Below, in pieces: positions 1 through 64,000 of a DNA stretch of 64,000 bases (positions within the stretch are counted from its first letter, which is position 1; every line of letters begins with the position of its first letter). The notes beneath the pieces are model-generated. The model worked only from the letters and a program-made list of their open reading frames with translations. It was not told the origin of the DNA and searched no databases. A program made the translations under genes and the position numbers. Source of the DNA: an uncultured Prolixibacteraceae bacterium (GTDB taxonomy: Bacteria; Bacteroidota; Bacteroidia; Bacteroidales; FEN-979); assembly GCA_964449285.1 (NCBI GenBank), contig CAYUZX010000011.1, positions 612 through 64,611 of the forward strand, given 5' to 3'.

Positions 1-1359
1 TACCAGGGAAATCCAGAACCCGATTCTCTCATTGATTTAGCTGGGAACCTCTTTTCTCCTTACCACGCAACCGCACAGATTGAGGAATCGGATATCTTGA
101 ACGATGGAAACACATTTTATTATTTTCATCATATTCCTCAAGATCCCGAGCCACGTGTTAAACCCGAATTGGTCGATACAAATGTGGTGAAGGCAAGAGA
201 GAAAGTATACGATTTCGATACGTTAGGATGCTGCCCTTCCAGGCTCGAATCCCAGGGAACTCCAGGGGATCTATTGGATATGATGGCTTCAGAACAGCAA
301 GACATTGATTTACTACAGAACGAATATCTTACCCTTGTTGACGGAGGCAGTACCGAAGAATTAAATACCGAGGTTTTCATGAGTATCCCTCCCGATGCCG
401 TATCTTTGCATCAAGAGTTGCTGAGCAACTCTCCCTATTTATCCGATACGGTGATGCAGACCACTATTGCCAAAGAGAATGTACTCCCCAATGCCATGAT
501 ACGGGATATCCTGGTTGCCAATCCGCAATCGGCAAAGTCAACTGCCATTTTGGGCGAATTAAATAACCGATTTGTACCTATGCCCGAACCGATGATGGAT
601 GAGATCCTTGCCGGACAATCGCTGATTTCCGATATAGAAGTCATGGAAGGTGAGATTGCCTCACGCCAATCAAAACGACAGGATCTGTTTTACCGGCTCA
701 TCAGATCATACAAAGCTGATACGGTGAATGAAGGGTCCCATGACAGTCTAATTGCGCTGCTTCAGGGGGAGTTCTCATTGAAGGCTAAATACATGCTTGC
801 GTTTGAGTACCTCAAACTTGGGGATACTACCAATGTCACCAATACACTGAATGCAATTCCCAATACCTTTGAGTTATCGAATGAACAGGAAGATTTGTAT
901 ATTGATTATCAGGATTATTTCGATATACTCGTTACACTCAAATCGGAAAACAAATCGATCCTTGAATTAACACAGGGACAGATCACAGCGCTTCAAAATC
1001 TCTTCGTTACCGGCCGGGAACCTGTCAGTTCTTATGCCCGGAATATATTACTGGCCAACAACCTGATGCAATATTTTGAACCAATCCTGTTGCCCGATCT
1101 GACCAGGTACCCTCCATCGAAACCATTTGTAGAACCTGAGCCGATCACATTGGATGACTATTTCAAGGTGTTCCCAAATCCTGCAAAATACTATTTGATT
1201 GTTGAATACAATCTGAAGGATGATTTCATAGCCACTTCCGGATTGTCATTCAAAATCTATGATGCGTCGGGAAAGCAAATCGATCAGGTATTCATCCGAA
1301 AGCAACAGGATCAGATGAGCATTCCGGTTGAGTCATATAGCCCTGGCGTATACATTTGA
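1..1359 (+). CDS. Secreted protein with T9SS (Por) C-terminal sorting domain; 5' partial; sorting domain cut by an in-frame TGA
   Basis: Frame 1 has no stop from nt 1, and the track start at 97 is only a TTG. The tail FKVFPNPAKYYLIVEYNL...ESYSPGVYI fits the T9SS CTD pattern. The CTD continues in frame past the stop (finding 1357-1416). Confidence 0.7.
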   Translation, partial: YQGNPEPDSLIDLAGNLFSPYHATAQIEESDILNDGNTFYYFHHIPQDPEPRVKPELVDTNVVKAREKVYDFDTLGCCPSRLESQGTPGDLLDMMASEQQDIDLLQNEYLTLVDGGSTEELNTEVFMSIPPDAVSLHQELLSNSPYLSDTVMQTTIAKENVLPNAMIRDILVANPQSAKSTAILGELNNRFVPMPEPMMDEILAGQSLISDIEVMEGEIASRQSKRQDLFYRLIRSYKADTVNEGSHDSLIALLQGEFSLKAKYMLAFEYLKLGDTTNVTNTLNAIPNTFELSNEQEDLYIDYQDYFDILVTLKSENKSILELTQGQITALQNLFVTGREPVSSYARNILLANNLMQYFEPILLPDLTRYPPSKPFVEPEPITLDDYFKVFPNPAKYYLIVEYNLKDDFIATSGLSFKIYDASGKQIDQVFIRKQQDQMSIPVESYSPGVYI

Positions 1360-1423
1360 TGCTTATACAATAAAGAGAAAGTTGTGCAAAGCATCCGATT
1401 CACTGTGATTAAATAGGCAAGCT

Positions 1424-3022
1424 ATGAAAAAAGCCTTCTTAATTCAATTACTGGTATTCATTTTGCTCTCAATTCCATTATTTGCCCAGGATTGGCCTAA
1501 AACATACACAGGAACGTATGCCAGTGGGTTAACTGAATCATACGACAATGGATATTTTATCGCTGGTCCGAAAAATACATATGGATACGGAATGATATTT
1601 AAGACGGATATTAATGGCGATTTATTATGGGAGAAAACCGTTGGAAACGGTTATGGTCATTGGTCTATCCGTTCTGTTGAACCGACTCCCGATGGTGGTT
1701 TTATCATATCCGGTGGGATGAAAAAGTATGACCCCGGTTCAGGTAATGATCCGTTTATTATGAAATTCGATGCCTGCGGGTCTCTTGATTGGTGCCAGGT
1801 TATCAACACCAAGAGTTACTATGATTGGGGAATATGTGCAAAAGTTACTCCAACCAATGAATATGTGCTGTTGACCATCTTCTCTGATCCCAGTCCATGG
1901 CATCATACTCAGCTATATAAATTTGATAGCACCGGAGCGTTGATCTGGCGGCAGGATTATCCAGTACAGGGGAGTGCATTCGAAGATACACCCAGTAATT
2001 TACGGATCGATAGCAATTCTTATCTTATATCCGGAATGTGTTACTATCCTGATCCGGGAGTCCCGGGAGGATACGAAAGGCCTTATTACATTTGCACCGA
2101 TACAGCCGGTAATGTTAACTGGAGACTGGTGTATGGAGCAGTGAATGGGTTTCATGGATTTCCTTTCTTTCAACTTTTAAAAAGTTCATCAGGTTTTTTC
2201 TATGATGTCGGCTGGCACAGCAATTTTTGCGATACCCCTGCTTTATGGAAGTTCTCAGAATCTGGAGAAGAACTATATTACCAGGATCTATACCCGGAGG
2301 CTTGTCCGGGAGGGAACAGTGCCTTAAATATATTGAATGATACAACATTTATCCTTGGTGTTGCCGGTACCGTCTATGATACATTTTATATGAAAATTAT
2401 TAAAACAGACACTTTTGGTGTTGAGCAACAAGCACATTATTATACTGAAACCTGGATGAAAGGGACAAATTATGCAATAATGGGCTTGGATTCTAAAGTT
2501 GCATTTCTTTCCCAAATTTCGCAGACAATTTATTTTTATAAAGTCAATGAAAATTTGGAATTCGACAGTATCTATACCATGCCAAGAACCTATGACAGTT
2601 TATGCCCTTATCCGATTGTATCTGACACTGTTGATCCTGATTGTGGGTTGATTGTCAGCATTCAAGATCCTGAGAAGAATCCCGAAGCATACCGGTTGAA
2701 GGTATATCCCAATCCGGCTACCAACAAGGTCACGGTGGAGATTCCCGAATTTTTAATAAAACGTTCCGGTACACTGGTAGGGGCGGGTTCCAAACCCGCC
2801 CCTGATGGATCCGGATTTCAAGTTACAACAGTTTACCATCAATGGGGATCAGCCACATTAGTGGTATATGATTTGTTTGGGAGGAAGATGATGGAGCAGT
2901 TGGTATTGCAGGCAGATCGGGAAGTGGAGGTGGAAGTGAGTCAATGGCAAGGTGGGATGTATGTGTTCAGGTTGAGCTACCGGGGGGAGACAGTGGCGAC
3001 GGAAAAGGTGGTGGTGGAATGA
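1424..3022 (+). CDS. Secreted repeat protein with T9SS C-terminal sorting domain
   Basis: Signal peptide MKKAFLIQLLVFILLSIPLFAQ. Recurrent DGG(F/Y)I.SG / G.L.W motifs. C-terminus KVYPNPATNKVTVEI...GMYVFRLSYRGETVATEKVVVE is a typical T9SS CTD. Confidence 0.8.
   Translation: MKKAFLIQLLVFILLSIPLFAQDWPKTYTGTYASGLTESYDNGYFIAGPKNTYGYGMIFKTDINGDLLWEKTVGNGYGHWSIRSVEPTPDGGFIISGGMKKYDPGSGNDPFIMKFDACGSLDWCQVINTKSYYDWGICAKVTPTNEYVLLTIFSDPSPWHHTQLYKFDSTGALIWRQDYPVQGSAFEDTPSNLRIDSNSYLISGMCYYPDPGVPGGYERPYYICTDTAGNVNWRLVYGAVNGFHGFPFFQLLKSSSGFFYDVGWHSNFCDTPALWKFSESGEELYYQDLYPEACPGGNSALNILNDTTFILGVAGTVYDTFYMKIIKTDTFGVEQQAHYYTETWMKGTNYAIMGLDSKVAFLSQISQTIYFYKVNENLEFDSIYTMPRTYDSLCPYPIVSDTVDPDCGLIVSIQDPEKNPEAYRLKVYPNPATNKVTVEIPEFLIKRSGTLVGAGSKPAPDGSGFQVTTVYHQWGSATLVVYDLFGRKMMEQLVLQADREVEVEVSQWQGGMYVFRLSYRGETVATEKVVVE
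2780..2802. repeat. GC-rich perfect palindrome GGGGCGGGTT-CCA-AACCCGCCCC lying inside the CDS
   Basis: A 10-bp stem read directly. A near-identical element (GTAGGGACGGGTT-CCG-AACCCGCCCCTAC) sits intergenically at 60973-61001. Confidence 0.8.
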
Positions 3023-3023
3023 A

Positions 3024-3415
3024 TGACCCCTCCCCGGCCCTCCCCTTGAAGGGGAGGGAGACCTGATTCCGACAGTTATTGTCCGTTTCGATTTTTCAAC
3101 CTTTGTTGAATCTCCTTCCGGATGCATTGCATTACTCTTCCAAAGTGGTTTTTAATTTCTTCATTTGTGAATCGTATGACTTTTATATCAAACCGATCCA
3201 ATTCTGCTGTGCGGTTCTCATCATGTTCTTTTTGCTCAGGCCGGTCATGATAAAGGCCATCAACTTCAATAACCAGTCGGGCTTGCATTAAAAAAATACG
3301 ATGGTTCTCTTGTCTTTTTCAGATAAGTCATTATATAAAGTTTAAATGAAACATCACTATTATCTACCCGACTATCATCTCCCTCCCCTTCAAGGGGAGG
3401 GCCGGGGAGGGGTCA
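3024..3415. mobile_element. MITE-like cassette: 38-bp perfect terminal inverted repeats enclosing a DUF559 gene fragment
   Basis: 3024-3061 TGACCCCTCCCCGGCCCTCCCCTTGAAGGGGAGGGAGA is the exact reverse complement of 3378-3415. Each arm is itself a hairpin (CCCTCCCCTT-G-AAGGGGAGGG). Confidence 0.55.
3076..3288 (-). pseudogene. DUF559 (Vsr-like endonuclease fold) C-terminal fragment
   Basis: ARLVIEVDGLYHDRPEQKEHDENRTAELDRFDIKVIRFTNEEI matches the C-terminal half of DUF559 proteins. A TAA lies immediately upstream of the ATG, and no N-terminal half is found in any frame of 3289-3377. Confidence 0.6.
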
Positions 3416-3566
3416 ATTGCGCCAGCAAAGGCCGGGGAGGGGTCATAATCCCATTAATCAGAAAAACAGAGAAAAGGTTATATGCTTAACGGGAATTTAT
3501 TCAGGTTATCTTTGTATATGGTCAACACCGTCGGCGTGTCCACTTGACAAGATGCCGTAGATTTAA

Positions 3567-3574
3567 TATCTTTG
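3567..3574 (+). promoter_or_regulatory. Candidate Bacteroidota -7 box (TATCTTTG = TAnnTTTG)
   Basis: Motif match 36 nt upstream of the ATG at 3610. No TSS data. Confidence 0.3.
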
Positions 3575-3609
3575 TACAAATTTAAAGACAAACTTTAAAA
3601 ACGTACGCA

Positions 3610-4764
3610 ATGACCTATATCAGACGTGAAATGGAAGCGGAATGCCGTTCGATGATAAATCAGTATCCGGTTGTTACTCTTATAGGCCCAAGACAATCCG
3701 GAAAAAAAACACTTGTGAGGCACCTTTTCCCCGACCTTCCATATTATAGTTTTGAGAACCCTGATGTCAGAATGTTGGTTCAACAAGATCCGAGAGGATT
3801 TCTTCTTGAGATTCCCCGTGGAGCGATCCTTGATGAAATACAGCATGTTCCTGAACTACCATCATATCTTCAGCAGGTTGCTGATGAAAAAAAGGGGAAG
3901 GTGAAATTCATCCTTACCGGTAGTAGTCATTTTATGATCATGGAGAAGGTAACTCAATCGCTCGCAGGAAGAACAGCCGTCCTGAAATTGCTTCCATTAT
4001 CATTTGGCGAACTTGGTAAGCGAACTCGCATAGACACAGACAGGCTTCTGTTTGATGGTTTTTTCCCAGTTATCTGGGCTGAGAAGAGGGATCCCTACAA
4101 AACATACAGGAACTATTATGAAACATATCTTCAAAAGGATGTAAGGAGGCTAATTCATTTAAAAGACCAGCATCTGTTCCAGAAATTCATTGGGATTTGT
4201 GCAGGAAGGATCGGGAGCCTATTTAACGCTAGTGCGGTAGCGAGTGAGATAGGCGTTTCGGTTCCGACTGTTAAATCCTGGCTTTCTGTATTGGAGGCTT
4301 CTTTTGTGGTATTCATGCTTCAGCCATGGCACGAAAATGTCACATCAAGGTTAATTAAAACACCAAAACTCTATTTCTGTGACACCGGCCTTGCTGCTTA
4401 TTTGCTGGGGATTGAAAAGCAAGAGCAAATGAAACGTGATCCTTTACGCGGAGTGTTGTTTGAGAATATGGTAGTTGTTGAGTTGATCAAGCGTCGGTAC
4501 AATCGGGGCGCTGATAATCCGTTGTTTTTCTACCGTGATAACCATCAAAATGAAATTGATTTGGTCGTTCGTGATGGCCAGGATGTCATCTGCATTGAGA
4601 TCAAATCTGCCGCCACGTTTCATTCCGACTTTCTCCGAACCCTGGATAAAGCCGGAAAACTGTTGAACAGATCTGTAAGCAGGAAAATGATTGTTTACGA
4701 TGGAGAAATTGAGCGAGGTGGGGAAACAGAGATCGTGAATGTGAGGAATATGAGGGTTTTCTGA
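3610..4764 (+). CDS. AAA+ ATPase with DUF4143 domain (COG1373-type)
   Basis: Walker A GPRQSGKKTL, Walker B AILDEIQ, then LTGSS...SLAGR and a C-terminal DUF4143-like region. Length and order are typical of the family. Confidence 0.85.
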   Translation: MTYIRREMEAECRSMINQYPVVTLIGPRQSGKKTLVRHLFPDLPYYSFENPDVRMLVQQDPRGFLLEIPRGAILDEIQHVPELPSYLQQVADEKKGKVKFILTGSSHFMIMEKVTQSLAGRTAVLKLLPLSFGELGKRTRIDTDRLLFDGFFPVIWAEKRDPYKTYRNYYETYLQKDVRRLIHLKDQHLFQKFIGICAGRIGSLFNASAVASEIGVSVPTVKSWLSVLEASFVVFMLQPWHENVTSRLIKTPKLYFCDTGLAAYLLGIEKQEQMKRDPLRGVLFENMVVVELIKRRYNRGADNPLFFYRDNHQNEIDLVVRDGQDVICIEIKSAATFHSDFLRTLDKAGKLLNRSVSRKMIVYDGEIERGGETEIVNVRNMRVF

Positions 4765-4888
4765 TTTTGGGGAGTCATTCTTTTTCTTGTGATTCGTTTT
4801 GTTCAATCTGCTACGTTTAATTGGAATATTGGCGGCATTATAAATTGAAATCGGGCTAGGGTTATCCTATCAAGTCTCATCTTCTCCT

Positions 4889-5167
4889 TCAAGGTTTCTT
4901 CTTTAACTTCAAGTACTGTAAGGCTGTATACAATGTTATACGCGGCCTTTTAGCAAGAGGATCGAAAAGAGTCGTTAGTTCCTGATAAGTTCCGGGAATA
5001 GAGATTCCGATTGCTGCAGAAAACGGCTGCCGGATTATACGTTCCCTCACATTTCTATACCCCCATACCCAAAAAGGGAGATGGCAGGAAGGTAGACGAT
5101 CCCGTATCTCACACAATTTCAGATCACAAATAACGAGTTTAGATATATATTTATCGTAAACTTGCAT
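4889..5167 (-). CDS. Hypothetical 92-aa protein (unrecognised)
   Basis: Only ORF in the 420-nt gap between the ATPase and the kinase. No recognisable motifs. Confidence 0.25.
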   Translation of the reverse strand: MQVYDKYISKLVICDLKLCEIRDRLPSCHLPFWVWGYRNVRERIIRQPFSAAIGISIPGTYQELTTLFDPLAKRPRITLYTALQYLKLKKKP

Positions 5168-5184
5168 GATTAAACGCCGCTATC

Positions 5185-7089
5185 GTGAATCGCTGCTTCT
5201 GTTGTTTGTCTATCCTGACTCTCTCTCTCGTTCTGTGCTTCTCCTGTAACAGGCCGGCGGAGCTGCCTTACGCTAAACTTGATCCTTCCCGGGAAGCTGT
5301 TCTGAGAGATTCGATCAGAACGCTGGATTCGCTGGTCACCGTTTACAAAATTCGAAATCCCCGTCTTGCTAAGAACCATGCATATGATGCATTATCGTTA
5401 GCAATTAAGAGCAATGATCCATTATTGCTTGCCAGAGCGTATAGACTGGTCGGATATTCCATGATCAACACAAACGAGGATTCCAGTTTTATCTATTACA
5501 ACAGAGGGTTACAGATTGCAGACTCATTTGACCTTGTTGATGAAAAATCCCATCTCTACTATAATGTGGCTGTCGTTTATCAGGAAGCTCAGGATTACCA
5601 GACAGCCTTATCGTTTTTTGATTCCGCCAGAAGGATGTTTGCAAAAAATGGGGATTTCGCGAATTTATCAAGCGCCTATTGTGCTATTGCAAACATTAAG
5701 CACGATTTATTTGATTTTACAGGGGCCCGGCAAGCTTATGATACGGCATTATCCATTGCAGTCGACAACGGTTTTAGTAAACAAAAAGGAGTCGCCCTTG
5801 CGAACCTGATTAAATATGTGGAAAACAATGATACAGTAATCCGGATGCAAAAAGAGGCGATCAATTGCCTTGAAAAATCCAGCGGAAATGAAGAAGAAAT
5901 AGCTACCGTCCTGATGAACATAGGGAATTACTTTACTAACCCGGATTCAGCTCTTGATTATTATCTGGAAGCCATCACCCTTGGAGAAACCTATTTTCTG
6001 AATGAAGTGATGATTGGTGTATATAACAACATGGCATATAGCTTTCTGGAAAAAGGTGACGTTGTACAAGCTGAAGGATGCCTGAAAGATCATGCCATTC
6101 CTCTTGCACAAGCAGATTCCAATTTCGATTGGCTCTCTACACTTTATGATTCTTATGCGGATGTATTCGTTGCCAAAGGGAAATTCAAGGATGCTTTCCT
6201 TTATGAGCGAAAAGCCCTGGAGGCAAAAGCGGAATTTGATATCAGGAGGGCAGCCGGACAGGTCCGTTTGCTTGCCGCTCTTCTGGACCTAAAGAACAAG
6301 GAGTTGATGATCCAGGCAAAGAGTAAGCAGGTATTGGCAGAAGAGAACCGGAGCAAACAGATCCTCCTTTGGTTGATCATCGCTATTGTGGTATCCATTG
6401 GGCTGGGAGTCCTGGTTTTCATCCTTTCTCAACGTCACCGGCTAAAAATGCAACGACAGAAACTGGATTCGGCGACCCGCATTCTCCGGATGGAGGAGCA
6501 GGAGAAGGAGCGGGTTGGAAGGGAGTTGCATGACCTGACCGGACAGGTGATCCTGGGAATTGCCGGGGAGCTAGACCAGGCCAGGTTTTCCGATCCGGTG
6601 CAACAGGAGCAGTTGCAGAAACGCGTTCGCGAGATTGGAAACGGGATCAGGGAGATCTCTCACCGGATGGCAAAACCGGGTATGCATCACCTTTCATTTC
6701 AAGAACTGGTTGCCGATTTGTGCGAGAGTTACCGAAAATCGCTGGGAATGAACATTGGATTAAAAATACACTCGGATTTACCCGACATACCATACGAAAC
6801 AGCCATGCATCTCTACCGGGTTATCCAGGAGTTACTCACCAATGCCGGGAAATATGCCAGAGAATACGTTGTGGCTCTTACAGTAAACTACGAGGGAAAG
6901 ATGCTGGAGATCTTCTATTCTGATGAGGGTCCGGGATTTGATCCTGCGCTTTCAGTGAACAAGGGAATGGGATTATCCATTATCTTTGAGCGGATCAAAC
7001 TTATTGATGGGGATGCAAGCCTTGATTCAAGTCCCGGTGTTGGTACCTTCTGGGAAATAAAGGTGCCTATCAATCATACAACCAAATGA
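5185..7089 (+). CDS. Sensor histidine kinase, TPR-repeat sensor, one TM, HisKA_3 (NarX/DegS-type) + HATPase_c
   Basis: GTG start. Signal/lipobox-like N-terminus. TPR-like repeats in the N-terminal ~380 aa. TM segment ILLWLIIAIVVSIGLGVLVFIL. H-box ERVGRELHDLTGQ, N-box ELLTNAGKYA, DEGPGF, GMGLSII. Confidence 0.9.
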   Translation: MNRCFCCLSILTLSLVLCFSCNRPAELPYAKLDPSREAVLRDSIRTLDSLVTVYKIRNPRLAKNHAYDALSLAIKSNDPLLLARAYRLVGYSMINTNEDSSFIYYNRGLQIADSFDLVDEKSHLYYNVAVVYQEAQDYQTALSFFDSARRMFAKNGDFANLSSAYCAIANIKHDLFDFTGARQAYDTALSIAVDNGFSKQKGVALANLIKYVENNDTVIRMQKEAINCLEKSSGNEEEIATVLMNIGNYFTNPDSALDYYLEAITLGETYFLNEVMIGVYNNMAYSFLEKGDVVQAEGCLKDHAIPLAQADSNFDWLSTLYDSYADVFVAKGKFKDAFLYERKALEAKAEFDIRRAAGQVRLLAALLDLKNKELMIQAKSKQVLAEENRSKQILLWLIIAIVVSIGLGVLVFILSQRHRLKMQRQKLDSATRILRMEEQEKERVGRELHDLTGQVILGIAGELDQARFSDPVQQEQLQKRVREIGNGIREISHRMAKPGMHHLSFQELVADLCESYRKSLGMNIGLKIHSDLPDIPYETAMHLYRVIQELLTNAGKYAREYVVALTVNYEGKMLEIFYSDEGPGFDPALSVNKGMGLSIIFERIKLIDGDASLDSSPGVGTFWEIKVPINHTTK

Positions 7090-7105
7090 ATCATTCAACG
7101 CTCCG

Positions 7106-7738
7106 ATGATCAGGATTTTTGTTATCGAAGGCCATGCGGTTACCTCTTCGGGAATTCGGAATTTTTTCAGGGCATCACGGGATGGCATGGCCGTTACCGG
7201 GTGTGTCACGCGGGTTGATGAAGCCCTGGAGAAAGCAGATCCTTCCCAAACCGACCTCTTCTTACTCGACCTTTGGATCCACTCCACAAACCCTTTAGAG
7301 AACCTTCGCCTACTGAAGGAAAAATTTCCCGGGATACCGGTGGTTATTTTTACATCTGAAGAGTCCCCAATCTGGCAGCAGAAGATGATGGAGGCGGGGG
7401 CCATGGGATACCTGGTAAAGACCGCCTCAAGAATCGAAATCAGATCCGCATTGGAACACATCATGCAAGGACAGGCCGTTTTCTCTGTCTCTATCGATAC
7501 TTTCGATAAAAACAGGGGATTCACATCCACCTCCATGGGGATTGCCGGCACGCTTACAGAGCACCAACACAAACTTCTTACCCTGCTTGCCAATGGTTTA
7601 CCGCAGCGTGAAATGGCATCAAAACTTGGAATTACCACCTCTACGGTGGAGAAAAGTTTCAAATACCTGCGACAGAAATTTGAGGTTAAGACCAATGCGG
7701 AACTGATCAGATGGGTCACAGCAAACCGGCTGATCTGA
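7106..7738 (+). CDS. Response regulator, receiver + LuxR/NarL-type HTH
   Basis: Receiver with phosphoacceptor context LFLLDLWI, FTSE and LVK. The acidic pair reads E-G (VIEGH) rather than D-D. C-terminal HTH LPQREMASKLGITTSTVEKSFKYLRQKF. Confidence 0.85.
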   Translation: MIRIFVIEGHAVTSSGIRNFFRASRDGMAVTGCVTRVDEALEKADPSQTDLFLLDLWIHSTNPLENLRLLKEKFPGIPVVIFTSEESPIWQQKMMEAGAMGYLVKTASRIEIRSALEHIMQGQAVFSVSIDTFDKNRGFTSTSMGIAGTLTEHQHKLLTLLANGLPQREMASKLGITTSTVEKSFKYLRQKFEVKTNAELIRWVTANRLI

Positions 7739-7807
7739 TCCTTTCAGATACCTGATTGGTTCATTCTATCCTTCCCTTTTTTATTTTCTAAAAGAGTCGT
7801 TTCACTA

Positions 7808-7959
7808 AAAATCCGTCGTTTTTTGATTTTAGGTGACGTACAGATTGCACGCCATTATTTTTTGAATTTATATTGATAACCAGAATGTTACTCTTCTTCA
7901 GGGCTATTTTAGCCTGCGGATTTCCGCAGGTGCAATTTACGGTTTTCCGCAATTGACAA
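7808..7959 (+). repeat. Copy 1 of a ~150-nt intergenic hairpin-plus-operator cassette
   Basis: Colinear with 8691-8841. Shared blocks: AAATCCGTCGTTTTTTGATTTT, CAGATTGCACGCCA, TTTTTTGAATT, CTGCGGATTTCCGCAGGT.CAATTTACGG.TTTCCGCAATTGACAA. Confidence 0.85.
7914..7929. promoter_or_regulatory. Perfect palindrome CTGCGGA-TT-TCCGCAG plus a downstream half-site TTCCGCA; candidate operator
   Basis: Read directly. Lies ~95 nt upstream of the ATG at 8023 and immediately downstream of a LuxR-type regulator gene. Confidence 0.45.
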
Positions 7960-8022
7960 ATCATTCCTTCCTCTTTAGATTTACCCTGTCAGAAATATAG
8001 TTTTCAATTAAACAAATTTACC

Positions 8023-8466
8023 ATGAGAACCATTTCATTGTTTTTATTCCTGGCAATCATTTTTGCCGGGGAATCAGTCAAAGCCCAGTATCCTATCCCC
8101 TCTTATAATGTCGCCATCAATTATGCAGCGACGTTTCAGGAAATAGGATCCCCAATAAGTGAGTTTAAAGCTTCAAAGGGCAAGCGGATAGCCAACGTAA
8201 AACTTAAAGGATCTGATAGCCAGTCATTTTGTTCTGCGAGAGTTTGGCTATATAGTATGGATCAAGAAATTATGCTTGGACCCTATTCAATGATGTGCGA
8301 AGATCTCCTTTCTGTTGAAATAGATGACCGCGCATGGGGAGTCATGGTTCAATCAGACGATCACGTATATGTGGATGTATGGATCGAAGATGGGAGTCCC
8401 TTGACAGATGGCAAAGTGGATGCTATGGATACTGGACAGGTGTTGATGAAAGAAACCCTGAAGTAG
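8023..8466 (+). CDS. Small secreted protein (147 aa), unknown function
   Basis: Signal peptide MRTISLFLFLAIIFAGESVKAQ. Preceded by cassette copy 1 and followed by a decayed T9SS CTD in the same frame. Confidence 0.55.
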   Translation: MRTISLFLFLAIIFAGESVKAQYPIPSYNVAINYAATFQEIGSPISEFKASKGKRIANVKLKGSDSQSFCSARVWLYSMDQEIMLGPYSMMCEDLLSVEIDDRAWGVMVQSDDHVYVDVWIEDGSPLTDGKVDAMDTGQVLMKETLK

Positions 8467-8523
8467 GCAAATACGGGGATTCAATGAACGACGAATCCTC
8501 AGGTTTAATTAAATATCCCATGA

Positions 8524-8640
8524 AACACTATATTGTTTATGGTAGTTTACGAGGCTGGTTCCACCCTGCCTGCCGGCATCTATTTATTGAAAGTGATGGA
8601 GGGAGAGAAGGTGATTGGGGTGGAGAAAGTGGTGGTATAA
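8524..8640 (+). pseudogene. Remnant of a T9SS C-terminal sorting domain
   Basis: Frame 1 (the frame of 8023-8466) reads NTILFMVVYEAGSTLPAGIYLLKVMEGEKVIGVEKVVV*, a CTD-like end. It is separated from the upstream ORF by four in-frame stops. Confidence 0.45.
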
Positions 8641-8714
8641 CGTTAGCAGTTTGTTTCGCCTGCGGCTCGTAAAAATTGCCTTGTAGATTCAAATCCGTCG
8701 TTTTTTGATTTTTA

Positions 8715-8745
8715 GTGGCGTGCAGATTGCACGCCACTTTTTTTT
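8715..8745 (+). terminator. Rho-independent terminator-like hairpin
   Basis: GTGGCGTGCA-GAT-TGCACGCCAC (perfect 10-bp stem) followed by eight T. Confidence 0.6.
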
Positions 8746-8795
8746 GAATTGAGTTTGATTATCAGCCCATTACTCTTTTTCAAAGCCATTTTACA

Positions 8796-8811
8796 CTGCG
8801 GATTTCCGCAG
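8796..8811. promoter_or_regulatory. Second copy of palindrome CTGCGGA-TT-TCCGCAG; candidate operator
   Basis: Identical 16-mer to 7914-7929, ~75 nt upstream of the ATG at 8886. Confidence 0.45.
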
Positions 8812-8885
8812 GTACAATTTACGGATTTCCGCAATTGACAAGCCATCCGGAATGTCGTAGTTTTATCGCCGAGATCATTGCACGG

Positions 8886-9227
8886 ATGAAAAAGAGTTTA
8901 GAGAGAACAGAACGACCAAAACGTGTCCACAAAATTCCCCGGATAGATAACCGGGATAAGTTGGAACCTCTCCACGTGAGGGACTGTCCATGGTGTCATC
9001 AGTACCATGTCTACATGGTCAGGGTTTCACGGGTTCCGGTTACCGGAAATACACCGGTAAACGAGATCCTGAAGTTCAACAGCAGGAACCAGCTGATCCG
9101 CTACTTCATATGCCCGAATACAGGGAACCGGTTCAGGGGAATCCTTACGCTGTTCCACTCTCCCCATGAGGTGATCCGAAATATCGAAGTGCTGTTTGTA
9201 ATCCGGTCCAAACGATACGCCTCATGA
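8886..9227 (+). CDS. Small basic protein with Cys/His zinc-ribbon-like motifs (113 aa)
   Basis: First ATG in the ORF (the track TTG at 8835 lies inside the repeat cassette). Motifs CPWCHQYH ... CPNTGNRF. The stop overlaps the next start (ATGA at 9224-9227). Confidence 0.55.
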   Translation: MKKSLERTERPKRVHKIPRIDNRDKLEPLHVRDCPWCHQYHVYMVRVSRVPVTGNTPVNEILKFNSRNQLIRYFICPNTGNRFRGILTLFHSPHEVIRNIEVLFVIRSKRYAS

Positions 9228-10576
9228 CCCACAGGAAGTTCTACGATATCCACTTTCATGCGATGGACTTGAGTCATGCCAACCTTATGGCTTTTTTGCT
9301 ACGGAAGGACCTGATTACGAAGGAGACCATTCGCAATTTTTCCAGGCAGATGAAGTGGTGGATGAAGCTGATCCCGCTGGGAGCGATCGATATGGCCCCT
9401 GGATTGATCGTCAGAAAGTTACGGGAGTTTTTGGACGGACCTTCGAAGGCGAAGAACCTGCTCTCGTTCATGGAGAACTCGATCCGCTTCGATTTCCTTA
9501 TCGTGGAGCATTTCCTGAGGCACGGAGGAACCGGAGAGCCTGCATTTGTGAACAGGGAGAATATGTTTATGATCGATGAGATCCTGTACAACAAAATTGT
9601 TCTCTGCCCGCTGATCATCGACTTTGGCTTCAGGAATATTAAACAGAAAGGGATCTTTTACAACCTGCCGCCCAACAAGTCGGTGATCGACCAGGCAGCC
9701 GATGTGCTGACAGCCATCTCTCACTACCTCAAATACGACCTGGCGCCCTCGGTGCAGTATCCCGACCGTCTTGAAGTAACCCCTTCGGGGGGATACAAGA
9801 AGGGGAAGCTCTTTGAGATCTATCCTTTTCTGGGGATCAATCCCAGGAACGATTACAGCCTGGATGCCATTAAGCGGATCTTTGAAAAATACTTTTCCGG
9901 TTTCCTGCACGATACGCCGGTAAAGCGCAAGGAGTGGCTTCTGGAGAAGATGGGAACCTATACCGGGACCTTTGAAGGGGTGGACCTGAATTACCTCTTC
10001 GCCGGGATCAAGTTTTACCCGCCCCTGGGATTTGATCCCTGGCCCGAGAATGATCTGGCCGAGTTGAAGAAGATTTGTATCATATATGAAGAGTGTATCA
10101 AGCGACGGATTCCGGTCACGACGCATTGCAGCAACGGTGGATTTGTCACCGATTCTGATGCCGAACGATACACCAATCCGGCCAAACAATGGCGGAAGGC
10201 GCTCAAAACCTATCCGGAACTAAAGCTCAACTTTGCCCATTTCGGGGACCGGAGCGATCACAGGACAGACTGGCGTGACCAGATCATTGATTATATGTTG
10301 GATAAAGACTATCCGGATATCTATGCCGACTTCTCCTGTCGTGGTTTAAAAACAAAACGTGGAGAACCTGATTTTTACAAACAGATCAATCTACTGGTCA
10401 GCACCTATGGAAGTAAAATTTCGGAGCGGATGCTCTTTGGCTCCGATTTCATGATCAATCTACTCTGGACCACCTCGTACAACCGGTACCTGGAGAATTT
10501 CAAAGCCACTAGGGCCTTGAAAGGAAACAAGGAACTGTTCTGTACGAAGAACCCGGAGAGATTTCTATTTGGATAA
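9224..10576 (+). CDS. Metal-dependent hydrolase of the amidohydrolase/TIM-barrel superfamily (450 aa), subfamily unrecognised
   Basis: N-terminal DIHFH (HxH), later TTHCSNGG, NFAHFG and LFGSDF, in the order expected for amidohydrolase-fold metal ligands. There is a large insert between the first and later motifs. Confidence 0.65.
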   Translation: MTHRKFYDIHFHAMDLSHANLMAFLLRKDLITKETIRNFSRQMKWWMKLIPLGAIDMAPGLIVRKLREFLDGPSKAKNLLSFMENSIRFDFLIVEHFLRHGGTGEPAFVNRENMFMIDEILYNKIVLCPLIIDFGFRNIKQKGIFYNLPPNKSVIDQAADVLTAISHYLKYDLAPSVQYPDRLEVTPSGGYKKGKLFEIYPFLGINPRNDYSLDAIKRIFEKYFSGFLHDTPVKRKEWLLEKMGTYTGTFEGVDLNYLFAGIKFYPPLGFDPWPENDLAELKKICIIYEECIKRRIPVTTHCSNGGFVTDSDAERYTNPAKQWRKALKTYPELKLNFAHFGDRSDHRTDWRDQIIDYMLDKDYPDIYADFSCRGLKTKRGEPDFYKQINLLVSTYGSKISERMLFGSDFMINLLWTTSYNRYLENFKATRALKGNKELFCTKNPERFLFG

Positions 10577-10615
10577 CCATAACTCGAAAACAAGTCAATC
10601 ACTAAACGAAGCAAC

Positions 10616-10909
10616 ATGACACAGAAAGTACAAAATGTAAACGGGATAGCGGCAGAGCCCAACGGATGCAGGAGCTGGTTGGAGCACTGGCAGAATGTTA
10701 CCGGAGAGCAGCCGGGAGTATGTGCCGAGGTGAAATGCGGCAAGCTGGCTTCGGAAGGGGCGCTCGTCCAGAAAGCCGGAAACCACAACGAAGCGTGGTA
10801 CGTCGTGCCCCTCTGTCCGAAACACAATGCTATTCGCGGAGGCAGCCTGGAGCTGGTGGGATACATCCCATTGGTACCGGCAAGCGGGGAGAAGGTGGGT
10901 GAAACATAA
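10616..10909 (+). CDS. Cys-rich 97-aa protein with His-Me-finger-like signature
   Basis: C-x-SWLEHW ... C-x4-C ... GALV ... WYVVPLCPKHN. No signal peptide. Lies 39 nt after the hydrolase and 11 nt before the DNase gene. Confidence 0.5.
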   Translation: MTQKVQNVNGIAAEPNGCRSWLEHWQNVTGEQPGVCAEVKCGKLASEGALVQKAGNHNEAWYVVPLCPKHNAIRGGSLELVGYIPLVPASGEKVGET

Positions 10910-10920
10910 AACCCAAAATT

Positions 10921-11775
10921 ATGTCAACGTTCAAAAGAGTCTCATGGCTACTGCTCTTCCTGATCCCTACAGAGTTCAGCGGCTATACGCAGTGTGTCAA
11001 TCCAATCCTTCGAATTTGCACCTTCAACATCCAGAACTTTGGCAAGACCAAGTTGAATGATCCGAAACGGATTGCCATCCTGGCGGGAATCATCCGAAAG
11101 TATGATATCGTGGCGATCCAGGAGATCTCAGACAAAACGAATACGGTGCCGGGAAAGTTTCTCGACATCATCAACGATAACCACCGGTATGGGTATGCTT
11201 ATACCTGTAGCGTTCGTACGGGCCAGCAGTTCGACGATCGGTCCTATCAGGAGCAGTATGCCTTTTACTTCGATACGTGCAAAGTCACCCTGCTTGGTCA
11301 ACCGGTGGTATTCCCCGATTCGGCAGGCGACGACTTTGTGCGGGAGCCCTACCTGGCGCACTTCAGCGCCAGGAGGGGCTCTTTCTCTTTTGTACTGGCA
11401 ACCATCCACACGGCGCCCGATCAGGCGCTACATGAAATCGGAAAGCTGCATGACGTGGTTCAATGGGCCAGGCAATACTTCACGGGAGAGGAAGAAGTGA
11501 TTGTACTTGGCGACTTCAATGCTTCATGCAGTTACGCAACCCCAGAAGAGTTGAACCAACTCCTCTTCCGTGGCGATGACTATACCTGGATCATTCCCGA
11601 TACCGCAAAAACGAACCTGGCAATCCGCACCAACTGTGCATACGACCGTTTTGTTGTGACACCTACCGTGTTGCCCTATTACACGGGCGCCTGGCATGTT
11701 GACCGGTCGTTTGACTCGAGAAGTATCTCGGATCATTATCCGGTGTGGGTGGAGTTTAGGATAAGAGATGAGTAG
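10921..11775 (+). CDS. Exported DNase I-family nuclease (endonuclease/exonuclease/phosphatase fold)
   Basis: Signal peptide. Blocks ICTFNIQNFGKTK, YDIVAIQEI, REP, GDFNASCSY, WIIPD, TNCAYDRFVV and ISDHYPVWV run colinear with mammalian DNase I as I recall it. Confidence 0.85.
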   Translation: MSTFKRVSWLLLFLIPTEFSGYTQCVNPILRICTFNIQNFGKTKLNDPKRIAILAGIIRKYDIVAIQEISDKTNTVPGKFLDIINDNHRYGYAYTCSVRTGQQFDDRSYQEQYAFYFDTCKVTLLGQPVVFPDSAGDDFVREPYLAHFSARRGSFSFVLATIHTAPDQALHEIGKLHDVVQWARQYFTGEEEVIVLGDFNASCSYATPEELNQLLFRGDDYTWIIPDTAKTNLAIRTNCAYDRFVVTPTVLPYYTGAWHVDRSFDSRSISDHYPVWVEFRIRDE

Positions 11776-11857
11776 CAATGAGATAACTACAAGTTAAACA
11801 AGCATTTTCATTATAAGTAAGGCATTATTTTCGTTAGAACAAAAAAAAACAAACACC

Positions 11858-12427
11858 ATGAAAACAAAAACTTTTTTATTAGGAATTATTAGCCTACTTA
11901 TTTCAAGTGTCGTTTTTTCTCAAGAAAAAACTGAAACATATCCACTTGATTTAATGATCCAAGTCATTAACAATAGTTTGGATAAAGCAAATAAAAGATT
12001 GGATTCTGTGCATATTCAAATTCAGCACGCTGAAATTACCCTTCAAACGCTTTTAGACAAGTCTGGTGGTGGTGGATTTAAAATATTTGTTAAAGCAGAA
12101 AAAAAATGGGAACTTGAAAAAGCCAGTACGCTCACTTTTACTTTTGAAAAAATTGAATCACGACCCGAGCCGAATTATAAAAGCTTGAATAAGGATATTT
12201 TTGAAAAAAACTTGATAGAAGCAATTGTAGATGCGGCCCATCAATGGAAAAATACTACAAACATCGTAAATGGATTATCAAAGAAAAATTTTAATGTTGA
12301 AATCTCCTTTTCAGTTAAAAAAGATACTTCCATTGGAGTAGAATTTGAAATTTGGGGTGTCGGAGTAGATGTTACAGGTAACTTTGAAAATCAGGCCGTA
12401 CATAAGGTATCTCTTACTTTTAAGTAA
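11858..12427 (+). CDS. Secreted protein with two tandem small beta-rich repeats (possibly trypco2-like)
   Basis: Signal peptide MKTKTFLLGIISLLISSVVFSQ. Repeat 1 is HIQIQHAEITLQ..GGGGFKIFVKAE...STLTFTF. Repeat 2 is FNVEISFSV...GVEFEIWGVGVD...HKVSLTF. Confidence 0.55.
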   Translation: MKTKTFLLGIISLLISSVVFSQEKTETYPLDLMIQVINNSLDKANKRLDSVHIQIQHAEITLQTLLDKSGGGGFKIFVKAEKKWELEKASTLTFTFEKIESRPEPNYKSLNKDIFEKNLIEAIVDAAHQWKNTTNIVNGLSKKNFNVEISFSVKKDTSIGVEFEIWGVGVDVTGNFENQAVHKVSLTFK

Positions 12428-12760
12428 ATCGATGGAAAGAGACAAGAAGAACAATGCATGAAGTTCACGGAAAACATACTCACATTTACAGGCTAGAAAG
12501 TAAGCTAAATCAAACAATTTATTACACGTACCGATCAGCCTATACAAGATCAAATGAAAGGAGGTCAAAAACCTAACAAACTGATTTTGAATAGTTATTA
12601 TTGGTATAAGTTCGATTTTTACTCTTAGCCGGTTGAAAATATTTTATTGATCACTTGTACATATAATCTATATTTCTATACTTTTATTGCTCAATTTCCG
12701 AATATGACGGTTAATACCCTCTCGCACCGGGAAACGTTAAACCAGTTAAACATTCCTATC

Positions 12761-13204
12761 ATGAGATTGATCAATCACGCCAGAGAAAGTAAAAAAATGT
12801 ACCTCCTTTTTGTATTCGTTGGATTGAATTGTATTTTTCAACATCCTTGTTATTCACAACAGCTAAGTGAAGAGGGGAAATTCCCCATTCCAAAAGTAGT
12901 TTCGTTCAATCCGGATTCAAACCAATATCAATGTTTATTTGATGGAGAAAAAGACTCTGTTGTTTTTTATTCAGGAGTTGTGACCCTTGCTCCCAATGAA
13001 TCCGGAGAAATCCATAACACGGAAATGTATGAAGAGATGATCATTCCACTTGAAGGCGAAGGGCAATTGCAAATCCCAGATTATAAAAATCTTGATGTTA
13101 AATTTGGAACCATTGCGTTTGTTCCTCCGCATACTGAACATCATATGACAAATACCGTGAGTAAAAACTTAAAATATATTTATGTCGCCACAAAATCAAA
13201 ATAA
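12761..13204 (+). CDS. Cupin-domain protein with N-terminal signal
   Basis: GEIHNTEMYEEMIIPLEGEG ... FVPPHTEHHMTN resembles the two cupin motifs. The start is ambiguous (ATG 12761 or 12797). Confidence 0.6.
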   Translation: MRLINHARESKKMYLLFVFVGLNCIFQHPCYSQQLSEEGKFPIPKVVSFNPDSNQYQCLFDGEKDSVVFYSGVVTLAPNESGEIHNTEMYEEMIIPLEGEGQLQIPDYKNLDVKFGTIAFVPPHTEHHMTNTVSKNLKYIYVATKSK

Positions 13205-13221
13205 TATTCAAATCAATACAG

Positions 13222-13776
13222 ATGAAAGCAAGAGAAGAAAAAAATTGTACCAATTGTTCCTACTACATTGAAGACATTGATATTCAAAATCTTGACCCTG
13301 CGGACCAAATCAAATATGAAGAATTAGTTCGGTCCCTTGCTTCAGACGATATAGATATTGACCCGAAAGAACTGTTCCTTTTGTCTCATGGAATCAGAAA
13401 ATCGGTATGCATTGGAGGCTTGGTAAAACCCAATATTATTAAAGAGAATTGCAGATACCACGCTACCCTTCCAAATGAACTCAACAAGGATCAATTGCTC
13501 CAATCCTTTGTTTCTCAATGCAACAAAACCATGTCCACTAATCAATTAATTGCCATGATCTCAATAGCTCTTATTACTCTTCTCGCTACCTTGTTTGGTA
13601 TTTTCCAAACCACCCGGAATATGGAGTTGAAAGAGGAGATTGAAAATTATAAGAGCTCTGTCGAAATAAAAGATAATCAAATACGGAATCAACATATTTT
13701 GTTATCCCAGGATAGCACGAAAATTAAAGAATTACAGGATAGTACGATCATACTTAATCATCTTTTAAAGAAATAA
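13222..13776 (+). CDS. Hypothetical membrane-anchored coiled-coil protein
   Basis: N-terminal CTNC, one TM (LIAMISIALITLLATLFGIF), and a heptad-like C-terminus. No family recognised. Confidence 0.4.
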   Translation: MKAREEKNCTNCSYYIEDIDIQNLDPADQIKYEELVRSLASDDIDIDPKELFLLSHGIRKSVCIGGLVKPNIIKENCRYHATLPNELNKDQLLQSFVSQCNKTMSTNQLIAMISIALITLLATLFGIFQTTRNMELKEEIENYKSSVEIKDNQIRNQHILLSQDSTKIKELQDSTIILNHLLKK

Positions 13777-13779
13777 ACC

Positions 13780-14055
13780 ATGAATAAAAAAGAATTAATT
13801 GACCAGGTGTCTTCTTGCGCAGGTATTTCCAAAGCCGCAACCCAACGTGCAATAGACTGCTATCACCAATGTATCACGGGAGCGCTTTCACAAGGAGAAC
13901 GGGTCGGCCTCGTCGGATTTGGATCATTTTCAGTTACGCAACGAAGCGCCCGGAAAGGACGCAATCCACAAACTGGGAAAGAGATGACAATAGGGGCAAA
14001 AAAGGTGATAAAATTTCGCCCGGGAATTCATCTTTCCGAGAAGGTTCAGAAATAA
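13780..14055 (+). CDS. hup: HU-family DNA-binding protein
   Basis: MNKKELI..., GFGSFSVTQRSARKGRNPQTGKEM arm motif, 91 aa. Confidence 0.9.
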   Translation: MNKKELIDQVSSCAGISKAATQRAIDCYHQCITGALSQGERVGLVGFGSFSVTQRSARKGRNPQTGKEMTIGAKKVIKFRPGIHLSEKVQK

Positions 14056-14128
14056 ACGTATATAAGATCGGAAACGAGTGGGTGAGATTCACCAAAGAAT
14101 GGATGTTGAAAGCAGAATCAAAGGAATG

Positions 14129-14674
14129 TTATTTGGTTGTTGGTCCGCCCATTTGTGTGAAAACACTATCAACAGGTTCCCATAATTCAATTTTGTTTCC
14201 TTCATGATCCAGGATATGAACAAATTTTCCGTAGTCAAATGCCTCGATCTCGTCTACGATGGTCACACCGTTTTCACGGAGCTTTTTTACTAACCCCTCT
14301 ATATTTTGCACCCTGTAATTGATCATAAACTCTTTCTCAGAAGGGTTGAAATAATCTGTCCCTTTATCAAACGGGCTCCATTGGAGATAATTGATCTCAT
14401 CAGGCCTGTTTGCGTTTCTGAACTCGAATGACGAACCGTATTCATTAATTGCAAGGCCTAAATTTTGGCCATACCACTCTCTGGCCTCTTTTGGATTTTT
14501 CGACCGGAAGAAAATCCCTCCTATCCCTGTAACTTTTGGTGTTGTGTCGTTCATACTGCTCGCTTTTGGTTCTGTCTCACGCATGTTGCTGATCCCGGCA
14601 TCATTCTGATTCGTAGCTGTATTGCAACTTGCAGCTATCATCATGAGCAGAAGAATTTTAGTCAAGTTTCTCAT
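14129..14674 (-). CDS. VOC/glyoxalase-family lipoprotein
   Basis: Lipobox (IAASC). GIGGIFFRSKNP...W and a C-terminal FVHILDHEGNKIELWEP typical of the glyoxalase/bleomycin-resistance fold. Confidence 0.75.
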   Translation of the reverse strand: MRNLTKILLLMMIAASCNTATNQNDAGISNMRETEPKASSMNDTTPKVTGIGGIFFRSKNPKEAREWYGQNLGLAINEYGSSFEFRNANRPDEINYLQWSPFDKGTDYFNPSEKEFMINYRVQNIEGLVKKLRENGVTIVDEIEAFDYGKFVHILDHEGNKIELWEPVDSVFTQMGGPTTK

Positions 14675-14882
14675 TTTTATAGGCTATAAAAGCGTGTGGT
14701 GGGAATGAGGCAAAGCTAATTAAGAATTATGAATTATACGATTTCCTCATCAAATGCGGCTTCATTTGGTATTACGGGACTCAGATTCATGGGAATAAAA
14801 AGTTGGTCATCTCTTCGAAGGGGGCTTCGAGAGGCACCTTTGGACTCAGAATAAGGCAAGAATAATTAGGATTCCTTTCTCT

Positions 14883-15464
14883 TTAAAAACTATAATTTAT
14901 CGACCTGCCACCAATGGTGCCGCTTACCGTGCCTCCCGTGCCGGTTGAGTTGATGATGATGGTGATCTGGATGTTGATGGTTTGGTCGAATCCGTTGTTT
15001 CCTGTCACCCGCATACCACCCCCGATCACAATGCTGGAGGCCGTGCCGAAAGTGGTCCCGCCGGGTGCAATGGTGAAGGTGCCAACCAGGGAGACGTAGG
15101 GAGCTCCGTTGATGGTGTAGACCTCGTCGTTCGACGTGAATGCATAGTCGTTGGCCACCTCGGTTAGCTCAATCTGGTAGAAGCCGCCCAAGATGTAGCC
15201 GGTCTGGTCATTGAAATTGATCTGGCCACTCACGTTGCCGATCACGTGAATGAACCCTCCTTGGGGACCGAAAGTATAGTTGTCCACATCCTGGTAATAG
15301 GGGATGGTCCCCTTCAGCATGAGGTCCTGGGTGTTCCACGACATTCCGGCAGTGAATACCTGACTTATCAAATCCTCATCGTTAAGGGTTTTGGAATTCT
15401 CTTTCTTGCAGCCTATCATGGCGATGCATGCCATCAGGCCGACCAAAATGACTAGCTTTTTCAT
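14883..15464 (-). CDS. Lipoprotein, unknown function
   Basis: MKKLVILVGLMACIAMIGCKK lipobox. Gly/Thr-rich beta-type sequence. Confidence 0.55.
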   Translation of the reverse strand: MKKLVILVGLMACIAMIGCKKENSKTLNDEDLISQVFTAGMSWNTQDLMLKGTIPYYQDVDNYTFGPQGGFIHVIGNVSGQINFNDQTGYILGGFYQIELTEVANDYAFTSNDEVYTINGAPYVSLVGTFTIAPGGTTFGTASSIVIGGGMRVTGNNGFDQTINIQITIIINSTGTGGTVSGTIGGRSINYSF

Positions 15465-15601
15465 CTTTTTTTTGTCAGTGATTACCGTGCTGACGCCGCA
15501 CGTTCAGGAAAGGGTATTTGTGAATTGTCCTGTAAAGGTACGTGTATAATTGACAAAAATTCAATATCCCGCCCATTAATTAAAATTTAATCCACAGTCT
15601 T

Positions 15602-15622
15602 CAGTTGGCAGTTGGCAGTTGG
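15602..15622. repeat. Tandem heptamer (CAGTTGG)x3
   Basis: Read directly. It is the reverse complement of the AACTGCCAAC words at 27917-27956. Confidence 0.8.
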
Positions 15623-15664
15623 CAATCTTTACTACGTCGTACTTCTTACCTCTGACTTCTGACC

Positions 15665-17275
15665 TTATTCAGCCCTCATCATCTTTTCATAATAGGCCTC
15701 TTCGCCGATAGTTTCAAGTTCCGCAACGGCTGAATGCATCATATCGGATCCGTAAATACTCTGTTTCCGGAAGTGAATGAACATGGCGGCCATGTTAACG
15801 GCGGCTTCAACGCCTTTGGGGTTTCGGAAAAGAACGGTAAAAAACATCTTCCAGTAATAGAACCCGGTAGCTTTATTAAACCCGGCTTTGTTGCAAACCC
15901 TGAGGAATGACCGTATATACATCAGCCATGCTCTGAAGCCAGGTGTATATTTATACCGGGGTCGGATGTTAACTCCTGTAAATATAGCCCGTTTGTAATA
16001 ATTCGAGGGTTCGTAAATGGAATTGATTATTTGGATAAAATTTTTTAGAATCACAGTACGGGAGGTGTGTGTGACAAAGTTCAGGCCACTCGTCGACTGG
16101 TCAATATCGTATTCTCCAACAGATTGGGATGCCATGTGGAACAACCTCCCTTCCGATTCCAGGCGGCGGGTTAACTGGGTGTTTGGCAATGCGTATAGCA
16201 GTCCGATCATCGCCATGCAGATGCCCGACGACTGGATGGAGTCGATCATGTGGTCGGCGATCTCCGGGCTTTCGCTGTCGAAGCCGATGATGTAGCCGCC
16301 ATTGCTCACAATGCCATAGGAGAGGAGTTTCATGACGGCATGACTCACAGATTTGTTTACATTCTGGACTTTCTTGTTCTGCTTGAGTGTTTCATCTTCG
16401 GGCGTTTCGATCCCCAGAAAGACATAACGGAAATCGACATCCTGCATCAATTGCAACAGGTCATCATCGTCGGCCAGGTTGATGGAAGCTTCCGTGGAGA
16501 AATAAAATGGATAGCCGTGGTCCCGGGTCCATGTTTTCACGTCGCGGAGGAGCTCTTTCGCCCTCTTTTTGTTCCCGATGAAGTTGTCGTCAACGAAGTC
16601 GATATGTCCGCGATAACCCAGGTCGTAAAGTGATTGCAGCTCCCTGATCAGCTGTTCGTTCGACTTAAACCGGGGTATCCGGCCGTAGAGTTCAATGATA
16701 TCGCAGAACTCGCAGTCGAATGGGCATCCCCGGATAAATTGCAATCCAATCATCATGTAATCCTTGAAGCGGATCAGATCGTAGCGTGGGACGACAGCTT
16801 CGAGCATGTTGGCTTTTTCTTCGGAAACATACCTACCGCAAGTGTTTCCTTTCTGTAGGTCGGCCAGGAACATGGGTATGGTAACCTCTCCCTCGCCAAG
16901 AACCAGGAAGTCGGCTTCGTGGTAGAGGTCAGGCTGCGACGTGGGATCGGGGCCACCAACCACGATGATTCTGCCCAGGTTATGAGCCCGCCGGATGAAT
17001 TCGATCATGCTCTTCTGCTGGGGAAGCATGCCGCCCGTACAAATGAGATCGGCCCACCTCAATTGATCGTCGGCCAACGGCTCCACGTTTTCATCAATCA
17101 ACCTGAATTCCCAGTGCTGAGGCAGGAGGGCAGCAACAGTCATCAGCCCGAGAGAGGAAGCTGGGTAGTGTGCTCCAACGATGTTACAAACATCCTGATA
17201 GTTCCAGAAACTGAATCCCGAAAATTTTGTTTGAACAAGCAGGCATTTGGTTGGCCCGTTATACAGATCCGTCAT
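15665..17275 (-). CDS. B12-binding-domain radical SAM protein (DUF4070-type C-terminus)
   Basis: N-terminal B12-binding-like region (LLVQTKFSGFSFW..., ICTGGM), RGCPFDCEFCDI (CxxxCxxC). Start moved to the ATG at 17275 (MTDLYNG) because the upstream extension looks non-coding. Confidence 0.8.
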   Translation of the reverse strand: MTDLYNGPTKCLLVQTKFSGFSFWNYQDVCNIVGAHYPASSLGLMTVAALLPQHWEFRLIDENVEPLADDQLRWADLICTGGMLPQQKSMIEFIRRAHNLGRIIVVGGPDPTSQPDLYHEADFLVLGEGEVTIPMFLADLQKGNTCGRYVSEEKANMLEAVVPRYDLIRFKDYMMIGLQFIRGCPFDCEFCDIIELYGRIPRFKSNEQLIRELQSLYDLGYRGHIDFVDDNFIGNKKRAKELLRDVKTWTRDHGYPFYFSTEASINLADDDDLLQLMQDVDFRYVFLGIETPEDETLKQNKKVQNVNKSVSHAVMKLLSYGIVSNGGYIIGFDSESPEIADHMIDSIQSSGICMAMIGLLYALPNTQLTRRLESEGRLFHMASQSVGEYDIDQSTSGLNFVTHTSRTVILKNFIQIINSIYEPSNYYKRAIFTGVNIRPRYKYTPGFRAWLMYIRSFLRVCNKAGFNKATGFYYWKMFFTVLFRNPKGVEAAVNMAAMFIHFRKQSIYGSDMMHSAVAELETIGEEAYYEKMMRAE

Positions 17276-17564
17276 CTGACCCTCCCAGTCGCTGAATATA
17301 CATGCAAAGGTAAGGAAAATTATCTTCAGCCACATGGCCTGATTCCAGCTAACCGGACCCCCGGCCAAAATGTGATGGTCAAGAGTCAGGCCACGCAGCA
17401 GGAGGCAGAAAAGATGGCGCAGAAAAAAGAAAAAGGACTGACCTCGCTTACCTGGCACATGTGGTTCAAGATACTGCCGCAAGGGAAGTTATAGGCGATT
17501 ATTCCTGCTGAGACTTCTTATTGCAACATTTTTTTTGTATATTGCACCATTAAATTCCAATCCC

Positions 17565-18128
17565 ATGAAAACGCGCACGATTCTTTTTATCGGTATGGCC
17601 GTCCTGATCCCATTGCTCTATTTCTCCTCTTGCAACAACATCAAGGAGCTGGCAGCTTTTGATGTCATATACACACTTCCACCGACTAACTTTACTTACA
17701 TTCCTACATCCGTGAAAGGGGATGGAGAAGAGCTGCTTTTCTCCGATGCCATTGAAGCCAACCTCGACAGCATTCTAAACGCCAACGGGTTCTCCGCCGG
17801 GGTAGTTGGAAACACGCAGTTTATCGAGTGCACGGTATCCATTGCCCAGCCTTCTGCCCTTACTTTCGGGTGGCTGGGGTCGGCACGCGGTGAAATCTCG
17901 GACAATCCCGATTTTGCCCCTGCACGCGAAATAGGATCGGTTCTCAATAACGACCCGGATGCCACCACCGTGGTGATGATCGTCAACAACACGAACATCC
18001 GCCCTTACCTGGGAGCGAAATTTTTCTACTTCAGGGTATTTGGCGTAATGAATGGACCGGTACCTTCCGAATTTGTTGAGTTGGTGGTTGAAGGAAAATT
18101 GCTGATGCACCTGGAGCCGCTGAACTGA
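17565..18128 (+). CDS. Lipoprotein, unknown function
   Basis: MKTRTILFIGMAVLIPLLYFSSCNN lipobox. The start is taken at an internal ATG of the track ORF. Confidence 0.55.
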   Translation: MKTRTILFIGMAVLIPLLYFSSCNNIKELAAFDVIYTLPPTNFTYIPTSVKGDGEELLFSDAIEANLDSILNANGFSAGVVGNTQFIECTVSIAQPSALTFGWLGSARGEISDNPDFAPAREIGSVLNNDPDATTVVMIVNNTNIRPYLGAKFFYFRVFGVMNGPVPSEFVELVVEGKLLMHLEPLN

Positions 18129-18150
18129 ACTGGCTCCTTGCAACCGGTTA

Positions 18151-19254
18151 TTATTTAACTACATGGTGACGTAACCCATTCTGGTACATAACGATAAAGG
18201 CATCCCGGATTCCCAGGTTGATCATCCGGGAGCGCAGAAGTTTGGCACAGGCGAGATCGTTGCAACGGCCTACCAGGAACCGGTCCATTTTTCCGCTTTC
18301 CTCTTTCCGCACTTCCATGGAGACTTTATAGTGTTTTTGGACCCATTCGGGAGTATAGGTATGCTGGTCAAAAGCACAGATTTGTATCGAGTAGGTGAAA
18401 GGTTGTGGGGTTGTGTTTGGCGCTTGAGTTGGCTCAGGCATCCTGGGAGGTTCGGCTGCAGACTCTTTCGGAAAAGGCGGGGTGGGATCCAGGATTCTGG
18501 GTGTAGGCCTGGCCGGAGGAGGCTGGTAGTAAACAGGAGGAAGCTTCTGTTTCCCTTTACCCAGGTTCAGCGAGATTCCGAAAGCGAGGTAATCGAACCG
18601 GTCGTTATTGGATCGTGTGGAGGTCTGGTCCAGGAGATCCGATACCACCAGGTGAAAAGTGTACTCAACCGAAGCATTCACCCTGTCTCCCAACCTGAAC
18701 TGGACACCTGCCCCGACAGGGACAACCAGGGCTGCATGGAAATTGTTCAGTGGGTTGTTGGTACTAATGGTTCCGGCATCATATGCCTGATTCGGGAATT
18801 CGGTGTACCATCCGGCATATCCCAGTCCTACGGTTCCGTAAAGGAAAAACCAGCGGGAGGTTCGATAAAGGGAGAGGATATTGGTAAAGTTGATCACTGC
18901 CTGGAGGTTTCCTTCCACCAGGAGGCCGGTAAGAGGATTTTCAACCAGCTCCCCGTTGATCAGGGAATCGGCTGACCCGTTGATCCAGGCCCCGGTAAAC
19001 TGTAACCGGGTTCCAAAGACATTGGTGATCTGCCAGCCAATCACCAGGCTTCCGGCCAAGCTGAGGTTCTTTTTCGGCCCAGCATTTCCGTAGGTGAGAT
19101 CCCCAAAATAGAAATCAGGTCCCAGGGAGATACCCAGGTTCCAGCGGTTGGCATATCCCGGATCAGGTTTGTTGAGATAGTCCTGAGCTAACACCCCGGA
19201 AACAGCAAAGCAGCTCAGGAAAACAAGGGTCAATACGCTTCTGGCGGCCTTCAT
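18151..19254 (-). CDS. Outer-membrane beta-barrel protein with Pro-rich linker and C-terminal SPOR-like domain
   Basis: Signal MKAARSVLTLVFLSCFAVSGVLAQ. Alternating beta-strand pattern. PPVYYQPPPARPTP linker. C-terminus YSIQICAF...FLVGRCND...GIRDAFIV is SPOR-like. Confidence 0.65.
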   Translation of the reverse strand: MKAARSVLTLVFLSCFAVSGVLAQDYLNKPDPGYANRWNLGISLGPDFYFGDLTYGNAGPKKNLSLAGSLVIGWQITNVFGTRLQFTGAWINGSADSLINGELVENPLTGLLVEGNLQAVINFTNILSLYRTSRWFFLYGTVGLGYAGWYTEFPNQAYDAGTISTNNPLNNFHAALVVPVGAGVQFRLGDRVNASVEYTFHLVVSDLLDQTSTRSNNDRFDYLAFGISLNLGKGKQKLPPVYYQPPPARPTPRILDPTPPFPKESAAEPPRMPEPTQAPNTTPQPFTYSIQICAFDQHTYTPEWVQKHYKVSMEVRKEESGKMDRFLVGRCNDLACAKLLRSRMINLGIRDAFIVMYQNGLRHHVVK

Positions 19255-19399
19255 GCAAAAACAAACTTCACAGTAAAAATAAGGATTAGATTCGCAAAGA
19301 ATCAGGATGTCAGGGATTTCTTTACACAGAATTATGAACAGGGAATGAAGGGAGTTTGCAGTTGTGTGTTTTCTTCTTTGAATGTGTATATTTGTGCGC

Positions 19400-21337
19400 A
19401 TGCGTAGACTACTGATCCTCTTTTGTTCTTTTCTCCTTTTTCCTGGCATCTCAGGCGCACAAAAACATGGAGCTGTTCTAATCGATTCACTCAAAACCGA
19501 AATCTCCTCCGCCGGGCAGGATACGATCAGGGTAAAATTGCTGACGAGGTTGTCGTTTGAATATTTTGGATTTGATCCCGATTCGGGGATTATAGTCGGC
19601 GAAAAGGCGCTGGCGCTATCGCAAAAACTTGGATGGAACCCGGGGATCGCGATGGCGTATAATAGCCTGGGAGCAAACTGGGCGATCAAATCCAATTACC
19701 CGAGGGCATTCGATTGGTATATGAAGTCCCTGTCAAAGTTTACTGAACTTGACGATAAACCACGGATAGCCAACGCGTTAAATAACATTGGCTGGTTGTA
19801 TATATTCCAGAAAGATTACAACAAAGCCTTTGAGGCACTCGATCGGTCGGTGAAGATAAACACGGAACTCAATAATGAAAAAGGGCTTGCCAACAACTAT
19901 GCCAACCTGGGCATCTGCTATAACAAGCAAGGAAACTACCCGAAAGCTAACGAATACTACTACAAAGTACTGAAGGTCCATCAGCAGGGGAATAATAAGA
20001 CTTCTGTGGCAATCGACTTTTCCAACATTTCGAAAAATAAGATGATGATGGGGCAGTACTGTGAAGCGTTTGAAGATGGAGCCGAAGGATTGAAAATCAG
20101 TGAGGAGATAGACAACCTTTATGGCCAGGCCCTGCTGAACCGAATTATCGGGGAGATTTATTTCCGGGTTGCCAATGATAAAGAGGGCTATAATGGGGAC
20201 TGCCGGAACTTCAGGAACGGAAAACACCAACTTCTTCTCAGCGCTAAACAGCACCTGTCGAAGGCCTTTACGCTGTTTAAGAAAATCGATGACCTCTCCT
20301 CGGTGTCAGAGACATCGCACCTTCTCTACCAGGTATTTGAGCAACTGAACGATGCAAACAATGCACTGATATTTTATCAATATTATTCGGAGGCAAAGGA
20401 CTCCATTTTCTCTCGCGATAACAGCATAAAGATCGTCAATATTGAGAAAAACCGCGAGATTGACTTACGGGACAAGCAACTCCTGATTCAAAAACTGGAG
20501 ATAAAAAACAACATACAGATTCTCCATCTGTTCATCGCGATTACCTTTGTCATAGTGCTGGTTTCCGTCCTCTTCATCCTTCTGTATGCATCTAAACGAA
20601 GAACAAACAGGCAACTTGAAGAGAAGAACCGGCTGATTGCCGAGATGAATGCTTCGAAGGACAAGTTCTTCTCCATCATTTCGCACGACCTGCGTGGCCC
20701 CTTCAACTCCTTCCTGGGGTTAACCCAGATCCTGGAGGATGAACTCCCGGAGATGCCCATGGTGGAGATTCAGAAGATCACCACAAGTCTGAAACGTTCA
20801 GCTTTAAACCTCTTCCGCCTTCTGGAGAACCTGCTTCATTGGTCGAGGATGCAACGGGGACTGGTTCCCTTTGAACCCGAGAACATCAGATTGTTTCCTG
20901 TGGTTGAAGAGGTGCTGTCGCTGATAGTGGAACAGGCAGCGAAAAAGGGAGTTGATATTACGAATCGCATTCCTGTTGGAATCCAGGTTTTTTGCGACAT
21001 GAACATGCTGCTGGCCCTTATCAGGAATCTCGTTTCCAATGCGGTGAAATATACCCCTTCAGGGGGTAGCGTAGACCTGTGGGCTTATATTGCCACCGAT
21101 GGCTGTACCGAATTAACCGTCCGGGATTCGGGGATTGGAATGGATCAGAAGATGGTGGATAATTTGTTCCGGCTCGACGTGAAGGATAACCGGAAAGGAA
21201 CAGATGGAGAACCCAGTACAGGCCTTGGATTGATCATCTGCCAGGAGATCCTCGAAAAACATCACGGGAAACTATGGGTGGAAAGCGAACCGGGCAAAGG
21301 AAGCACATTTCATGTCACTCTGCCAGGCAACGCCTGA
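19400..21337 (+). CDS. Sensor histidine kinase with TPR sensor, HisKA + HATPase_c
   Basis: Signal, TPR-like repeats, one TM. H-box FFSIISHDLRGP, N-box LVSNAVKYTP, DSGIGM, GTGLGLIIC. Confidence 0.9.
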   Translation: MRRLLILFCSFLLFPGISGAQKHGAVLIDSLKTEISSAGQDTIRVKLLTRLSFEYFGFDPDSGIIVGEKALALSQKLGWNPGIAMAYNSLGANWAIKSNYPRAFDWYMKSLSKFTELDDKPRIANALNNIGWLYIFQKDYNKAFEALDRSVKINTELNNEKGLANNYANLGICYNKQGNYPKANEYYYKVLKVHQQGNNKTSVAIDFSNISKNKMMMGQYCEAFEDGAEGLKISEEIDNLYGQALLNRIIGEIYFRVANDKEGYNGDCRNFRNGKHQLLLSAKQHLSKAFTLFKKIDDLSSVSETSHLLYQVFEQLNDANNALIFYQYYSEAKDSIFSRDNSIKIVNIEKNREIDLRDKQLLIQKLEIKNNIQILHLFIAITFVIVLVSVLFILLYASKRRTNRQLEEKNRLIAEMNASKDKFFSIISHDLRGPFNSFLGLTQILEDELPEMPMVEIQKITTSLKRSALNLFRLLENLLHWSRMQRGLVPFEPENIRLFPVVEEVLSLIVEQAAKKGVDITNRIPVGIQVFCDMNMLLALIRNLVSNAVKYTPSGGSVDLWAYIATDGCTELTVRDSGIGMDQKMVDNLFRLDVKDNRKGTDGEPSTGLGLIICQEILEKHHGKLWVESEPGKGSTFHVTLPGNA

Positions 21338-21353
21338 CCTCCCACATCCAGCA

Positions 21354-22547
21354 TCATTCTTCATTTACATTTAACCGTTTCGCTTTCTCGGTCTCGACAT
21401 TGGTAAACCGTTGTGGCTCTTTGGTGCGGTCGAAGAGGTAGCGAAATGTGGCGTGGGTCTTGACGACAGGTAATCCCATCAAGCGATAGATCTTATTCAC
21501 AGTGATGTTGTAATCACCAACCCACGACATGTCGAGGGTCTTGAACTTGTTCTTTTTCACGGCATCTACCATGGTCATAAAGAGGAGCCCTGTTACGCCG
21601 GTACGCTGGTACTCAGGAATTACTGCTGTAATCAACTGCCTTGCACGGGTCATCGTCCGGGCCTTTTTGTGATAGAAGAATTTCAATTTATTCCAGAAAT
21701 TCAACTGGCCATTCCCGAGTTTCTTCAGGATCTGGTTGACATCCGGAAATACAATAATCATTCCTATCGGTTTTCCCTGGTCGTAGACAAACCAAATAAG
21801 CTCCTCATTGATAATAGGTTTGGCTTTATTCAGCACTTTCTCGATCTCTGTATAATCAAGCGGGGTATAATCTTCGTGAAAATCTTTCCATACTGCATTG
21901 TAAATCGTGCAGATTTCGTTCAGGTACTTCTCTTTTTTCTTATAAGAGAAATGTTCAACCTGAAACTTTTCTTTCAGATGATAAGAGAATCTGACTTGCC
22001 TTTCAGGAAAGGGTTCTGAAAGATTTTTTTCATAGGAGAACTGATCAAAGTAAGTGGTAAACCCGAACCCTTCAAAGAGCTCTTTGTAATATGGGAAGTT
22101 GTAAGGCATCCCATAGGCCGGAGGGGTAAAACCGTCAATCAGCAACCCCCAGTTTGTGATATTCTCGCCAAACGTAATCGGGCCGTCCATTGCTTCCATC
22201 CCTCTCTCCTTGAGCCAATCTCGACAGGCGTCGAAGAGTATGTTGGCTGCAGACTGGTCATTGATGCACTCAAAAAATCCTAGCCCACCGGTAAGTTGTT
22301 CGTTTTTGGCGGCTTTGTCACGGTTGAAAAAGGCTCCCACCCTCCCGATCACTTTGCCGCTGTCATCCTTCAGGATCCACCGGATCGCATCACCATCGCA
22401 AAACAGGATATTATCAATGGGATTGAAAATGTCTTCGATCTCAACATCCAGGGGACATACCCAGTGCGGATCATTTTTGTAAAGAGTGCGGGCTATGTCG
22501 TAGAACTCCCGGCGGGTTGCTTCGTTGTTTACTTCTATCAGTTTCAT
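21354..22547 (-). CDS. Conserved Bacteroidota GNAT-like N-acetyltransferase family protein
   Basis: FYDIARTLYKNDPHWVCPLD...GGLGFFECINDQSAAN...MEAMDGPI matches a widely conserved family usually annotated as GNAT (from memory). Confidence 0.55.
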   Translation of the reverse strand: MKLIEVNNEATRREFYDIARTLYKNDPHWVCPLDVEIEDIFNPIDNILFCDGDAIRWILKDDSGKVIGRVGAFFNRDKAAKNEQLTGGLGFFECINDQSAANILFDACRDWLKERGMEAMDGPITFGENITNWGLLIDGFTPPAYGMPYNFPYYKELFEGFGFTTYFDQFSYEKNLSEPFPERQVRFSYHLKEKFQVEHFSYKKKEKYLNEICTIYNAVWKDFHEDYTPLDYTEIEKVLNKAKPIINEELIWFVYDQGKPIGMIIVFPDVNQILKKLGNGQLNFWNKLKFFYHKKARTMTRARQLITAVIPEYQRTGVTGLLFMTMVDAVKKNKFKTLDMSWVGDYNITVNKIYRLMGLPVVKTHATFRYLFDRTKEPQRFTNVETEKAKRLNVNEE

Positions 22548-22614
22548 CGTGCAGAATTAATATTGCAAGATAATAAAAGTGATTCAATGAACAGGGATTT
22601 TATTATTTTTGGCC

Positions 22615-24279
22615 ATGAAATTAAACGTTACGATCCGTTCCTTTACACGCGAAGACACCACCTTCCTGAAAGGAATAGCCATCCTCCTGATTGTCCTGCA
22701 TAACTACTACCGGTGGGTGATTCCAATCACAGGCGAGAATGAGTTCTGGTTTAATGCATTGGCCATCAACAGAAGCTGGATCTTTTTGAGGAGCAATCCG
22801 CTGGAGATCTTCCACGTCTTTTTCAACTTTCTGGGCCATTATGGCGTCCAGGCTTTTATCGTGATCAGCGCCTATGGCCTAACACTCTCTTACCAGAAAT
22901 CCCATCCTGCCTATGGAAGGTTTGTACTGCACCGTTTCGACAAGCTCTATCCCTCCCTCATCCTTGCCGGGATCGGCTTTGTCATCGTTACGTTGTTTAC
23001 GACAGGGAATCTGATAGGGATGAATACCTTGAAAGATCTTGGTATCCAGTTTACCCTCTTTGCCAACTTGGTCCCGGGGAAGGCTATGACTATCACGGGC
23101 CCGTGGTGGTTCTACTCTTTCATCTTCCAGTTTTATCTGGTCTTTCCGCTATTGATGTGGATCCACCGGAAGAGTGGCTGGATAGGACTTGCTGTATTGG
23201 TAGTCATCGGGTATCTTTTTATTATCTTTCTCTACCAACCCATGAACCAGGCAAACCTGAATCCCTATATGACCTTCATGGGGCACCTCCCAGAACTTTG
23301 TTTCGGGATTTTTCTCGCCTCACGCGATAAGTTTAAGCTGCCGTGGTGGGCTTTCCTACTCGCACTGGTGATCCTTGTAGGAGGGAATATATACCAGTGG
23401 CTCTGGCCCTTTGCCAACCTGGCTGCAGCTGTGATCCTGGTGGTATCGATCCAGGGTCTGATCGGGATAAAAGCACGAATAAAAGGCTTCTACTCTCTTC
23501 TCTCCGCAATTGGGGTGATCTCGATGTACCTTTTTGCAGTACATGGATATCTCCGTTCTCCCTTCCTTGAACTTGCCAACACGCTGGGGAATTCCATCGC
23601 ATCGCTGCTGATTGGGATCCTCTTTGTGACTGTTGCCTGCGGTTTGGCAGCAATGCTGATGCATACCGAGTCGGCAGCAAGGCGTTGGATTGCATCCCCT
23701 TCCAATAGGAAGAGAGCCATGGCTAAGCTTTTATTGATGGTTTCCCTGGTAGTGGGCGGGTTTGCGTTGCTTTTCTTCTGGGATTATAGAAAACAGGATG
23801 AAATCACGCAAACCAAGGAAGTCATTGCATTTGAGAGCTCTCACGATTTTGAAGAGTCGATTCCGGGCCGGTACGATCTCTTTTCCGATTCGGTTGTTTA
23901 CCAGGGAGAGAGAAGTCTTATTCTGGACAATTCAAGGGCATTCTCGCCGGGCTTTATTGTCGATTTTGATTCCGTAAACCTGGCAGGGGTGTATGAAGTG
24001 GAGATCTCTGCATGGCTCTTCACAACCGAGGCGGCTACCAGCCTTCATCTGGCGATGGAGATCTGGGACAAGCCCAGCGGAATCCAGGTAGAGTGGCAAT
24101 CGGAATATATCAAGCCGGGAACCTATCAAACCACCAAGTGGTTCCAGCGTACCCTCCACTACAGCATTCCCGTCGAATTACGCAGGACGAACTATTACAT
24201 GAAGGTATACGCCTGGAAGCCGTCAAGTAGTACCTGGTACGTAGATGAGCTAAGGCTCAGGGTCAAAGCGAGGATTTAG
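22615..24279 (+). CDS. Membrane acyltransferase (acyltransferase_3/OafA-like) with C-terminal extracytoplasmic domain
   Basis: FLKGIAILLIVLHNYYRW start motif, ~10 TM segments, ~170-aa soluble tail. Confidence 0.7.
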   Translation: MKLNVTIRSFTREDTTFLKGIAILLIVLHNYYRWVIPITGENEFWFNALAINRSWIFLRSNPLEIFHVFFNFLGHYGVQAFIVISAYGLTLSYQKSHPAYGRFVLHRFDKLYPSLILAGIGFVIVTLFTTGNLIGMNTLKDLGIQFTLFANLVPGKAMTITGPWWFYSFIFQFYLVFPLLMWIHRKSGWIGLAVLVVIGYLFIIFLYQPMNQANLNPYMTFMGHLPELCFGIFLASRDKFKLPWWAFLLALVILVGGNIYQWLWPFANLAAAVILVVSIQGLIGIKARIKGFYSLLSAIGVISMYLFAVHGYLRSPFLELANTLGNSIASLLIGILFVTVACGLAAMLMHTESAARRWIASPSNRKRAMAKLLLMVSLVVGGFALLFFWDYRKQDEITQTKEVIAFESSHDFEESIPGRYDLFSDSVVYQGERSLILDNSRAFSPGFIVDFDSVNLAGVYEVEISAWLFTTEAATSLHLAMEIWDKPSGIQVEWQSEYIKPGTYQTTKWFQRTLHYSIPVELRRTNYYMKVYAWKPSSSTWYVDELRLRVKARI

Positions 24280-24977
24280 CCGTTCTTACTGATCTGTTGC
24301 AGCAGCGGAAGGTTGTCGATCCTGATCTGACGGTCGTGCAGTGAAATGATCCCATCTTCATGAAATTTGGTGAGCACACGCGTCGCACTCTCCCTCGAGA
24401 TCCCGATCAGGTCGGCCAACTCCTGCCGGGTGAAAGGAATTTCAAACTCTTTCGATTCATAGATGATTTTCGAGAAATAGAGGATGGCATCCGCTACACG
24501 GCCATAAGTCTTTTTTTGCGACTGCTTCATGAAACGGTTGAAGTTGTTGAGGTTGTCGCGGGCTACAGAGACCAGGATCTCATAGCCGAATGATCCATTT
24601 TGCTTGATCAGCTGATAAAATACAGAGATGTCGATATAGCATACTGTGATATCTGTCAAGGCAGCATAGGAGTAGTGATTGACCTTATCGCCGAAGAGGG
24701 AAGATAGGCCCAGATAACTGAATTTTCTCACGATCTGAAGGATCTGCTCCTTCTCCTGAGCCCCCTTGAAATACTCCTTTACCAATCCCGATTTCAGGTA
24801 GATGATATAGGAGGTTGGAGAGCCTTCATGGATGATGATATCCCCTTTCCTGAAAGCAGCTTCGTGCCGGCTTGTGTTAATCAAATCCAGCTCTTCCACA
24901 CCGAGTACATCAGCAGCAAAATGCCTGACAACGCAGTCGCGGCAGGATACTATATCGAGGTCAGAATCAGGAAGCAT
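24276..24977 (-). CDS. Crp/Fnr-family transcriptional regulator
   Basis: cNMP-binding-like beta-roll (FRKGDIIIHEGSP...YIIYLKSGLVK) and C-terminal HTH (RQELADLIGISRESATRVLTKF). Start moved to the ATG at 24977. Confidence 0.85.
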   Translation of the reverse strand: MLPDSDLDIVSCRDCVVRHFAADVLGVEELDLINTSRHEAAFRKGDIIIHEGSPTSYIIYLKSGLVKEYFKGAQEKEQILQIVRKFSYLGLSSLFGDKVNHYSYAALTDITVCYIDISVFYQLIKQNGSFGYEILVSVARDNLNNFNRFMKQSQKKTYGRVADAILYFSKIIYESKEFEIPFTRQELADLIGISRESATRVLTKFHEDGIISLHDRQIRIDNLPLLQQISKNG

Positions 24978-25189
24978 GGGCAAATGGCATAGAGGAGTAT
25001 GATTTCTAAAGACAAAGATGCGAAAAAAATCCATAGCAAGATGTGATAACCGACATATAAAAAAGTGAAAAACAGAAAGAAAACAAAAGATAAATCGCAC
25101 ATATAAATGTTAAAGATAGCGCGTAATAACCAATTGATAAACACATGCATGAATGCTTTTTGATCCACCCTCATGTGTATTTTTGTAGA

Positions 25190-25408
25190 ATGAAAATTGC
25201 TGTCCCAACCAATGACGGACTGAAAATCGCCACTGATCTCGGGCTTGCCGAAGCCTTTCTGGTTATTACCATTAAGGCAGAAGCAATCGTTGGTGAAGAG
25301 CTTCGGAAAAACCAGATCAACACCGAAGAGAACTTGATCACCAATACAATTCTCCGTTACCTGGAGCATGAGTACCGAAATGAGGCCAATACTTGTTGCT
25401 GCCCCTAA
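25190..25408 (+). CDS. Short NifB/NifX-like (dinitrogenase FeMo-cofactor-binding fold) protein ending in CCCP
   Basis: MKIAVPTNDGLKIA...AFLVITI resembles the N-terminus of that family, but the protein is short (72 aa) and lacks the usual HFG. It ends ...ANTCCCP*. Confidence 0.35.
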   Translation: MKIAVPTNDGLKIATDLGLAEAFLVITIKAEAIVGEELRKNQINTEENLITNTILRYLEHEYRNEANTCCCP

Positions 25409-25423
25409 CCCTACAAGAAGGCC

Positions 25424-26887
25424 ATGAGCACTGAATCACATTTTTTGCCATTTCGTAACCAGATTATCGGTCTGCGGGCTACCTTCAATTCACCTTACGG
25501 GACCCAGGAACTGGTTTATGCCGACTGGATTGGGAGCGGACGTCTTTACCAGCCTATTGAAGAGCGGATGATGAGGGAGATCGGACCCTTTGTCGCCAAC
25601 ACGCATACTGAGTCCAGCGAGACCGGGATGCTGATGACACGTGCGTACAGATACGCCCATGAGCGGATTAAAGAGCTTGTCCATGCCGGACCACACGATG
25701 TAATCCTCACTACCGGATATGGCATGACCGGTGCTATCGTGAAATTTCAACGCATTCTGGGACTCAAGGTGTGCGGAACAATCAGCGGACATGATTGTTT
25801 GAAGGAGCACGACCGTCCTGTCGTCTTCATTACGCATATGGAGCACCATTCCAACCAAACATCTTGGTATGAGACGGTAGCCGATGTGGTGGTGATTGAA
25901 CCGGGAGATGATTTGCTTGTCGATCTCAACCACCTGGAGGAGGCATTGATCAAATACAGTGACCGGAAACTCAAGATCGGCTCCTTTACCGCCTGTTCCA
26001 ACGTAACCGGAATACATACACCGGTTCACCAGATGGCGAAGCTGATGCATATGCACGGGGGAGTTGCATTCATCGACTTTGCCGCCTCAGCTCCCTATGA
26101 TGAGATCGATATGCATCCCGACGACCCGGAGGAGCAACTGGATGCCATCTTTTTCTCTCCTCATAAATTCCTGGGAGGACCCGGATCATCCGGCGTCCTC
26201 ATTTTCAACTCAAGTCTTTACCATAATGCGGTCCCCGACCAGCCCGGTGGAGGGACCGTTGACTGGACCAATCCATGGGGAGAATACAAATACCTGGATA
26301 ACATCGAGTTGCGTGAAGATGGCGGAACCCCGGGATTTTTGCAGGCGATTAAAGCAGCCCTGAGCATGGAGTTGAAGGAGCAGATGGGGGTTCCCCGGAT
26401 CCGTCAACGTGAACAAGGGCTGGTAGCACTTGCGTTTGCAGAAATGGATAGAATCCCCGACTTGCATATCCTGGCAACTGGCATCAGGGACCGTTTGGGC
26501 GTGATCTCCTTTTTCATGACCGGGATCCATTACAACCTCATCGTGAGGCTGCTCAGCGATCGGTTTGGCATCCAGTCACGTGGCGGTTGCGCGTGTGCCG
26601 GCACTTACGGACACTACCTCCTGAATGTAAGCCATGAGAAATCGGCAGAGATCACCAATCTCATCAATCATGGAGACCTCTCACTGAAGCCGGGTTGGGT
26701 CAGGCTCTCACTGCACCCGACCATGCTGGACCAGGAGGTGACCTATATCGCCGATGCCCTGAAACAGATCGGAGCTAACCATCCTTCATGGAGTGATAAC
26801 TACACTTATAACAGACATACAAATGAATTCGAACATCTGACGGAATTCAGGGACTCCATAGATGTTAAAACCTGGTTCTCTTTGTAA
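25424..26887 (+). CDS. Class V aminotransferase-fold PLP enzyme, cysteine desulfurase/selenocysteine lyase-like
   Basis: PLP-lysine context FFSPHKFLGGPGSSGVLIF. Candidate catalytic Cys loop SRGGCACAG. Confidence 0.8.
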   Translation: MSTESHFLPFRNQIIGLRATFNSPYGTQELVYADWIGSGRLYQPIEERMMREIGPFVANTHTESSETGMLMTRAYRYAHERIKELVHAGPHDVILTTGYGMTGAIVKFQRILGLKVCGTISGHDCLKEHDRPVVFITHMEHHSNQTSWYETVADVVVIEPGDDLLVDLNHLEEALIKYSDRKLKIGSFTACSNVTGIHTPVHQMAKLMHMHGGVAFIDFAASAPYDEIDMHPDDPEEQLDAIFFSPHKFLGGPGSSGVLIFNSSLYHNAVPDQPGGGTVDWTNPWGEYKYLDNIELREDGGTPGFLQAIKAALSMELKEQMGVPRIRQREQGLVALAFAEMDRIPDLHILATGIRDRLGVISFFMTGIHYNLIVRLLSDRFGIQSRGGCACAGTYGHYLLNVSHEKSAEITNLINHGDLSLKPGWVRLSLHPTMLDQEVTYIADALKQIGANHPSWSDNYTYNRHTNEFEHLTEFRDSIDVKTWFSL

Positions 26888-26907
26888 TAACTTGAAAAAA
26901 TCTGCTT

Positions 26908-27225
26908 ATGCCAACATTGGAAATTGATGGACGTCTTTTTGAGGTGGATGGGGATGGCTTCCTCTCCGATCCTCAGCTTTGGAACGACGAAGTGGCACAA
27001 CTGTTTGCCAAATATGACGGTATTGAATCGATGAATGAACAGCACTGGGCCGTCGTACGAATTATCCGTAAGAATTTTGAAGAGAAAGGGATGGCTCCGA
27101 TGATCCGTACCATTTGCCAGGAGACAGGGGTGAAACTCCGTGAGATCTATGAGTTATTCCCCCTCGGGCCGGCCCGGGGCGCTTGCCGGGTAGCCGGGCT
27201 TCCGAAACCAGATGGTTGCGTTTGA
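26908..27225 (+). CDS. dsrC: DsrC (TusE/DsrC/DsvC family) with both redox-active cysteines
   Basis: 105 aa. C-terminus GACRVAGLPKPDGCV* has Cys-x10-Cys with the penultimate Cys, which separates DsrC proper from TusE. Confidence 0.85.
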   Translation: MPTLEIDGRLFEVDGDGFLSDPQLWNDEVAQLFAKYDGIESMNEQHWAVVRIIRKNFEEKGMAPMIRTICQETGVKLREIYELFPLGPARGACRVAGLPKPDGCV

Positions 27226-27238
27226 TCCCGCTGCAGCT

Positions 27239-27850
27239 ATGACCTGGTATGAATGGATCGCTCTGTGTGCCGTGGGAATCTCCCTGGGAGTTTCTCTCGT
27301 TTACATAATACGGATAATCAGACTGGGAAAACCACATGACAATGCGCCGGCAGCCGGCAGCGTTGGCCCAGCCGTCCTCTATGCCATGACAGGCGCCATG
27401 AATCCGGCTAAAAAAGAGAGTGCTGTCCTTCATCTTCCTACCTATATTGCCGGAATTCTCTACCACCTGGGAACATTTCTTTCCATGCTACTCTTTCTTC
27501 TCATTTGGATACACCTCGCGGTCTCCCCATTACTGGTCATATTCCTCTCCTCTTTTCTGGTGGTATCAGCTGCATGCGGTATCGGGATCCTGCTGAAGAG
27601 AGTTTTAAGAAAAGAGCTTCGTTCCCTCTCTAACCCCGATGATTACCTCTCTAATAGCCTGGTTACTCTCTTCCAGATAGGGACACTCTTAACGCTTTAC
27701 CTTCCGGAGCTGGAATCCGTCTATTTTTTACTGGCCTCGATCCTATTCCTATATATACCCCTCAGCAAGCTCAAACATGTAATCTATTTTTTCGCTGCCC
27801 GGTACCACCTGGGATTCTTCTATGGTTGGAGGGGTGTGTGGCCACCTTAA
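27239..27850 (+). CDS. NarI/DsrM-like integral membrane b-type cytochrome subunit
   Basis: ~5 TM helices with conserved-looking His (LHLPTYIAGILYH; PLSKLKHVIYFF resembles the NarI-family PFSKLxH). The start is either 27212 (overlapping dsrC) or 27239. Confidence 0.6.
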   Translation: MTWYEWIALCAVGISLGVSLVYIIRIIRLGKPHDNAPAAGSVGPAVLYAMTGAMNPAKKESAVLHLPTYIAGILYHLGTFLSMLLFLLIWIHLAVSPLLVIFLSSFLVVSAACGIGILLKRVLRKELRSLSNPDDYLSNSLVTLFQIGTLLTLYLPELESVYFLLASILFLYIPLSKLKHVIYFFAARYHLGFFYGWRGVWPP

Positions 27851-27956
27851 TAGAATGACGAATTATGAATTACGAATTAGTACAGCCGAAATTCATTGCG
27901 GCTCAACAAGCAACAAAACTGCCAACCTCAAACTGCTAACTGCGAACTGCCAACTG
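27851..27956. repeat. Low-complexity stutter spacer with embedded hairpin
   Basis: GAATTATGAATTACGAATTAG, hairpin GCCGAAAT-TC-ATTGCGGC (27885-27902), then AACTGCCAAC / AACTGCTAAC / GAACTGCCAACTG. Confidence 0.75.
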
Positions 27957-29255
27957 ATGAATGACCAACTAACAAAGGAGCAAATTTCGAGGGGGCTGGA
28001 GCCCCTCAGCGGGAATGGCGACAGCAAGTTGCTGACGTACCTGAACAGTTGCGTCCATTGTGGCTTGTGCGCTGAGAGCTGCCTCTTTTACCTTCCTACC
28101 AAAGATCCACGCCTTACCCCGGCCAGGAAAGTCGACCTGATCTCTTCCATTTATAAACGGTATTACACGTTTTCGGGGAAATACCTACCTGCCTTAACTC
28201 ACGCCAGGACTCTTGACAAAGCGGCAGCAGATGAGATGGTCGACCTGTTCTTCGGCTCCTGTTCAATTTGCGGGAGATGTACGATGCATTGCTCCATCGG
28301 AGTCGATATAGCATACCTGGTATCCGTTGGCCGGAAGATGCTTGCCAACATGAACCTGGTTCCTGCTACTCTCCAGTCGACCGTTAATGCAGCGATTGAA
28401 ACGGGCAACAACATGGCCATACCAACTGCCGATTATCTGGATACCCTCAAATGGATGGAGGAGGAGATGTCTGATGAGGTGAGTGACCCGGAAGCCTGTA
28501 TTCCGGTGGATCAGCCAGGCAAACGAATATTGTATACACTGAATCCCAGGGAACCCAAGTTTTATCCGCTTTCCATTGCCGCCATGGCGAAGATTTTCTA
28601 TGCAGCAGGAGAGAGTTGGACCTTATCCACACGGATGTATGATGTGACCAACTACGCCTTTTTCTCCGGGAATATGGAAGAGGCTAGCCTGATAGCAGAC
28701 CGGCTGTGGCAAGAGATGAAACACCTCGATGCCGGAAGCCTTGTACTTGGAGAATGTGGTCATGGCACCCGTGCTTTCCGGTGGGAGTCTCCGAACTACC
28801 TGGAACGGGGTTTCCCTTTTCCTGTGATGAGTTCGGTTGAGTGCATTGCAAACTATATCCGGGAGGGCAAAATACGGCTGGATCCGGAAAAGATAACAGC
28901 AAAAGTAACGATGCACGATCCCTGCAACCTTGTTAGAAGTGGGGGCGTCATCCGGGAACAACGATTTATCCTGAATCAATTTGTCAGGAACTTTATAGAG
29001 ATGACTCCCAGTGGAACCGACAACCATTGTTGCGGAGGTGGAGGAGGATTGCTTTCCATGAGTGAATACAACGAACGGCGTTTGGGGGCAGGAGGGATCA
29101 AGGCGGAGCAGATCCGGCAAACCGGGGCGAAAATCGTAGTCACCCCCTGCCACAACTGTGTGGATCAGCTAATCCAGCTGAATACTTACTATAAGCTGGG
29201 CGTGCAGATTCAAACGATGGCCGAGATCGTGGCGGACGCGCTGATAGTTAGGTAA
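27957..29255 (+). CDS. DsrK/HdrD-like Fe-S protein (two 4Fe-4S motifs + CCG domains)
   Basis: CVHCGLCAESC and CSICGRCTMHC. CCG-type motifs HDPCNLVR, NHCCGGGGG, TPCHNCVDQ. Start moved to the ATG at 27957 because the upstream extension is the stutter spacer. Confidence 0.8.
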   Translation: MNDQLTKEQISRGLEPLSGNGDSKLLTYLNSCVHCGLCAESCLFYLPTKDPRLTPARKVDLISSIYKRYYTFSGKYLPALTHARTLDKAAADEMVDLFFGSCSICGRCTMHCSIGVDIAYLVSVGRKMLANMNLVPATLQSTVNAAIETGNNMAIPTADYLDTLKWMEEEMSDEVSDPEACIPVDQPGKRILYTLNPREPKFYPLSIAAMAKIFYAAGESWTLSTRMYDVTNYAFFSGNMEEASLIADRLWQEMKHLDAGSLVLGECGHGTRAFRWESPNYLERGFPFPVMSSVECIANYIREGKIRLDPEKITAKVTMHDPCNLVRSGGVIREQRFILNQFVRNFIEMTPSGTDNHCCGGGGGLLSMSEYNERRLGAGGIKAEQIRQTGAKIVVTPCHNCVDQLIQLNTYYKLGVQIQTMAEIVADALIVR

Positions 29256-29383
29256 CGAGGGAGTGAAGTAGCGAAATAGTGAATAGTGTGAATTACTGAC
29301 TGGCATCCGGCATCCGGCAACAACTTACAAACCGACAACCAACTACTAACACCGATAACCGATAACCGAAAACCTGCAATCAT
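29256..29383. repeat. Low-complexity stutter spacer
   Basis: GTGAAGTAGCGAAATAGTGAATAGTGTGAAT, CATCCGGCATCCGGCA, CCGATAACCGATAACCGAAAACC. Confidence 0.75.
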
Positions 29384-30535
29384 ATGATCTACCTCGACAA
29401 CTCAGCTACCACATTTCCCAAACCCGACGTGGTTTATGATTTCATGAACACATTTTACCGAAGCCATGGAGTGAGTCCGGGCCGTTCGGGATTTGATGCC
29501 GCCATCGAGACAGAAGAGGTGGTGCACGAGACCCGTAAGTTGCTCACCGGCCTCTTTAACGGGGATGACCCGAACCGGCTCACCTTCAGTTACAACGCCA
29601 GCGATTCACTCAACATGATCCTACAGGGACTTGCCAACCCGGGCGACCATGTGATCACTACTATGCTGGAGCACAACTCAGTTCTTCGCCCACTGTTCCA
29701 TCTTTCACAGGATGGCATTATCGAGGTAACTCATCTTCCGTTCGATGGCAAGGGGTATGTGAATCCCGATGACTTCCGGAAAGCCATCCAGAAAACTACC
29801 CGCATGGTGGTCGTCAACCACTGTTCAAACGTGATCGGAACGGTGCAACCACTAGCCGAAATCGGAACTCTCTGTAAGGAACATGGTCTGCTTTTCATCG
29901 TGGATGCCAGCCAGAGCGCTGGCGCCATCCCCATTGACATGAAGGCGATGGGGATCGACGTGCTTGTATTTACTGGCCACAAATGCCTGATGGGCCCTAC
30001 AGGCATCGGAGGCTCTTACGTGATGGAAGGAGTGCCGGTGAGGTTGACCCGTTTTGGGGGTACAGGGGTTCGGTCGGCTCAGAAAACACACCTGGAAGAG
30101 TTCCCATATCGACTTGAATGTGGCACACTCAACATGTTGGGAGTAGCCGGACTGAATGCCGGGGTGAAATGGGTACTCGAGCAGGGCATCGAAAATCTCC
30201 ACCGGAAAGAGATCGCATTATGGGATACGTTACGCAAAGGGATCCAGTCAATCAACAATGTGATCACCTATTGTGCCGACAGCCCCGATAACCGGAATCC
30301 GGTTTTGAGCCTCAATGTCAGGGGTTTCGAATCAGGTGACGTGGGTACGATGCTCGATGTTGATTACAACATTGCCAGCCGCACCGGATTGCAATGCGCT
30401 CCATTGGTTCATCAAGGAATCGGAACAGATCAAATCCATGGTACCGTCCGCCTCAGTCTGGGCCCATTTAATACGGAATTACACATTGATACAGCCATTC
30501 AGGCGATCACCGAAATCGCGGCGATCAGACGTTAA
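29384..30535 (+). CDS. Cysteine desulfurase family protein (class V aminotransferase fold)
   Basis: MIYLDNSATTFPKP start, PLP-lysine context FTGHKCLMGPTGIGG, catalytic Cys loop SRTGLQCAPL. Confidence 0.85.
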   Translation: MIYLDNSATTFPKPDVVYDFMNTFYRSHGVSPGRSGFDAAIETEEVVHETRKLLTGLFNGDDPNRLTFSYNASDSLNMILQGLANPGDHVITTMLEHNSVLRPLFHLSQDGIIEVTHLPFDGKGYVNPDDFRKAIQKTTRMVVVNHCSNVIGTVQPLAEIGTLCKEHGLLFIVDASQSAGAIPIDMKAMGIDVLVFTGHKCLMGPTGIGGSYVMEGVPVRLTRFGGTGVRSAQKTHLEEFPYRLECGTLNMLGVAGLNAGVKWVLEQGIENLHRKEIALWDTLRKGIQSINNVITYCADSPDNRNPVLSLNVRGFESGDVGTMLDVDYNIASRTGLQCAPLVHQGIGTDQIHGTVRLSLGPFNTELHIDTAIQAITEIAAIRR

Positions 30536-30545
30536 TCAATTCACA

Positions 30546-30561
30546 GTGTGATATAAATCAC
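30546..30561. promoter_or_regulatory. Perfect CRP-type palindrome TGTGA-N6-TCACA
   Basis: TGTGATATAAATCACA read directly. It lies 11 nt after the preceding stop, ~55 nt upstream of a TAnnTTTG box and 105 nt upstream of the ATG at 30667. A Crp/Fnr regulator is encoded at 24276-24977. Confidence 0.45.
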
Positions 30562-30615
30562 ACAGCCGCACAATACATTTCACACGAAAATTTATCCGTG
30601 AATTTTACTATAACA

Positions 30616-30623
30616 TACCTTTG
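30616..30623 (+). promoter_or_regulatory. Candidate -7 box TACCTTTG (TAnnTTTG)
   Basis: Motif match 44 nt upstream of the ATG at 30667. Confidence 0.35.
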
Positions 30624-30666
30624 CAGTTATATATCTGCATATAACAATATTTAAATAATTTGCCTT

Positions 30667-31212
30667 ATGGATCTGTTATTCACTGAACAACTGGAAGACC
30701 TCAAGAAACGGTGCGACAACCTGGAAAAGGGAACCAAAGACCAGATATCCATGGTTGTATTTTCGGGAGATCTCGACAAACTGCTAGCGGCTATGATCAT
30801 CGCCACCGGTGCTGCTGCTTACGATATGAAAGTGAAACTCTTTTTTACATTTTGGGCGACTGCTGCTTTGCGGGATCCCAGGAAATCGGCTAAAGGTAAA
30901 AGCTTTATGGAAATGATGTTTGGCTGGATGCTCCCAAAGGGTAGTGCGAAGACCAAGCTGTCGAAGATGAACATGGGCGGCATGGGAACGGCCATGATGA
31001 AAGGGATCATGAAGAAACATAACGTTGCCTCACTGGAGGAACTGATTAAAGTGGCCGGCGAGATGGGTGTGGAGATAGCGCTCTGCGAAATGTCCATGAA
31101 CCTCATGGGATTTAAAAAGGAGGAGATGATCGACTACCCGAACATGACCGTCTGCGGCGTAGCCACCTTCCTGAGTGATGCCTCAGAGAGTAAGGTGCAA
31201 CTATTTATATAA
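30667..31212 (+). CDS. DsrE/DsrF-like sulfur-relay family protein (COG2210-type)
   Basis: ISMVVFSGDLDKLLAAMIIATGAAA...FFTFWA and conserved Cys context IALCEMSMNLMG. Confidence 0.7.
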   Translation: MDLLFTEQLEDLKKRCDNLEKGTKDQISMVVFSGDLDKLLAAMIIATGAAAYDMKVKLFFTFWATAALRDPRKSAKGKSFMEMMFGWMLPKGSAKTKLSKMNMGGMGTAMMKGIMKKHNVASLEELIKVAGEMGVEIALCEMSMNLMGFKKEEMIDYPNMTVCGVATFLSDASESKVQLFI

Positions 31213-31297
31213 TTAAGAATTAAGAATATAAGATTAGTGTAAGTACAGCCGCAATTCATTGCGGCGCTGATAAACACGAAACAAAAAACACATAATC
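31213..31297. repeat. Low-complexity stutter spacer with embedded hairpin
   Basis: TTAAGAATTAAGAATATAAGATTAG, then the perfect palindrome GCCGCAAT-TC-ATTGCGGC at 31248-31265. Confidence 0.75.
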
Positions 31298-31549
31298 ATG
31301 AATACAGCTGAATTAACTACTCTGCAATCCAAGAAAATTGTTGATGCACGCGGAACTGCTTGTCCAGGCCCACTATTAGCTGCCAAAAAAGCAATTGGTG
31401 AAATCAACTCTGGCGAAATTATGGAGATTTACTCCTCCGATGAAGGAACCAAAAACGACATCCCACGGTGGTGCCAGAAGATGAGCCACGAATTCCTGGG
31501 AATCGTTGAAGAGCCAAGCTATTCCCGTATATTTTTAAGAAAAGCGTAA
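31298..31549 (+). CDS. tusA: TusA/SirA-family sulfurtransferase
   Basis: 83 aa. DARGTACPGPLLAAKKAI contains the CPxP active-site motif. Confidence 0.85.
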   Translation: MNTAELTTLQSKKIVDARGTACPGPLLAAKKAIGEINSGEIMEIYSSDEGTKNDIPRWCQKMSHEFLGIVEEPSYSRIFLRKA

Positions 31550-31634
31550 ACTTTCTTTATACTCCTGATTGCCTGCTTGCCCTTAAATCACCTTTAGGGG
31601 ATTTTGGGGTAAGGTATGTCAAAAAACGAACAAC

Positions 31635-32045
31635 ATGGAATCAAATCAACAATCTCCGAAAATCCTGGTCTTCTCCACGGACAAAATATCCGACCCGGGA
31701 ATCGACCAAGCCGGGTTACGGAAGTTGCACTATTCGCCTTCTGTCTATGTCATCAGCATGCCATGTTCATCGGGAATCAAACCACGCTGGATAATGCATG
31801 CCTTCGAACAGGGATTCGACGGGGTCTTCATCGCGGCCGACGGCCACGAATGCTCCTATAGTGCGAAATGTCCCGACCATACGAATACTATTATTAAGGA
31901 GGCTCAACGACTGATGGAGGAGAAGAATATCAGCCCGAAACGGATCCGGATGGCAGCCCTCTGTTCGGTATGTGCCGAACCGTTTGTTGGGCATATGAAC
32001 AACTTCAGCAAGATTTTGTCGGAGATCGGACCGGATGCGGGATAA
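31635..32045 (+). CDS. MvhD/FlpD-like (methyl-viologen-reducing hydrogenase delta subunit family) protein
   Basis: ILVFSTD...MPCSSGIKPRWIMHAFEQGFDGVFIAADGHECSY has the Cys pattern and length of the family. Confidence 0.75.
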   Translation: MESNQQSPKILVFSTDKISDPGIDQAGLRKLHYSPSVYVISMPCSSGIKPRWIMHAFEQGFDGVFIAADGHECSYSAKCPDHTNTIIKEAQRLMEEKNISPKRIRMAALCSVCAEPFVGHMNNFSKILSEIGPDAG

Positions 32046-32092
32046 TAAGTCCCGGGCGGACCGTATCAGCAAAAACGCGTAATTGATCACAG

Positions 32093-34903
32093 ATGAAAAA
32101 GAACGAAGAGAAATATGACGCCCTGGTTGTGGGTGGTGGGATTGCGGGACAGGAAGCTGCCTTGAGCCTCGCCAACATGAACCGAAAGGTGTTGCTGGTG
32201 GAGAAGGACCTCTCTATCGGGGGGAAGATGATCCAGCTATCGAAGGTCTTTCCCACTCTCGACTGTGCTGCTTGCATCACCACCCCCAAGATGTCGGAAA
32301 CGGCTCGCCACGGAAACATCACGGTGATGCTCAACAGCGATATCAAGAAGATAGATCGGAATGAGAAGGGATTTCATGTAGAGGTGACAAAGAATCCTCG
32401 CTACGTGAAGCCGGAAGCCTGTACCGGATGCCAGGAGTGCGAACAAGCCTGTCCGGAGATCCGTCTCGACCAATACAATCGCAACCTGGCAGGCCGGAAG
32501 GTGGCTTACATACCCTTTACCCTTGCCAACCCACGCATCGCCGTGATCGACCGCCAGGATGAGTCGGCCCCCTGCATCGCTGCTTGTCCGGGCGGCGTGA
32601 AGCCCTATGGATATGTATCTCTGGTACGGAACGGCCAATACGAGGAGGCGATGCACCTACACCTCGAAGATGCCCCGATCCCGGGCAGCCTCGGCCGTGC
32701 CTGCTATGCTCCCTGCCAGGGCGAATGCACCCGCGGCAGCGTGGACGGAGCAGTAGACATGAGGCGCATTAAGCGTTTCTTTGCGGAGGAGTATTACGGA
32801 AAACACCCCGAGCCCCCGGCTGTAACCCTGAAAGACCCAACAGGGAAAAAAGTCGCTGTGGTAGGCTCCGGCCCGGCCGGACTTACTGCTGCCTATTTCC
32901 TGGCGCTCAATGGGAACAAGGTCACCATCTTTGAAGCTGCTCCTGAACCGGGAGGCATGCTCAAACTCACCATCCCCGAATACCGGCTTCCCAAAGAGGT
33001 GGTCGACCGGGATATCCGGAACATCACTTCCCTGGGGGTGGAGATAGTCTGCAACCACCGGGTATCCAGTCTGAAAAAGCTGAAAGAGCAGGGGTTCGAT
33101 GCCGTCTTCGTATCTGTCGGCACCCACGAAACCAGCAAACTGATGATCGAAGGAGCCGAACTCGAAGGCGTTGTCTCTTGCCTCGACTTCCTACTGGAGG
33201 CCAACATCGGCCAGCGGGCCGATTTAACCGGAAAGAGGGTGATGGTGATCGGCGGAGGAAACACCGCCATCGATGCAGCCCGTACCGCCCTGCGTCTGGG
33301 AGCTTCCAACGTGGATATTATCTACCGTAGAAGCAGGGAGGAGATGCCCGCTTTCGGTCCCGAAATCGAAGAGGCCGAAGAGGAGGGGATCAACATTCGC
33401 ATCCTCAGCAATCCGGTACGCTTCAGCAGCTCCCACGGCCACGTAACGCACGTGGAGATGGTGAAGATGGAGTTGGGAGAGCCCGACGAAAGTGGCCGAC
33501 GACGTCCCGTGGAGGTCATAGGATCCAATTTCACGGAGCCGGTCGACTTCGTGATCGAAGCGATTGGATTACGCCCCTCCACTTCACCCTTTGCAACCGA
33601 GCTCTCTATCCATAAAGATGGAACGATCCAGGCTAACCCGGATACCCTCCAAACTTCCACCGGCTGGATCTTCGCCGGCGGCGACGCCGTCACCGGCCCT
33701 ACCACAATCATCGAAGCAGTGGGACAGGGAAAGAAAGCCGCTTTCTACCTCGATAAATTCATGCAGGGGGAAGAACTCTCACAGTTCAGTTTCGGAGAGA
33801 AACTGGAACCGGTCGATAAAAAGAAATTGCTTACCCACAAGAAAATTGAACTACAGAAGCCTATTATCGATAAATTCAGGAAGCCGGAAGAGCGGATCAA
33901 GGACTTTCTGGATGTAGAGCTAACCTATACCGAAGAGGAAGCCCGGATGAGTGCTTCGCGTTGCCTCGACTGCAGCAACTGCCGCGAATGCCATCAGTGT
34001 ATTTCTGCCTGTCCGGCGAATGCCATCGACTTCTCCCAGAAGAAAGAGGAGGTGCCAATCTATGCCAGCTCCATCATCCTCTCATCGGGATTCAAGCTCT
34101 TTAGCGCCACTCAGAAACCTCACTATGGATTTGGGAAATACCCCAACGTGGTGGATGCACTCCAGATGGACCGCTTGATAGCGCCGACACGTCCATACAA
34201 CAATGTCCTGCGTCCGGGTGATGGGAAAACGCCCGACAATATTGCCTATGTGCTGTGTACCGGTTCGCGCGATTCGAGCCTGGAGAACTATCCCTCGTGT
34301 GGGGCCGAGTGCGCCAACAACCCCATCTGTTCGCAGATCTGCTGCATGTACTCGATTAAGCAGGCTCAACTACTGATGGGAGCGTTGCCGCTGGCCGACA
34401 TCACCATCTACTACATCGATATCCGCTCCTTTGGGAAGGGATATGATGAGTTCTTCCAGGAAGCCTCCTCAATGGGAGTCAACTTCATCAAAGGAAAAGT
34501 AGCCAAAATCAGGGGAAAAGAGGATAAAAGCGGTGACCTTACGGTACGGATCGAAGATATTGAAACCGGCCAGGTGAAGGAGTTTAACCACGATATGGTG
34601 GTGCTCTCTTCCGGTGTAAGGCCTGAGAACAGCATCATCAAAACCTTTAACGGGGAAGCTCCCGAACTGGATGAATTCAGGTTTATCCGCCAGGCAGATC
34701 CGCTGATGAATCCGGCCCGTACAACTGTGGATGGTGTCTTTGTTGCCGGTACAGCTGCGGCTCCGATGGATATTCCCGATTCGATTCTTTCAGCGGGATG
34801 TGCTGCCTCAGAAGTCGCTGCTTACCTCAACACCATGGAAGATCAGCCAATGGCCTCCCCGGGGATGAATCAGGTGATGGAAAATGTTGCCCAGGAGCGT
34901 TAA
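32093..34903 (+). CDS. HdrA-like flavoprotein with an inserted GltD/NfnB/DsrL-type NAD(P)H oxidoreductase module (936 aa)
   Basis: HdrA N-terminus (VVGGGIAGQEAA, FPTLDCAACITTPKM). Then the GltD-type block CIAACPGG..., KKVAVVGSGPAGLTAAYFLA, KRVMVIGGGNTAIDAA, IFAGGDAV. Then ferredoxin CLDCSNCRECHQCISACP. Then the HdrA C-terminus (CTGSRD, CCMYSIKQA, YYIDIRSFGKGYDEF). Confidence 0.8.
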   Translation: MKKNEEKYDALVVGGGIAGQEAALSLANMNRKVLLVEKDLSIGGKMIQLSKVFPTLDCAACITTPKMSETARHGNITVMLNSDIKKIDRNEKGFHVEVTKNPRYVKPEACTGCQECEQACPEIRLDQYNRNLAGRKVAYIPFTLANPRIAVIDRQDESAPCIAACPGGVKPYGYVSLVRNGQYEEAMHLHLEDAPIPGSLGRACYAPCQGECTRGSVDGAVDMRRIKRFFAEEYYGKHPEPPAVTLKDPTGKKVAVVGSGPAGLTAAYFLALNGNKVTIFEAAPEPGGMLKLTIPEYRLPKEVVDRDIRNITSLGVEIVCNHRVSSLKKLKEQGFDAVFVSVGTHETSKLMIEGAELEGVVSCLDFLLEANIGQRADLTGKRVMVIGGGNTAIDAARTALRLGASNVDIIYRRSREEMPAFGPEIEEAEEEGINIRILSNPVRFSSSHGHVTHVEMVKMELGEPDESGRRRPVEVIGSNFTEPVDFVIEAIGLRPSTSPFATELSIHKDGTIQANPDTLQTSTGWIFAGGDAVTGPTTIIEAVGQGKKAAFYLDKFMQGEELSQFSFGEKLEPVDKKKLLTHKKIELQKPIIDKFRKPEERIKDFLDVELTYTEEEARMSASRCLDCSNCRECHQCISACPANAIDFSQKKEEVPIYASSIILSSGFKLFSATQKPHYGFGKYPNVVDALQMDRLIAPTRPYNNVLRPGDGKTPDNIAYVLCTGSRDSSLENYPSCGAECANNPICSQICCMYSIKQAQLLMGALPLADITIYYIDIRSFGKGYDEFFQEASSMGVNFIKGKVAKIRGKEDKSGDLTVRIEDIETGQVKEFNHDMVVLSSGVRPENSIIKTFNGEAPELDEFRFIRQADPLMNPARTTVDGVFVAGTAAAPMDIPDSILSAGCAASEVAAYLNTMEDQPMASPGMNQVMENVAQER

Positions 34904-34943
34904 CCAAATTGATTGTACTGAAACTGATAATACCCTTAAGAAA

Positions 34944-36989
34944 ATGGGAAATCAAGAGAAGAAAAAACGGATAGGAGTTTATATCTGCCACTGTGGCGGG
35001 AACATCTCCGATTACGTGGATGTGGAACAGCTCCGCGATATGATGGCTGGAGAAGAGAGCGTGGCCATCTCCAAGAATGTTATGTTTGCCTGCGCCGACT
35101 CCAACCAGAAAGAGATGATCAAAGACATCCAGGAAAATAATCTGGATGGCATCGTGGTAGCCTCCTGCTCCCCCAAACTGCATCTCCATACGTTTCGCAA
35201 CGTGGCGCAACGTGCGGGATTGAATCCATACAACTACGTTCAGGTCAACGTGCGTGAGCAGTGCTCCTGGGCCCATTCCGACCATCCTGATCAGGCATCC
35301 GTGAAGGCTGCAGGCCTTATCCGGGCAGGGATCAAACGGGTCTCTTATTCGGAAGCCCTGGAACCGGTGAAGATCACCGCGGTCAAAAGCGTTGTGGTCA
35401 TCGGCGCCGGCGTTTCCGGGATGCGGGCTGCCATTGAACTAGCCCGGATGGGGAATGAGGTTTTCCTTGTTGAAAAGGAGGCAACCGTCGGCGGACATGT
35501 TGCCGGCTGGAACAGCCTCTATCCTACAGGTACTTCCGGGAAGGAACTGACGCAGAAGATGCTGGAGCAAATACGCCGGATCCCATCCATCAAGCTCTTT
35601 ACCAGTGCAACCGTTAAGAACGTCACCGGAAGCCTTGGGAACTTCACTGTAGAGGTGATGGTAAGCTCCCACGGAGAAGAGGTGCTGAAACTTCCGGCCG
35701 GGGCAATCCTGGTTACCACAGGGTTCAGCCCGAACATCCCGGAAGAAGACCAGTTCGGGTACGGCTTGTCGGAATCGGTGATCACCCTTCCCGCGTTCAA
35801 GAATCTCCTTCAGGAATATCCAAACCCAGGAAACCCAGACGGAAAGAAAAATGGGAAAGCTTCAGGAAAACTGATGGTAAACGCAAAAGAGATCCGGAGC
35901 GTAGCTTTCATCTACTGCGTTGGGATGCGTCAGAGTGGCGGTCCCAATAAATATTGCTCACGTACCTGTTGCACCAGTACAATGCACGCATCCCTGGAGT
36001 TGCATGAAAAATTCAGCGATGTGAAGTCGATGCATCTCTATCGCGACATTCGTACTTACGGGAAACAAGAGGTGTTTTATGACCAGGCTTCCAGGCAGGG
36101 AGATCTCTTTCTGATGTATAAAGAGAATGACCCACCTGTAGTTTCGGTAATCGGGAGCCAGGTGACGATCGAAATAACCGACCACCTGACAGCGAAGCGC
36201 CGGCTGGAATTGAAACCCGACCTGGTTGTGCTGGTGACGGGGATGGAAGCCCGTGCCGACAGCAAGGAGATGGCACAGCTGCTAAAGATCCCCATTGGGA
36301 ACGACCGGTTCTTCAATGAGATCCATCCGAAGCTGAGGCCGGTTGAGACGGTCATCAATGGCGTCATGCTGGGAGGCTCCTGCCAGGGCCCGAAAAACAT
36401 CACCGAGGCTATCCAGTCTTCCATGTCGGCGGCAGCCAAAATCAATGCCCTTCTCTGCAAGGAGAGCCTGGAGATGGAGCCCATCGTGGCGCGGGTTAAC
36501 GAAGAGGCCTGCACCTGGTGCGGAAAATGTGCCGAGGTGTGCGATTACGACGCCATCTTCCAGATGGAGACAAACGGCAAGGTGGTAGCTGGCGTCAACG
36601 GGGCTACATGTACCGGATGCGGCATCTGTGCCCCGGTTTGTCCGGCCGATGCCATTGAGGTGGCACAATATACTAACAACGAGATCGAGTCGATGATCGA
36701 CGGCTTCATGGCGCCGGTCACACTGGAGGAAAAGCTTGCAGAAGTGGGAAGTGAAGAGGGCGCTGGCGACAGGCTGATGAAAGAGTATCCCGGTATCTGG
36801 AAAGAAATCCTGCACCAGATTGACAACGAGCCATTGACCATCCCGCAGATAGCAAAGCAGATGCAGCGGGAAAGCGACCTTGTCACCTACCATGTCATGA
36901 CCATGAATAAATATCATATCCTCGAAGCGGCTGGCATGGACGAAGATGATGCCTATTTCCTCTACACGCCTAAAATCCGATTATCATGA
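34944..36989 (+). CDS. HdrA/QmoB-like flavoprotein with C-terminal 2x[4Fe-4S] and a winged-helix-like tail
   Basis: IGVYICHCGGNISDYVD, VVVIGAGVSGMRAAIELA, CSRTCCTSTMHA, CTWCGKCAEVC, CTGCGICAPVCP. The last ~70 aa (ILHQIDNEPLTIPQIAKQMQRESDLVTYHVMTMNKYHILE) look wHTH-like. Confidence 0.8.
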   Translation: MGNQEKKKRIGVYICHCGGNISDYVDVEQLRDMMAGEESVAISKNVMFACADSNQKEMIKDIQENNLDGIVVASCSPKLHLHTFRNVAQRAGLNPYNYVQVNVREQCSWAHSDHPDQASVKAAGLIRAGIKRVSYSEALEPVKITAVKSVVVIGAGVSGMRAAIELARMGNEVFLVEKEATVGGHVAGWNSLYPTGTSGKELTQKMLEQIRRIPSIKLFTSATVKNVTGSLGNFTVEVMVSSHGEEVLKLPAGAILVTTGFSPNIPEEDQFGYGLSESVITLPAFKNLLQEYPNPGNPDGKKNGKASGKLMVNAKEIRSVAFIYCVGMRQSGGPNKYCSRTCCTSTMHASLELHEKFSDVKSMHLYRDIRTYGKQEVFYDQASRQGDLFLMYKENDPPVVSVIGSQVTIEITDHLTAKRRLELKPDLVVLVTGMEARADSKEMAQLLKIPIGNDRFFNEIHPKLRPVETVINGVMLGGSCQGPKNITEAIQSSMSAAAKINALLCKESLEMEPIVARVNEEACTWCGKCAEVCDYDAIFQMETNGKVVAGVNGATCTGCGICAPVCPADAIEVAQYTNNEIESMIDGFMAPVTLEEKLAEVGSEEGAGDRLMKEYPGIWKEILHQIDNEPLTIPQIAKQMQRESDLVTYHVMTMNKYHILEAAGMDEDDAYFLYTPKIRLS

Positions 36990-38101
36990 ATCAAGTAGAT
37001 ACAGCATTCTCAAAAGAGCTGGCGAAATACGGGGCCAGCGATTTCGCCGCCTGTTACAACTGCGGAAACTGCACCGCCGTGTGCGACCTCACCGAAAAGC
37101 AGGCCAACTTCCCGCGGATGTTCATCCGTTTCGGCGTTTTGGGACTGAAGAAGGAGATCCTGAAGAGCCGTGAAGTGTGGCTTTGTTACGCCTGCGGCGA
37201 GTGTACCAAGGCCTGCCCGCGACAGGCCGGTCCTGCGCCATATATGTCTGCCATCCGGCGATATGCCATCGCGAGCTACGAGCCCACCGGCCTCACCAAA
37301 ATGCTCTTTAAAAGCAATCCGTTTGCCATTGTTTTCACTTTGGCGCTGGCCGTATTGCTGGGTTTCTTCCTCTTCACCATCAAGCCCGACCATGAAGTCT
37401 CGCGCTGGATCTTCAACTGGATGCCGTTTGATGTGATCCACGACCTGGGGATGATTATCTTCGGACTTACCGGATTGGCCCTGGTGATCGGTATCATCAA
37501 CATGATGCGGCACCTTTACAGCGGAAATGAAAAACCGGTTTTCGACTGGAAGAAAGTGCCCGGAGCATTTCGCTATGTGCTGGACGAGATGGCTTTGCTA
37601 AAGCGATACCGTAACTGCGATGACGACGAAGAGAATTTCTGGGTCAGGAAACCCGAGTGGCAGCACCCGTGGTTTATCCACTGGTCGATCATGTGGGGCT
37701 TCATCGGGCTGCTCGTTGCCACTATGCTCGACTTCCTCTTCAAAGACCCTGCACTCGCCATCTGGTGGCCCAGCCGGATCCTGGGTACGCTGGCCGGACT
37801 GCTGATGATGTATGGCACCTCCATGGCCATGTATTACAGGACGAAAAAAGTGACCAAGACATATGCCGAAACCCACTTTTCCGACTGGATGTTCCTGGTT
37901 TTCCTCTGGATTGCCGGATTTACAGGCTTCTGGCTTGAGGTGGCAGTAGCTCTTGGCGGCCATACCATCCTCAACCAGGTGATCTTCGTGATCCACACCA
38001 TCATTTCGATGGAGCTGGTGATCCTCTTTGCCTTCTCCAAATTCGCTCACGCCATCTACCGGCCCGTGGCGCTGTTTTCCTATTATTTTGTGAAGTCGTA
38101 A
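36986..38101 (+). CDS. QmoC-like fusion: HdrC-type 2x[4Fe-4S] domain + NarI/HdrE-type membrane domain
   Basis: CYNCGNCTAVCD and CYACGECTKACP, followed by ~6 TM helices with conserved-looking His. The start overlaps the upstream stop (ATGA at 36986-36989). Confidence 0.75.
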   Translation: MNQVDTAFSKELAKYGASDFAACYNCGNCTAVCDLTEKQANFPRMFIRFGVLGLKKEILKSREVWLCYACGECTKACPRQAGPAPYMSAIRRYAIASYEPTGLTKMLFKSNPFAIVFTLALAVLLGFFLFTIKPDHEVSRWIFNWMPFDVIHDLGMIIFGLTGLALVIGIINMMRHLYSGNEKPVFDWKKVPGAFRYVLDEMALLKRYRNCDDDEENFWVRKPEWQHPWFIHWSIMWGFIGLLVATMLDFLFKDPALAIWWPSRILGTLAGLLMMYGTSMAMYYRTKKVTKTYAETHFSDWMFLVFLWIAGFTGFWLEVAVALGGHTILNQVIFVIHTIISMELVILFAFSKFAHAIYRPVALFSYYFVKS

Positions 38102-38105
38102 GGCA

Positions 38106-38132
38106 GGGAAATCTTATCCCGGAGGATTTCCC
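38106..38132 (+). terminator. Hairpin after the operon (GGGAAATC-N11-GATTTCCC) followed by a T-rich run
   Basis: 8-bp perfect stem starting 5 nt after the stop at 38101. Confidence 0.4.
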
Positions 38133-38358
38133 ATGATTTTTCCTGGTTCATGATCGTAAGAATTTTTTACCGCCTAATTTTCACTTTAACTGGTTCCACC
38201 AAGACCATGCATATTTTATAACGCGCTGATATACAATATTAATAAAATCACGATTTCAAATAACAGGGTAAATTTCAGAGTAAAACGTTTGACACTAATA
38301 TCTGGCACGAAAAGAATTAGCAGGTTTAAAGTGAAGCGGATTTTGCCATCATTCCGGA

Positions 38359-39084
38359 TTAGCTCAATTTAAATACGAAGTGATTTTTGCGACTGATTTT
38401 CCTCTGCAGTTGGGAATAGGTTTTTCCCTTTTGAACTCCTTCTTTGGAGAGGATCTCCATCGCTTTTTGGAACTTTCCCTTTTCCCGGTACATGTTTGCC
38501 AGGTATAAAAGATCCACATCTGCACTTATAATGTACAGAAATATCATCCGATCGAGGTTCTGAACCAATAGACCATCGTATTTTCGAAACAATTTTTTAC
38601 AGGTTCGGCGATGGGACAGAATCGCTTTGAGCTCTCTTAAACTTCTGGCCTGGGTCCAGCCTCCCAAGTGCCTGATGATATCATTGATGGACCACCATAA
38701 ATGTTTCCTCAGGTAGAATTCCTGCCATTCAGTTTTCGCAAAATCCTGCTCAAGTAACTCCTTGTAGAACATGATCTGACGTTCCTTACCCTGCTCATCA
38801 AAAATCATAATCAGACTTAACGTGTCCATAACATTGGGGAGGTTATCCATTCTCTTCCAGTCGATCTGATCTGCCGGCAATTTGGATTCACTTCTCCAGA
38901 AAGGCTTCTTGCAAGCGACACAAATACCAATTCCACTTGCGTCTTCCATTGAAGGAACTTCATCATTTTTACCATCCGAAAAATAGGTTGAAGAGCCATG
39001 TGTGGTATACGATATCAATTCGTAATCCATCATCAAGGTCGAACAATGTGGGCATTTTACTACAATTTGGTCAAAAGTGGTCAT
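38359..39084 (-). CDS. Hypothetical protein: N-terminal zinc ribbon + helical domain
   Basis: CPHC...CVAC pairs in the first 60 aa. The rest is helical. No family recognised. Confidence 0.5.
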   Translation of the reverse strand: MTTFDQIVVKCPHCSTLMMDYELISYTTHGSSTYFSDGKNDEVPSMEDASGIGICVACKKPFWRSESKLPADQIDWKRMDNLPNVMDTLSLIMIFDEQGKERQIMFYKELLEQDFAKTEWQEFYLRKHLWWSINDIIRHLGGWTQARSLRELKAILSHRRTCKKLFRKYDGLLVQNLDRMIFLYIISADVDLLYLANMYREKGKFQKAMEILSKEGVQKGKTYSQLQRKISRKNHFVFKLS

Positions 39085-39154
39085 GATGGCATCAACTTTC
39101 GAATAAAATTAAGGAAATTTGGGAGATAAACTGGCCGCAAATGTGAGAATTTGG

Positions 39155-39162
39155 TAAGTTTG
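39155..39162 (+). promoter_or_regulatory. Candidate -7 box TAAGTTTG (TAnnTTTG)
   Basis: 36 nt upstream of the TTG start at 39198. Confidence 0.3.
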
Positions 39163-39197
39163 AATACAAAAAATTATCCACTAAAACCCACATTTCA

Positions 39198-40274
39198 TTG
39201 GACAGAGTCACAATAGATGATACGCTGCAAAAACTGGATCAGCTGATCAAAGAGGGAAGTGCCTACTGCTACTTTAACAAGCCTGCCGATCCCAAAGAGA
39301 TCGAGGCACTGGAAAAAAGACACGGATTCCGGCTCCCCGATTCATTCAAATCATTCCTTGAAAAATTCAACGGAGGGATGATTGTAAATAAGAGCCTGGA
39401 GAAAATCATTCAACGGGATAATGATCTGGAGACTGCGAAATGGAACGCCACCTGCATTTTAAGCACACACGAACTAAATGAGGCTTACATCTCCATGATG
39501 AACAGAACGTTCGGTGTTGCCGGACAATTTGGCGCTATCTTTCCGTTTATCCCGTTTTGTAAAACCAGTACCAATGAATCACTGGTTTTCGTCAACCTAA
39601 GCAAAGGGGAAACGGAATCCTCTGTACTGGATGCCTTCCACGAGGAATCGCCTGAGACATGGGGTTTGGTGGCTGAAGATTTCAATGCCTTTCTGATCAA
39701 TTATATCGATACCGGAGGCAATCCGGATGTGATAGGAGATGAAAATCGCGGCACTGCTGCCAATCTTGCCAGAGATACGGTTTCCGAAGAAACGTCTGAG
39801 GAGACACCGGAAGAGATTATTGAAAGGACCAATGCTCAAATCGAAGATGACCCTACGGATGCATGGTATTATTCTGAGCGCGGGTTTGCCTTTAAGTCGT
39901 TGGGGAGGTTTACTGCTGCACTGGATGATTTCAATCAAAGTATTAAACTGGACGATCGCAATGCGTTCTCCTATTTTGCACGGGGAATTCTGTATGAGGA
40001 TTTGAACAAGTCCCGGGCTGCATTGATTGATTTTGATAGTGCGGTTAACCTGGAACCGGATGACAAGCATTACCTCAACTGCAGGGCCAGGGTTTTATGT
40101 GATATGGAGAAATATGAGCCGGCACTTGCCGACGTGAACAGGGTCATCGAACTGGATGAGGATTATATCCTCTCCTACTATACCCGGGAGAAAATCTATC
40201 GGGCTTTGGGTGAGGATGAAAAAGCGCGATTGGATCTCCACAAAATCAGGGAACTTGAGAACGAGGAGGAGTAG
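39198..40274 (+). CDS. SMI1/KNR4 (SUKH-1) domain protein with acidic linker and C-terminal TPR repeats
   Basis: IEALEKRHGFRLPDSFKSFLEKFNGG is the canonical SUKH start. TPR-like repeats run from ~aa 215. TTG start, with no in-frame ATG nearby. Confidence 0.7.
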   Translation: MDRVTIDDTLQKLDQLIKEGSAYCYFNKPADPKEIEALEKRHGFRLPDSFKSFLEKFNGGMIVNKSLEKIIQRDNDLETAKWNATCILSTHELNEAYISMMNRTFGVAGQFGAIFPFIPFCKTSTNESLVFVNLSKGETESSVLDAFHEESPETWGLVAEDFNAFLINYIDTGGNPDVIGDENRGTAANLARDTVSEETSEETPEEIIERTNAQIEDDPTDAWYYSERGFAFKSLGRFTAALDDFNQSIKLDDRNAFSYFARGILYEDLNKSRAALIDFDSAVNLEPDDKHYLNCRARVLCDMEKYEPALADVNRVIELDEDYILSYYTREKIYRALGEDEKARLDLHKIRELENEEE

Positions 40275-43037
40275 TTATTGGCTGCCAAAATTAAATCCGA
40301 TTCGTGGCCGTTGCGGCTTTTCCTCCTGCATTTCAAATCCCTTCAGATCTTCCACTGTCAACGTCGACATCACCTTCTTTGTTCTCTTACTTTTCAGGAG
40401 GTCGGCCATGCGGAGTTCATGATTCCTGAAAGCTTTCTCGACCAGTTTTCTGATGGAACGGGCGTTGCCAAAAAATTTATTCCGGGTTTGATACATGTTT
40501 GCGATGGACTTCCTGATATCCTTCTCAGCAGTTGGATCGGCATGTACGCCTTTGCCAGCGAACATCGAAAAGGCAATCTCACTGAGCTCCGTTTCCGAGA
40601 AGTCCTCGAACCGGAAAGTCATGTCGAACCGGGACTTCAACCCTGGATTTGACTCAATGAACCGCTGCATGTTTTCGGTGTATCCGGCAACAATCACCCC
40701 GAACTCCCCCCGGTGGTCCTCCATCTCCTTGATCAGGGCAGCTATGGCCTGCTTGCCAAAATCATGGCCGCCTGCACTCGGTCCCCCTTCCGTGATGGCA
40801 TATGCTTCATCAATAAAAAGGATACCTCCCATAGCCCGGTTTACCAACTCCTTGGTTTTCAGCGCTGTCTTCCCAACCCATTCGGCAATAAGATCACTGC
40901 TGTCGGCATCAATCAAATGACCTCGCTCCAGAATTCCAAGCGCTTTATAAATTTTGCCAATGATACGAGCTACAGTGGTTTTTCCGGTGCCAGGATTGCC
41001 TAAAAAGATGGAGTGCATGGAGAATGCTTTTAAAATATCACGATCCATCTCTTTATAATAGTTCGTCAACCGGATCAATTCATGCACCTCCTGTTTGATG
41101 GATGAGAGTCCGGTCAACGCATTCAATTCTGCCAGAGCCTCCTCAAGCAAAGGTGTGTCTACATCCAGGTTAAGCGATGCATCATGCTTGTTTTCAGTCA
41201 AATCTTCGATATCCTGAGCTTCAATGACTCGCAGCATTTCCCTGGTCAGGTTAAGTAATTTATTTTTTCTTACCAACCTGATGCCGAGGTTCATCTTAGC
41301 TTCGTCAATCATCGAGTTGACAAAACGAGCATTCCCGAAGGTGCGGTCGCGTTTACGGTAAGCATCTGTGACCAGCTTTTTCAGCTTTTTCAATGCTTCA
41401 TCCGAAAGTTCCACTCCTCTCTCCCTGGCGGCATAGTCTCCTATTGCCAACAGCTCATCGGGTGTATAATCCTCAAAATGATAGTAATTGGTTACTCGTG
41501 ATTTCAACCCCGGGTTGGAGTGGATCATCGTCTCCATCTCCCTGGGGTAACCCGCCATCATGATGGCAATATCTCCGGGTCCGTCGCTCATTTCGGTGAT
41601 CAATGCTGAAATGGCTTCCGGACCGAAGTCGGTTGGAGCATCCTCTTTGTAGAGCATGTACGCCTCATCAATGAAGAGGATACCTCCCCGGGCTTTCTCG
41701 ATCACCTGCTTGGTGTTTTGTCCGGTTTGCCGTACATACTGAGAGATCAGGTCACTGCTCTCCACAGAATGTACATGCCCTTTCGATAATAGTCCCATGG
41801 ACCGGTAGATCTTCCCCAGTAATTTTACCACTGTAGTTTTGCCCGTTCCGGGATTTCCGGTAAACACGCTGTGTAGTTTGATCTCTTCCTTCTCTTCAAT
41901 TCCTTTTTGCTGCCTGTATTGAATAAATATCACATAGTCGATGTACTCCCTCACTTTCAGTTTGATCTCATGCAGTCCGATCAATTTATCGAGATCAGCC
42001 AGGATTTCGTTCAGCGGCCGATTGTCGATCTCAACCTCGGTGGATTCTTCGTCCGAATCTGCATCTTCCTGCTGGTTTTCATTTGAGTCATCACGGGTCT
42101 TTTCACTGATCGGGTTCGTTTTTGAGCGTTCATCTTTCGTCTCCTGGTTGGAAACGACAGGGTTCCCATAAAACTCTCCAACCTCTTTATTTAACAATGC
42201 TTCGTATTGACTAATCCGTTCAATAAACTTCTCTCCAACCACAAAGGGAATGATTGCCACTACTGTATCCATGAATACAACCTCAATGCGGTAATTATCT
42301 TTATACCATGAACCCGCTTCTGGAGATCCCCAACCACCGGTAATAGGAAATAACTCACCAGGACCCAGGTTTGGGGTAATCATCCCCAGGTGATCCACCT
42401 TGCCAGTCAACACCCCGGTGTCGTCATAATAATTGAAGAAGACTTCACACATCCACTCCTCCTCCAGATGGTTGATGATGTTGAATTCGGTCATGATGTA
42501 CCTGGTATCCTCTTTGCTGAATTGTTTGTAGTACTTCCTTTCATCACTATCCAGGTCGCCTTTCGGCGCTTCGTAAGTTTTCAGGGAAGAGACCTGAAAA
42601 TATGGATTCTGATCAAGGGTTACCTCACCGGCATCTTCGATAAAGAAATTTGTGGTCCCAACGAGCTTCTTGTCGATATAGACTTCCCACATATACGATC
42701 CCTGCTTCCAATAGTGTCCGTAATCCTCTGATCCCCACCCGAAATCCAACAGAACAACATTCTGATCCCGGGTTATCGTATGATCCTGTGAAACAGCACA
42801 ATACTCCTTCCCCTTTTTTTCTCCGTTCATGCCATACGACTTGAAAGTAATCTTTGTTTGCCAATCCTCCTCGTCAAATAGTTTGTTGTAAAATTCAAGA
42901 GCGACATTTAAATAATTTATCTCTTTTGCATCAAAAAGTCTTCTAAGCCTCCGGGTGTTGTTCATCATCCTGGAAGGGTTGTATGTAGTCAGGCTTTTGA
43001 ATTTGTAATTTTTTTGTGCGTTTCTTCCATCCACCAT
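40275..43037 (-). CDS. Double CbbX/SpoVK/EccA-type AAA+ ATPase with a duplicated N-terminal beta-rich domain (920 aa)
   Basis: Two modules, each with GNPGTGKTT (Walker A), ILFIDEAY (Walker B) and GY...M..F...NPGL.SR. The N-terminal ~290 aa carry two similar ~130-aa repeats. Confidence 0.8.
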   Translation of the reverse strand: MVDGRNAQKNYKFKSLTTYNPSRMMNNTRRLRRLFDAKEINYLNVALEFYNKLFDEEDWQTKITFKSYGMNGEKKGKEYCAVSQDHTITRDQNVVLLDFGWGSEDYGHYWKQGSYMWEVYIDKKLVGTTNFFIEDAGEVTLDQNPYFQVSSLKTYEAPKGDLDSDERKYYKQFSKEDTRYIMTEFNIINHLEEEWMCEVFFNYYDDTGVLTGKVDHLGMITPNLGPGELFPITGGWGSPEAGSWYKDNYRIEVVFMDTVVAIIPFVVGEKFIERISQYEALLNKEVGEFYGNPVVSNQETKDERSKTNPISEKTRDDSNENQQEDADSDEESTEVEIDNRPLNEILADLDKLIGLHEIKLKVREYIDYVIFIQYRQQKGIEEKEEIKLHSVFTGNPGTGKTTVVKLLGKIYRSMGLLSKGHVHSVESSDLISQYVRQTGQNTKQVIEKARGGILFIDEAYMLYKEDAPTDFGPEAISALITEMSDGPGDIAIMMAGYPREMETMIHSNPGLKSRVTNYYHFEDYTPDELLAIGDYAARERGVELSDEALKKLKKLVTDAYRKRDRTFGNARFVNSMIDEAKMNLGIRLVRKNKLLNLTREMLRVIEAQDIEDLTENKHDASLNLDVDTPLLEEALAELNALTGLSSIKQEVHELIRLTNYYKEMDRDILKAFSMHSIFLGNPGTGKTTVARIIGKIYKALGILERGHLIDADSSDLIAEWVGKTALKTKELVNRAMGGILFIDEAYAITEGGPSAGGHDFGKQAIAALIKEMEDHRGEFGVIVAGYTENMQRFIESNPGLKSRFDMTFRFEDFSETELSEIAFSMFAGKGVHADPTAEKDIRKSIANMYQTRNKFFGNARSIRKLVEKAFRNHELRMADLLKSKRTKKVMSTLTVEDLKGFEMQEEKPQRPRIGFNFGSQ

Positions 43038-43153
43038 ATTGAAAAGCTAACTGGTTATTGATCAATCATCTATTGGTTAATAATAAATTAGGGCAAAATA
43101 AGAAAAAAATTGGTACAACTATTCAACTTTTATATTTTTAATAACTTGACAAT

Positions 43154-43342
43154 TTGTTATCTATTTTAAATGAAACCATTGTGACTCCTCCAACATTAAA
43201 TGTCAGACAAACCACCAATGAAAACCCGGAGATATTGGGGAAGGTTTATCAAGGCGATACCATTTTCCCAACCAGGGATTATTTCTATTGGATGGAATTC
43301 GACTACAATGGAGGTAAAGAGTATGTGAATGTTAAATTTTAA
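43154..43342 (+). CDS. Possible stand-alone bacterial SH3-like mini-protein
   Basis: LNVRQTTNENPEILGKVYQGDTIF...W.EFDYNGGKEYVNVKF resembles SH3b. The start codon is unclear (TTG or GTG). Confidence 0.3.
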   Translation: MLSILNETIVTPPTLNVRQTTNENPEILGKVYQGDTIFPTRDYFYWMEFDYNGGKEYVNVKF

Positions 43343-43803
43343 GGTCGGTACAGATTCCGGACCTGAATAAAGTGTCAAATATCCAACTTGGGGAAGTGCA
43401 ATCATTATTACGGGGTTATTTGAACGCACATGTAGATTGGAGAACATGGAAATTCTGGATCGTTGCACTTGCTTTAGGGGTCCTCTGGTCAGTCCCTGCA
43501 TCCAGTGTATCTCGCGCCCCGGTAAACAATGAACTGAGTAGTTCGGAACGAGTAGAATTGTTTCAGGTAAATCAAGAAAGGGAGAAGAAAGAGCAGCAGA
43601 AAAGGGAAATCAACAGACTGAAAGATGAGTTGGGAATGTAAGATGAATCTGACAGGCACAATTTTCCCATTTCGATGACACCTCCATGTTTCTGGCTCTT
43701 GGAACCATCAAGGGGCTTTAATAACGCATTTAATAGGTGTTTGGATTTTATTCTCACCGATGAAAATATGAAAATATGACAAATTATTTCATATCTTTAT
43801 CCT

Positions 43804-44418
43804 ATGAATCTTGAAAAAATACTTATCGGAAACCAGATTTGGAGCCCCAGGAATCTGGATTCAAGCAGTTTTCGGAACGGAGATCCTATCCCAGAAGCTA
43901 CCTCAAGCCAGGCATGGAAGAAAGCAGCAAATGCTGGCACGCCTGCATGGTGCTACTATGAAAACGAGGAGGTGAATGGAGACATCTACGGAAAACTCTA
44001 TAACTGGTTTGCCGTAACAGATCCAAGGGGGCTGGCTCCCAGAGGGTGGCGTGTTCCAAGTAATGATGACTGGGCTGTTCTGGCAGAATATTTAGGCTAT
44101 GAAGATAAAGCCGGAGTCAAAATAAAAGCCACTTCGGGTTGGTATAAGGATGGTAACGGAACCAACGAAAGTGGGTTTTCGGGTCTACCCGGAGGAAGCC
44201 GTGACGATGATGGCACGTTTAAAAGCGTGGGACATTTTGCGATTTGGTGGTGTTCTGATGAATACGATTCCAACCTGGCAAGATACCGTTCCCTGTTTTA
44301 CTTTACCGACAATCTCCAGTTTCTTTACAATTACTATCACAAAGGAGATGGCTTGTCAGTTCGCTGTGTGAAAAATGAGGCGACGAGTGGTTGGGGAGAG
44401 AAAATAGTCAGGCCCTAA
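43804..44418 (+). CDS. FISUMP (Fibrobacter succinogenes major paralogous) domain protein, no signal peptide
   Basis: IGNQIWSPRNL...YGKLYNWFAV...APRGWRVPSNDDW...GFSGLPGGSRD...WWCS...GLSVRCVKN. Confidence 0.8.
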   Translation: MNLEKILIGNQIWSPRNLDSSSFRNGDPIPEATSSQAWKKAANAGTPAWCYYENEEVNGDIYGKLYNWFAVTDPRGLAPRGWRVPSNDDWAVLAEYLGYEDKAGVKIKATSGWYKDGNGTNESGFSGLPGGSRDDDGTFKSVGHFAIWWCSDEYDSNLARYRSLFYFTDNLQFLYNYYHKGDGLSVRCVKNEATSGWGEKIVRP

Positions 44419-44459
44419 GAGGCCTTAAACCTTAGGGTGGTAGATTAATATCCCAAGTA

Positions 44460-44778
44460 TTACTGTTTATCAAGATTTAACAAGGCCAGGGACTTTTCGT
44501 AAAATAATGAGACCAGCGTGATGCCATCAGCCATATATGTAGTCTCATCATAAGTCTTTCCAAACGCTTCACGCAGTTACCAGATTTGCGGCAGCCAGCT
44601 CAACCGGAAGGTTAGTTGCCTTGAATGATGGAGAATAATGTGCCGGAAGCAGGTTAAACAACCGTTTATAGTTTTGTATAATCACAGGGATGAAATCCTT
44701 TATATCAGCCTGGTTCCCAATTGTGTCTCCCAGAAATTCCCCCTAAAGCAAGGTTCTGTATCCAACGATAAAGGTCAC
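44460..44778 (-). pseudogene. Decayed gene remnant of unknown family
   Basis: The minus strand reads PVTFIVGYRTLL*GEFLGDTIGNQADIKDFIPVIIQNYKRLFNLLPAHYSPSFKATNLPVELAAANLVTA*. After a frame change it reads LREAFGKTYDETTYMADGITLVSLFYEKSLALLNLDKQ*. Confidence 0.35.
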
Positions 44779-44880
44779 TGGTAAATAGTATTAGATTCAA
44801 CATGAAGGTGAGTTTGTATAAAAGATGCTATCAAATTATCTAAAGAGCATAAAATCAATAGTATAAAAAACATCGTGTGG

Positions 44881-44950
44881 ATCGTCTGGATGATCCCGGT
44901 GCTGAGCGGGATGATCCTGGTGGCGGGGTTCTAGGCATATACATAATTTC
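44881..44950 (+). repeat. Left copy of a ~60-70-nt direct repeat
   Basis: 44881-44938 matches 46103-46160 with 4 mismatches in 58 nt and no indels (offset 1222 nt). Confidence 0.8.
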
Positions 44951-45051
44951 AATTTACGGACGAATTCAGGACGATACATAAATAGATATTTTTTTATGAC
45001 GAATTCGAGATGATTTATTACCCCCCCGTTGGATAACTTCATATTCCAGAC

Positions 45052-46014
45052 CTATAAGAATGCGGATACCCGAACAGATACATTTTGTTTCAGGTTGTTG
45101 TAGAAAAAATTATAGTCGTACTTATGATATATCCCACGAGGAAAACTCCCCCCGCTATAGAGGTCAATAGTTGGAATTGGTGCCACTAAAGCGCCTTTCT
45201 CGTTGATCCATGCACTGGTGAATTGCGGAACAATGGAATCGATCTCTCCAGCGTCGTTAAAAAACAGGGCACCGAGGTTCAACTCTTTGGGGGCAATTTC
45301 GGAGGAGGTTGTCCAGTTTAGCGGATTTACACATTGTGCACCAGGCAACAGCACAGGCGATCCTGTAGCATTTTCCGATTGTGTGTTGTAAGTGATAATC
45401 ACGCCAACATCATCCGTACGTTGTGCCAGTTTCATCCATGGGTGGTTGGCAAGATCGTCTGATGTAACAGAGTAGCCAATGAGATAAGCAGCAACAAGGC
45501 GTTCTTGAAGCTCAGGTTGGTCAAACATCTTTTTCATCATGTCGATCAAAATCATGGAACCCTGACTGTGGCCTGCCAGTATAAATGGACGCCCGTCGTT
45601 CAGGTGATCCAGATAATAAACAAAGGCCGCTACTGCATCATTGTAGCCAATAGCAAAATATTTATCCAGCGTATCTTGTGGCATGGCAAGAACATCCAAT
45701 GCCATTTGCCTGTAGAATGGAGCAAAGAAATTGCACGTTTCAGTATAAACACCTCCTTGCTCAAATGCAACGATCTTAGCTTTTTCACGAAGGGGATCAT
45801 CAGTGATATCCATCGTCATCTCTCCAATCCCTCCCAAAATTGTTGGATAGATATAAAAAACATCCACAGGCTTATCAATGGATTCAGGGATTGAAATCCA
45901 ATTACAGGCATTTTTATAATCGGGGATTTGTTCATTGTTTTGCTCGATAAAGCATCCAGTCATCATTAAGGAGATAATGAATAGGATGATAAAAGAGAAG
46001 GAAGTTGATTTCAT
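45052..46014 (-). CDS. DUF3089-like alpha/beta-hydrolase lipoprotein
   Basis: Lipobox (LMMTGC), VDVFYIYPT, nucleophile elbow LAGHSQGS. Confidence 0.65.
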   Translation of the reverse strand: MKSTSFSFIILFIISLMMTGCFIEQNNEQIPDYKNACNWISIPESIDKPVDVFYIYPTILGGIGEMTMDITDDPLREKAKIVAFEQGGVYTETCNFFAPFYRQMALDVLAMPQDTLDKYFAIGYNDAVAAFVYYLDHLNDGRPFILAGHSQGSMILIDMMKKMFDQPELQERLVAAYLIGYSVTSDDLANHPWMKLAQRTDDVGVIITYNTQSENATGSPVLLPGAQCVNPLNWTTSSEIAPKELNLGALFFNDAGEIDSIVPQFTSAWINEKGALVAPIPTIDLYSGGSFPRGIYHKYDYNFFYNNLKQNVSVRVSAFL

Positions 46015-46102
46015 GTAGTAAAAGTAATAAAATGCAAAATGGCGAACAAGTTTTCACTAATTAGCTCTGCCGAACGACGCTTTGCTCCGGTTAGCTATTT
46101 TC

Positions 46103-46172
46103 ATCATCTGGTTGATCCCGATGCTGAGCGGGATGATCCTGGGGGCGGGGTTCTAGGCATTTTTATAATTTT
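46103..46172 (+). repeat. Right copy of the direct repeat
   Basis: See 44881-44950. Confidence 0.8.
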
Positions 46173-46260
46173 GTTATCTGGCCGGATCACATGGAAACAA
46201 TATTACTGTACTTTTCTTCTGATAAGTATATCATCGGTATTATCGCAAACATTTGAAAGG

Positions 46261-46693
46261 GGGATCGTCAGCGATATTGACGGAAATGTTTACCCTACGG
46301 TTGTTATTGGCAAATAAGAGTGGATCGCGGAGTACCTGAAAACTACCTCTTATTACGACGGAACAAAAATTCCCTACGTTACCGGCAGCATTGCCTGGAA
46401 AGGATTGATCACAGGAGCTTACTGCTGGTACAACAATGATGAATGTGGTGCGACAACCTACAGAGCGTTGTAGTCATGGTCGCTTTTTCGTTGGAGGCAA
46501 GAGTGGATTCTGGTGGAGCAGCACCGAAGCCGGCATGTCCGAAGCGTGGCACAGGAACATGATCTCCTCATCGAAAAAGTTAACAGGAAACCTTAACAGG
46601 GAGGACAGATTAACGAGCATGAAGATCGATGCCGTATTTAGATGTAGTCAGAGTTTACACAAAATTCCTCATACTCTATTGACCTATTTCTAA
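46261..46693 (+). pseudogene. FISUMP-domain pseudogene (in-frame stops, frameshift, internal deletion)
   Basis: GIVSDIDGNVYPTVVIGK*EWIAEYLKTTSYYDGTKIPYVTGSIAWKGLITGAYCWYNNDE...YRAL* in frame 1. Then GGKSGFWWSSTEAGMSEAWHRNM...AVFRCSQS in frame 2. The central ~70 aa of the domain are missing. Confidence 0.75.
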
Positions 46694-46796
46694 GCTTAAA
46701 AAATCATACTGTAAAAGTCGCAACTGTCATATTTTTTTTTACTTTCACAATCCAAACTGGTTGATCTTGAATCATATTGTTAGAACCACCGCCGTT

Positions 46797-48323
46797 ATGA
46801 AATCATTTTCAGTTGCCCTCCTCCTCTTTTTGTTTTCCGTTATCATGGCATACGGACAAGAACTCAAGCTAACCGGATTTCACAACTATACGAATTGGGT
46901 CGACAAGCACAAAGACAATACAGTAAATGCCAAAGAGCTGGAAAACCTGGATGCGTTTGTGCCGAATGAACAGGGGAATTTCTCTTTCCTTGTGTTTCTT
47001 CCCTCCTCTACAAGCTTCTTCACTGCAAAAGAGAACAGAGTCACCAGCCAGAATTTCGTCATTACAGCAAAAGACAACGACTCGGGCGAGGAATGGAACG
47101 TATACGAAGCGGCCATAAACCCCAGGGAGATCAAATGGTTCGAGTTGATTCCCATCAGGGGAAACATCACCCTCACGTGCCGGTTCTCAGAGCTGGATTC
47201 GATCCGCACCCTCAGCTATTCTTACCTCTCTGCCAGCAAGGAGGAAGACCAGCAGATGAATCATCCCTTGAGCCGGGAAGAGATTCAGCGCTTTTCGAAA
47301 CTGAATGAAGAGAAAAAGACAGATATCCGGGAAGCCAAATCCGTTCGGGTCATGGTTGCCCAGAATTGGGACTGTTTCAGATATTTCTATCTCCCGGTCG
47401 CTAAGACCGCAAAACGGCTTCTGGCATTTACAGGATTGGATACAACGGAAACCGATCATCCTTCCGGTGATCTTCAGATCATTATCAATATAACCGGAAA
47501 TTCCAAAGTAGGAACGGTTAAAAGGCAAGCTCCTCATTCCAAATCGATTTCGTCTGTAGAGGTACGTACAGAAATTGGGATTGACGGCACCATTCTTTTT
47601 AAGCCAGCGACCAAAACCTATTTTGCAAACGATTTTGCATGGCATAAGAAGATATATCCTCTTGAATTTGTCGTGGGCCCGGGGGGTGGGACATGGGTGC
47701 AGAATTCTAATCAACTTACCATCGGGTATCGGAACATGTTTTATCAGGATTCTTTTCTCGGCGTATTTGGACCTATGCTGATCGAGGCTTTTAATCTTGA
47801 CCCGGTGAACTTTTACCTTTATGCTGCGGAGGATAAAAACAGTGCGATGAGCTATAACGCGATCAAATTGCTTGGAGAGCTTCACGACACCACGGCTTTC
47901 CTTCCATTGGTTCACATCTATCAGACGGATTCGATCTGGAACCGGAGAGCGGCCATCTCAGCCCTGGGCGAATTACAGGATTCACGCACCTTTCAAACCT
48001 TGGTCGAAGCTCTTGATGACTCAGACGGTGGGATCCGGTACCGGGCAGCAGAGGGATTAGGAAAACTGGGAGACCAACGTGCCGTGAAACCCTTGATAAT
48101 GGCAATCGATAAAGCCAGCCCGAATACCCTCCATCGTATCATCAAGGCACTTGGTGAATTGGGCGACCCGGCGGCTGTTGAACCTATTATTCCTCTCTTA
48201 AAAAAAAGCAGGTTTAAGAAAGATGCCCGGGAAGCATTGGTTCAATTGACAGGTGAAGATAAAGGAGAAAAATACAAGGATTGGAAAACCTGGTGGGAGG
48301 AGCAGACATTATTTTTGCTATAA
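46797..48323 (+). CDS. Secreted protein with C-terminal HEAT (PBS-lyase-type) repeats
   Basis: Signal MKSFSVALLLFLFSVIMAYGQ. Repeats AAISALGELQDSR / RYRAAEGLGKLGDQRAV / IIKALGELGDPAAV. Confidence 0.65.
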   Translation: MKSFSVALLLFLFSVIMAYGQELKLTGFHNYTNWVDKHKDNTVNAKELENLDAFVPNEQGNFSFLVFLPSSTSFFTAKENRVTSQNFVITAKDNDSGEEWNVYEAAINPREIKWFELIPIRGNITLTCRFSELDSIRTLSYSYLSASKEEDQQMNHPLSREEIQRFSKLNEEKKTDIREAKSVRVMVAQNWDCFRYFYLPVAKTAKRLLAFTGLDTTETDHPSGDLQIIINITGNSKVGTVKRQAPHSKSISSVEVRTEIGIDGTILFKPATKTYFANDFAWHKKIYPLEFVVGPGGGTWVQNSNQLTIGYRNMFYQDSFLGVFGPMLIEAFNLDPVNFYLYAAEDKNSAMSYNAIKLLGELHDTTAFLPLVHIYQTDSIWNRRAAISALGELQDSRTFQTLVEALDDSDGGIRYRAAEGLGKLGDQRAVKPLIMAIDKASPNTLHRIIKALGELGDPAAVEPIIPLLKKSRFKKDAREALVQLTGEDKGEKYKDWKTWWEEQTLFLL

Positions 48324-48363
48324 TGTTAGGAATCTTGATCTGGTATCAAACAAAATTCAATAG

Positions 48364-50028
48364 GTGAATACTAAAAAGAGAAACTGGTCGACATTTTACC
48401 TGGTTGGTATCCTCATCGCGACCGGGTTGATTTACAGCGCCTCCCTAAAAGGTGATTTTTTATCTTATGATGATACGGAGAATATTACCGGCAATATGCT
48501 TATTCGTGACCTCTCGCCGGGCTCTCTGCCTGCATTTTTCAAATCGACCAGCCTGTACATGTACTCACCGGTCACCTTTCTCAGTTATGCCCTTGATTAT
48601 AAGCTGGCCGGGATGGATGCCTTTTACTTCAGGCTGACCAACCTGCTTCTTCACTTGATGAATGTATTGCTTGTTTTTTTACTGGGAATGAAGCTATTTA
48701 AAAGATCCGGTCTTTCACTGATCATGGCTGCCCTTTTCGCTCTTAGCCCGGTAAATGCGGATACAGTTGCCTGGATTTCTGCCAGGAGCAATCTCCTTGC
48801 CACGCTGTTCTTTTTACTGTCCCTGCTACTCTATCTCGACTATTTGAAGAACAAGAACTACCTCTTCTATGGATTGTCCATTGTAGCATTCCTGCTTTCT
48901 CTCTTCTCGAAATCAGCGGTGGTGATGCTGCCTTTTACCTTATTTCTCTTAGATTATTTATTCGCCCGGAAACTGAATATCAGGCTGGTTCTTGAAAAGA
49001 TACCCTTCTTTGCAATCGCCTTACTGTTTGGCCTCATTGCGATCTGGTTCAGGACTGATACTGGCGCAACACAAACAACGATTCTCTACACTTTGCCCGA
49101 CAGGTTCTTCATGATTTGCTATTCCCTTATGAACTACCTGGTCATATCCATTGTCCCTGTTAACCTTTCGGAGGTGTATGGCTACCCGCAGAAATCGGGT
49201 GGAGCGCTTCCTCTCTGGTATTACCTCGCTCCTTTCCTGATCCTTGGGATTGTCATCCTCATTTTACGGACGAAGTCCATCCGAAGGGAAATGATCTTCG
49301 GATTGCTGTTCTTCCTGTTGAATATTATCATCACCCAGATTGTAATGCTGGAGGACAGTTTCAGGTCAAACCGCTATGCCTATATGCCATTTCTGGGGTT
49401 GTTTTTTATTTATATCATAGCAGGTGATACAGCATTGAAGCACAACCCTGCTATCCGGAAATACACGGTCATTCCCTTCCTGATCCTTGCGGTGCTCTAT
49501 GGAATTATGACCTTCCAACGGTCACTGGTTTGGAAGGATAGCCTGGGATTGTTCAATCATGCGATCATGGAATCTCCAGATGCAGCCTTTGTTTACAACA
49601 GCAGGGGAATTGCAAAATATTCCCAGGGAGATATGAAGGGCGCTCTCAACGATTACGATCAGGCCATCACCCTGAATCCTCAATATTCAGGGGCCTATTA
49701 TAATCGCGGAATCGTGTATTATAACATAGGGCAATATACAAATGCCATGAATGATTATTCCAAAGGGATCACTCTTAACCCAAATTTTGCCAGTTCCTAT
49801 GTTGCCAGGGGGATTCTTTACATGGATGTATTGAAGAATTATCCTGCAGCCATGAATGACTATACAAAAGCCATTGAGATCAATTCCTTATCTGCCCAGG
49901 CATTTTACAACCGGGGCATCCTGATGTTACGGATGAATAACCCCGACAATGCATGCCTGGATTTTAAGAAAGTGAAACAACTGGGTTACGATAGAGCGGA
50001 TGACTTGATTAACCGGTTTTGCAGGTGA
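48364..50028 (+). CDS. Polytopic membrane protein with C-terminal TPR repeats (TMTC/PMT-like glycosyltransferase-type architecture)
   Basis: GTG start. ~10 TM helices, then 4-5 TPR units (AFVYNSRGIAKY..., AYYNRGIVYY..., SYVARGILYM..., AFYNRGILML). Confidence 0.6.
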   Translation: MNTKKRNWSTFYLVGILIATGLIYSASLKGDFLSYDDTENITGNMLIRDLSPGSLPAFFKSTSLYMYSPVTFLSYALDYKLAGMDAFYFRLTNLLLHLMNVLLVFLLGMKLFKRSGLSLIMAALFALSPVNADTVAWISARSNLLATLFFLLSLLLYLDYLKNKNYLFYGLSIVAFLLSLFSKSAVVMLPFTLFLLDYLFARKLNIRLVLEKIPFFAIALLFGLIAIWFRTDTGATQTTILYTLPDRFFMICYSLMNYLVISIVPVNLSEVYGYPQKSGGALPLWYYLAPFLILGIVILILRTKSIRREMIFGLLFFLLNIIITQIVMLEDSFRSNRYAYMPFLGLFFIYIIAGDTALKHNPAIRKYTVIPFLILAVLYGIMTFQRSLVWKDSLGLFNHAIMESPDAAFVYNSRGIAKYSQGDMKGALNDYDQAITLNPQYSGAYYNRGIVYYNIGQYTNAMNDYSKGITLNPNFASSYVARGILYMDVLKNYPAAMNDYTKAIEINSLSAQAFYNRGILMLRMNNPDNACLDFKKVKQLGYDRADDLINRFCR

Positions 50029-50096
50029 CAAAATCGAAACAACGATAAATCAAGGTAGCGAAATTATGGCAATTCATGGCAATTTATTATAGCAAT

Positions 50097-50660
50097 ATGA
50101 CAACAACTCTCCCTCTTAGAACCCTTGGCAACTCCGATCTGCGAGTTACCCCCATTGACCTTTACCAGGTGCACCAGCCATTTGGGTTCTCTTCGGCTAC
50201 AGAGGAGATGAAACAGATGGCAGAACTGGCGAAGGAGAAGCAGATCAGGCACATCGGCGTGAGCAACTTCTCAGAGCAGAAGATGCGTGAAGCGGCCAAA
50301 GAGCTGGGCGTTACCATCATCGCATACTCTCCGCTGGCCCAGGGGATCCTTACCGGGAAGTTTCACGATAATCCTGAGTTGCTGAAGGGCGCAGGCTGGC
50401 GGAAAAGTTCAGGACCCTTCAAGGCAGAGAACATGAAGAAGAGCCTGCCGCTGATCAACATGATGAAAGAGCTGGGCGAGAAATATACGGTATCGGCCGC
50501 CCAGGTGGCACTTAACTGGCTGCTCTACGCCAACGGTGACACCGTAGTAGCGATCCCAGGCGCCACGAAACTCTCTCACGCCCGGGATAATGCTGGTGCA
50601 ATGACATTTCAACTATCCGCAGAAGAAATTGAGAAGCTCTCAGGTACTACCCCTTCCTAA
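50097..50660 (+). pseudogene. Aldo-keto reductase relic with in-frame internal deletions
   Basis: RTLGNSDLRVTP joins directly to IDLYQVHQP, so the ~100 aa carrying the Asp/Tyr/Lys catalytic residues are absent. A second gap lies between SNFSEQKMREAAKEL and GVTIIAYSPLAQGILTGKF. Confidence 0.6.
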
Positions 50661-50661
50661 A

Positions 50662-50691
50662 GGGGCTGTCTCAAAACATCGAGACAACCCC
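50662..50691. terminator. Hairpin between convergent genes (GGGGCTGTCTC-N8-GAGACAACCCC)
   Basis: 11-bp stem with one mismatch, 2 nt after the stop at 50660. Confidence 0.45.
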
Positions 50692-50739
50692 CTTGTCCCC
50701 CCTTCCCTTCTTGGTTAAGGAGTCGGGGGATGGGGTAGT

Positions 50740-52689
50740 CTATTCGTAACAAAACCGTTTCATCACCTTATAGGCATCGGGAATGCCGAGTTCTCCGGCT
50801 TTGCTAAGGTACTTGCACCCGCCGTTCTTGTCTTTCATCAGTAAGTAGATCAGCCCCAGGTTATAATACCCTTCGGCGAAATTCTTTTTCAGGTCAACAG
50901 CCCTACGGAAGTCATATAATGCCTCCTGGTAATTACCCATAGTAGCATAAAGAACCCCGCGGTTGTAATAGGCAAACGGGAAGCCGGGATCAAGAATGAT
51001 CACTTTTTTATAATTGTACATCATCGCTTCGATGAGGATGGCATCCTCTTTTACCCTCACCGAATCAACTTCATCTTCAGGGATCTCTCCGATCCCGGGA
51101 AGCCGTTTTGTCTTCTCCTCCTCCAGCCGGAATTGATAAAGGCCATAGATGGCATTCGCCCTGGCAAAATAAAGTAACACAAACCCGGGATCCAGACCGA
51201 TTGCTGAGTCGCAGTCACTGGTTGCCCTTGCATACTCTTTCAATCCGGTAAAGGAGACTGCTCTGATCAGGAAGGACTCCGGGTTACGGGAGACCGAATC
51301 AAGCAGGATCGTTTGCCGTGCCACAATTTCTCTCCGGGCTGAGTCACTAAGCAAGTAGGGTTTGTTTGCCAGGGAGATGATGCTCGTATAGTAGTGCTCT
51401 TTTGGGTAGGAGTCGTAGAGTTCAATCTGGTCATATCTGGCCTGGCCGAAAAAGAGGTTGAAAACCGGAGACAACTGAATGTCGACATACTGATTCTGGA
51501 ACTTGCTCGACATTGTGTTCATCTCCTCGAAGTTGCCGGTCAGCTTGATCAGGTTTTTGAGGTGGTTTTTTTCATCGAAATCTAACGTATCGGGGCGGTT
51601 TTCGTTGCGTTTAGCCGCCTCTTGCCCAAGTTGGTGATCTATGGCAGCTCCCTTCCTGTCTTTCAGCTTCTCTTTCACGTTCGACCGGGCCATATAGCCG
51701 TCGGTATAATCGGGAAAGAGAGCAATGGTTTTGTCAAAATCTTCCAGGGCATCCTGAAGGTCATTGGACTCCATCCGGAGTAACCCCCTGTAATAGTGGC
51801 TGATCAGGTTTTCGGGGTTGAGACGGATCACGGTAGTGAGATCACGGATGGCAGCGTTCAACTCCTTCATCTCATTCAGGATGATCGCACGGTTGAAATA
51901 GGCGTAGGAGTTATAAGGAGAGAGCAGGATGACCTTGTTGAGATCCATTAATGCCCCCTCTTTGTCCTTGTTGTTGATATGGGCTAACGCCCGGTTAAAC
52001 AGGGCGTAGATATTATTGGAATCGAGATTTAACGCCCGATTGAGATAAATGATAGCCGAATCGGGTCGTTCCAATTCCATCCAGGCTGCTCCCATCTGGA
52101 TGGAGCCGTAAGGATTTTTGGGATTCAACTCCATCACCTTCTGAAATGACGTAATAGCCGTATAATGGTTGCCCAGGCCCATTTCGGCGCTCCCTTTAAG
52201 CAGATAAACCATCTCGTCAGTATCGTCCAGGTCGATGGCTCTGTAGCAGTCGTTGATACAGTCGTCGAAGTGCTTGGTGAAAAGGTTGATCCGGGCACGG
52301 TTCAGATAAATGGTAGGATTCTTGCCATCCAGGTCTTGGGCTCTGGCGAAGTCTTCAAAGGCACCGTCGAACTTCTCCTGCTGGCTGCGTACGATTGCTC
52401 TGTTGATAAAGACATCAGGCTGGTAGGGGAAGAGTTCGATGGATGTTGTATAGTCTGCTTCTGCCCCGATGTAATCATCCAGTCCATATTTTGCATAACC
52501 TCTGAAAAAGTAGAGATCCGAAGCTGTTGGCTCATATCTGATAGCGTCATTCAGGGTATTCAGCGCCTCCAGGTACATCGCGTTCTGAAGCTGCGTCACC
52601 CCGATCTGCCTAAGGTTTGAACGGGTTTGGGAGAATAGGACTGCGAAAGGAAAAAATGCAAGAAATATCAGGAATAAACGGTTGCTCAT
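50740..52689 (-). CDS. Secreted TPR-repeat protein (649 aa)
   Basis: Signal MSNRLFLIFLAFFPFAVLFSQ. More than 12 TPR-like units (A..Y..RG......Y..A..D...A..L.P). Confidence 0.8.
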   Translation of the reverse strand: MSNRLFLIFLAFFPFAVLFSQTRSNLRQIGVTQLQNAMYLEALNTLNDAIRYEPTASDLYFFRGYAKYGLDDYIGAEADYTTSIELFPYQPDVFINRAIVRSQQEKFDGAFEDFARAQDLDGKNPTIYLNRARINLFTKHFDDCINDCYRAIDLDDTDEMVYLLKGSAEMGLGNHYTAITSFQKVMELNPKNPYGSIQMGAAWMELERPDSAIIYLNRALNLDSNNIYALFNRALAHINNKDKEGALMDLNKVILLSPYNSYAYFNRAIILNEMKELNAAIRDLTTVIRLNPENLISHYYRGLLRMESNDLQDALEDFDKTIALFPDYTDGYMARSNVKEKLKDRKGAAIDHQLGQEAAKRNENRPDTLDFDEKNHLKNLIKLTGNFEEMNTMSSKFQNQYVDIQLSPVFNLFFGQARYDQIELYDSYPKEHYYTSIISLANKPYLLSDSARREIVARQTILLDSVSRNPESFLIRAVSFTGLKEYARATSDCDSAIGLDPGFVLLYFARANAIYGLYQFRLEEEKTKRLPGIGEIPEDEVDSVRVKEDAILIEAMMYNYKKVIILDPGFPFAYYNRGVLYATMGNYQEALYDFRRAVDLKKNFAEGYYNLGLIYLLMKDKNGGCKYLSKAGELGIPDAYKVMKRFCYE

Positions 52690-52744
52690 TTCTTTTACTT
52701 AGTCATACTGCCATATTCCTCATTCCTTATACTCTCATACCCTG

Positions 52745-55000
52745 TTACTTCTTCATATAGTTCAGCGCACTACCCGCCTTGAACCATTTTATCTGCAACG
52801 TTCCATAGCTATGGTTCACGGCGATCTTTTCAGAGCTGCCATCAGCATGATGGAGCACCAGGATTAACGGAACCCCCGGCGTGAATGTTTCCAACCCCAT
52901 CACGTCGATGATGTCATCTTCCCGGATCCGGTCATAATCTGTAGGATTGGCGAAGGTGAGTGCGAGCATCCCCTGCTTTTTCAGGTTGGTCTCGTGGATC
53001 CGGGCAAACGATTTCACCAGTACTACCCTGGTGTTCAGAAATCTGGGTTCCATGGCTGCATGCTCCCTGGAAGAGCCCTCTCCGTAATTTTCATCGCCCA
53101 CGATGATCGAGCCAATGGTTTTGCTTTTGTAATCACGTGCTACCTTTGAGACCTCTCCATACTCGCCCGTGGTTTGGTTTTTCACGGCGTTTGTTTTGTC
53201 GTTGAACGCGTTGACAGCGCCCATCAGCAGGTTGTTGGATATGTTGTCGAGATGCCCGCGGAACTTCAGCCATGGTCCTGCCATCGAGATGTGGTCGGTC
53301 GTGCATTTGCCTTTGGCTTTGATCAGCAAACGCAGTCTGGTAATATCTTTGCCGTCCCAGGGGGTGAACGGTTCAAGGAGCTGCAACCGTTCCGATGCCG
53401 GATTTACCTTGATGGTGATGGCGCTTCCGTCGTCGGGAGGAGCCAGGAAGCCGGTCTCTTTTACCTCAAATCCGTTTGGAGGAAGCTCATATCCGGTAGG
53501 TTCATCAAGCATCACCTCGTTGCCCTCCTTGTTCGTCAGTTTATCTTTCATGGGATTGAAGGCCAGCGATCCGGCCAGCGCCATGGCGGTTACGATCTCC
53601 GGGGAGGCCACGAAGGCATGGGTGCTTGCATTGCCGTCGTTGCGCTTGGCGAAATTCCTGTTGAAGGAGGTGATGATAGAGTTCTTCCGGGTAGGATCCT
53701 CCATGTGGCGTGCCCATTGCCCGATGCAGGGCCCGCAGGCGTTCGCCATCACCACCCCGCCAATCTCGTCAAATACTCCCAGAAGTCCGTCACGTTCGGC
53801 AGTAAACCTGATTTGTTCCGATCCCGGTGTAATCAGGTATTCCGATTTTACGGCCAGTTTTTTCTCTCCAGCCTGCCTGGCAATCGATGCAGCCCTCGTA
53901 AGATCTTCGTAAGAAGAGTTTGTACAGGATCCAATGAGTCCCACTTCCAGCTTCCCGGGGTATCCGTTCTCATGGAGGAACGAGGCCAGTTGTGAGACAG
54001 GTGTTGCCACATCCGGAGAAAACGGACCGTTCACATAAGGTTCAAGGGTCGACAGATTAATCTTGATATATTGGTCGTAGTAAGCTTCCGGATTCTTCAT
54101 CACCTGATCGTCAGGGCGAAGCAGGTGAGCATGTTCATCAGCCAGAGCTGATAATCCCGACCGGCCGGTGGCATCAAGGAAGGATTTCATTTTGCCGTCA
54201 TAGGCAAAGATAGAGCAGGTAGCTCCGATTTCAGCTCCCATGTTGCAGATGGTTCCTTTTCCGGTACAGGACATGCTTTCGGCACCCTCTCCGAAATACT
54301 CAACAATGAAGCCTGTGCCTCCTTTGACCGTCAGGATTCCGGCCAGCTTCAGGATTACATCTTTCGGACTGGCCCACCCGTTCAGCTTTCCCACAAGTTC
54401 TACACCAAACACTTTAGGCATTTTGAGTTCAAGGGGCATCCCCGACATCACATCCACGGCATCTGCACCTCCAACACCAATGGCTACCATGCCCAGTCCT
54501 CCGGCATTTGGGGTATGGGAATCGGTGCCAATCATCATGCCACCCGGGAAGGCGTAATTCTCAAATATAACCTGGTGGATGATCCCGGCGCCGGGCTTCC
54601 AGAATCCAATCCCGTATTTGGCGGAGACGGTCTGCAAAAAGTCATAAACCTCCTTGTTGGTTATCAACGCCTGAGGCAGGTCGCTGTTCACCCCCTCCTT
54701 GGCCAGGATCAGGTGATCGCAATGGACGGTAGCAGGGACGGCGCTTGTCTTCCTGCCGGCGGTCATAAACTGTAGCAACGCCATCTGGGCTGTCGCATCC
54801 TGCATGGCGACCCGGTCGGGTTGGAAATTGACATAGTCGACACCTTTTTTTAACGGCTTTTCAGGAATGGGATCAAAAAGATGCCCGTAAAGGATTTTAT
54901 CCGTCAGGGTTAACGAACGGCCTGATAAATTTCTTGCAACATCCACCCCCGAAGCTAGTTTCCGGTAGGTTTCGCGGATTAAATTCAGATCAATCATCAT
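52745..55000 (-). CDS. acnA: Aconitate hydratase (monomeric ~750-aa, mitochondrial-like type)
   Basis: [33 protein letters not shown] (Fe-S Cys ligands), [10 protein letters not shown]. Confidence 0.92.
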
Positions 55001-55055
55001 GATTCTTTTGGAATTATTTAATTGAGAACAAATTTAACAAGATAAGTATAATAAA

Positions 55056-55063
55056 TAAATTTG
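55056..55063 (+). promoter_or_regulatory. Candidate -7 box TAAATTTG (TAnnTTTG)
   Basis: 29 nt upstream of the ATG at 55092, in the 91-nt divergent intergenic region. Confidence 0.3.
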
Positions 55064-55091
55064 CAATTGATAAAAAAGAGGGGAGAGAGAG

Positions 55092-58000
55092 ATGTCAGAT
55101 CCTGAGAACAGGTTGTTAACGTGGAAAAATAGTCATCCGGACAAGTCCCATCCAATCCAGGAAGCGATTCGACTGCTGGAAGAAGCTGAACAGGTGTTGA
55201 CTTCCGGAGGGCAAGATCAGTTTTCGCGAGAGTGGTGGATGGATCTCATCGATACAACCCGGCAACCGGCATATCTTCTGGCCCTTGGATCCCCCGAAAC
55301 GCGGATTCGATGGACTGAGATGATCTTCCAGGTCATCCGGGGCATCAACTATTCCCTGATTGACATGATCAGGCAGCGGGTGGCGAAACATCCTGCCAGG
55401 GTGTTGTTTTGCAACCTTTCGAATTCTGGCAAGGTGGAATGGACCTATGTGCAGATCTTCAGGCATCTGCGGGAATTAGCCGCTCTTTTTTACAAAGAGA
55501 GTGATACTCCACGGGTTGCCCTGTTTACGGAAAACTGCCTTGAGGGTGCTGCGACCGATCTGGCTTGCCTTTCGCACGACATCTTCGTCACTCCGCTGAG
55601 CCCTCACTTCAGGGAGGAGACACTGGTATCTATTATTGACCAGTTAAAAATAAACCTGGTTGTTACAGATACAGCCAGCCGGATTTCTGTGCTGCAATCG
55701 TTGTTGAAAAAGGCGCCAATTCCGTTCAGGGTATTTACACTCCAGCCAGGTGTACTGCAGGAGGGGGTGCAATACCTGCCCGAGGCTTGCAAAAAGCTCT
55801 CCCTGAACGAAATATCCGCTCTTCTCGATACACGCAAACCACTTCCCGTCAACACGGTGATTACAACCATGTTCACTTCGGGAAGTACCGGTGTGCCGAA
55901 AGGAGTCTCCTTTTCCAATTACAACATTGTAAGCAAGCGGTTTGCCAGGGCTGCCGCCCTCCCGGCTGTAGGAGAACAAACCTTTCTCAGCTACCTCCCG
56001 CTATACCATACTTTCGGGCGTTATCTGGAGATGATGGGCGCCATCTTCTGGAGCGGCACCTATATTTTCGCCGGAAATACTTCACCCGAAACCCTCTTCT
56101 CCCTTTTTCCTAAAACAAAACCCACCGGGTTTATCTCTATCCCACTCCGATGGCAAGAGCTCTATGACCTGTGCCAGGAACAGATCGGCACACAGGAGGA
56201 TCGTACGCTGCAAACGGAAGCAGTGAGAACGGTAGTTGGGGAGCGGCTACGATGGGGGCTTTCAGCGGCAGGGTATCTCGACCCCAGGGTATTCCGTTTT
56301 TTCAACCATCATGGAATCCAGCTCTGCAGCGGGTTCGGGATGACAGAGGCTACCGGTGGGATCACCATGACGGAACCCGGCAGGTATAAGGATGGTACGG
56401 TCGGATTGCCGTTACCCGGAGTCTATCCACGTCTCACGGCTGAAGGAGAGATGGAACTTCGTGGACATTATATTACCCGGTACCTGGAAGATGCCGGTCC
56501 GGGCGATGTTATCCCGTTTCCTGTATCCGACAGTCAGGACGCCTGGCTTCCGACAGGGGATGTCTTCAAGGTAACAAAAGAGGGACACTACCAGATCGTT
56601 GACCGGGTAAAAGATATCTACAAGAACAACCGGGGGCAAACGATCGCACCGCAGGTGATCGAGAAGAAGTTTTTTCGGGTTCCGGGAATCCAGTCCTGCT
56701 TCCTCGCAGGAGATCACTGGTCCTACAATGTGTTGCTGATTGTCCCTGATAAGGAGGACCGGATCTACAGAACCCTGAGAGGAGAAAAGCTCCGTGAATA
56801 TTACCGTCAGGTCATCACGGCAGCCAATGCCAACGTGGCCCCTTATGAAAGGGTGGTCAACTTCACCATCCTCACTCGGAACTTCTCTGCCTCCAGGGGG
56901 GAGTTGACTCCTAAAGGATCATTTAACCGAAAGACTATTGCGCATAACTTCAGGAAGGAGATCGACCTGCTTTACACCAGCAATTACACCCTGATTACAA
57001 CTCCCAACAGGATGGTTCAGATCCCGAAATGGTTATACCGTGATCTGGGAATCCTGGAAACTGACATCGTATATCAGGCCGGGAAGCTGATCAACCGCAG
57101 AAATAAAACCAGGCTTACGTTCAGGCGTATCAGGGAAGGGCGTCTTCGGATCGGAGATCTCGTTTACGCGGTGAACGAGGAGTTCGTTGACCTGGGGATC
57201 TTCACCCGCCAGCCTGCCTTATGGATTGGGAATCCTGAACTGGTCCGGTTCTTCCCTGTCAGGGAAGGGTGGGATCTCCCGGTAAAAAAGATGGCGGAAA
57301 CCATCTGTATCGCCCGGTTCAAATGCCTTACGGGGGATTGCATTCCCGAATTGACAGGGGTGCTAGACCCGCAATTGATCCGAATCAATAAGCTGCTCTT
57401 TGCTGCTATTTTCTCCGGGTTACAACAGGCGTTGCAAGCCATCAGGGAATTGGGAGACCTGTTTCCTTCCCTGGAACCCAGACTGTCTGATGTGGTAAGG
57501 CACCGGATGGAGGCGCTTGCCTATCATCCCGCAGAGGAGGTCCGGACGCTGGCTTATCGGATCATCCTACTCCAGGCTCCCCAACCTGAACGAATCCCCT
57601 ATATGCCGGCTTTCATTGAATCGGGACTTTCCTTTCTCAATGAAGAGTCGATCACCGATATTGCAAACAGCAATTTCGGGAAACATCGGTTGGATGCGTT
57701 AAAAAGGCGTCTCTATTACTACAGAAACCAGTTGACCTGGCCAGCCAACCGAAAAAACAGACGGCAGTTTGCCGATATCCTCTCGATGCTCTACACATTT
57801 GCCGTGAATCATATGGAATTCTACGGCCCGGTTCGGGCGGAACTCTCCCGCTGGGCGTTACACCGGCAGGATCCATGGCTATCGAAGAGGGCAGGGGAAC
57901 TCTTTATGCAGCTTGCCGGGATATTTGAGGCGGAGATGGCCCGGCAGGCAATCAAATTTCCCATGAGTTTCTGGAAGTCGCGCGTGACGTTTGAACAGAA

Positions 58001-59672
58001 CATCCCGGAACGTGAAAAAGATCGGATCCTGACATTGTTTCAGACCACAACCTTTCTTGAGGAGAGCGTCCTCCTGACCTCTAACGGTCAGCAATTTCAT
58101 CTGGAAGATGTTCCCGAAAATGGCATCTGGGTATTGCGGATGCTCGCGTTCAAGGAATACAATCATTACCGGCTGAGTATCAATACCGGGAGTGACCAGC
58201 ACTTCGACCTGCATGTGGTGTTAAGTGAAAGCCCGGTGTTTAAACCAAACCACGACCTCTTCTATTGGCTGGCTTCAATGGCTGGCCATCCATACGGTCC
58301 TACGGTAGCTCCAATACTTGGAAGCAACAAACCAGGTCATGAAGCGTTGAGTACGCAATATATCGGCGGGTTGACCGCGTGGGATAAAATCCGTGAGCTT
58401 TCAGAAATTCATCAATCGGCCGGATACATTCGTGAAAATGCCTGGAGGAAGATCTTTATCAAGGCGTTTACAGTGATCTTCAGGGCCTGGGAGTACAGTG
58501 GTTACCAGATCGTTCCCGGCGCCATCTCCCCTGCTAACATTGTGATTCCGGAATTGGATTTCAGAGAGACTGCGGTCATCCTCTCCCTTACAGGATGGTC
58601 TCCCTATAAAGGACCCCTCTCCCTGGTGGAACCGATGATGCGGGATTTCTATTGCAAAACTACTGCACTTTATCCCTGGTGCAGGAGTCAACTGGATGTC
58701 AGGTGGATTTTTGATGCATCTATCGAAGCGATGGGGAAGAAGGAGGCTCAACGGTTTCTGGAAACACTGTCGAAAGATCTCGCCGAACACGATATCCGCT
58801 GTGCCGATGACTCCAGGCTTCTCCAACATCTGGAGGACTATCTCAGGGAGATATTTCCATCATTTTACCTGCCACTTTCCTTATCCAGCGCCGTTGAGCA
58901 GTATCAGGAATGGAACCGGATGAACCCCCTTACCACCTCCCAGGCAAAGGAGCAAACCATCAGGGAGTTGATGGAACTCTATAGATTGTTTTCATACCCC
59001 GACCTGGTCCGCTTTGTTCTTTACCGCCAAACATATTTTGCTGATAAACAGGAAGATATCAGAACGGCATTCGATGCCCTTATTTCCCGATTGTGTACAG
59101 ATCAAAACCTGCTTCCCATACAGTCGCTGGAACTTTCGGAGCTTCAGTCGGTAATCAGTGAGCATGAAGATAAAGAGCTTTTCAACCGGATGGTGTTTCC
59201 CAGATTACAAACGAGGCAGCGGTTTGATTTTTTGAAACGGAGTGAAGAACCTACCAGCCAGGTGATTGTTCAGTTTGACCTGAAGGATAAAACAGGACGT
59301 TCCTATCTCTTTCATGAACCGGTTGAACCGAGAGAGGTTGGACAACTGTATCAACTCTTCTTCAGGGAGGATTACCCCAGGGAACCGATGGAACATGACC
59401 GGTTGGCTGTGGTGACCGAACCTGACGGTAGGGTTGTTGGAGGGGCTACATGGCATTTTTTGGACGAAAAAAATGTACTGTTAGACGGAATTGTTGTAAC
59501 TTCCGCCCTTCAGGGAAGAGGGTTGGGATCAGCCACCATGGAGACATTCTTTACTTTTATAGCTGCCCAGGGAATCGAAGTCGTGAAAGCGCATTTTCTT
59601 TTTGGGAATTATTACCTGAAACACTATTTTGAAGTTGACCGGCTATGGGGTGCTCTTGTTAAAAAATTATAA
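55092..59672 (+). CDS. 1526-aa fusion: AMP-forming acyl-CoA synthetase/ligase domain + ~750-aa unknown region + C-terminal GNAT acetyltransferase
   Basis: TMFTSGSTGVPKGV, GFGMTEATGG, LPTGDV, DRVKDIYK (adenylate-forming core, aa ~90-640). C-terminus VVTSALQGRGLGSATMETF is a GNAT acyl-CoA-binding loop. Confidence 0.8.
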   Translation: MSDPENRLLTWKNSHPDKSHPIQEAIRLLEEAEQVLTSGGQDQFSREWWMDLIDTTRQPAYLLALGSPETRIRWTEMIFQVIRGINYSLIDMIRQRVAKHPARVLFCNLSNSGKVEWTYVQIFRHLRELAALFYKESDTPRVALFTENCLEGAATDLACLSHDIFVTPLSPHFREETLVSIIDQLKINLVVTDTASRISVLQSLLKKAPIPFRVFTLQPGVLQEGVQYLPEACKKLSLNEISALLDTRKPLPVNTVITTMFTSGSTGVPKGVSFSNYNIVSKRFARAAALPAVGEQTFLSYLPLYHTFGRYLEMMGAIFWSGTYIFAGNTSPETLFSLFPKTKPTGFISIPLRWQELYDLCQEQIGTQEDRTLQTEAVRTVVGERLRWGLSAAGYLDPRVFRFFNHHGIQLCSGFGMTEATGGITMTEPGRYKDGTVGLPLPGVYPRLTAEGEMELRGHYITRYLEDAGPGDVIPFPVSDSQDAWLPTGDVFKVTKEGHYQIVDRVKDIYKNNRGQTIAPQVIEKKFFRVPGIQSCFLAGDHWSYNVLLIVPDKEDRIYRTLRGEKLREYYRQVITAANANVAPYERVVNFTILTRNFSASRGELTPKGSFNRKTIAHNFRKEIDLLYTSNYTLITTPNRMVQIPKWLYRDLGILETDIVYQAGKLINRRNKTRLTFRRIREGRLRIGDLVYAVNEEFVDLGIFTRQPALWIGNPELVRFFPVREGWDLPVKKMAETICIARFKCLTGDCIPELTGVLDPQLIRINKLLFAAIFSGLQQALQAIRELGDLFPSLEPRLSDVVRHRMEALAYHPAEEVRTLAYRIILLQAPQPERIPYMPAFIESGLSFLNEESITDIANSNFGKHRLDALKRRLYYYRNQLTWPANRKNRRQFADILSMLYTFAVNHMEFYGPVRAELSRWALHRQDPWLSKRAGELFMQLAGIFEAEMARQAIKFPMSFWKSRVTFEQNIPEREKDRILTLFQTTTFLEESVLLTSNGQQFHLEDVPENGIWVLRMLAFKEYNHYRLSINTGSDQHFDLHVVLSESPVFKPNHDLFYWLASMAGHPYGPTVAPILGSNKPGHEALSTQYIGGLTAWDKIRELSEIHQSAGYIRENAWRKIFIKAFTVIFRAWEYSGYQIVPGAISPANIVIPELDFRETAVILSLTGWSPYKGPLSLVEPMMRDFYCKTTALYPWCRSQLDVRWIFDASIEAMGKKEAQRFLETLSKDLAEHDIRCADDSRLLQHLEDYLREIFPSFYLPLSLSSAVEQYQEWNRMNPLTTSQAKEQTIRELMELYRLFSYPDLVRFVLYRQTYFADKQEDIRTAFDALISRLCTDQNLLPIQSLELSELQSVISEHEDKELFNRMVFPRLQTRQRFDFLKRSEEPTSQVIVQFDLKDKTGRSYLFHEPVEPREVGQLYQLFFREDYPREPMEHDRLAVVTEPDGRVVGGATWHFLDEKNVLLDGIVVTSALQGRGLGSATMETFFTFIAAQGIEVVKAHFLFGNYYLKHYFEVDRLWGALVKKL

Positions 59673-59688
59673 AATAAATCTCTAAAAC

Positions 59689-60963
59689 GTGAATCTTATG
59701 ACTGGAGAAAAAATTATTATCAAGGATGGTAAATTAGTTGTACCGGATTTTCCGGTAATCCCTTTCATTGAAGGTGACGGAACAGGACCGGATATCTGGA
59801 ATTCAAGCGTACATGTGTTTGATGCGGCGGTGGGAAAAGCCTATGGCGGAAAACGGAAGATTATCTGGAGAGAGGTTTTAGCCGGACAAAAAGCTTTTGA
59901 CAAAACCGGAGAGTGGCTTCCACAGGCAACTCTCGACACCATCAATGAATACCTGGTAGCGATCAAAGGGCCGCTTACAACCCCTGTCGGCGGTGGAATC
60001 CGTTCCCTCAATGTAGCCTTGCGCCAGATTCTCGACCTTTACACCTGCCTGCGCCCGGTGCGCTATTTCAAAGGCGTTCCTTCTCCGGTCAAGCGGCCTG
60101 AGCTCACCGACATGGTGATTTTTAGGGAGAATACAGAAGATATCTATGCCGGAATTGAATGGATGGCTGGCAGTCCGGAAGTCGAGAAGGTGATTAATTT
60201 TCTCATCAACGATATGGGCGTGAAGAAAATCCGCTTCCCGAAGAGCTCTTCCATCGGCATTAAGCCTGTTTCCAAAGAGGGAACCGAACGACTTGTAAGG
60301 GCTGCCATTGAGTACGCACTAAGCCACGCTAGAACATCTGTTACCCTGGTTCACAAAGGGAATATCATGAAGTTTACGGAAGGCCAGTTCAAGCAATGGG
60401 GGTATGACCTCGCTGAGCGGGAGTTTGGGAATAAGGTCTTTACCTGGCAGCAATACGACAAAATCAAGGCTGAAAAAGGGGAAGAGGCTGCCAATGCAGC
60501 TCAGAATGAAGCCCTCGCTGCCGGAAAGCTCCTCATCAAGGATGTGATCGCCGATGCCTTCCTGCAGCAGATCCTCACCCGTCCGGCCGAATATGCGGTG
60601 ATCGCCACACTCAACCTCAACGGCGACTATATCTCCGACGCGCTGGCCGCGATCGTCGGCGGAATCGGGATCGCTCCCGGAGCCAATATCAACTACGAAA
60701 CCGGTCATGCTATCTTCGAAGCCACTCACGGAACCGCTCCCAAGTATGCCGGTAAAGACCAGGTGAATCCTGGCTCAATAATTCTCTCGGGAGTGCTGAT
60801 GCTCGAGTACATGGGCTGGCAGGAAGCTGCCAACCTTATCGTCAAAGGACTCGAAGGTGCGATTCATAACAAACGCGTCACCTACGATTTCCACCGCCTG
60901 ATGGAGGGCGCTACCAAGCTGAAGTGCTCCGAGTTTGGGGAAGAGATTATCGCTAATATGTAA
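59689..60963 (+). CDS. icd: NADP-dependent isocitrate dehydrogenase (homodimeric bacterial type)
   Basis: [67 protein letters not shown] at 59689 or ATG at 59698. Confidence 0.92.
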
Positions 60964-60972
60964 TACCGGTCT

Positions 60973-61001
60973 GTAGGGACGGGTTCCGAACCCGCCCCTA
61001 C
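60973..61001. terminator. GC-rich palindrome after icd (GTAGGGACGGGTT-CCG-AACCCGCCCCTAC)
   Basis: 13-bp stem with one mismatch, 10 nt after the stop. Same element family as 2780-2802. Confidence 0.5.
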
Positions 61002-61123
61002 AACCAGGTCGCCCATACAGGGATGGCATTAAATTCTCATTAAATATACGTCTGACCTTGAATGATTGTCTATAGATCCATTTAACTTTACACGATTCAA
61101 TTGATCTTGATTAATCTTGGAAA

Positions 61124-62305
61124 TTGAGGACTAGCTTTTTTTCTGGAGGATCCACTTTGGGCGACAATGTTTTAAAGTTGCTGCTTCCCATCCTGATAGG
61201 TGTTTTATTCATTGCTTGTTCGAAAAAGGAAACGACGATTGAACCTATTCAATTTAGCGCTGACATGCAATCCAGGCTGGAAGCTACACTAGATAAAGCC
61301 ATGATGGAAAATAACATCCCGGGAGCTATCGTCGGCATCTGGATCCCTGGAGAAGGAAGTTGGGTGAAGGCAAAAGGGATCGCCAACCTCACTACCGACC
61401 AACCAATGAAACCGGAAAATCATTTCCGGATGGGAAGCATTACGAAAACCTTTACCGGAACGCTCGTCCTTCAGCTAGTCGATGAGGGGTTGATCCATCT
61501 CGATTCATCACTGGCATATTACCTCCCTCAATATCCTTTTCAATATGCCGACAAGATCAAGGTAAGGCTACTCGGAAACATGAGGGCCGGTATTTACAGT
61601 TATACTGACGACAGTACGTGGAATAAGACCATGCTAGCCAATAATTTCGAAACTCAATTTTCGGCCGACTCTCTGGTTAAAATATCCCTCAGCCACACCT
61701 GCATTGAACCAGGAGTTCACTATTATTACTGCAATACGAATACGGTCCTGCTGGGTCTTATTTGTGAAAAGGTAACAGGCAAACCAATCAGAGAGCTGTT
61801 TCAGGAAAAACTATTTATTCCCAACGGATTGGATCACACATTCTGGCCTCAAACCCATTTTTTACCTGAACCTTTTTCTCATGGCTATACGAACAGGACC
61901 TGGACGGGCCCGGGCGAATTGAAAGATGCCACATTTTTCAATCCCTCCTGGGCTGATGCTGCAGGCATCCTGGTCACCAATATCTATGATTTGAAGAAAT
62001 GGATCCGGCTGGTTGGAACAGGAGCGCTCTATTCACCAGCCATGCAGGCGGAACGATTGAAATTTACCGATTATTATGGATTTGCCCTGATGGATATCTA
62101 CGGATGGCTCGGGCACTTCGGCGCAATTCCAGGTTACACATCAGGTGCTTTTTACTATCCGGCCAAGGAAGCTATCCTGGTGATCCATGTGAATTCAAAC
62201 ATAGATAACCCTTCTACCGGGAATTCACCGGCTGAGGAGGTAGGTAAGGCCTTTATGGAACTATTGACGCCTCCGGCTCCGATGTTGCATCATGTTGAAT
62301 TATAA
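61124..62305 (+). CDS. Serine hydrolase, beta-lactamase/DD-peptidase (class C-like) family lipoprotein
   Basis: Lipobox (LFIACS), SxxK motif GSITKTFTG, YxN motif YYCNTN. TTG start is uncertain. Confidence 0.75.
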   Translation: MRTSFFSGGSTLGDNVLKLLLPILIGVLFIACSKKETTIEPIQFSADMQSRLEATLDKAMMENNIPGAIVGIWIPGEGSWVKAKGIANLTTDQPMKPENHFRMGSITKTFTGTLVLQLVDEGLIHLDSSLAYYLPQYPFQYADKIKVRLLGNMRAGIYSYTDDSTWNKTMLANNFETQFSADSLVKISLSHTCIEPGVHYYYCNTNTVLLGLICEKVTGKPIRELFQEKLFIPNGLDHTFWPQTHFLPEPFSHGYTNRTWTGPGELKDATFFNPSWADAAGILVTNIYDLKKWIRLVGTGALYSPAMQAERLKFTDYYGFALMDIYGWLGHFGAIPGYTSGAFYYPAKEAILVIHVNSNIDNPSTGNSPAEEVGKAFMELLTPPAPMLHHVEL

Positions 62306-62364
62306 CATATAGTGAAACGGGTATCATTTGAACGGACTCAACCATGAGACAATTTGTGTTTCCG

Positions 62365-62418
62365 ATGGTTCTCGCCGTAAGGCTGATGACGGTTTACCTA
62401 GAGGCGTTAAAAAAATAG
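62365..62418 (+). other. Conserved 17-codon mini-ORF MVLAVRLMTVYLEALKK* upstream of the second hydrolase gene
   Basis: Paralogous to the first 17 codons of 63691-63741. Differences are mostly synonymous or conservative. Confidence 0.4.
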
Positions 62419-62470
62419 CCCCGTTTGGAATACGGGTGAAAATTGGATCGGCTATGAGACCCAGGCTAAA

Positions 62471-63685
62471 ATGCACAAAAAACAAAAGATGAAAACAACG
62501 TATGTGACCATTCTCGCGATCCTGCTGGCAACGGCCTGGGGTTGCAAAAAATCGGATAATCCGCCTTCGACGGATTACAACCAGGCTCTCCAGTATTCCC
62601 TGGATACGACATGGCAAAGCTTTACCAGCCAGCTTCCTGACTGGCAGGGAGGATTGGGAGTTTATATTGTCAGTCCCAAGGGGACCTACTTCGTCTCGTC
62701 AAGTCTCGAGCCGGGGGTTTCTGCCGGGTCCCATTTCCGGGCTGCCAGTATCACGAAATCCTTCACCGCTGCTGCCGTCATGCTTCTCGATCAGCAGGGA
62801 AAACTGAACATCGAAGATACGGTGACCCAACTGATTCCCGGAACAACCATTACTTACCTTCCTGATGATACATCCTACCAGATACCGTATAAGGAGAGGA
62901 TTACCATCCGCCAGCTTCTGGAACACCGGGCAAACATCTTCGACCAGGTCAATTCCCCGGTACCGGATACAGTTAGTGCATGGTATGCAGGACAGATCTA
63001 TTACATGGCGATCCTGATGCAACTAGACCGATACCACCAGTTTACCCTCGACGAACTTCACCGGCTAATCTCCCGCTTTCAGCTTACCTATGGCGAACCG
63101 GGGATTGAACACCATTATAGCAACAATGGGTACACCCTGCTTGCCAAGATCATCGAACGGGTCAGTGGAAAAACATACCATGATTTTGTCAGGGATGAGC
63201 TCATTGTGAAAAACCAGCTTAACGAAACCACCCTGCCTTTCCTTGGCACGGATACTGCGCTGCCTGCTCCTTTTCTTCACGGATATGTCTATATGAACAG
63301 TACCTCGGTCGACTTAACCATGTTCAACATGTCGTTCGGCATCGGCGAAGGCAATATGATCTCCAGTTTCAGGGATCTGGCCACTTTCTACAGAAACCTG
63401 TTTACAGGTAAGGCCGGACTGAATTCCACGCAGGTGAACCGGATGATGGAGTGCTTACCGTCAAACGATTTATACGGACTTGGGATCGAATTCACAGAAG
63501 GTCTCGGATACGGCCACACAGGTTGTCAGTTCGGATATCTTACTGTTGCAGGTTATGATCCCGCTACCGATTGTATGGTCATCTCGGAATCTACGCTCTA
63601 TCCCCAGGATCACCCGCTGAACCAAGCACAGGGCAAAGCGGTTGTAGCCCTTCTTAAAACAATGAAGCAAACGATGGGGTATTAA
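62471..63685 (+). CDS. Serine hydrolase, beta-lactamase/DD-peptidase family lipoprotein (paralogue of 61124-62305)
   Basis: Lipobox (ATAWGC), SxxK AASITKSFTA, YxN YSNNG. Confidence 0.75.
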   Translation: MHKKQKMKTTYVTILAILLATAWGCKKSDNPPSTDYNQALQYSLDTTWQSFTSQLPDWQGGLGVYIVSPKGTYFVSSSLEPGVSAGSHFRAASITKSFTAAAVMLLDQQGKLNIEDTVTQLIPGTTITYLPDDTSYQIPYKERITIRQLLEHRANIFDQVNSPVPDTVSAWYAGQIYYMAILMQLDRYHQFTLDELHRLISRFQLTYGEPGIEHHYSNNGYTLLAKIIERVSGKTYHDFVRDELIVKNQLNETTLPFLGTDTALPAPFLHGYVYMNSTSVDLTMFNMSFGIGEGNMISSFRDLATFYRNLFTGKAGLNSTQVNRMMECLPSNDLYGLGIEFTEGLGYGHTGCQFGYLTVAGYDPATDCMVISESTLYPQDHPLNQAQGKAVVALLKTMKQTMGY

Positions 63686-63690
63686 CCGGA

Positions 63691-63741
63691 ATGGTCCTTG
63701 CTAACGTGCTGATGACGATTTACCTGGAGGCGGTAAAAGAA
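63691..63741 (+). other. Second copy of the mini-ORF (MVLANVLMTIYLEAVKE...), stop lost
   Basis: See 62365-62418. It lies 64 nt upstream of the ATG at 63806. Confidence 0.35.
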
Positions 63742-63805
63742 TACCACCATCTAAAACTCTTTTCCAATGAAATATTCATACAAACGTCGTTCAAACCAAC
63801 CGAAC

Positions 63806-64000
63806 ATGAAAACAATCACTCGATATTTGTTCCTGGTACTTTTGATTATTGGTTCTTCCATGGGTTGTACCAAAGATTCAACCCCTTACAATCCGGATAA
63901 TGTTTTTGAAGGTGGAAAGCTATCTAAATCACCCTCCGGCTCCTTTTACATCGCTGAATTGCAGGGTACATTCCATCAGATGGGGCGGCAATACGGACTT
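63806..64000 (+). CDS. Lipoprotein, 3' partial (runs off the window); possibly C45-type acyltransferase/peptidase family
   Basis: MKTITRYLFLVLLIIGSSMGCTK lipobox. Open to the window end. ELQGTFHQMGRQYG loosely resembles the family N-terminus. Not in the ORF track because no stop is reached. Confidence 0.5.
   Translation, partial: MKTITRYLFLVLLIIGSSMGCTKDSTPYNPDNVFEGGKLSKSPSGSFYIAELQGTFHQMGRQYGL

Follow-up and report, generated by a model that had tools for sequence, protein, structure and literature searches.

Four genes lie in tandem on the forward strand at positions 8886-11775 of the window, a 64,000-nucleotide stretch of DNA from a freshwater Bacteroidales bacterium. Gene 1 (8886..9227) encodes a 113-aa zinc-ribbon-like protein, gene 2 (9224..10576) a 450-aa TIM-barrel protein of the amidohydrolase superfamily, gene 3 (10616..10909) a 97-aa predicted zinc-binding protein and gene 4 (10921..11775) a 284-aa DNase I homologue with a predicted N-terminal signal peptide. 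As stated in the first-pass annotation, and as the ORF coordinates bear out, the genes share one strand, genes 1 and 2 overlap by ATGA (9224-9227), and the following junctions measure 39 nt (genes 2/3) and 11 nt (genes 3/4). The ORF of gene 1 opens at 8835 (TTG) or 8886 (ATG); since this TTG is part of the promoter's TTGACA box, and the homologous proteins begin near the ATG, 8886 is the likely start. The terminator scan revealed no terminator-like site on the forward strand within 8886-11775, and the promoter scan also fits a single unit. The GC3 of genes 1-4 is 0.60-0.65 vs 0.23 in the next downstream gene. Contigs from lake metatranscriptomes map on gene 2 and gene 4 (one covers 11154-11350, inside gene 4), indicating low-level transcription; they are short and span no gene junction. 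We thus confirm that the four-gene operon is real, and its geometry suggests that genes 1-4 are co-transcribed. A search of the cassette described below and of the operon against Rfam returned no RNA family.

The operon is preceded by one copy of a 156-nt direct repeat (family D1), whose two forward-strand copies, at 7809-7964 and 8691-8846, are 84% identical when aligned. Copy 2, upstream of gene 1, contains an 11-bp hairpin with a T-run (8714-8738), the palindrome CTGCGGATTTCCGCAG (8796-8811), a second dyad ACGGATTTCCGC (8821-8832) and a TTGACA box (8835-8840), followed just beyond the repeat by a TAGTTT box (8858-8863); the hairpin and palindrome that had been noticed ahead of the operon were thus recovered by the dyad search and the promoter/terminator scan. 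Copy 1 has a hairpin-like stretch, the same palindrome CTGCGGATTTCCGCAG (7914-7929), a second dyad ACGGTTTTCCGC (7939-7950) and TTGACA (7953-7958), and a TAGATT box (7976-7981) again lies just beyond the repeat, giving the promoter-like match TTGACA-17-TAGATT. Each cassette has a pair of CGGATTTCCGC dyads at a distance of 23 bp, and the proximal one adjoins TTGACA. The hairpin, both dyads and TTGACA are kept upstream of gene 1 or of the 147-aa gene described below in loci L002 (both copies) and L195, and partly in L081, although the encoded proteins are only 33-77% identical between these lineages. Among the 195 loci examined, the motif is confined to those that bear the operon.

Upstream of copy 1 lie the genes of a two-component pair, both on the forward strand. 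The first (5185..7089) encodes a sensor histidine kinase (Pfam TPR_12, 2.9e-16; HATPase_c, 1.6e-9; HisKA_3, 8.5e-5) whose N-terminal peptide resembles a signal or lipoprotein sequence; TPR repeats and a single TM helix, at a hydrophobicity peak near residue 393, precede the HisKA_3 and HATPase_c domains. Metatranscriptome contigs cover this gene as well. The second (7106..7738) encodes a LuxR/GerE-type response regulator (Response_reg, 6.9e-16; GerE, 2.9e-8), whose homologues are 74% identical in L002 and 61% in L081-83 and stand beside the cassette each time. Kinase and regulator genes are neighbours in L001, L002 and L081-83, as they are in the window, and in these relatives the kinase homologues adjoin the operon. 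Most likely, the LuxR-type response regulator encoded next to the cassette uses it as operator and promoter.

Cassette copy 1 is followed on the forward strand by an ORF for a 147-aa protein (8023..8466) with an N-terminal hydrophobic, signal-like segment. This protein has no Pfam match; homologues were found in L002 (49% identical) and in L001 and L193 (39%), and in the latter two the gene is located directly upstream of gene 2. We presume that this predicted secreted protein is co-regulated with the operon through copy 1. The neighbourhood also holds genes for an AAA_14/DUF4143 ATPase, a DUF559 fragment and a Trypco2-domain protein. The Trypco2 gene was considered as a fifth operon member and rejected: it is missing in all related loci and has a GC content of 31% vs 49-57% for the operon.

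Do the four genes form one system? Among 80 genome loci with gene-2 homologues, only L002 (76% identical) has all of genes 1, 3 and 4 beside gene 2, and there genes 1-3 are intact and the DNase is a pseudogene. L194 has genes 2-3, L195 the cassette followed by genes 1-2, and L081-84 the cassette followed by genes 1 and 3, between which just 45 aa of gene 2 survive, with no DNase. L094 carries a Crp-type regulator, gene 2 (73%), a gene for a 257-aa protein and an intact DNase (72%), without genes 1 and 3; in L001 and L193 the 147-aa protein gene is followed by gene 2. The idea of a four-component system is thus not supported. Since relatives keep or lose these genes separately, the operon is better viewed as a lineage-specific co-regulated gene set than as a new four-part system. 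The decay of the DNase beside intact genes 1-3 in L002 indicates that the gene 1-2-3 core is independent of it, and even this core is not obligate, as L081-84 retain genes 1 and 3 but have a deletion of gene 2.

Gene 4 was described earlier as a DNase I bearing a signal peptide, and this identification is well supported. The protein matches bovine and human DNase I (PDB 9fju, 1atn, 1dnk) over residues 29-277 with E-values of 6e-40 to 2e-39, and Pfam Exo_endo_phos (PF03372) at 9.6e-16 (58.6 bits vs a cut-off of 24.5). Aligned to the bovine enzyme, it shows the conserved motifs FNI, IQE, YQEQY, IHTAP, GDFNASC, NCAYDR and SDHYP, and it keeps all the catalytic and metal-binding residues as well as the cysteines aligned to C173 and C209, which form the essential disulfide; the sites tested are, in bovine numbering, N7, E39, E78, H134, D168/N170, D212, D251/H252 and the C173-C209 disulfide. 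As in vertebrate DNase I (1ATN, 1DNK, 9FJU), then, the whole mature enzyme can be aligned, with its catalytic Glu, His and Asp, its metal-site Asn and Asp and its disulfide pair, and the predicted signal peptide, a 29-residue leader of basic and hydrophobic character, stops at the start of the mature enzyme. The differences are that gene 4 is bacterial and sits in an operon behind a response-regulator promoter, and that the C101-C104 loop is not conserved. Because the structural disulfide cysteines are retained, the enzyme is probably inactive, or unable to fold, in the cytoplasm; together with the signal peptide, they suggest an action outside it. In a diderm, a Sec signal takes a protein with certainty only as far as the periplasm, and the 284-aa protein lacks a T9SS C-terminal domain. 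Gene 4 would thus encode an intact exported DNase I, with the periplasm or beyond as its putative destination.

Gene 3 belongs to a family of ~95-aa proteins with two zinc sites, for which we collected 1554 cluster representatives at E<=1e-3; this family is absent from Pfam and NCBIfam. Its relatives are all named 'hypothetical protein' at NCBI and JGI, and annotated phage and plasmid collections hold one unannotated or hypothetical relative each. In the family alignment, C36, C41, C67 and H/C70 are invariant or nearly so, C16, C18, H24 and C95 are 94-98% conserved, and the commonest His of the family, at position 50, is found in 69% of 135 relatives. The window protein is a degenerate member: N16 and G95 leave one zinc site with half of its ligands, and L50 replaces this His, which is missing in five of the six sequences of its clade. 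The PLCPKHN signature reported earlier is present, but the description "Cys-rich" was generous for four Cys in 97 aa. The AF2 model (pLDDT 85) has no Foldseek match at E<0.1 in PDB or BFVD. Several weak sequence matches were obtained: C2H2 zinc-finger and SPT4 entries of the PDB were discarded as short and cysteine-driven; TT_ORF2-like Pfam matches in 26/36 relatives (best E 0.0018) are weak, have the motif order reversed and were treated as compositional; and Pfam RecA_dep_nuc was matched weakly by 4/36 relatives (best E 0.0077). The motif order of the family, a Cys pair, then G-A-H-V, then D..W..PLC..H-N, recalls the Ref-type HNH nucleases of phage P1. Nonetheless, there is no HNH fold match, the helix that follows the hairpin spans just four residues in the gene 3 model, and the putative catalytic His, conserved in 69% of the family, is a Leu in the window, so that gene 3 lacks the marks of a Ref-type beta-beta-alpha-Me nuclease. 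Given the loss of conserved residues, gene 3 more likely binds than cuts.

A binding role also bears on the earlier proposal that the exported nuclease has an inhibitor or maturation partners in the cytoplasm; in the form considered here, gene 3 would bind DNase I and silence it before export. Known nuclease-inhibitor gene pairs, Anabaena NucA-NuiA and barnase-barstar, likewise have a small cytoplasmic protein encoded right beside an exported nuclease. The gap of just 11 nt between genes 3 and 4 and the losses of conserved residues in gene 3, which fit binding and not catalysis, are consistent with such a pair. In contrast to these precedents, the presence of gene 3 does not follow that of the DNase, and the co-occurrence expected of a nuclease and its immunity protein is not seen across L094, L081-84 and L002: the 72%-identical DNase of L094 is intact without gene 3, gene 3 is found without a DNase in L081-84, and it stands beside a dead one in L002. 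Moreover, the gene-3 family occurs mostly in varied phage-like or mobile contexts (viral contigs, integrases, LexA-like repressors, a methyltransferase-Vsr pair, transposases), across which we found no recurrent nuclease partner, and the DNase, with its essential disulfide cysteines retained, would probably show no activity in the cytoplasm in any case. The proposal is thus weakened, and we consider it improbable.

Gene 1 is rare, with only two matches among 5.8 billion proteins. It has the pattern CPxCH...CP...H. Identity to the homologues from L002, L195 and L081-84 is 33-44%, and C34, C37, H38, H41, C76 and H91 are invariant among them. The overlap with gene 2 is retained in L002, L195 and L081, and the two genes are, judging from this arrangement, translationally coupled.

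Gene 2 has 866 homologues with a patchy spread across phyla. The amidohydrolase or TIM-barrel fold attributed to it in the first-pass annotation holds: Pfam Amidohydro_2 (PF04909) is matched with E=2.8e-12 (47.4 bits vs a cut-off of 26.4), by residues 257-448 only, i.e. the C-terminal half, and the AF2 model (pLDDT 84, pTM 0.86) is a (beta/alpha)8 barrel with strands at 4-11, 120-130, 197-204, 261-264, 298-303, 335-342, 366-371 and 403-406. H10, H12, K263, H301, H339 and D408 do not vary among 60 homologues, which places HxH on strand 1, a His on each of strands 5 and 6 and an Asp on strand 8. K263 is on the predicted fourth strand, the site of the bridging carboxylated Lys in binuclear amidohydrolases of the dihydroorotase, hydantoinase and phosphotriesterase type; the predicted metal site of gene 2 would probably be binuclear, with a bridging lysine, and dihydroorotase-like. 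Its best Foldseek matches are dihydroorotase, LigY and ACMSD (E~1e-5, probability 1.0, TM 0.35-0.45), and neither a single-sequence nor a 60-sequence profile search found a relative in the PDB. Gene 2 shares with dihydroorotase (1J79), ACMSD and LigY the barrel with HxH, two His and Asp, and passes the PF04909 cut-off; it also shares the invariant Lys on predicted strand 4 with dihydroorotase, a position at which ACMSD-type enzymes differ. It is set apart from all three by its half-length Pfam match, its low TM-scores and a helical insert of ~100 residues after strand 1, which in some homologues (P0100, P0111) has true TM helices. As suspected earlier, gene 2 thus falls in none of the characterised subfamilies, and no relation to characterised Amidohydro_2 enzymes (ACMSD, LigI/LigY, IDCase) close enough to transfer a substrate was found in Pfam, the PDB or Foldseek, where TM was 0.3-0.45 at 12-16% identity.

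The genomic contexts of gene-2 homologues were also compared, as had been suggested, and revealed no consistent partners across phyla: in the wider family, 74 non-redundant neighbours match 109 Pfam families, none of them in more than two, and are essentially random housekeeping genes. Upstream of gene-2 homologues, folP-cdaA was found in 15 loci and NupC in four; being confined to related Bacteroidales, these contexts may be plain synteny. A role of gene 2 as a c-di-AMP phosphodiesterase was dropped for want of support, and we found no literature on it.

These contexts bear on the possibility that genes 1-2-3 are a self-contained module unrelated to DNA, acting for instance on a small-molecule or envelope-derived amide, and that DNase I is a late passenger sharing their promoter. 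L002 and L194/L195 preserve the gene order, the ATGA coupling and the cassette, L081-84 show remnants, and in these loci the DNase is decayed or absent; three distant gene-2 homologues (L030, L037, L039) lie just downstream of genes that, on reading their sequences, we judged to be peptidoglycan hydrolase-like, and others adjoin cdaA. Against this, L094 lacks genes 1 and 3 but pairs gene 2 with the DNase, the two being equally diverged; genes 1-4 have a common composition; and L081-84 lost gene 2 and not genes 1 and 3. We regard this explanation as doubtful, though worth keeping in mind.

A nucleic-acid-targeting conflict system had been proposed too; we considered it together with anti-phage defence by the four genes, to which the downstream Trypco2 protein might be added. 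The phage-like contexts of the gene-3 family, the patchy spread of the gene-2 family and the nearby ATPase, DUF559 and Trypco2 genes are what such a system might be expected to show. However, PADLOC-DB v2 gave zero matches for all four proteins at E<=1, and the PADLOC, NCBIfam and PHROGs scans yielded nothing useful beyond DNase-like matches, in line with the earlier remark that no described system combines these four genes. In addition, the sole clear nuclease has a signal peptide and disulfide cysteines and so would work outside the cytoplasm, the parts are lost one by one in relatives, gene-2 homologues are mostly found among housekeeping genes, and the Trypco2 gene is set apart by its distribution and composition. 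With no positive evidence in its favour and a nuclease that appears to be exported, we judge a defence role very improbable.

We tentatively favour, with a confidence a little short of even, a two-component-controlled accessory regulon, i.e. an inducible module for DNA degradation outside the cytoplasm rather than a machine that needs all four proteins; the first option of the initial annotation, the regulated scavenging (or degradation) of DNA, is plausible. This reading rests on the operon geometry, the conserved duplicated cassette, the adjacent kinase and regulator, the DNase I residues, the shared GC3 and the RNA contigs. It draws further on the recurrence of the gene 2 and gene 4 pair in L094 under a different (Crp-family) regulator, and of the gene 1-2-3 core in L002, L194 and L195, with remnants in L081-84. 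The random neighbours of the gene-2 family, the decay of the DNase in L002 and a Sec signal with no T9SS domain speak against it. In such a regulon, the TPR-sensor kinase would phosphorylate the LuxR-type regulator, which would bind the paired CGGATTTCCGC dyads next to the TTGACA -35 box in the two near-identical cassettes. One cassette would drive the secreted 147-aa protein and the other genes 1-4 as a single transcript. Gene 4, exported by Sec, would cut double-stranded DNA in the periplasm or beyond; gene 2 would stay in the cell as a metal-dependent hydrolase, gene 1 would be its zinc-ribbon partner, produced in step with it, and gene 3 would be a zinc-finger protein of mobile-element origin, a binder more than a cutter. 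The products may have a role in using or clearing DNA.

A bolder version is that the zinc ribbon, the membrane-proximal binuclear amidohydrolase and the two-zinc finger protein form an undescribed signal-controlled module acting on a nucleic-acid-derived substrate released by the exported DNase I, for example in the uptake and breakdown, or the sensing, of DNA fragments. We hold this to be a long shot; if true, it would provide first functions for a large orphan amidohydrolase family and for a zinc-protein family of ~1500 clusters.

None of these findings overturns current ideas, and the operon may prove less useful than three results obtained along the way. First, the sharply conserved operator-promoter cassette makes the regulon of an anonymous TPR-kinase/LuxR pair testable. 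Second, gene 2 represents an orphan clade of amidohydrolases that is widespread and whose ligand set resembles that of dihydroorotase. Finally, gene 3 reveals a large phage- and mobile-element-linked family with two zinc sites that Pfam and NCBIfam both miss. Should the preferred reading of a DNA-degradation regulon be right, it would describe another way in which environmental Bacteroidota put an exported DNase under sensory control, with a bearing on extracellular DNA turnover in lakes.

Regulated extracellular nucleases that serve the use of DNA as a nutrient or biofilm remodelling have precedents, such as Dns/Xds of Vibrio cholerae and EddB of Pseudomonas aeruginosa. Like Dns/Xds and EddA-EddB, the operon described here would place a secreted DNase under a sensory regulator and co-express it with another hydrolase. 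It differs from them in the type of nuclease (endonuclease I, Xds and EddB represent other families) and in the company that the nuclease keeps: the partner is a phosphatase in those systems, whereas here the DNase is accompanied by an uncharacterised amidohydrolase, a zinc ribbon and a zinc-finger protein.

The four genes lie on the + strand, gene 1 at 8886-9227 (113 aa counted from the ATG), gene 2 at 9224-10576 (450 aa), gene 3 at 10616-10909 (97 aa) and gene 4 at 10921-11775 (284 aa). The ORF list and the raw sequence confirm both the common strand proposed in the first-pass annotation and its junctions, namely an ATGA overlap of genes 1 and 2, 39 nt between genes 2 and 3, and 11 nt between genes 3 and 4. 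The overlap of the gene 1 stop with the gene 2 start is present in every locus carrying both genes. A TTG at 8835 is an unlikely start for gene 1, being part of a TTGACA box. Inside the operon, a consensus scan found no terminator-like site on the + strand. In two lake metatranscriptomes, short contigs match gene 2 (9532-9739 and 9959-10109) and gene 4 (11154-11350), and the upstream histidine kinase and response regulator are covered at greater depth than these two genes. Such contigs demonstrate transcription, not co-transcription.

Gene 4 had been described as a signal-peptide-bearing DNase I homologue and gene 2 as an amidohydrolase-fold protein that could not be placed in a subfamily, and both descriptions were borne out. 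Along the entire mature enzyme, the gene 4 product aligns with DNase I (bovine and human) and DNase gamma (E values of 6e-40 to 6e-35); all catalytic and metal-site motifs are kept, as are the two cysteines that form the essential C173-C209 disulfide. Residues 1-29 are basic and hydrophobic and make up a leader reaching to the start of the mature enzyme, signal peptides being assigned by eye and hydropathy. Given this leader and the kept motifs and cysteines, gene 4 is predicted to encode an intact, exported enzyme, which on all features examined is a DNase I family member. As a disulfide-dependent enzyme, it would be expected to lack activity in the cytoplasm. That the locus is a defence system seems very improbable: nothing positive supports it, with no PADLOC match among the four proteins, and an exported effector argues against it.

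Gene 2 scores above the Pfam Amidohydro_2 cut-off over residues 257-448 only. Its AlphaFold model, built on a 60-sequence alignment, is an eight-stranded barrel (pLDDT 84, pTM 0.86) whose best Foldseek matches in the PDB, dihydroorotase, LigY and ACMSD, are distant (E~1e-5, TM 0.35-0.45, 12-16% identity); no sequence relatives were found in the PDB. Six residues are invariant: H10 and H12 on strand 1, K263 on predicted strand 4, H301 on strand 5, H339 on strand 6 and D408 on strand 8. The ligand pattern HxH, Lys, His, His, Asp, which the gene 2 invariants would fit, is that of binuclear enzymes bridged by a carboxylated lysine, such as dihydroorotase, hydantoinase and phosphotriesterase. Residues from about 13 to 115 form a helical insert of low model confidence, and hydropathy of the insert in some homologues (P0100 and P0111) reveals strongly hydrophobic TM-like helices, which may point to a location close to the membrane. 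On the Pfam match, the model and the invariants, gene 2 belongs to the amidohydrolase superfamily, outside every characterised subfamily.

The 866 detectable gene 2 homologues (~445 aa) are spread over Bacteroidales, Deltaproteobacteria, Nitrospirota, Bacillota, Spirochaetota and others. The distant ones (<=49% identity) have neighbours that differ from the operon of the close relatives. At 15 loci of Bacteroidales genomes (among L004-L031), a homologue 41-45% identical lies directly 3' of folP and a DisA_N-type diadenylate cyclase, and in four other Bacteroidales genomes it lies 3' of a NupC-type nucleoside transporter. These neighbours could reflect nucleotide-related chemistry or plain synteny; across phyla, the neighbours are unrelated housekeeping genes. 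At the folP-cyclase loci, an 80-aa membrane protein often precedes the homologue (e.g. L004:4269-7326).

Gene 1 is rare, with two matches among 5.8 billion proteins. By tblastn, the related loci gave homologues 33-44% identical that keep C34, P35, C37, H38, H41, C76, P77 and H91, a pattern that fits a zinc ribbon. For gene 3, a word-indexed search gave six relatives only; a profile search gave 1554 cluster representatives (50% identity clusters), mostly of 93-110 aa, named 'hypothetical protein' throughout, and Pfam, NCBIfam and PHROG hold no model of this family. The family consensus is MKVKNINGTS..C.CGSWL.HW...C....C...GAHVQK...WYIVPLC..HN...LVSAN..ETC (sequences: window 10616-10909 and proteins P0129-P0277). 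Among 135 relatives, zinc site 1 has invariant C36 and C67, a cysteine at C41 in 133 and always His or Cys at position 70, and the site 2 ligands C16, C18, H24 and C95 are 94-98% conserved. The window's gene 3 is without two of these four (N16, G95), the losses of C16 and C95 being rare (3/135 and 1/135 sequences, respectively). The motifs of the family (Cys pair, G-A-H-V, D..W..PLC..H-N) follow an order like that of Ref-type HNH nucleases; Pfam RecA_dep_nuc is weakly matched by 4 of 36 members. An HNH nuclease was rejected for the window copy: the G-A-H-V histidine, kept by 69% of the family, is Leu there, and its confident predicted structure (pLDDT 85) has no fold match in PDB or BFVD. Neighbourhoods of the family are highly variable, with integrases, LexA-like repressors, a C5-methyltransferase and Vsr pair, IS-type transposases and terminase genes, and 18 loci are in viral contigs. 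In 15 of 98 loci, a convergent, stop-overlapping gene of 72-104 aa follows.

As one set, the four genes are not conserved. Of 80 genome loci with a gene 2 homologue, L002 (gene 2 76% identical) is the only one to carry genes 1, 3 and 4 as well, and its DNase is dead: beside intact genes 1-2-3 lies a pseudogene (L002:7704-8160) with its first 81 residues missing, an internal deletion that takes out the GDFNA motif and a terminal frameshift. Related loci are all metagenomic and several are short. L195 has the promoter-like cassette, gene 1 and gene 2 (77%), and L194 has gene 2 (77%) and gene 3 (63%). Four independent metagenome contigs, L081 and the related L082-L084, carry a kinase split into three ORFs, the regulator, a partial cassette, intact genes 1 and 3 and, between them, a 45-aa gene 2 remnant, an in-frame fusion of residues 1-23 to 425-450 (L081:5826-5963). 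There is no DNase there, unrelated genes lying 3' of gene 3, and the locus is decaying in this lineage. In L094, a Crp-family regulator precedes gene 2 (73%), a 257-aa protein and a DNase I that is intact (72%), and neither gene 1 nor gene 3 is present; for the 257-aa protein, Pfam gave nothing significant, membrane-protein and CBS models being matched below threshold only. At L001 and L193, a homologue of the window's 147-aa secreted protein lies directly 5' of gene 2, with a C25 peptidase downstream in L001 and a C-terminal remnant of gene 1 in L193. From these combinations in close relatives, two recurrent partial sets emerge, one of genes 1-2-3 together with the cassette and one of gene 2 together with the DNase, and any single gene of the set can be lost alone. 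A reading in which genes 1-2-3 are a module without relation to DNA that carries the DNase as a passenger is, in our estimate, rather unlikely; the decay or absence of the DNase in L002 and L081-84 would be compatible with this, and is to be weighed with its pairing with gene 2 in L094. An exported nuclease with a cytoplasmic inhibitor is improbable, being weakened by L094, L081 and L002.

The best-kept feature of the locus, judging by alignment, is the cassette, a direct repeat of 156 nt (7809-7964 and 8691-8846, 84% identity) whose first copy precedes the 147-aa ORF (8023-8466) and whose second precedes gene 1. Copy 2 comprises a GC-rich 11-bp hairpin plus T-run (8714-8738), a perfect palindrome CTGCGGATTTCCGCAG (8796-8811), a second dyad ACGGATTTCCGC (8821-8832), TTGACA (8835-8840) and, after 17 nt, TAGTTT (8858-8863). 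The motif of both dyads is CGGATTTCCGC, the dyads are spaced by 23 bp and the -35 box directly adjoins the proximal one, a layout that would be typical of an activator. The hairpin stem, both dyads, TTGACA and a TAG.TTTAC box align across both window copies, two copies in L002, L195 and, in part, L081, although identity between the adjoining proteins has fallen to 33-77%. Within the window, the 21-nt core ACGGNTTTCCGCNATTGACAA is confined to the two cassette copies, and it is absent from the fetched loci other than the window, L002, L195 and L081 (in part). The 5' hairpin (8714-8738, 7832-7856; L002, L195) keeps its stem sequence across lineages while its loop varies (GATT, AAC, ATT); because this conservation exceeds the need of a plain terminator, the hairpin may be part of the regulatory element. 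Rfam has no RNA family at the operon/cassette region.

Directly upstream of the cassettes are a TPR-sensor histidine kinase (HisKA_3 and HATPase_c; 5185..7089, +) and a LuxR/GerE response regulator (7106..7738, +), also found with the cassette in L002 and L081-83, and we infer that both cassette promoters are under their control. The pairing of gene 2 with the DNase in L094 adjoins the Crp-type regulator instead.

Other elements flank the locus. A low-GC island (11858-13776; 31-35% GC, GC3 0.23-0.37, versus 49-57% GC in the operon) carries genes for a Cupin_2 protein, for a TM protein of 184 aa and for a protein that has a signal peptide and, at its C-terminus, a Trypco2 domain (E=2.4e-10); since none of its genes is present in the related loci, it was probably acquired separately. 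Upstream, a perfect 38-nt inverted repeat TGACCCCTCCCCGGCCCTCCCCTTGAAGGGGAGGGAGA (3024-3061 and 3378-3415) brackets 316 nt in which the minus strand encodes a 70-aa fragment of DUF559 (Vsr-like) type. The whole may represent a small element of mobile or REP-like type, and L002 has similar repeats, rich in GGGAG, upstream of its cassette. An AAA_14/DUF4143 ATPase (3610-4764), its tail with weak PD-(D/E)XK and NERD-like matches, lies upstream of the kinase, and a similar gene is near a distant gene 3 homologue on a Myxococcota contig (L085).

Altogether, we tentatively favour an accessory regulon under sensor control, in which DNase I acting outside the cytoplasm would be the clear output and genes 1-3 would encode co-expressed accessory proteins: gene 2 a metallohydrolase, cytoplasmic or membrane-proximal, gene 1 its zinc-ribbon partner, and gene 3 a zinc-finger protein that is degenerate and derives from a mobile element. 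Of the findings, the more reusable are the conserved operator cassette and two orphan protein families, those of genes 2 and 3. Regulated secreted-nuclease loci reportedly include Dns/Xds of V. cholerae, which the locus described here would resemble in placing a secreted nuclease under regulation, while the protein families differ.

Follow-up and report, generated by a model that had tools for sequence, protein, structure and literature searches.

A Crp-Associated Fusion of a DsrC Cassette and an Hdr Module in an Uncultured Bacteroidota Bacterium: a Possible System for the Reduction of Sulfane Sulfur

Results

Layout of the Gene Cluster

The window, i.e., the whole 64-kb stretch of DNA that was analyzed, comes from an uncultured anaerobic Bacteroidota bacterium. 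Profile searches of the window ORFs place 12 co-directional genes on the + strand (positions 25190-38101), downstream of a divergent gene of the Crp/Fnr family (Table 1). The original prediction had located these genes correctly, and its count of thirteen co-directional genes corresponds to these 12 plus the regulator. The families that it had proposed hold in profile searches, at family level, for all cluster genes. As it had also stated, dsrAB, aprAB, sat, and hdrB are missing: sulfite-reductase, APS-reductase, and ATP-sulfurylase domains do not occur in window ORFs of at least 350 aa, and neither HdrB nor DsrJOP, DsrD, aprAB, or sat was found in the 64-kb window.

Table 1. Genes and sequence features of the cluster (positions within the window).
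Feature	Position	Strand	Remarks
Crp/Fnr-family regulator, 233 aa	24276..24977	-	Pfam cNMP_binding, HTH_Crp_2, Crp
Degenerate Crp-type box TGTGATAACCGACATA	25042..25057		2 mismatches to TGTGA-N6-TCACA; divergent intergenic region
TAnnTTTG, second copy	25178-25185		precedes NifX-like gene
NifX/Nitro_FeMo-Co-like small protein	25190..25408	+	C-terminal CCCP conserved
Class V aminotransferase AT5a, 487 aa	25424..26887	+	PF00266, 141 bits; distantly SufS-like
DsrC	26908..27225	+	PF04358, 115 bits; TIGR03342, 96 bits (cut-off 53.5)
DsrM', membrane subunit, 212 aa	27212..27850	+	weak HmcE/TmcC match; NarI-like helical fold
DsrK', DsrK/HmcF/TmcB/HdrD-like iron-sulfur protein	27957..29255	+	HmcF 301, TmcB 299, DsrK 236 bits
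Cysteine desulfurase, TIGR01977	29384..30535	+	424 bits (cut-off 377)
Exact Crp-type box TGTGATATAAATCACA	30547..30562		120 nt upstream of DsrE2 start
TAnnTTTG, Bacteroidota-type -7 promoter motif	30616..30623	+	44 nt upstream of DsrE2; weak evidence
DsrE2	30667..31212	+	PF13686, 170 bits; conserved Cys
TusA-family sulfur carrier	31298..31549	+	CPGP motif conserved
MvhD/FlpD-like protein	31635..32045	+	Cys ligands conserved
HdrA with NfnB/GltD insert, "HdrL" type	32093..34903	+	NAD(P)H-FAD-2[4Fe-4S] insert, about residues 155-560
Second HdrA, full-length flavoprotein	34944..36989	+	C-terminal ferredoxin domain
QmoC-like fusion	36986..38101	+	HdrC-type di-cluster domain + NarI-like membrane domain
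Terminator-like hairpin + T-run	38106..38132	+	consensus match only; directly 3' of last gene

The DsrC Cassette

DsrC possesses both C-terminal cysteines, spaced as C-x10-C in GACRVAGLPKPDGCV and ending ...AGLPKPDGCV, and this C-terminus is invariant across 57 relatives. The closest solved structures are DsrC subunits (1JI8, 2XSJ_C, and 2V4J_C; E ~1e-28). DsrM' has no Pfam match and belongs to a small family of 317 clusters; the structural matches of its AF2 model (pLDDT 93.7) are NarI chains only (TM 0.42-0.51), and H85 and H189 are invariant with H74 nearly so. DsrK' stays below the equivalog cut-offs for HmcF, TmcB, and DsrK alike. Two of its Cys motifs are of the ferredoxin type, and its CCG motif is complete, reading C324-x34-CC-x38-C-x2-C (numbered as in alignment A2, which is one residue ahead of a count from the Met at 27957). 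Its AF2 model resembles EtfD, LutA, and HdrB, with EtfD as best structural match. In the TIGR01977 desulfurase, the GHK and RTGLQCAP motifs are conserved; it scores 319 bits against the selenocysteine lyase SclA, below the cut-off of 525.

DsrC, DsrM', DsrK', and this desulfurase constitute module 1 and occur together, as a single cassette, in 60-68 of the 83 loci, often with a Cys-rich 84-aa protein. In most of the 83 fetched loci module 1 occurs on its own, and neither dsrAB nor any other conserved neighbor was encountered among them. All 83 are probably from Bacteroidota. The named matches are Bacteroidales/Bacteroidota MAGs, except for one labelled Alphaproteobacteria.

Ahead of the cassette, the NifX-like protein of the window has lost about 41 internal aa that are present in its full-length relatives of 113 aa, which retain the CCCP tail; the homologue of locus L086 matches PF02579 (32 bits). 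AT5a, which precedes either module in some relatives, conserves the PLP lysine (SPHKF) and a candidate catalytic Cys (RGGCACAG).

The Hdr Module

Module 2 comprises DsrE2, TusA, MvhD, the HdrL-type HdrA, and the second HdrA, followed by one of two alternative endings. Its conservation extends to at least 12 lineages of bacteria and, among archaea, to Thermoplasmata, and across many phyla its partners are TusA (75 of 80 loci, immediately 5' of mvhD), MvhD (77/80), and DsrE2 (67/80). DsrE2 and TusA score below the NCBIfam equivalog cut-offs, and TusA weakly matches YedF models. The HdrL-type protein (a name borrowed from PMC12142623) consists of an NfnB-like part (E 1e-112 to 1e-80) and an HdrA part (E ~1e-95). 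In the second HdrA, a winged-helix-like stretch of about 85 aa is fused on as a tail; other phyla encode it as a small gene of its own. Five helices and four largely conserved His are predicted or found, respectively, in the membrane domain of the QmoC-like protein. This QmoC-like ending is present in 42 of the 80 Hdr loci, mostly without a CCG protein or DsrC nearby, and soluble HdrC plus HdrB form the ending in 25; none of the 80 has both. The soluble ending in other phyla had escaped the original prediction. CoA-disulfide-reductase-like genes are close to the module in five loci.

Regulator, Crp Boxes, and Linkage of the Two Modules

The start of the regulator was corrected to MLPDSD... and comparison of N-termini reveals a C-x2-C-x4-C motif in relatives, the third Cys of which is replaced by Phe in the window copy. 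At the position equivalent to the degenerate first box, an exact box is found in relatives L007, L091, L092, L098, L100, and L171. The box at 30547-30562 is the sole exact TGTGA-N6-TCACA in the 64-kb window, and many Bacteroidota relatives have a box at the matching position; in the 2.57 Mb scanned, 35 exact boxes were observed versus about 2.5 expected. Over the entire window, TAnnTTTG motifs are no more numerous than expected by chance. The second box and promoter motif (30547-30623) suggest that the window probably comprises two transcription units. The window copy shows decay of its regulatory part, namely the NifX-like deletion, the lost Cys of the regulator, and the degenerate first box.

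A Crp-family gene together with the TGTGA-N6-TCACA box occurs ahead of either module among relatives, and this common box points to one regulon. Full fusion of both modules is encountered on six contigs. Since the order is identical on these independent contigs at 53-93% protein identity, the arrangement is not due to chance, and synteny is conserved, which supports the original prediction. The cluster is composed of two autonomous modules fused under one Crp-type regulator. What had been called a supercluster is real as a contiguous cluster, but as a lineage-specific fusion of modules that are each widespread alone. That the DsrC/DsrMK-like and Hdr/Qmo-like parts cooperate gains independent support from the six fusions and the common Crp gene and box. 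Sulfur genes added in relatives encode Psr-like proteins, YeeE/YedE, rhodanese, an SQR-like flavoprotein, DsrE, and thioredoxin.

Discussion

Comparison With Known Systems

Neither module was found described in the literature searched. With QmoABC, the quinone-interacting membrane-bound oxidoreductase of sulfate reducers, the cluster shares two HdrA-related flavoproteins, an MvhD-type module, and a protein in which an HdrC-like di-cluster domain is joined to a NarI/HdrE-like cytochrome b. However, its QmoC-like protein reaches 189 bits only, under the equivalog cut-off of 300, one HdrA bears an NfnB/GltD NAD(P)H module, and MvhD is separate whereas it is fused to QmoB in Qmo. Instead of aprAB and sat, the conserved partners are TusA and DsrE2, and in other phyla soluble HdrC and HdrB take the position of QmoC. 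DsrMK, the minimal form of DsrMKJOP, and its paralogues HmcEF and TmcBC likewise combine a cytochrome-b-like subunit in the membrane with an iron-sulfur protein of the cytoplasm that has a C-terminal CCG motif, and the pair is encoded beside a two-cysteine DsrC. In contrast to them, DsrK' is under all three cut-offs, DsrM' lacks a Pfam NarI match and forms its own small family, and the cassette is devoid of DsrJOP, of a periplasmic cytochrome subunit, and of a conserved dsrAB-like neighbor, while including a cysteine desulfurase and often the Cys-rich 84-aa protein.

HdrABC-MvhAGD, HdrA2B2C2, and FlxABCD-HdrABC resemble the cluster in their HdrA flavoproteins, MvhD connector, and NAD(P)H input module, and this set is completed by HdrC plus HdrB in the 25 related loci mentioned above. 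NADH-dependent reduction of DsrC has been proposed for Flx-Hdr. Differences from these soluble complexes are the lack of HdrB in the window and of a hydrogenase in the cluster, the insertion of the NAD(P)H module in HdrA rather than a separate FlxA, and the conserved companions TusA and DsrE2. Cysteine desulfurase, TusA (CPxP), a DsrE-family protein, and a DsrC/TusE-family acceptor are also the components of the relays Rhd-TusA-DsrE2 to DsrEFH to DsrC of sulfur oxidizers and IscS-TusA-TusBCD-TusE of E. coli. Unlike these relays, the cluster has no DsrEFH, TusBCD, MnmA, or DsrAB, its TusA and DsrE2 are under equivalog cut-offs, and the surrounding redox machinery suggests reduction, not oxidation or biosynthesis. 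By its description, HdrL of Desulfobacterium autotrophicum, an HdrA that bears extra NAD(P)H/FAD domains and is associated with MvhD-domain proteins, is the same kind of HdrA/NfnB-like fusion, but the part of that report available to us links it with neither TusA nor DsrE2 nor a QmoC-like subunit (PMC12142623).

A Possible Route for the Reduction of Persulfide

We tentatively propose, with a probability of roughly 0.45, that the cluster encodes a Crp-controlled system reducing sulfane sulfur (persulfide) that arose by fusion of the two modules. Each step of this scheme is inferred from gene content. The two PLP enzymes would draw sulfur off cysteine as enzyme persulfide, and external sulfur may be provided in relatives by rhodanese and YeeE-type importers. 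The sulfur would move to cysteines that act as carriers in TusA, DsrE2, the NifX-like CCCP tail, and DsrC. Persulfurated DsrC might then be converted, via its second cysteine, to an oxidized disulfide or trisulfide with release of H2S, and electrons from menaquinol would pass through NarI-like DsrM' to the CCG iron-sulfur site of DsrK' and re-reduce DsrC. The MvhD-HdrL-HdrA-QmoC complex would deliver electrons from NAD(P)H to the quinone pool, a reaction that may be coupled to ferredoxin reduction through flavin-based bifurcation, and the system could conserve energy. QmoC, with its HdrC domain and cytochrome b, and DsrM'K', with a cytochrome b and a CCG protein, communicating via the quinone pool, would thereby replace the direct soluble HdrC-HdrB route of other phyla. 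In the net reaction, NAD(P)H together with either cysteine or sulfane sulfur would yield alanine plus H2S. Cysteine, which the original prediction had named as sulfur source, is the probable source of the protein-bound sulfur but not the sole candidate, since the DsrC cassette adjoins Psr-like, YeeE/YedE, and rhodanese genes in one relative.

The reduction of persulfide is favored by the catalytic signatures kept in DsrC, DsrK', DsrM', QmoC, the PLP enzymes, and TusA and DsrE2, by the DsrC cassette being a unit, by the ties of the Hdr module to sulfur carriers and the linkage of both modules, and by the further sulfur genes beside the cluster in relatives. Several points speak against it. The CCG family, with members such as EtfD, LutA, and GlpC, does not consist of disulfide reductases throughout, and DsrK' has its best structural match in EtfD. 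DsrK', QmoC, DsrE2, and TusA are under NCBIfam equivalog cut-offs, QmoC-type loci mostly lack a CCG protein or DsrC, and the regulatory part of the window copy shows decay. In addition, menaquinol reduction of persulfide is thermodynamically marginal.

Alternative Explanations

Much of the same chemistry would serve reactive sulfur homeostasis or detoxification, in which the cluster clears persulfides and polysulfides in sulfidic habitats or handles sulfide stress without any role in energy metabolism or as electron sink. OsmC, DUF302, YgaP-like, DsrE, TauE, thioredoxin, and SQR-like flavoprotein genes adjoining the cluster in relatives, the CoA-disulfide-reductase-like genes, and the presence of the core module in very diverse anaerobes are consistent with this. 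It overlaps with persulfide reduction and differs mainly in physiological purpose, but a quinone-linked, iron-sulfur-rich complex of about 3000 residues with two HdrA-type flavoproteins would be costly for such a task, and persulfide-generating PLP desulfurases argue for deliberate sulfur flux, so that we consider it rather unlikely. It appears improbable that this is an ordinary split dsr/qmo locus, with DsrAB or another sulfite reductase encoded elsewhere, DsrC and DsrM'K' engaged in the respiration of sulfite, and an Apr-like protein as partner of the Qmo-like complex. DsrC is indeed of the true DsrC type, nearest to DsrAB-associated gamma subunits, and the negative results for dsr/asr genes cover the window and locus flanks. 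The DiSCo study reports reductive-type Dsr proteins, DsrAB among them, for some Bacteroidetes/Chlorobi assemblies (PMC8477390). Yet no conserved dsrAB-like neighbor exists in the 83 cassette and 80 Hdr loci with flanks of up to 10 kb, the window is without DsrJOP, DsrD, aprAB, and sat, and DsrK' and QmoC miss their cut-offs. Moreover, the cassette always includes a cysteine desulfurase, which canonical dsr loci are not known to do, and the named matches are nearly all from Bacteroidales/Bacteroidota MAGs; sulfite respiration is not known from Bacteroidales.

The annotation by JGI of DsrC homologues as "tRNA 2-thiouridine synthesizing protein E", the membership of SclA in the TIGR01977 family, the weak YedF matches of TusA, and the binding of metal-sulfur clusters in the family of the NifX-like protein would fit a biosynthetic sulfur or selenium relay for tRNA thiolation, cofactor or iron-sulfur assembly, or selenide for SelD, whose redox proteins only keep the carriers reduced. 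Such a role is quite improbable, however, as DsrC retains its second Cys and the DsrC-specific motif and is much closer to DsrC structures (1e-28) than to the single TusE-like match (3e-8), which is annotated just as sulfurtransferase. Genes for MnmA, TusBCD, SelD, or selenoenzymes occur neither in the window nor in conserved neighborhoods, and such a relay would hardly account for two quinone-linked membrane subunits plus a pair of HdrA proteins that depends on NAD(P)H. Finally, the modules are found alone far more often than fused and the window probably contains two transcription units, as might be expected of two unrelated operons that lie side by side without functional coupling. Incidental adjacency is nevertheless very improbable in view of the identical fusion kept on six contigs, the same Crp box preceding both units, and the same Crp gene before either module in relatives, in some together with AT5a.

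Overall, the original interpretation is partly supported. If the cluster does reduce persulfide, it would provide a fermenting anaerobe with an electron sink or a simple form of respiration.

Gene content and limits of the cluster

Profile searches and the list of open reading frames delimit a tightly packed run of same-strand genes at 25190-38101, with intergenic gaps of at most 131 nt and a gene for a Crp/Fnr-family regulator diverging upstream. The original prediction had counted thirteen co-directional genes; the arrangement with its divergent regulator stands, and the count is corrected to twelve genes plus the regulator. Two start positions, those of DsrK' and of the regulator, were set by the lengths of homologues and direct translation. 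A hairpin with a T-run lies directly 3' of the last cluster gene and is the sole item of note from a scan for sigma-70 promoters and terminators, whose counts are at chance level.

Genes of the cluster and the divergent regulator gene
Gene	Product	Position	Strand	Remarks
Regulator	Crp/Fnr family	start 24977	-	
1	NifX-like protein, 72 aa	25190-25408	+	C-terminal CCCP
2	AT5a, class V PLP enzyme, 487 aa		+	distantly SufS-like
3	DsrC, 105 aa		+	
4	DsrM', membrane protein, 212 aa		+	
5	DsrK', CCG iron-sulfur protein	start 27957	+	
6	cysteine desulfurase		+	TIGR01977, 424 bits (cut-off 377)
7	DsrE2		+	PF13686
8	TusA		+	CPGP motif
9	MvhD/FlpD		+	
10	HdrL, HdrA interrupted by NfnB/GltD-type module, 936 aa		+	
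11	second HdrA, 681 aa		+	
12	QmoC-like fusion, HdrC domain plus membrane domain		+	189 bits (cut-off 300)

Cofactor and catalytic residues are as expected in the second HdrA, MvhD, TusA (CPGP), DsrE2, and both PLP enzymes. The predicted lack of dsrAB, aprAB, sat, and hdrB in the window is borne out, as domain searches find no sulfite-reductase, APS-reductase, or ATP-sulfurylase domain in any open reading frame of at least 350 aa of these 64 kb, and no HdrB is encoded there. The window encodes T9SS sorting domains, and close homologues all bear Bacteroidota names; both indicate an uncultured member of the Bacteroidota as source.

An in-frame deletion has removed about 41 aa from the interior of the NifX-like protein; its relatives are 113 aa long and identical at the start and in the C-terminal ...NTCCCP with its conserved three cysteines. 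A similarly truncated copy occurs at the related locus L097. The G+C content is 0.52-0.56 over the Hdr/QmoC genes (32000-38000) and 0.42-0.48 in both flanks, which could reflect acquisition from elsewhere or mere protein composition. Directly 3' of the cluster, at 39198-43037, lie genes for a SUKH/SMI1-KNR4 and TPR protein (+) and for a 920-aa protein with two AAA domains (-), which are probably unrelated to the sulfur genes. A 514-aa open reading frame at 18151-19695 (-) has no Pfam match, overlaps the start of a histidine-kinase gene (19382-21337) by about 300 nt, and may not be a real gene.

The DsrC cassette

DsrC scores above the cut-offs of both PF04358 (115 bits; cut-off 24.9) and TIGR03342 (96.4 bits; cut-off 53.5). 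Its C-terminus, ...GACRVAGLPKPDGCV, contains the predicted C-x10-C and is invariant across 57 relatives; it departs by one mismatch (T to D) from the motif AGLPKPTGC, for which DiSCo allows at most one mismatch and demands two C-terminal cysteines (PMC8477390). Among solved structures, those most closely related belong to true DsrC subunits (1JI8, 2XSJ_C, and 2V4J_C; E about 1e-28), and the single TusE-like structure match, annotated merely as sulfurtransferase, reaches 3e-8. The assignment as DsrC is thereby upheld.

For the predicted DsrK/HdrD-like protein, DsrK', the outcome is divided: the CCG motif is there, and the score against the DsrK equivalog NF045796 (236.5 bits) remains under the cut-off of 400. 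Scores against HmcF (300.8 bits; cut-off 750) and TmcB (299.4 bits; cut-off 735) are likewise below threshold. The motif sought, C-x(31-39)-CC-x(35-36)-C-x2-C together with two ferredoxin-type cluster motifs, is complete as C324-x34-C359C360-x38-C399-x2-C402 (numbering of the DsrK' alignment A2), with a second spacer of 38 residues instead of 35-36 and all five cysteines invariant in 12 homologues; both ferredoxin-type motifs are present. A moderately confident AF2 model (pLDDT 69.9) has a fold matching EtfD, LutA, and HdrB; the sequence search against solved structures retrieves EtfD alone, and weakly, so the likeness to HdrB is apparent just from fold comparison. DsrM', a candidate di-haem cytochrome b subunit of the NarI type, has no match in Pfam, PF02665 included, and its AF2 model (pLDDT 93.7) matches NarI chains only, at TM scores of 0.42-0.51. 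Just three histidines, H74, H85, and H189, are conserved throughout this small family, which comprises 317 clusters among 1.84 billion representatives. DsrJ, DsrO, and DsrP occur neither in the window nor in the conserved cassette; minimal DsrMK forms without these three proteins are known.

A search of metagenomes with DsrK' as query yielded at least 443 relatives, and 83 loci were analyzed. DsrC, DsrM', DsrK', and the desulfurase form a cassette, each gene being present in 60-68 of the 83 loci, with the shortfall mostly at contig ends. A cysteine-rich protein of about 84 aa (seven cysteines, no Pfam family) often precedes it, upstream of DsrC in the stand-alone form (37 loci), and is missing from the window. 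No further conserved gene family surrounds the cassette in the 83 loci, and in particular no conserved dsrAB-like neighbour exists within 10 kb of them or in the window. Among the best 120 DsrC and DsrK' homologues, the hosts are exclusively MAGs, none of them cultured. On a 3.55-Mb contig (ctg82139c of ERZ21831265; locus L088, 1270-16114; cysteine-rich protein at 8787-9038), the genes ahead of the cassette encode TatA, a Psr-like molybdopterin enzyme together with its FeS and NrfD subunits, two YeeE/YedE halves, a rhodanese with a membrane anchor, and AT5a. After the cassette come genes for a thioredoxin, an SQR-like flavoprotein of 485 aa, and a DsrE-like protein; the whole looks like a larger sulfur island pointing to imported sulfur.

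The Hdr module and its endings

The insert of HdrL is matched by modules of the NfnB type (E 1e-112 to 1e-80) and the flanks on both sides of it by HdrA (E about 1e-95), as expected for the HdrA with a GltD-type insert of the original prediction. The QmoC-like protein equally has the architecture foreseen for it alongside two HdrA-like subunits: its N-terminus aligns to HdrC and its membrane part, with five predicted helices and four largely conserved histidines, to NarI. Against the QmoC equivalog NF038018, the full-length score is 189.1 bits, under the cut-off of 300.

With an alignment of the HdrA/NfnB fusion and one genome per species, at least 597 relatives were found, and gene order was analyzed in the best 80. 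The core order in these is [DsrE2]-TusA-MvhD-HdrL-HdrA, with TusA present at 75, MvhD at 77, and DsrE2 at 67 of the 80 loci; it is common to Bacteroidota, Spirochaetota, Gemmatimonadota, Acidobacteriota, "delta" lineages, Bacillota (including Desulfofundulus thermobenzoicus), Actinomycetota, Chloroflexota, Kiritimatiellota, several Proteobacteria, and Thermoplasmata archaea. The gene after HdrA encodes a small winged-helix-like protein, which in Bacteroidota forms a C-terminal extension of HdrA itself; a DsrD-like identity was considered for it and dropped, as Pfam gave weak generic winged-helix matches and no DsrD. Among the same 80 loci, the module ends in a QmoC-like protein in 42 and in soluble HdrC plus a CCG-domain HdrB in 25, those of other phyla, and never in both together. 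In the window no HdrB adjoins HdrA or HdrC, and sat and aprAB are absent from it as from the 80 related loci.

The plain Bacteroidales form reads Crp / DsrE2 / TusA / MvhD / HdrL / HdrA / QmoC and is carried by the cultured Tenuifilum osseticum; in some relatives, a NifX-like gene and AT5a stand in front of it. In T. osseticum a second Hdr-like gene set lies 1.3 kb downstream of the module (L173, 17124-22151), encoding a di-cluster protein, two CCG proteins, a pyridine-nucleotide-disulfide oxidoreductase, and a ferredoxin, and could supply the missing CCG catalytic subunit. HdrL and HdrA are separated by an insert of about 0.8-0.9 kb at several Bacteroidales loci (L174, at 12752-13529, L016-L019, L021, L023, L028, L029, and L033); that of L174 encodes a 106-aa four-helix-bundle protein like those of the intervening sequences in 23S rRNA genes.

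In the cluster, two modules that are autonomous have been fused. Recurrence of the gene order in relatives, a check that the original prediction had called for, is seen for the full arrangement in the window and five further loci (L007, L091, L092, L098, and L171). Assemblies GCA_026391805.1 and JAPLDH are also among the carriers of the cassette or the fusion. The finding is broader than the cluster first noticed in two respects: the TusA-Hdr module is widely distributed, and the DsrC cassette is autonomous.

A common regulator and its putative boxes

Profile searches confirm a cNMP-binding domain and a Crp-type helix-turn-helix in the regulator, and a palindromic box to which it presumably binds accompanies the genes. 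The exact palindrome TGTGA-N6-TCACA lies 5' of DsrE2, at 100-165 nt in most box-bearing Bacteroidota loci, and, at all loci with a NifX/AT5a/DsrC part, also between this part and the regulator gene. In the 2.57 Mb of fetched DNA, 35 exact boxes were observed, where chance alone would give about 2.5; for 28 of them a located cluster gene starts no more than 400 nt away, and the other seven take equivalent promoter positions at loci outside the gene-position tables. An FNR-type box, TTGAT-N4-ATCAA, gave no consistent match, and the CRP-type box was preferred.

The single exact box of the window (30547-30562) stands 120 nt before DsrE2, while that before the first transcription unit (25042-25057) is degenerate, with two mismatches; the closest relatives, L091 and L092, have exact boxes at both places. 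A Bacteroidota-type -7 motif (TAnnTTTG) at 30616 is a weak positional hint, as its window-wide count is not above chance. The exact box and the -7 motif before DsrE2, together with the two-mismatch box, suggest that the window probably contains two transcription units under one Crp-family regulator. Relatives of the regulator have an N-terminal C-x2-C-x4-C (e.g., CRDCKEKSC) resembling the cluster motif of FNR-like proteins; the window copy reads SCRDCVVRHF in its N-terminal part (24900-24977, -) and has lost the third cysteine. The same regulator, at some loci with AT5a, stands before just the Hdr module (L086), before just the DsrC cassette (L095-L100), or before the two combined. It is chiefly this shared regulator and box, along with the repeated fusion, that speak for a joint function of the two modules.

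Discussion

The nearest known systems are QmoABC, DsrMK, HmcEF and TmcBC, HdrABC-Mvh and Flx-Hdr, the Rhd-TusA-DsrE2-DsrEFH-DsrC relay, and HdrL of D. autotrophicum; the cluster has building blocks in common with them and failed equivalog or context tests for each. It differs from sHdr (hdrC1B1A-hyp-hdrC2B2 plus LbpA) in that neither the cluster nor its conserved neighbourhoods contain HdrB1/B2 or a lipoate-binding protein. From YTD (YedE-TusA-DsrE2 plus two hypotheticals) it is set apart by the lack of a Sulf_transp protein in the window, and the YeeE/YedE halves of L088 adjoin the DsrC cassette and not TusA. In full-text literature, a scope outside which many subscription papers fall, neither the two modules nor their fusion were found described, and the matches concerned Flx/Hdr, YTD, sHdr, and canonical Dsr.

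The cluster encodes every part that a persulfide relay with a redox end would require. In this proposed relay, two PLP desulfurases would provide the sulfur and TusA, DsrE2, DsrC, and perhaps the CCCP tail the carrier cysteines. DsrK' would be the CCG catalytic protein, tied to the NarI-like membrane subunit DsrM', and QmoC a second membrane subunit, tied through its HdrC domain to two HdrA flavoproteins, one with an NAD(P)H module. In the soluble form, electrons would pass from HdrC directly to the CCG subunit HdrB; in the form of the window, they would run from the HdrC domain over the cytochrome b of QmoC to the quinone pool and over the cytochrome b of DsrM' to DsrK'. The mutually exclusive module endings suggest that this membrane route is the equivalent of the soluble one. 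Overall, NAD(P)H would serve to reduce carrier-bound sulfane sulfur to H2S, and if cysteine is the source, alanine would be the other product; from homology, a bifurcation at HdrA that co-reduces ferredoxin and a quinone loop that conserves energy seem possible.

A mere chance adjacency of two operons is contradicted by the common Crp-type box and by the recurrent fusion. An ordinary split dsr locus, with dsrAB elsewhere in the genome, is a possible but poor fit to a cassette that in every case includes a desulfurase and whose loci have no conserved dsrAB-like neighbour. A biosynthetic sulfur or selenium relay is unlikely, as DsrC bears the signature of a true DsrC and two of the subunits are quinone-linked. 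Chemically close to the relay with a redox end is a system against persulfide or sulfide stress, for which the OsmC, DUF302, TauE, SQR-like, DsrE, and thioredoxin genes beside the cluster in some relatives speak. Against the relay with a redox end itself count that neither a CCG protein nor DsrC is encoded near most QmoC-type loci, that CCG proteins include non-disulfide-reductases such as EtfD, that persulfide reduction driven by menaquinol is thermodynamically marginal, and that the window copy shows decay in the NifX-like gene, the first box, and the cysteine motif of the regulator.

Taken jointly, these data allow a tentative reading, to which we give a probability of about 0.3. Many anaerobic Bacteroidota may run a DsrC cycle free of sulfite reductase, in which a dedicated DsrM'K' would use menaquinol to reduce cysteine-derived or imported sulfane sulfur on DsrC to H2S. 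The TusA-associated HdrL-HdrA-MvhD-QmoC, whose conservation extends from Bacteroidota to Thermoplasmata, would link the oxidation of NAD(P)H to the reduction of quinone and possibly, by bifurcation, of ferredoxin. Together they would constitute an unrecognised energy-conserving cysteine/persulfide respiration and a general class of Hdr complexes to which TusA delivers the substrate. Because the core module has cultured carriers, T. osseticum and T. thalassicum, the idea is directly testable.

DsrC is regarded as the hallmark partner of dissimilatory sulfite reductase, and it would gain a second role from a conserved and independent cassette of DsrC, DsrMK-like proteins, and desulfurase in organisms without dsrAB nearby. 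DsrC and DsrMK alone would then be unreliable metagenome markers of sulfite or sulfate respiration; DiSCo counts DsrC in genomes without DsrAB as false positives (PMC8477390). If TusA-bound sulfur is the substrate, the TusA-MvhD-HdrL-HdrA module would be a new and widespread branch of Hdr-type enzymes. Both would bear on how guts, digesters, and stratified lakes come to produce H2S from cysteine or elemental sulfur, and on how fermenting anaerobes balance their redox state.
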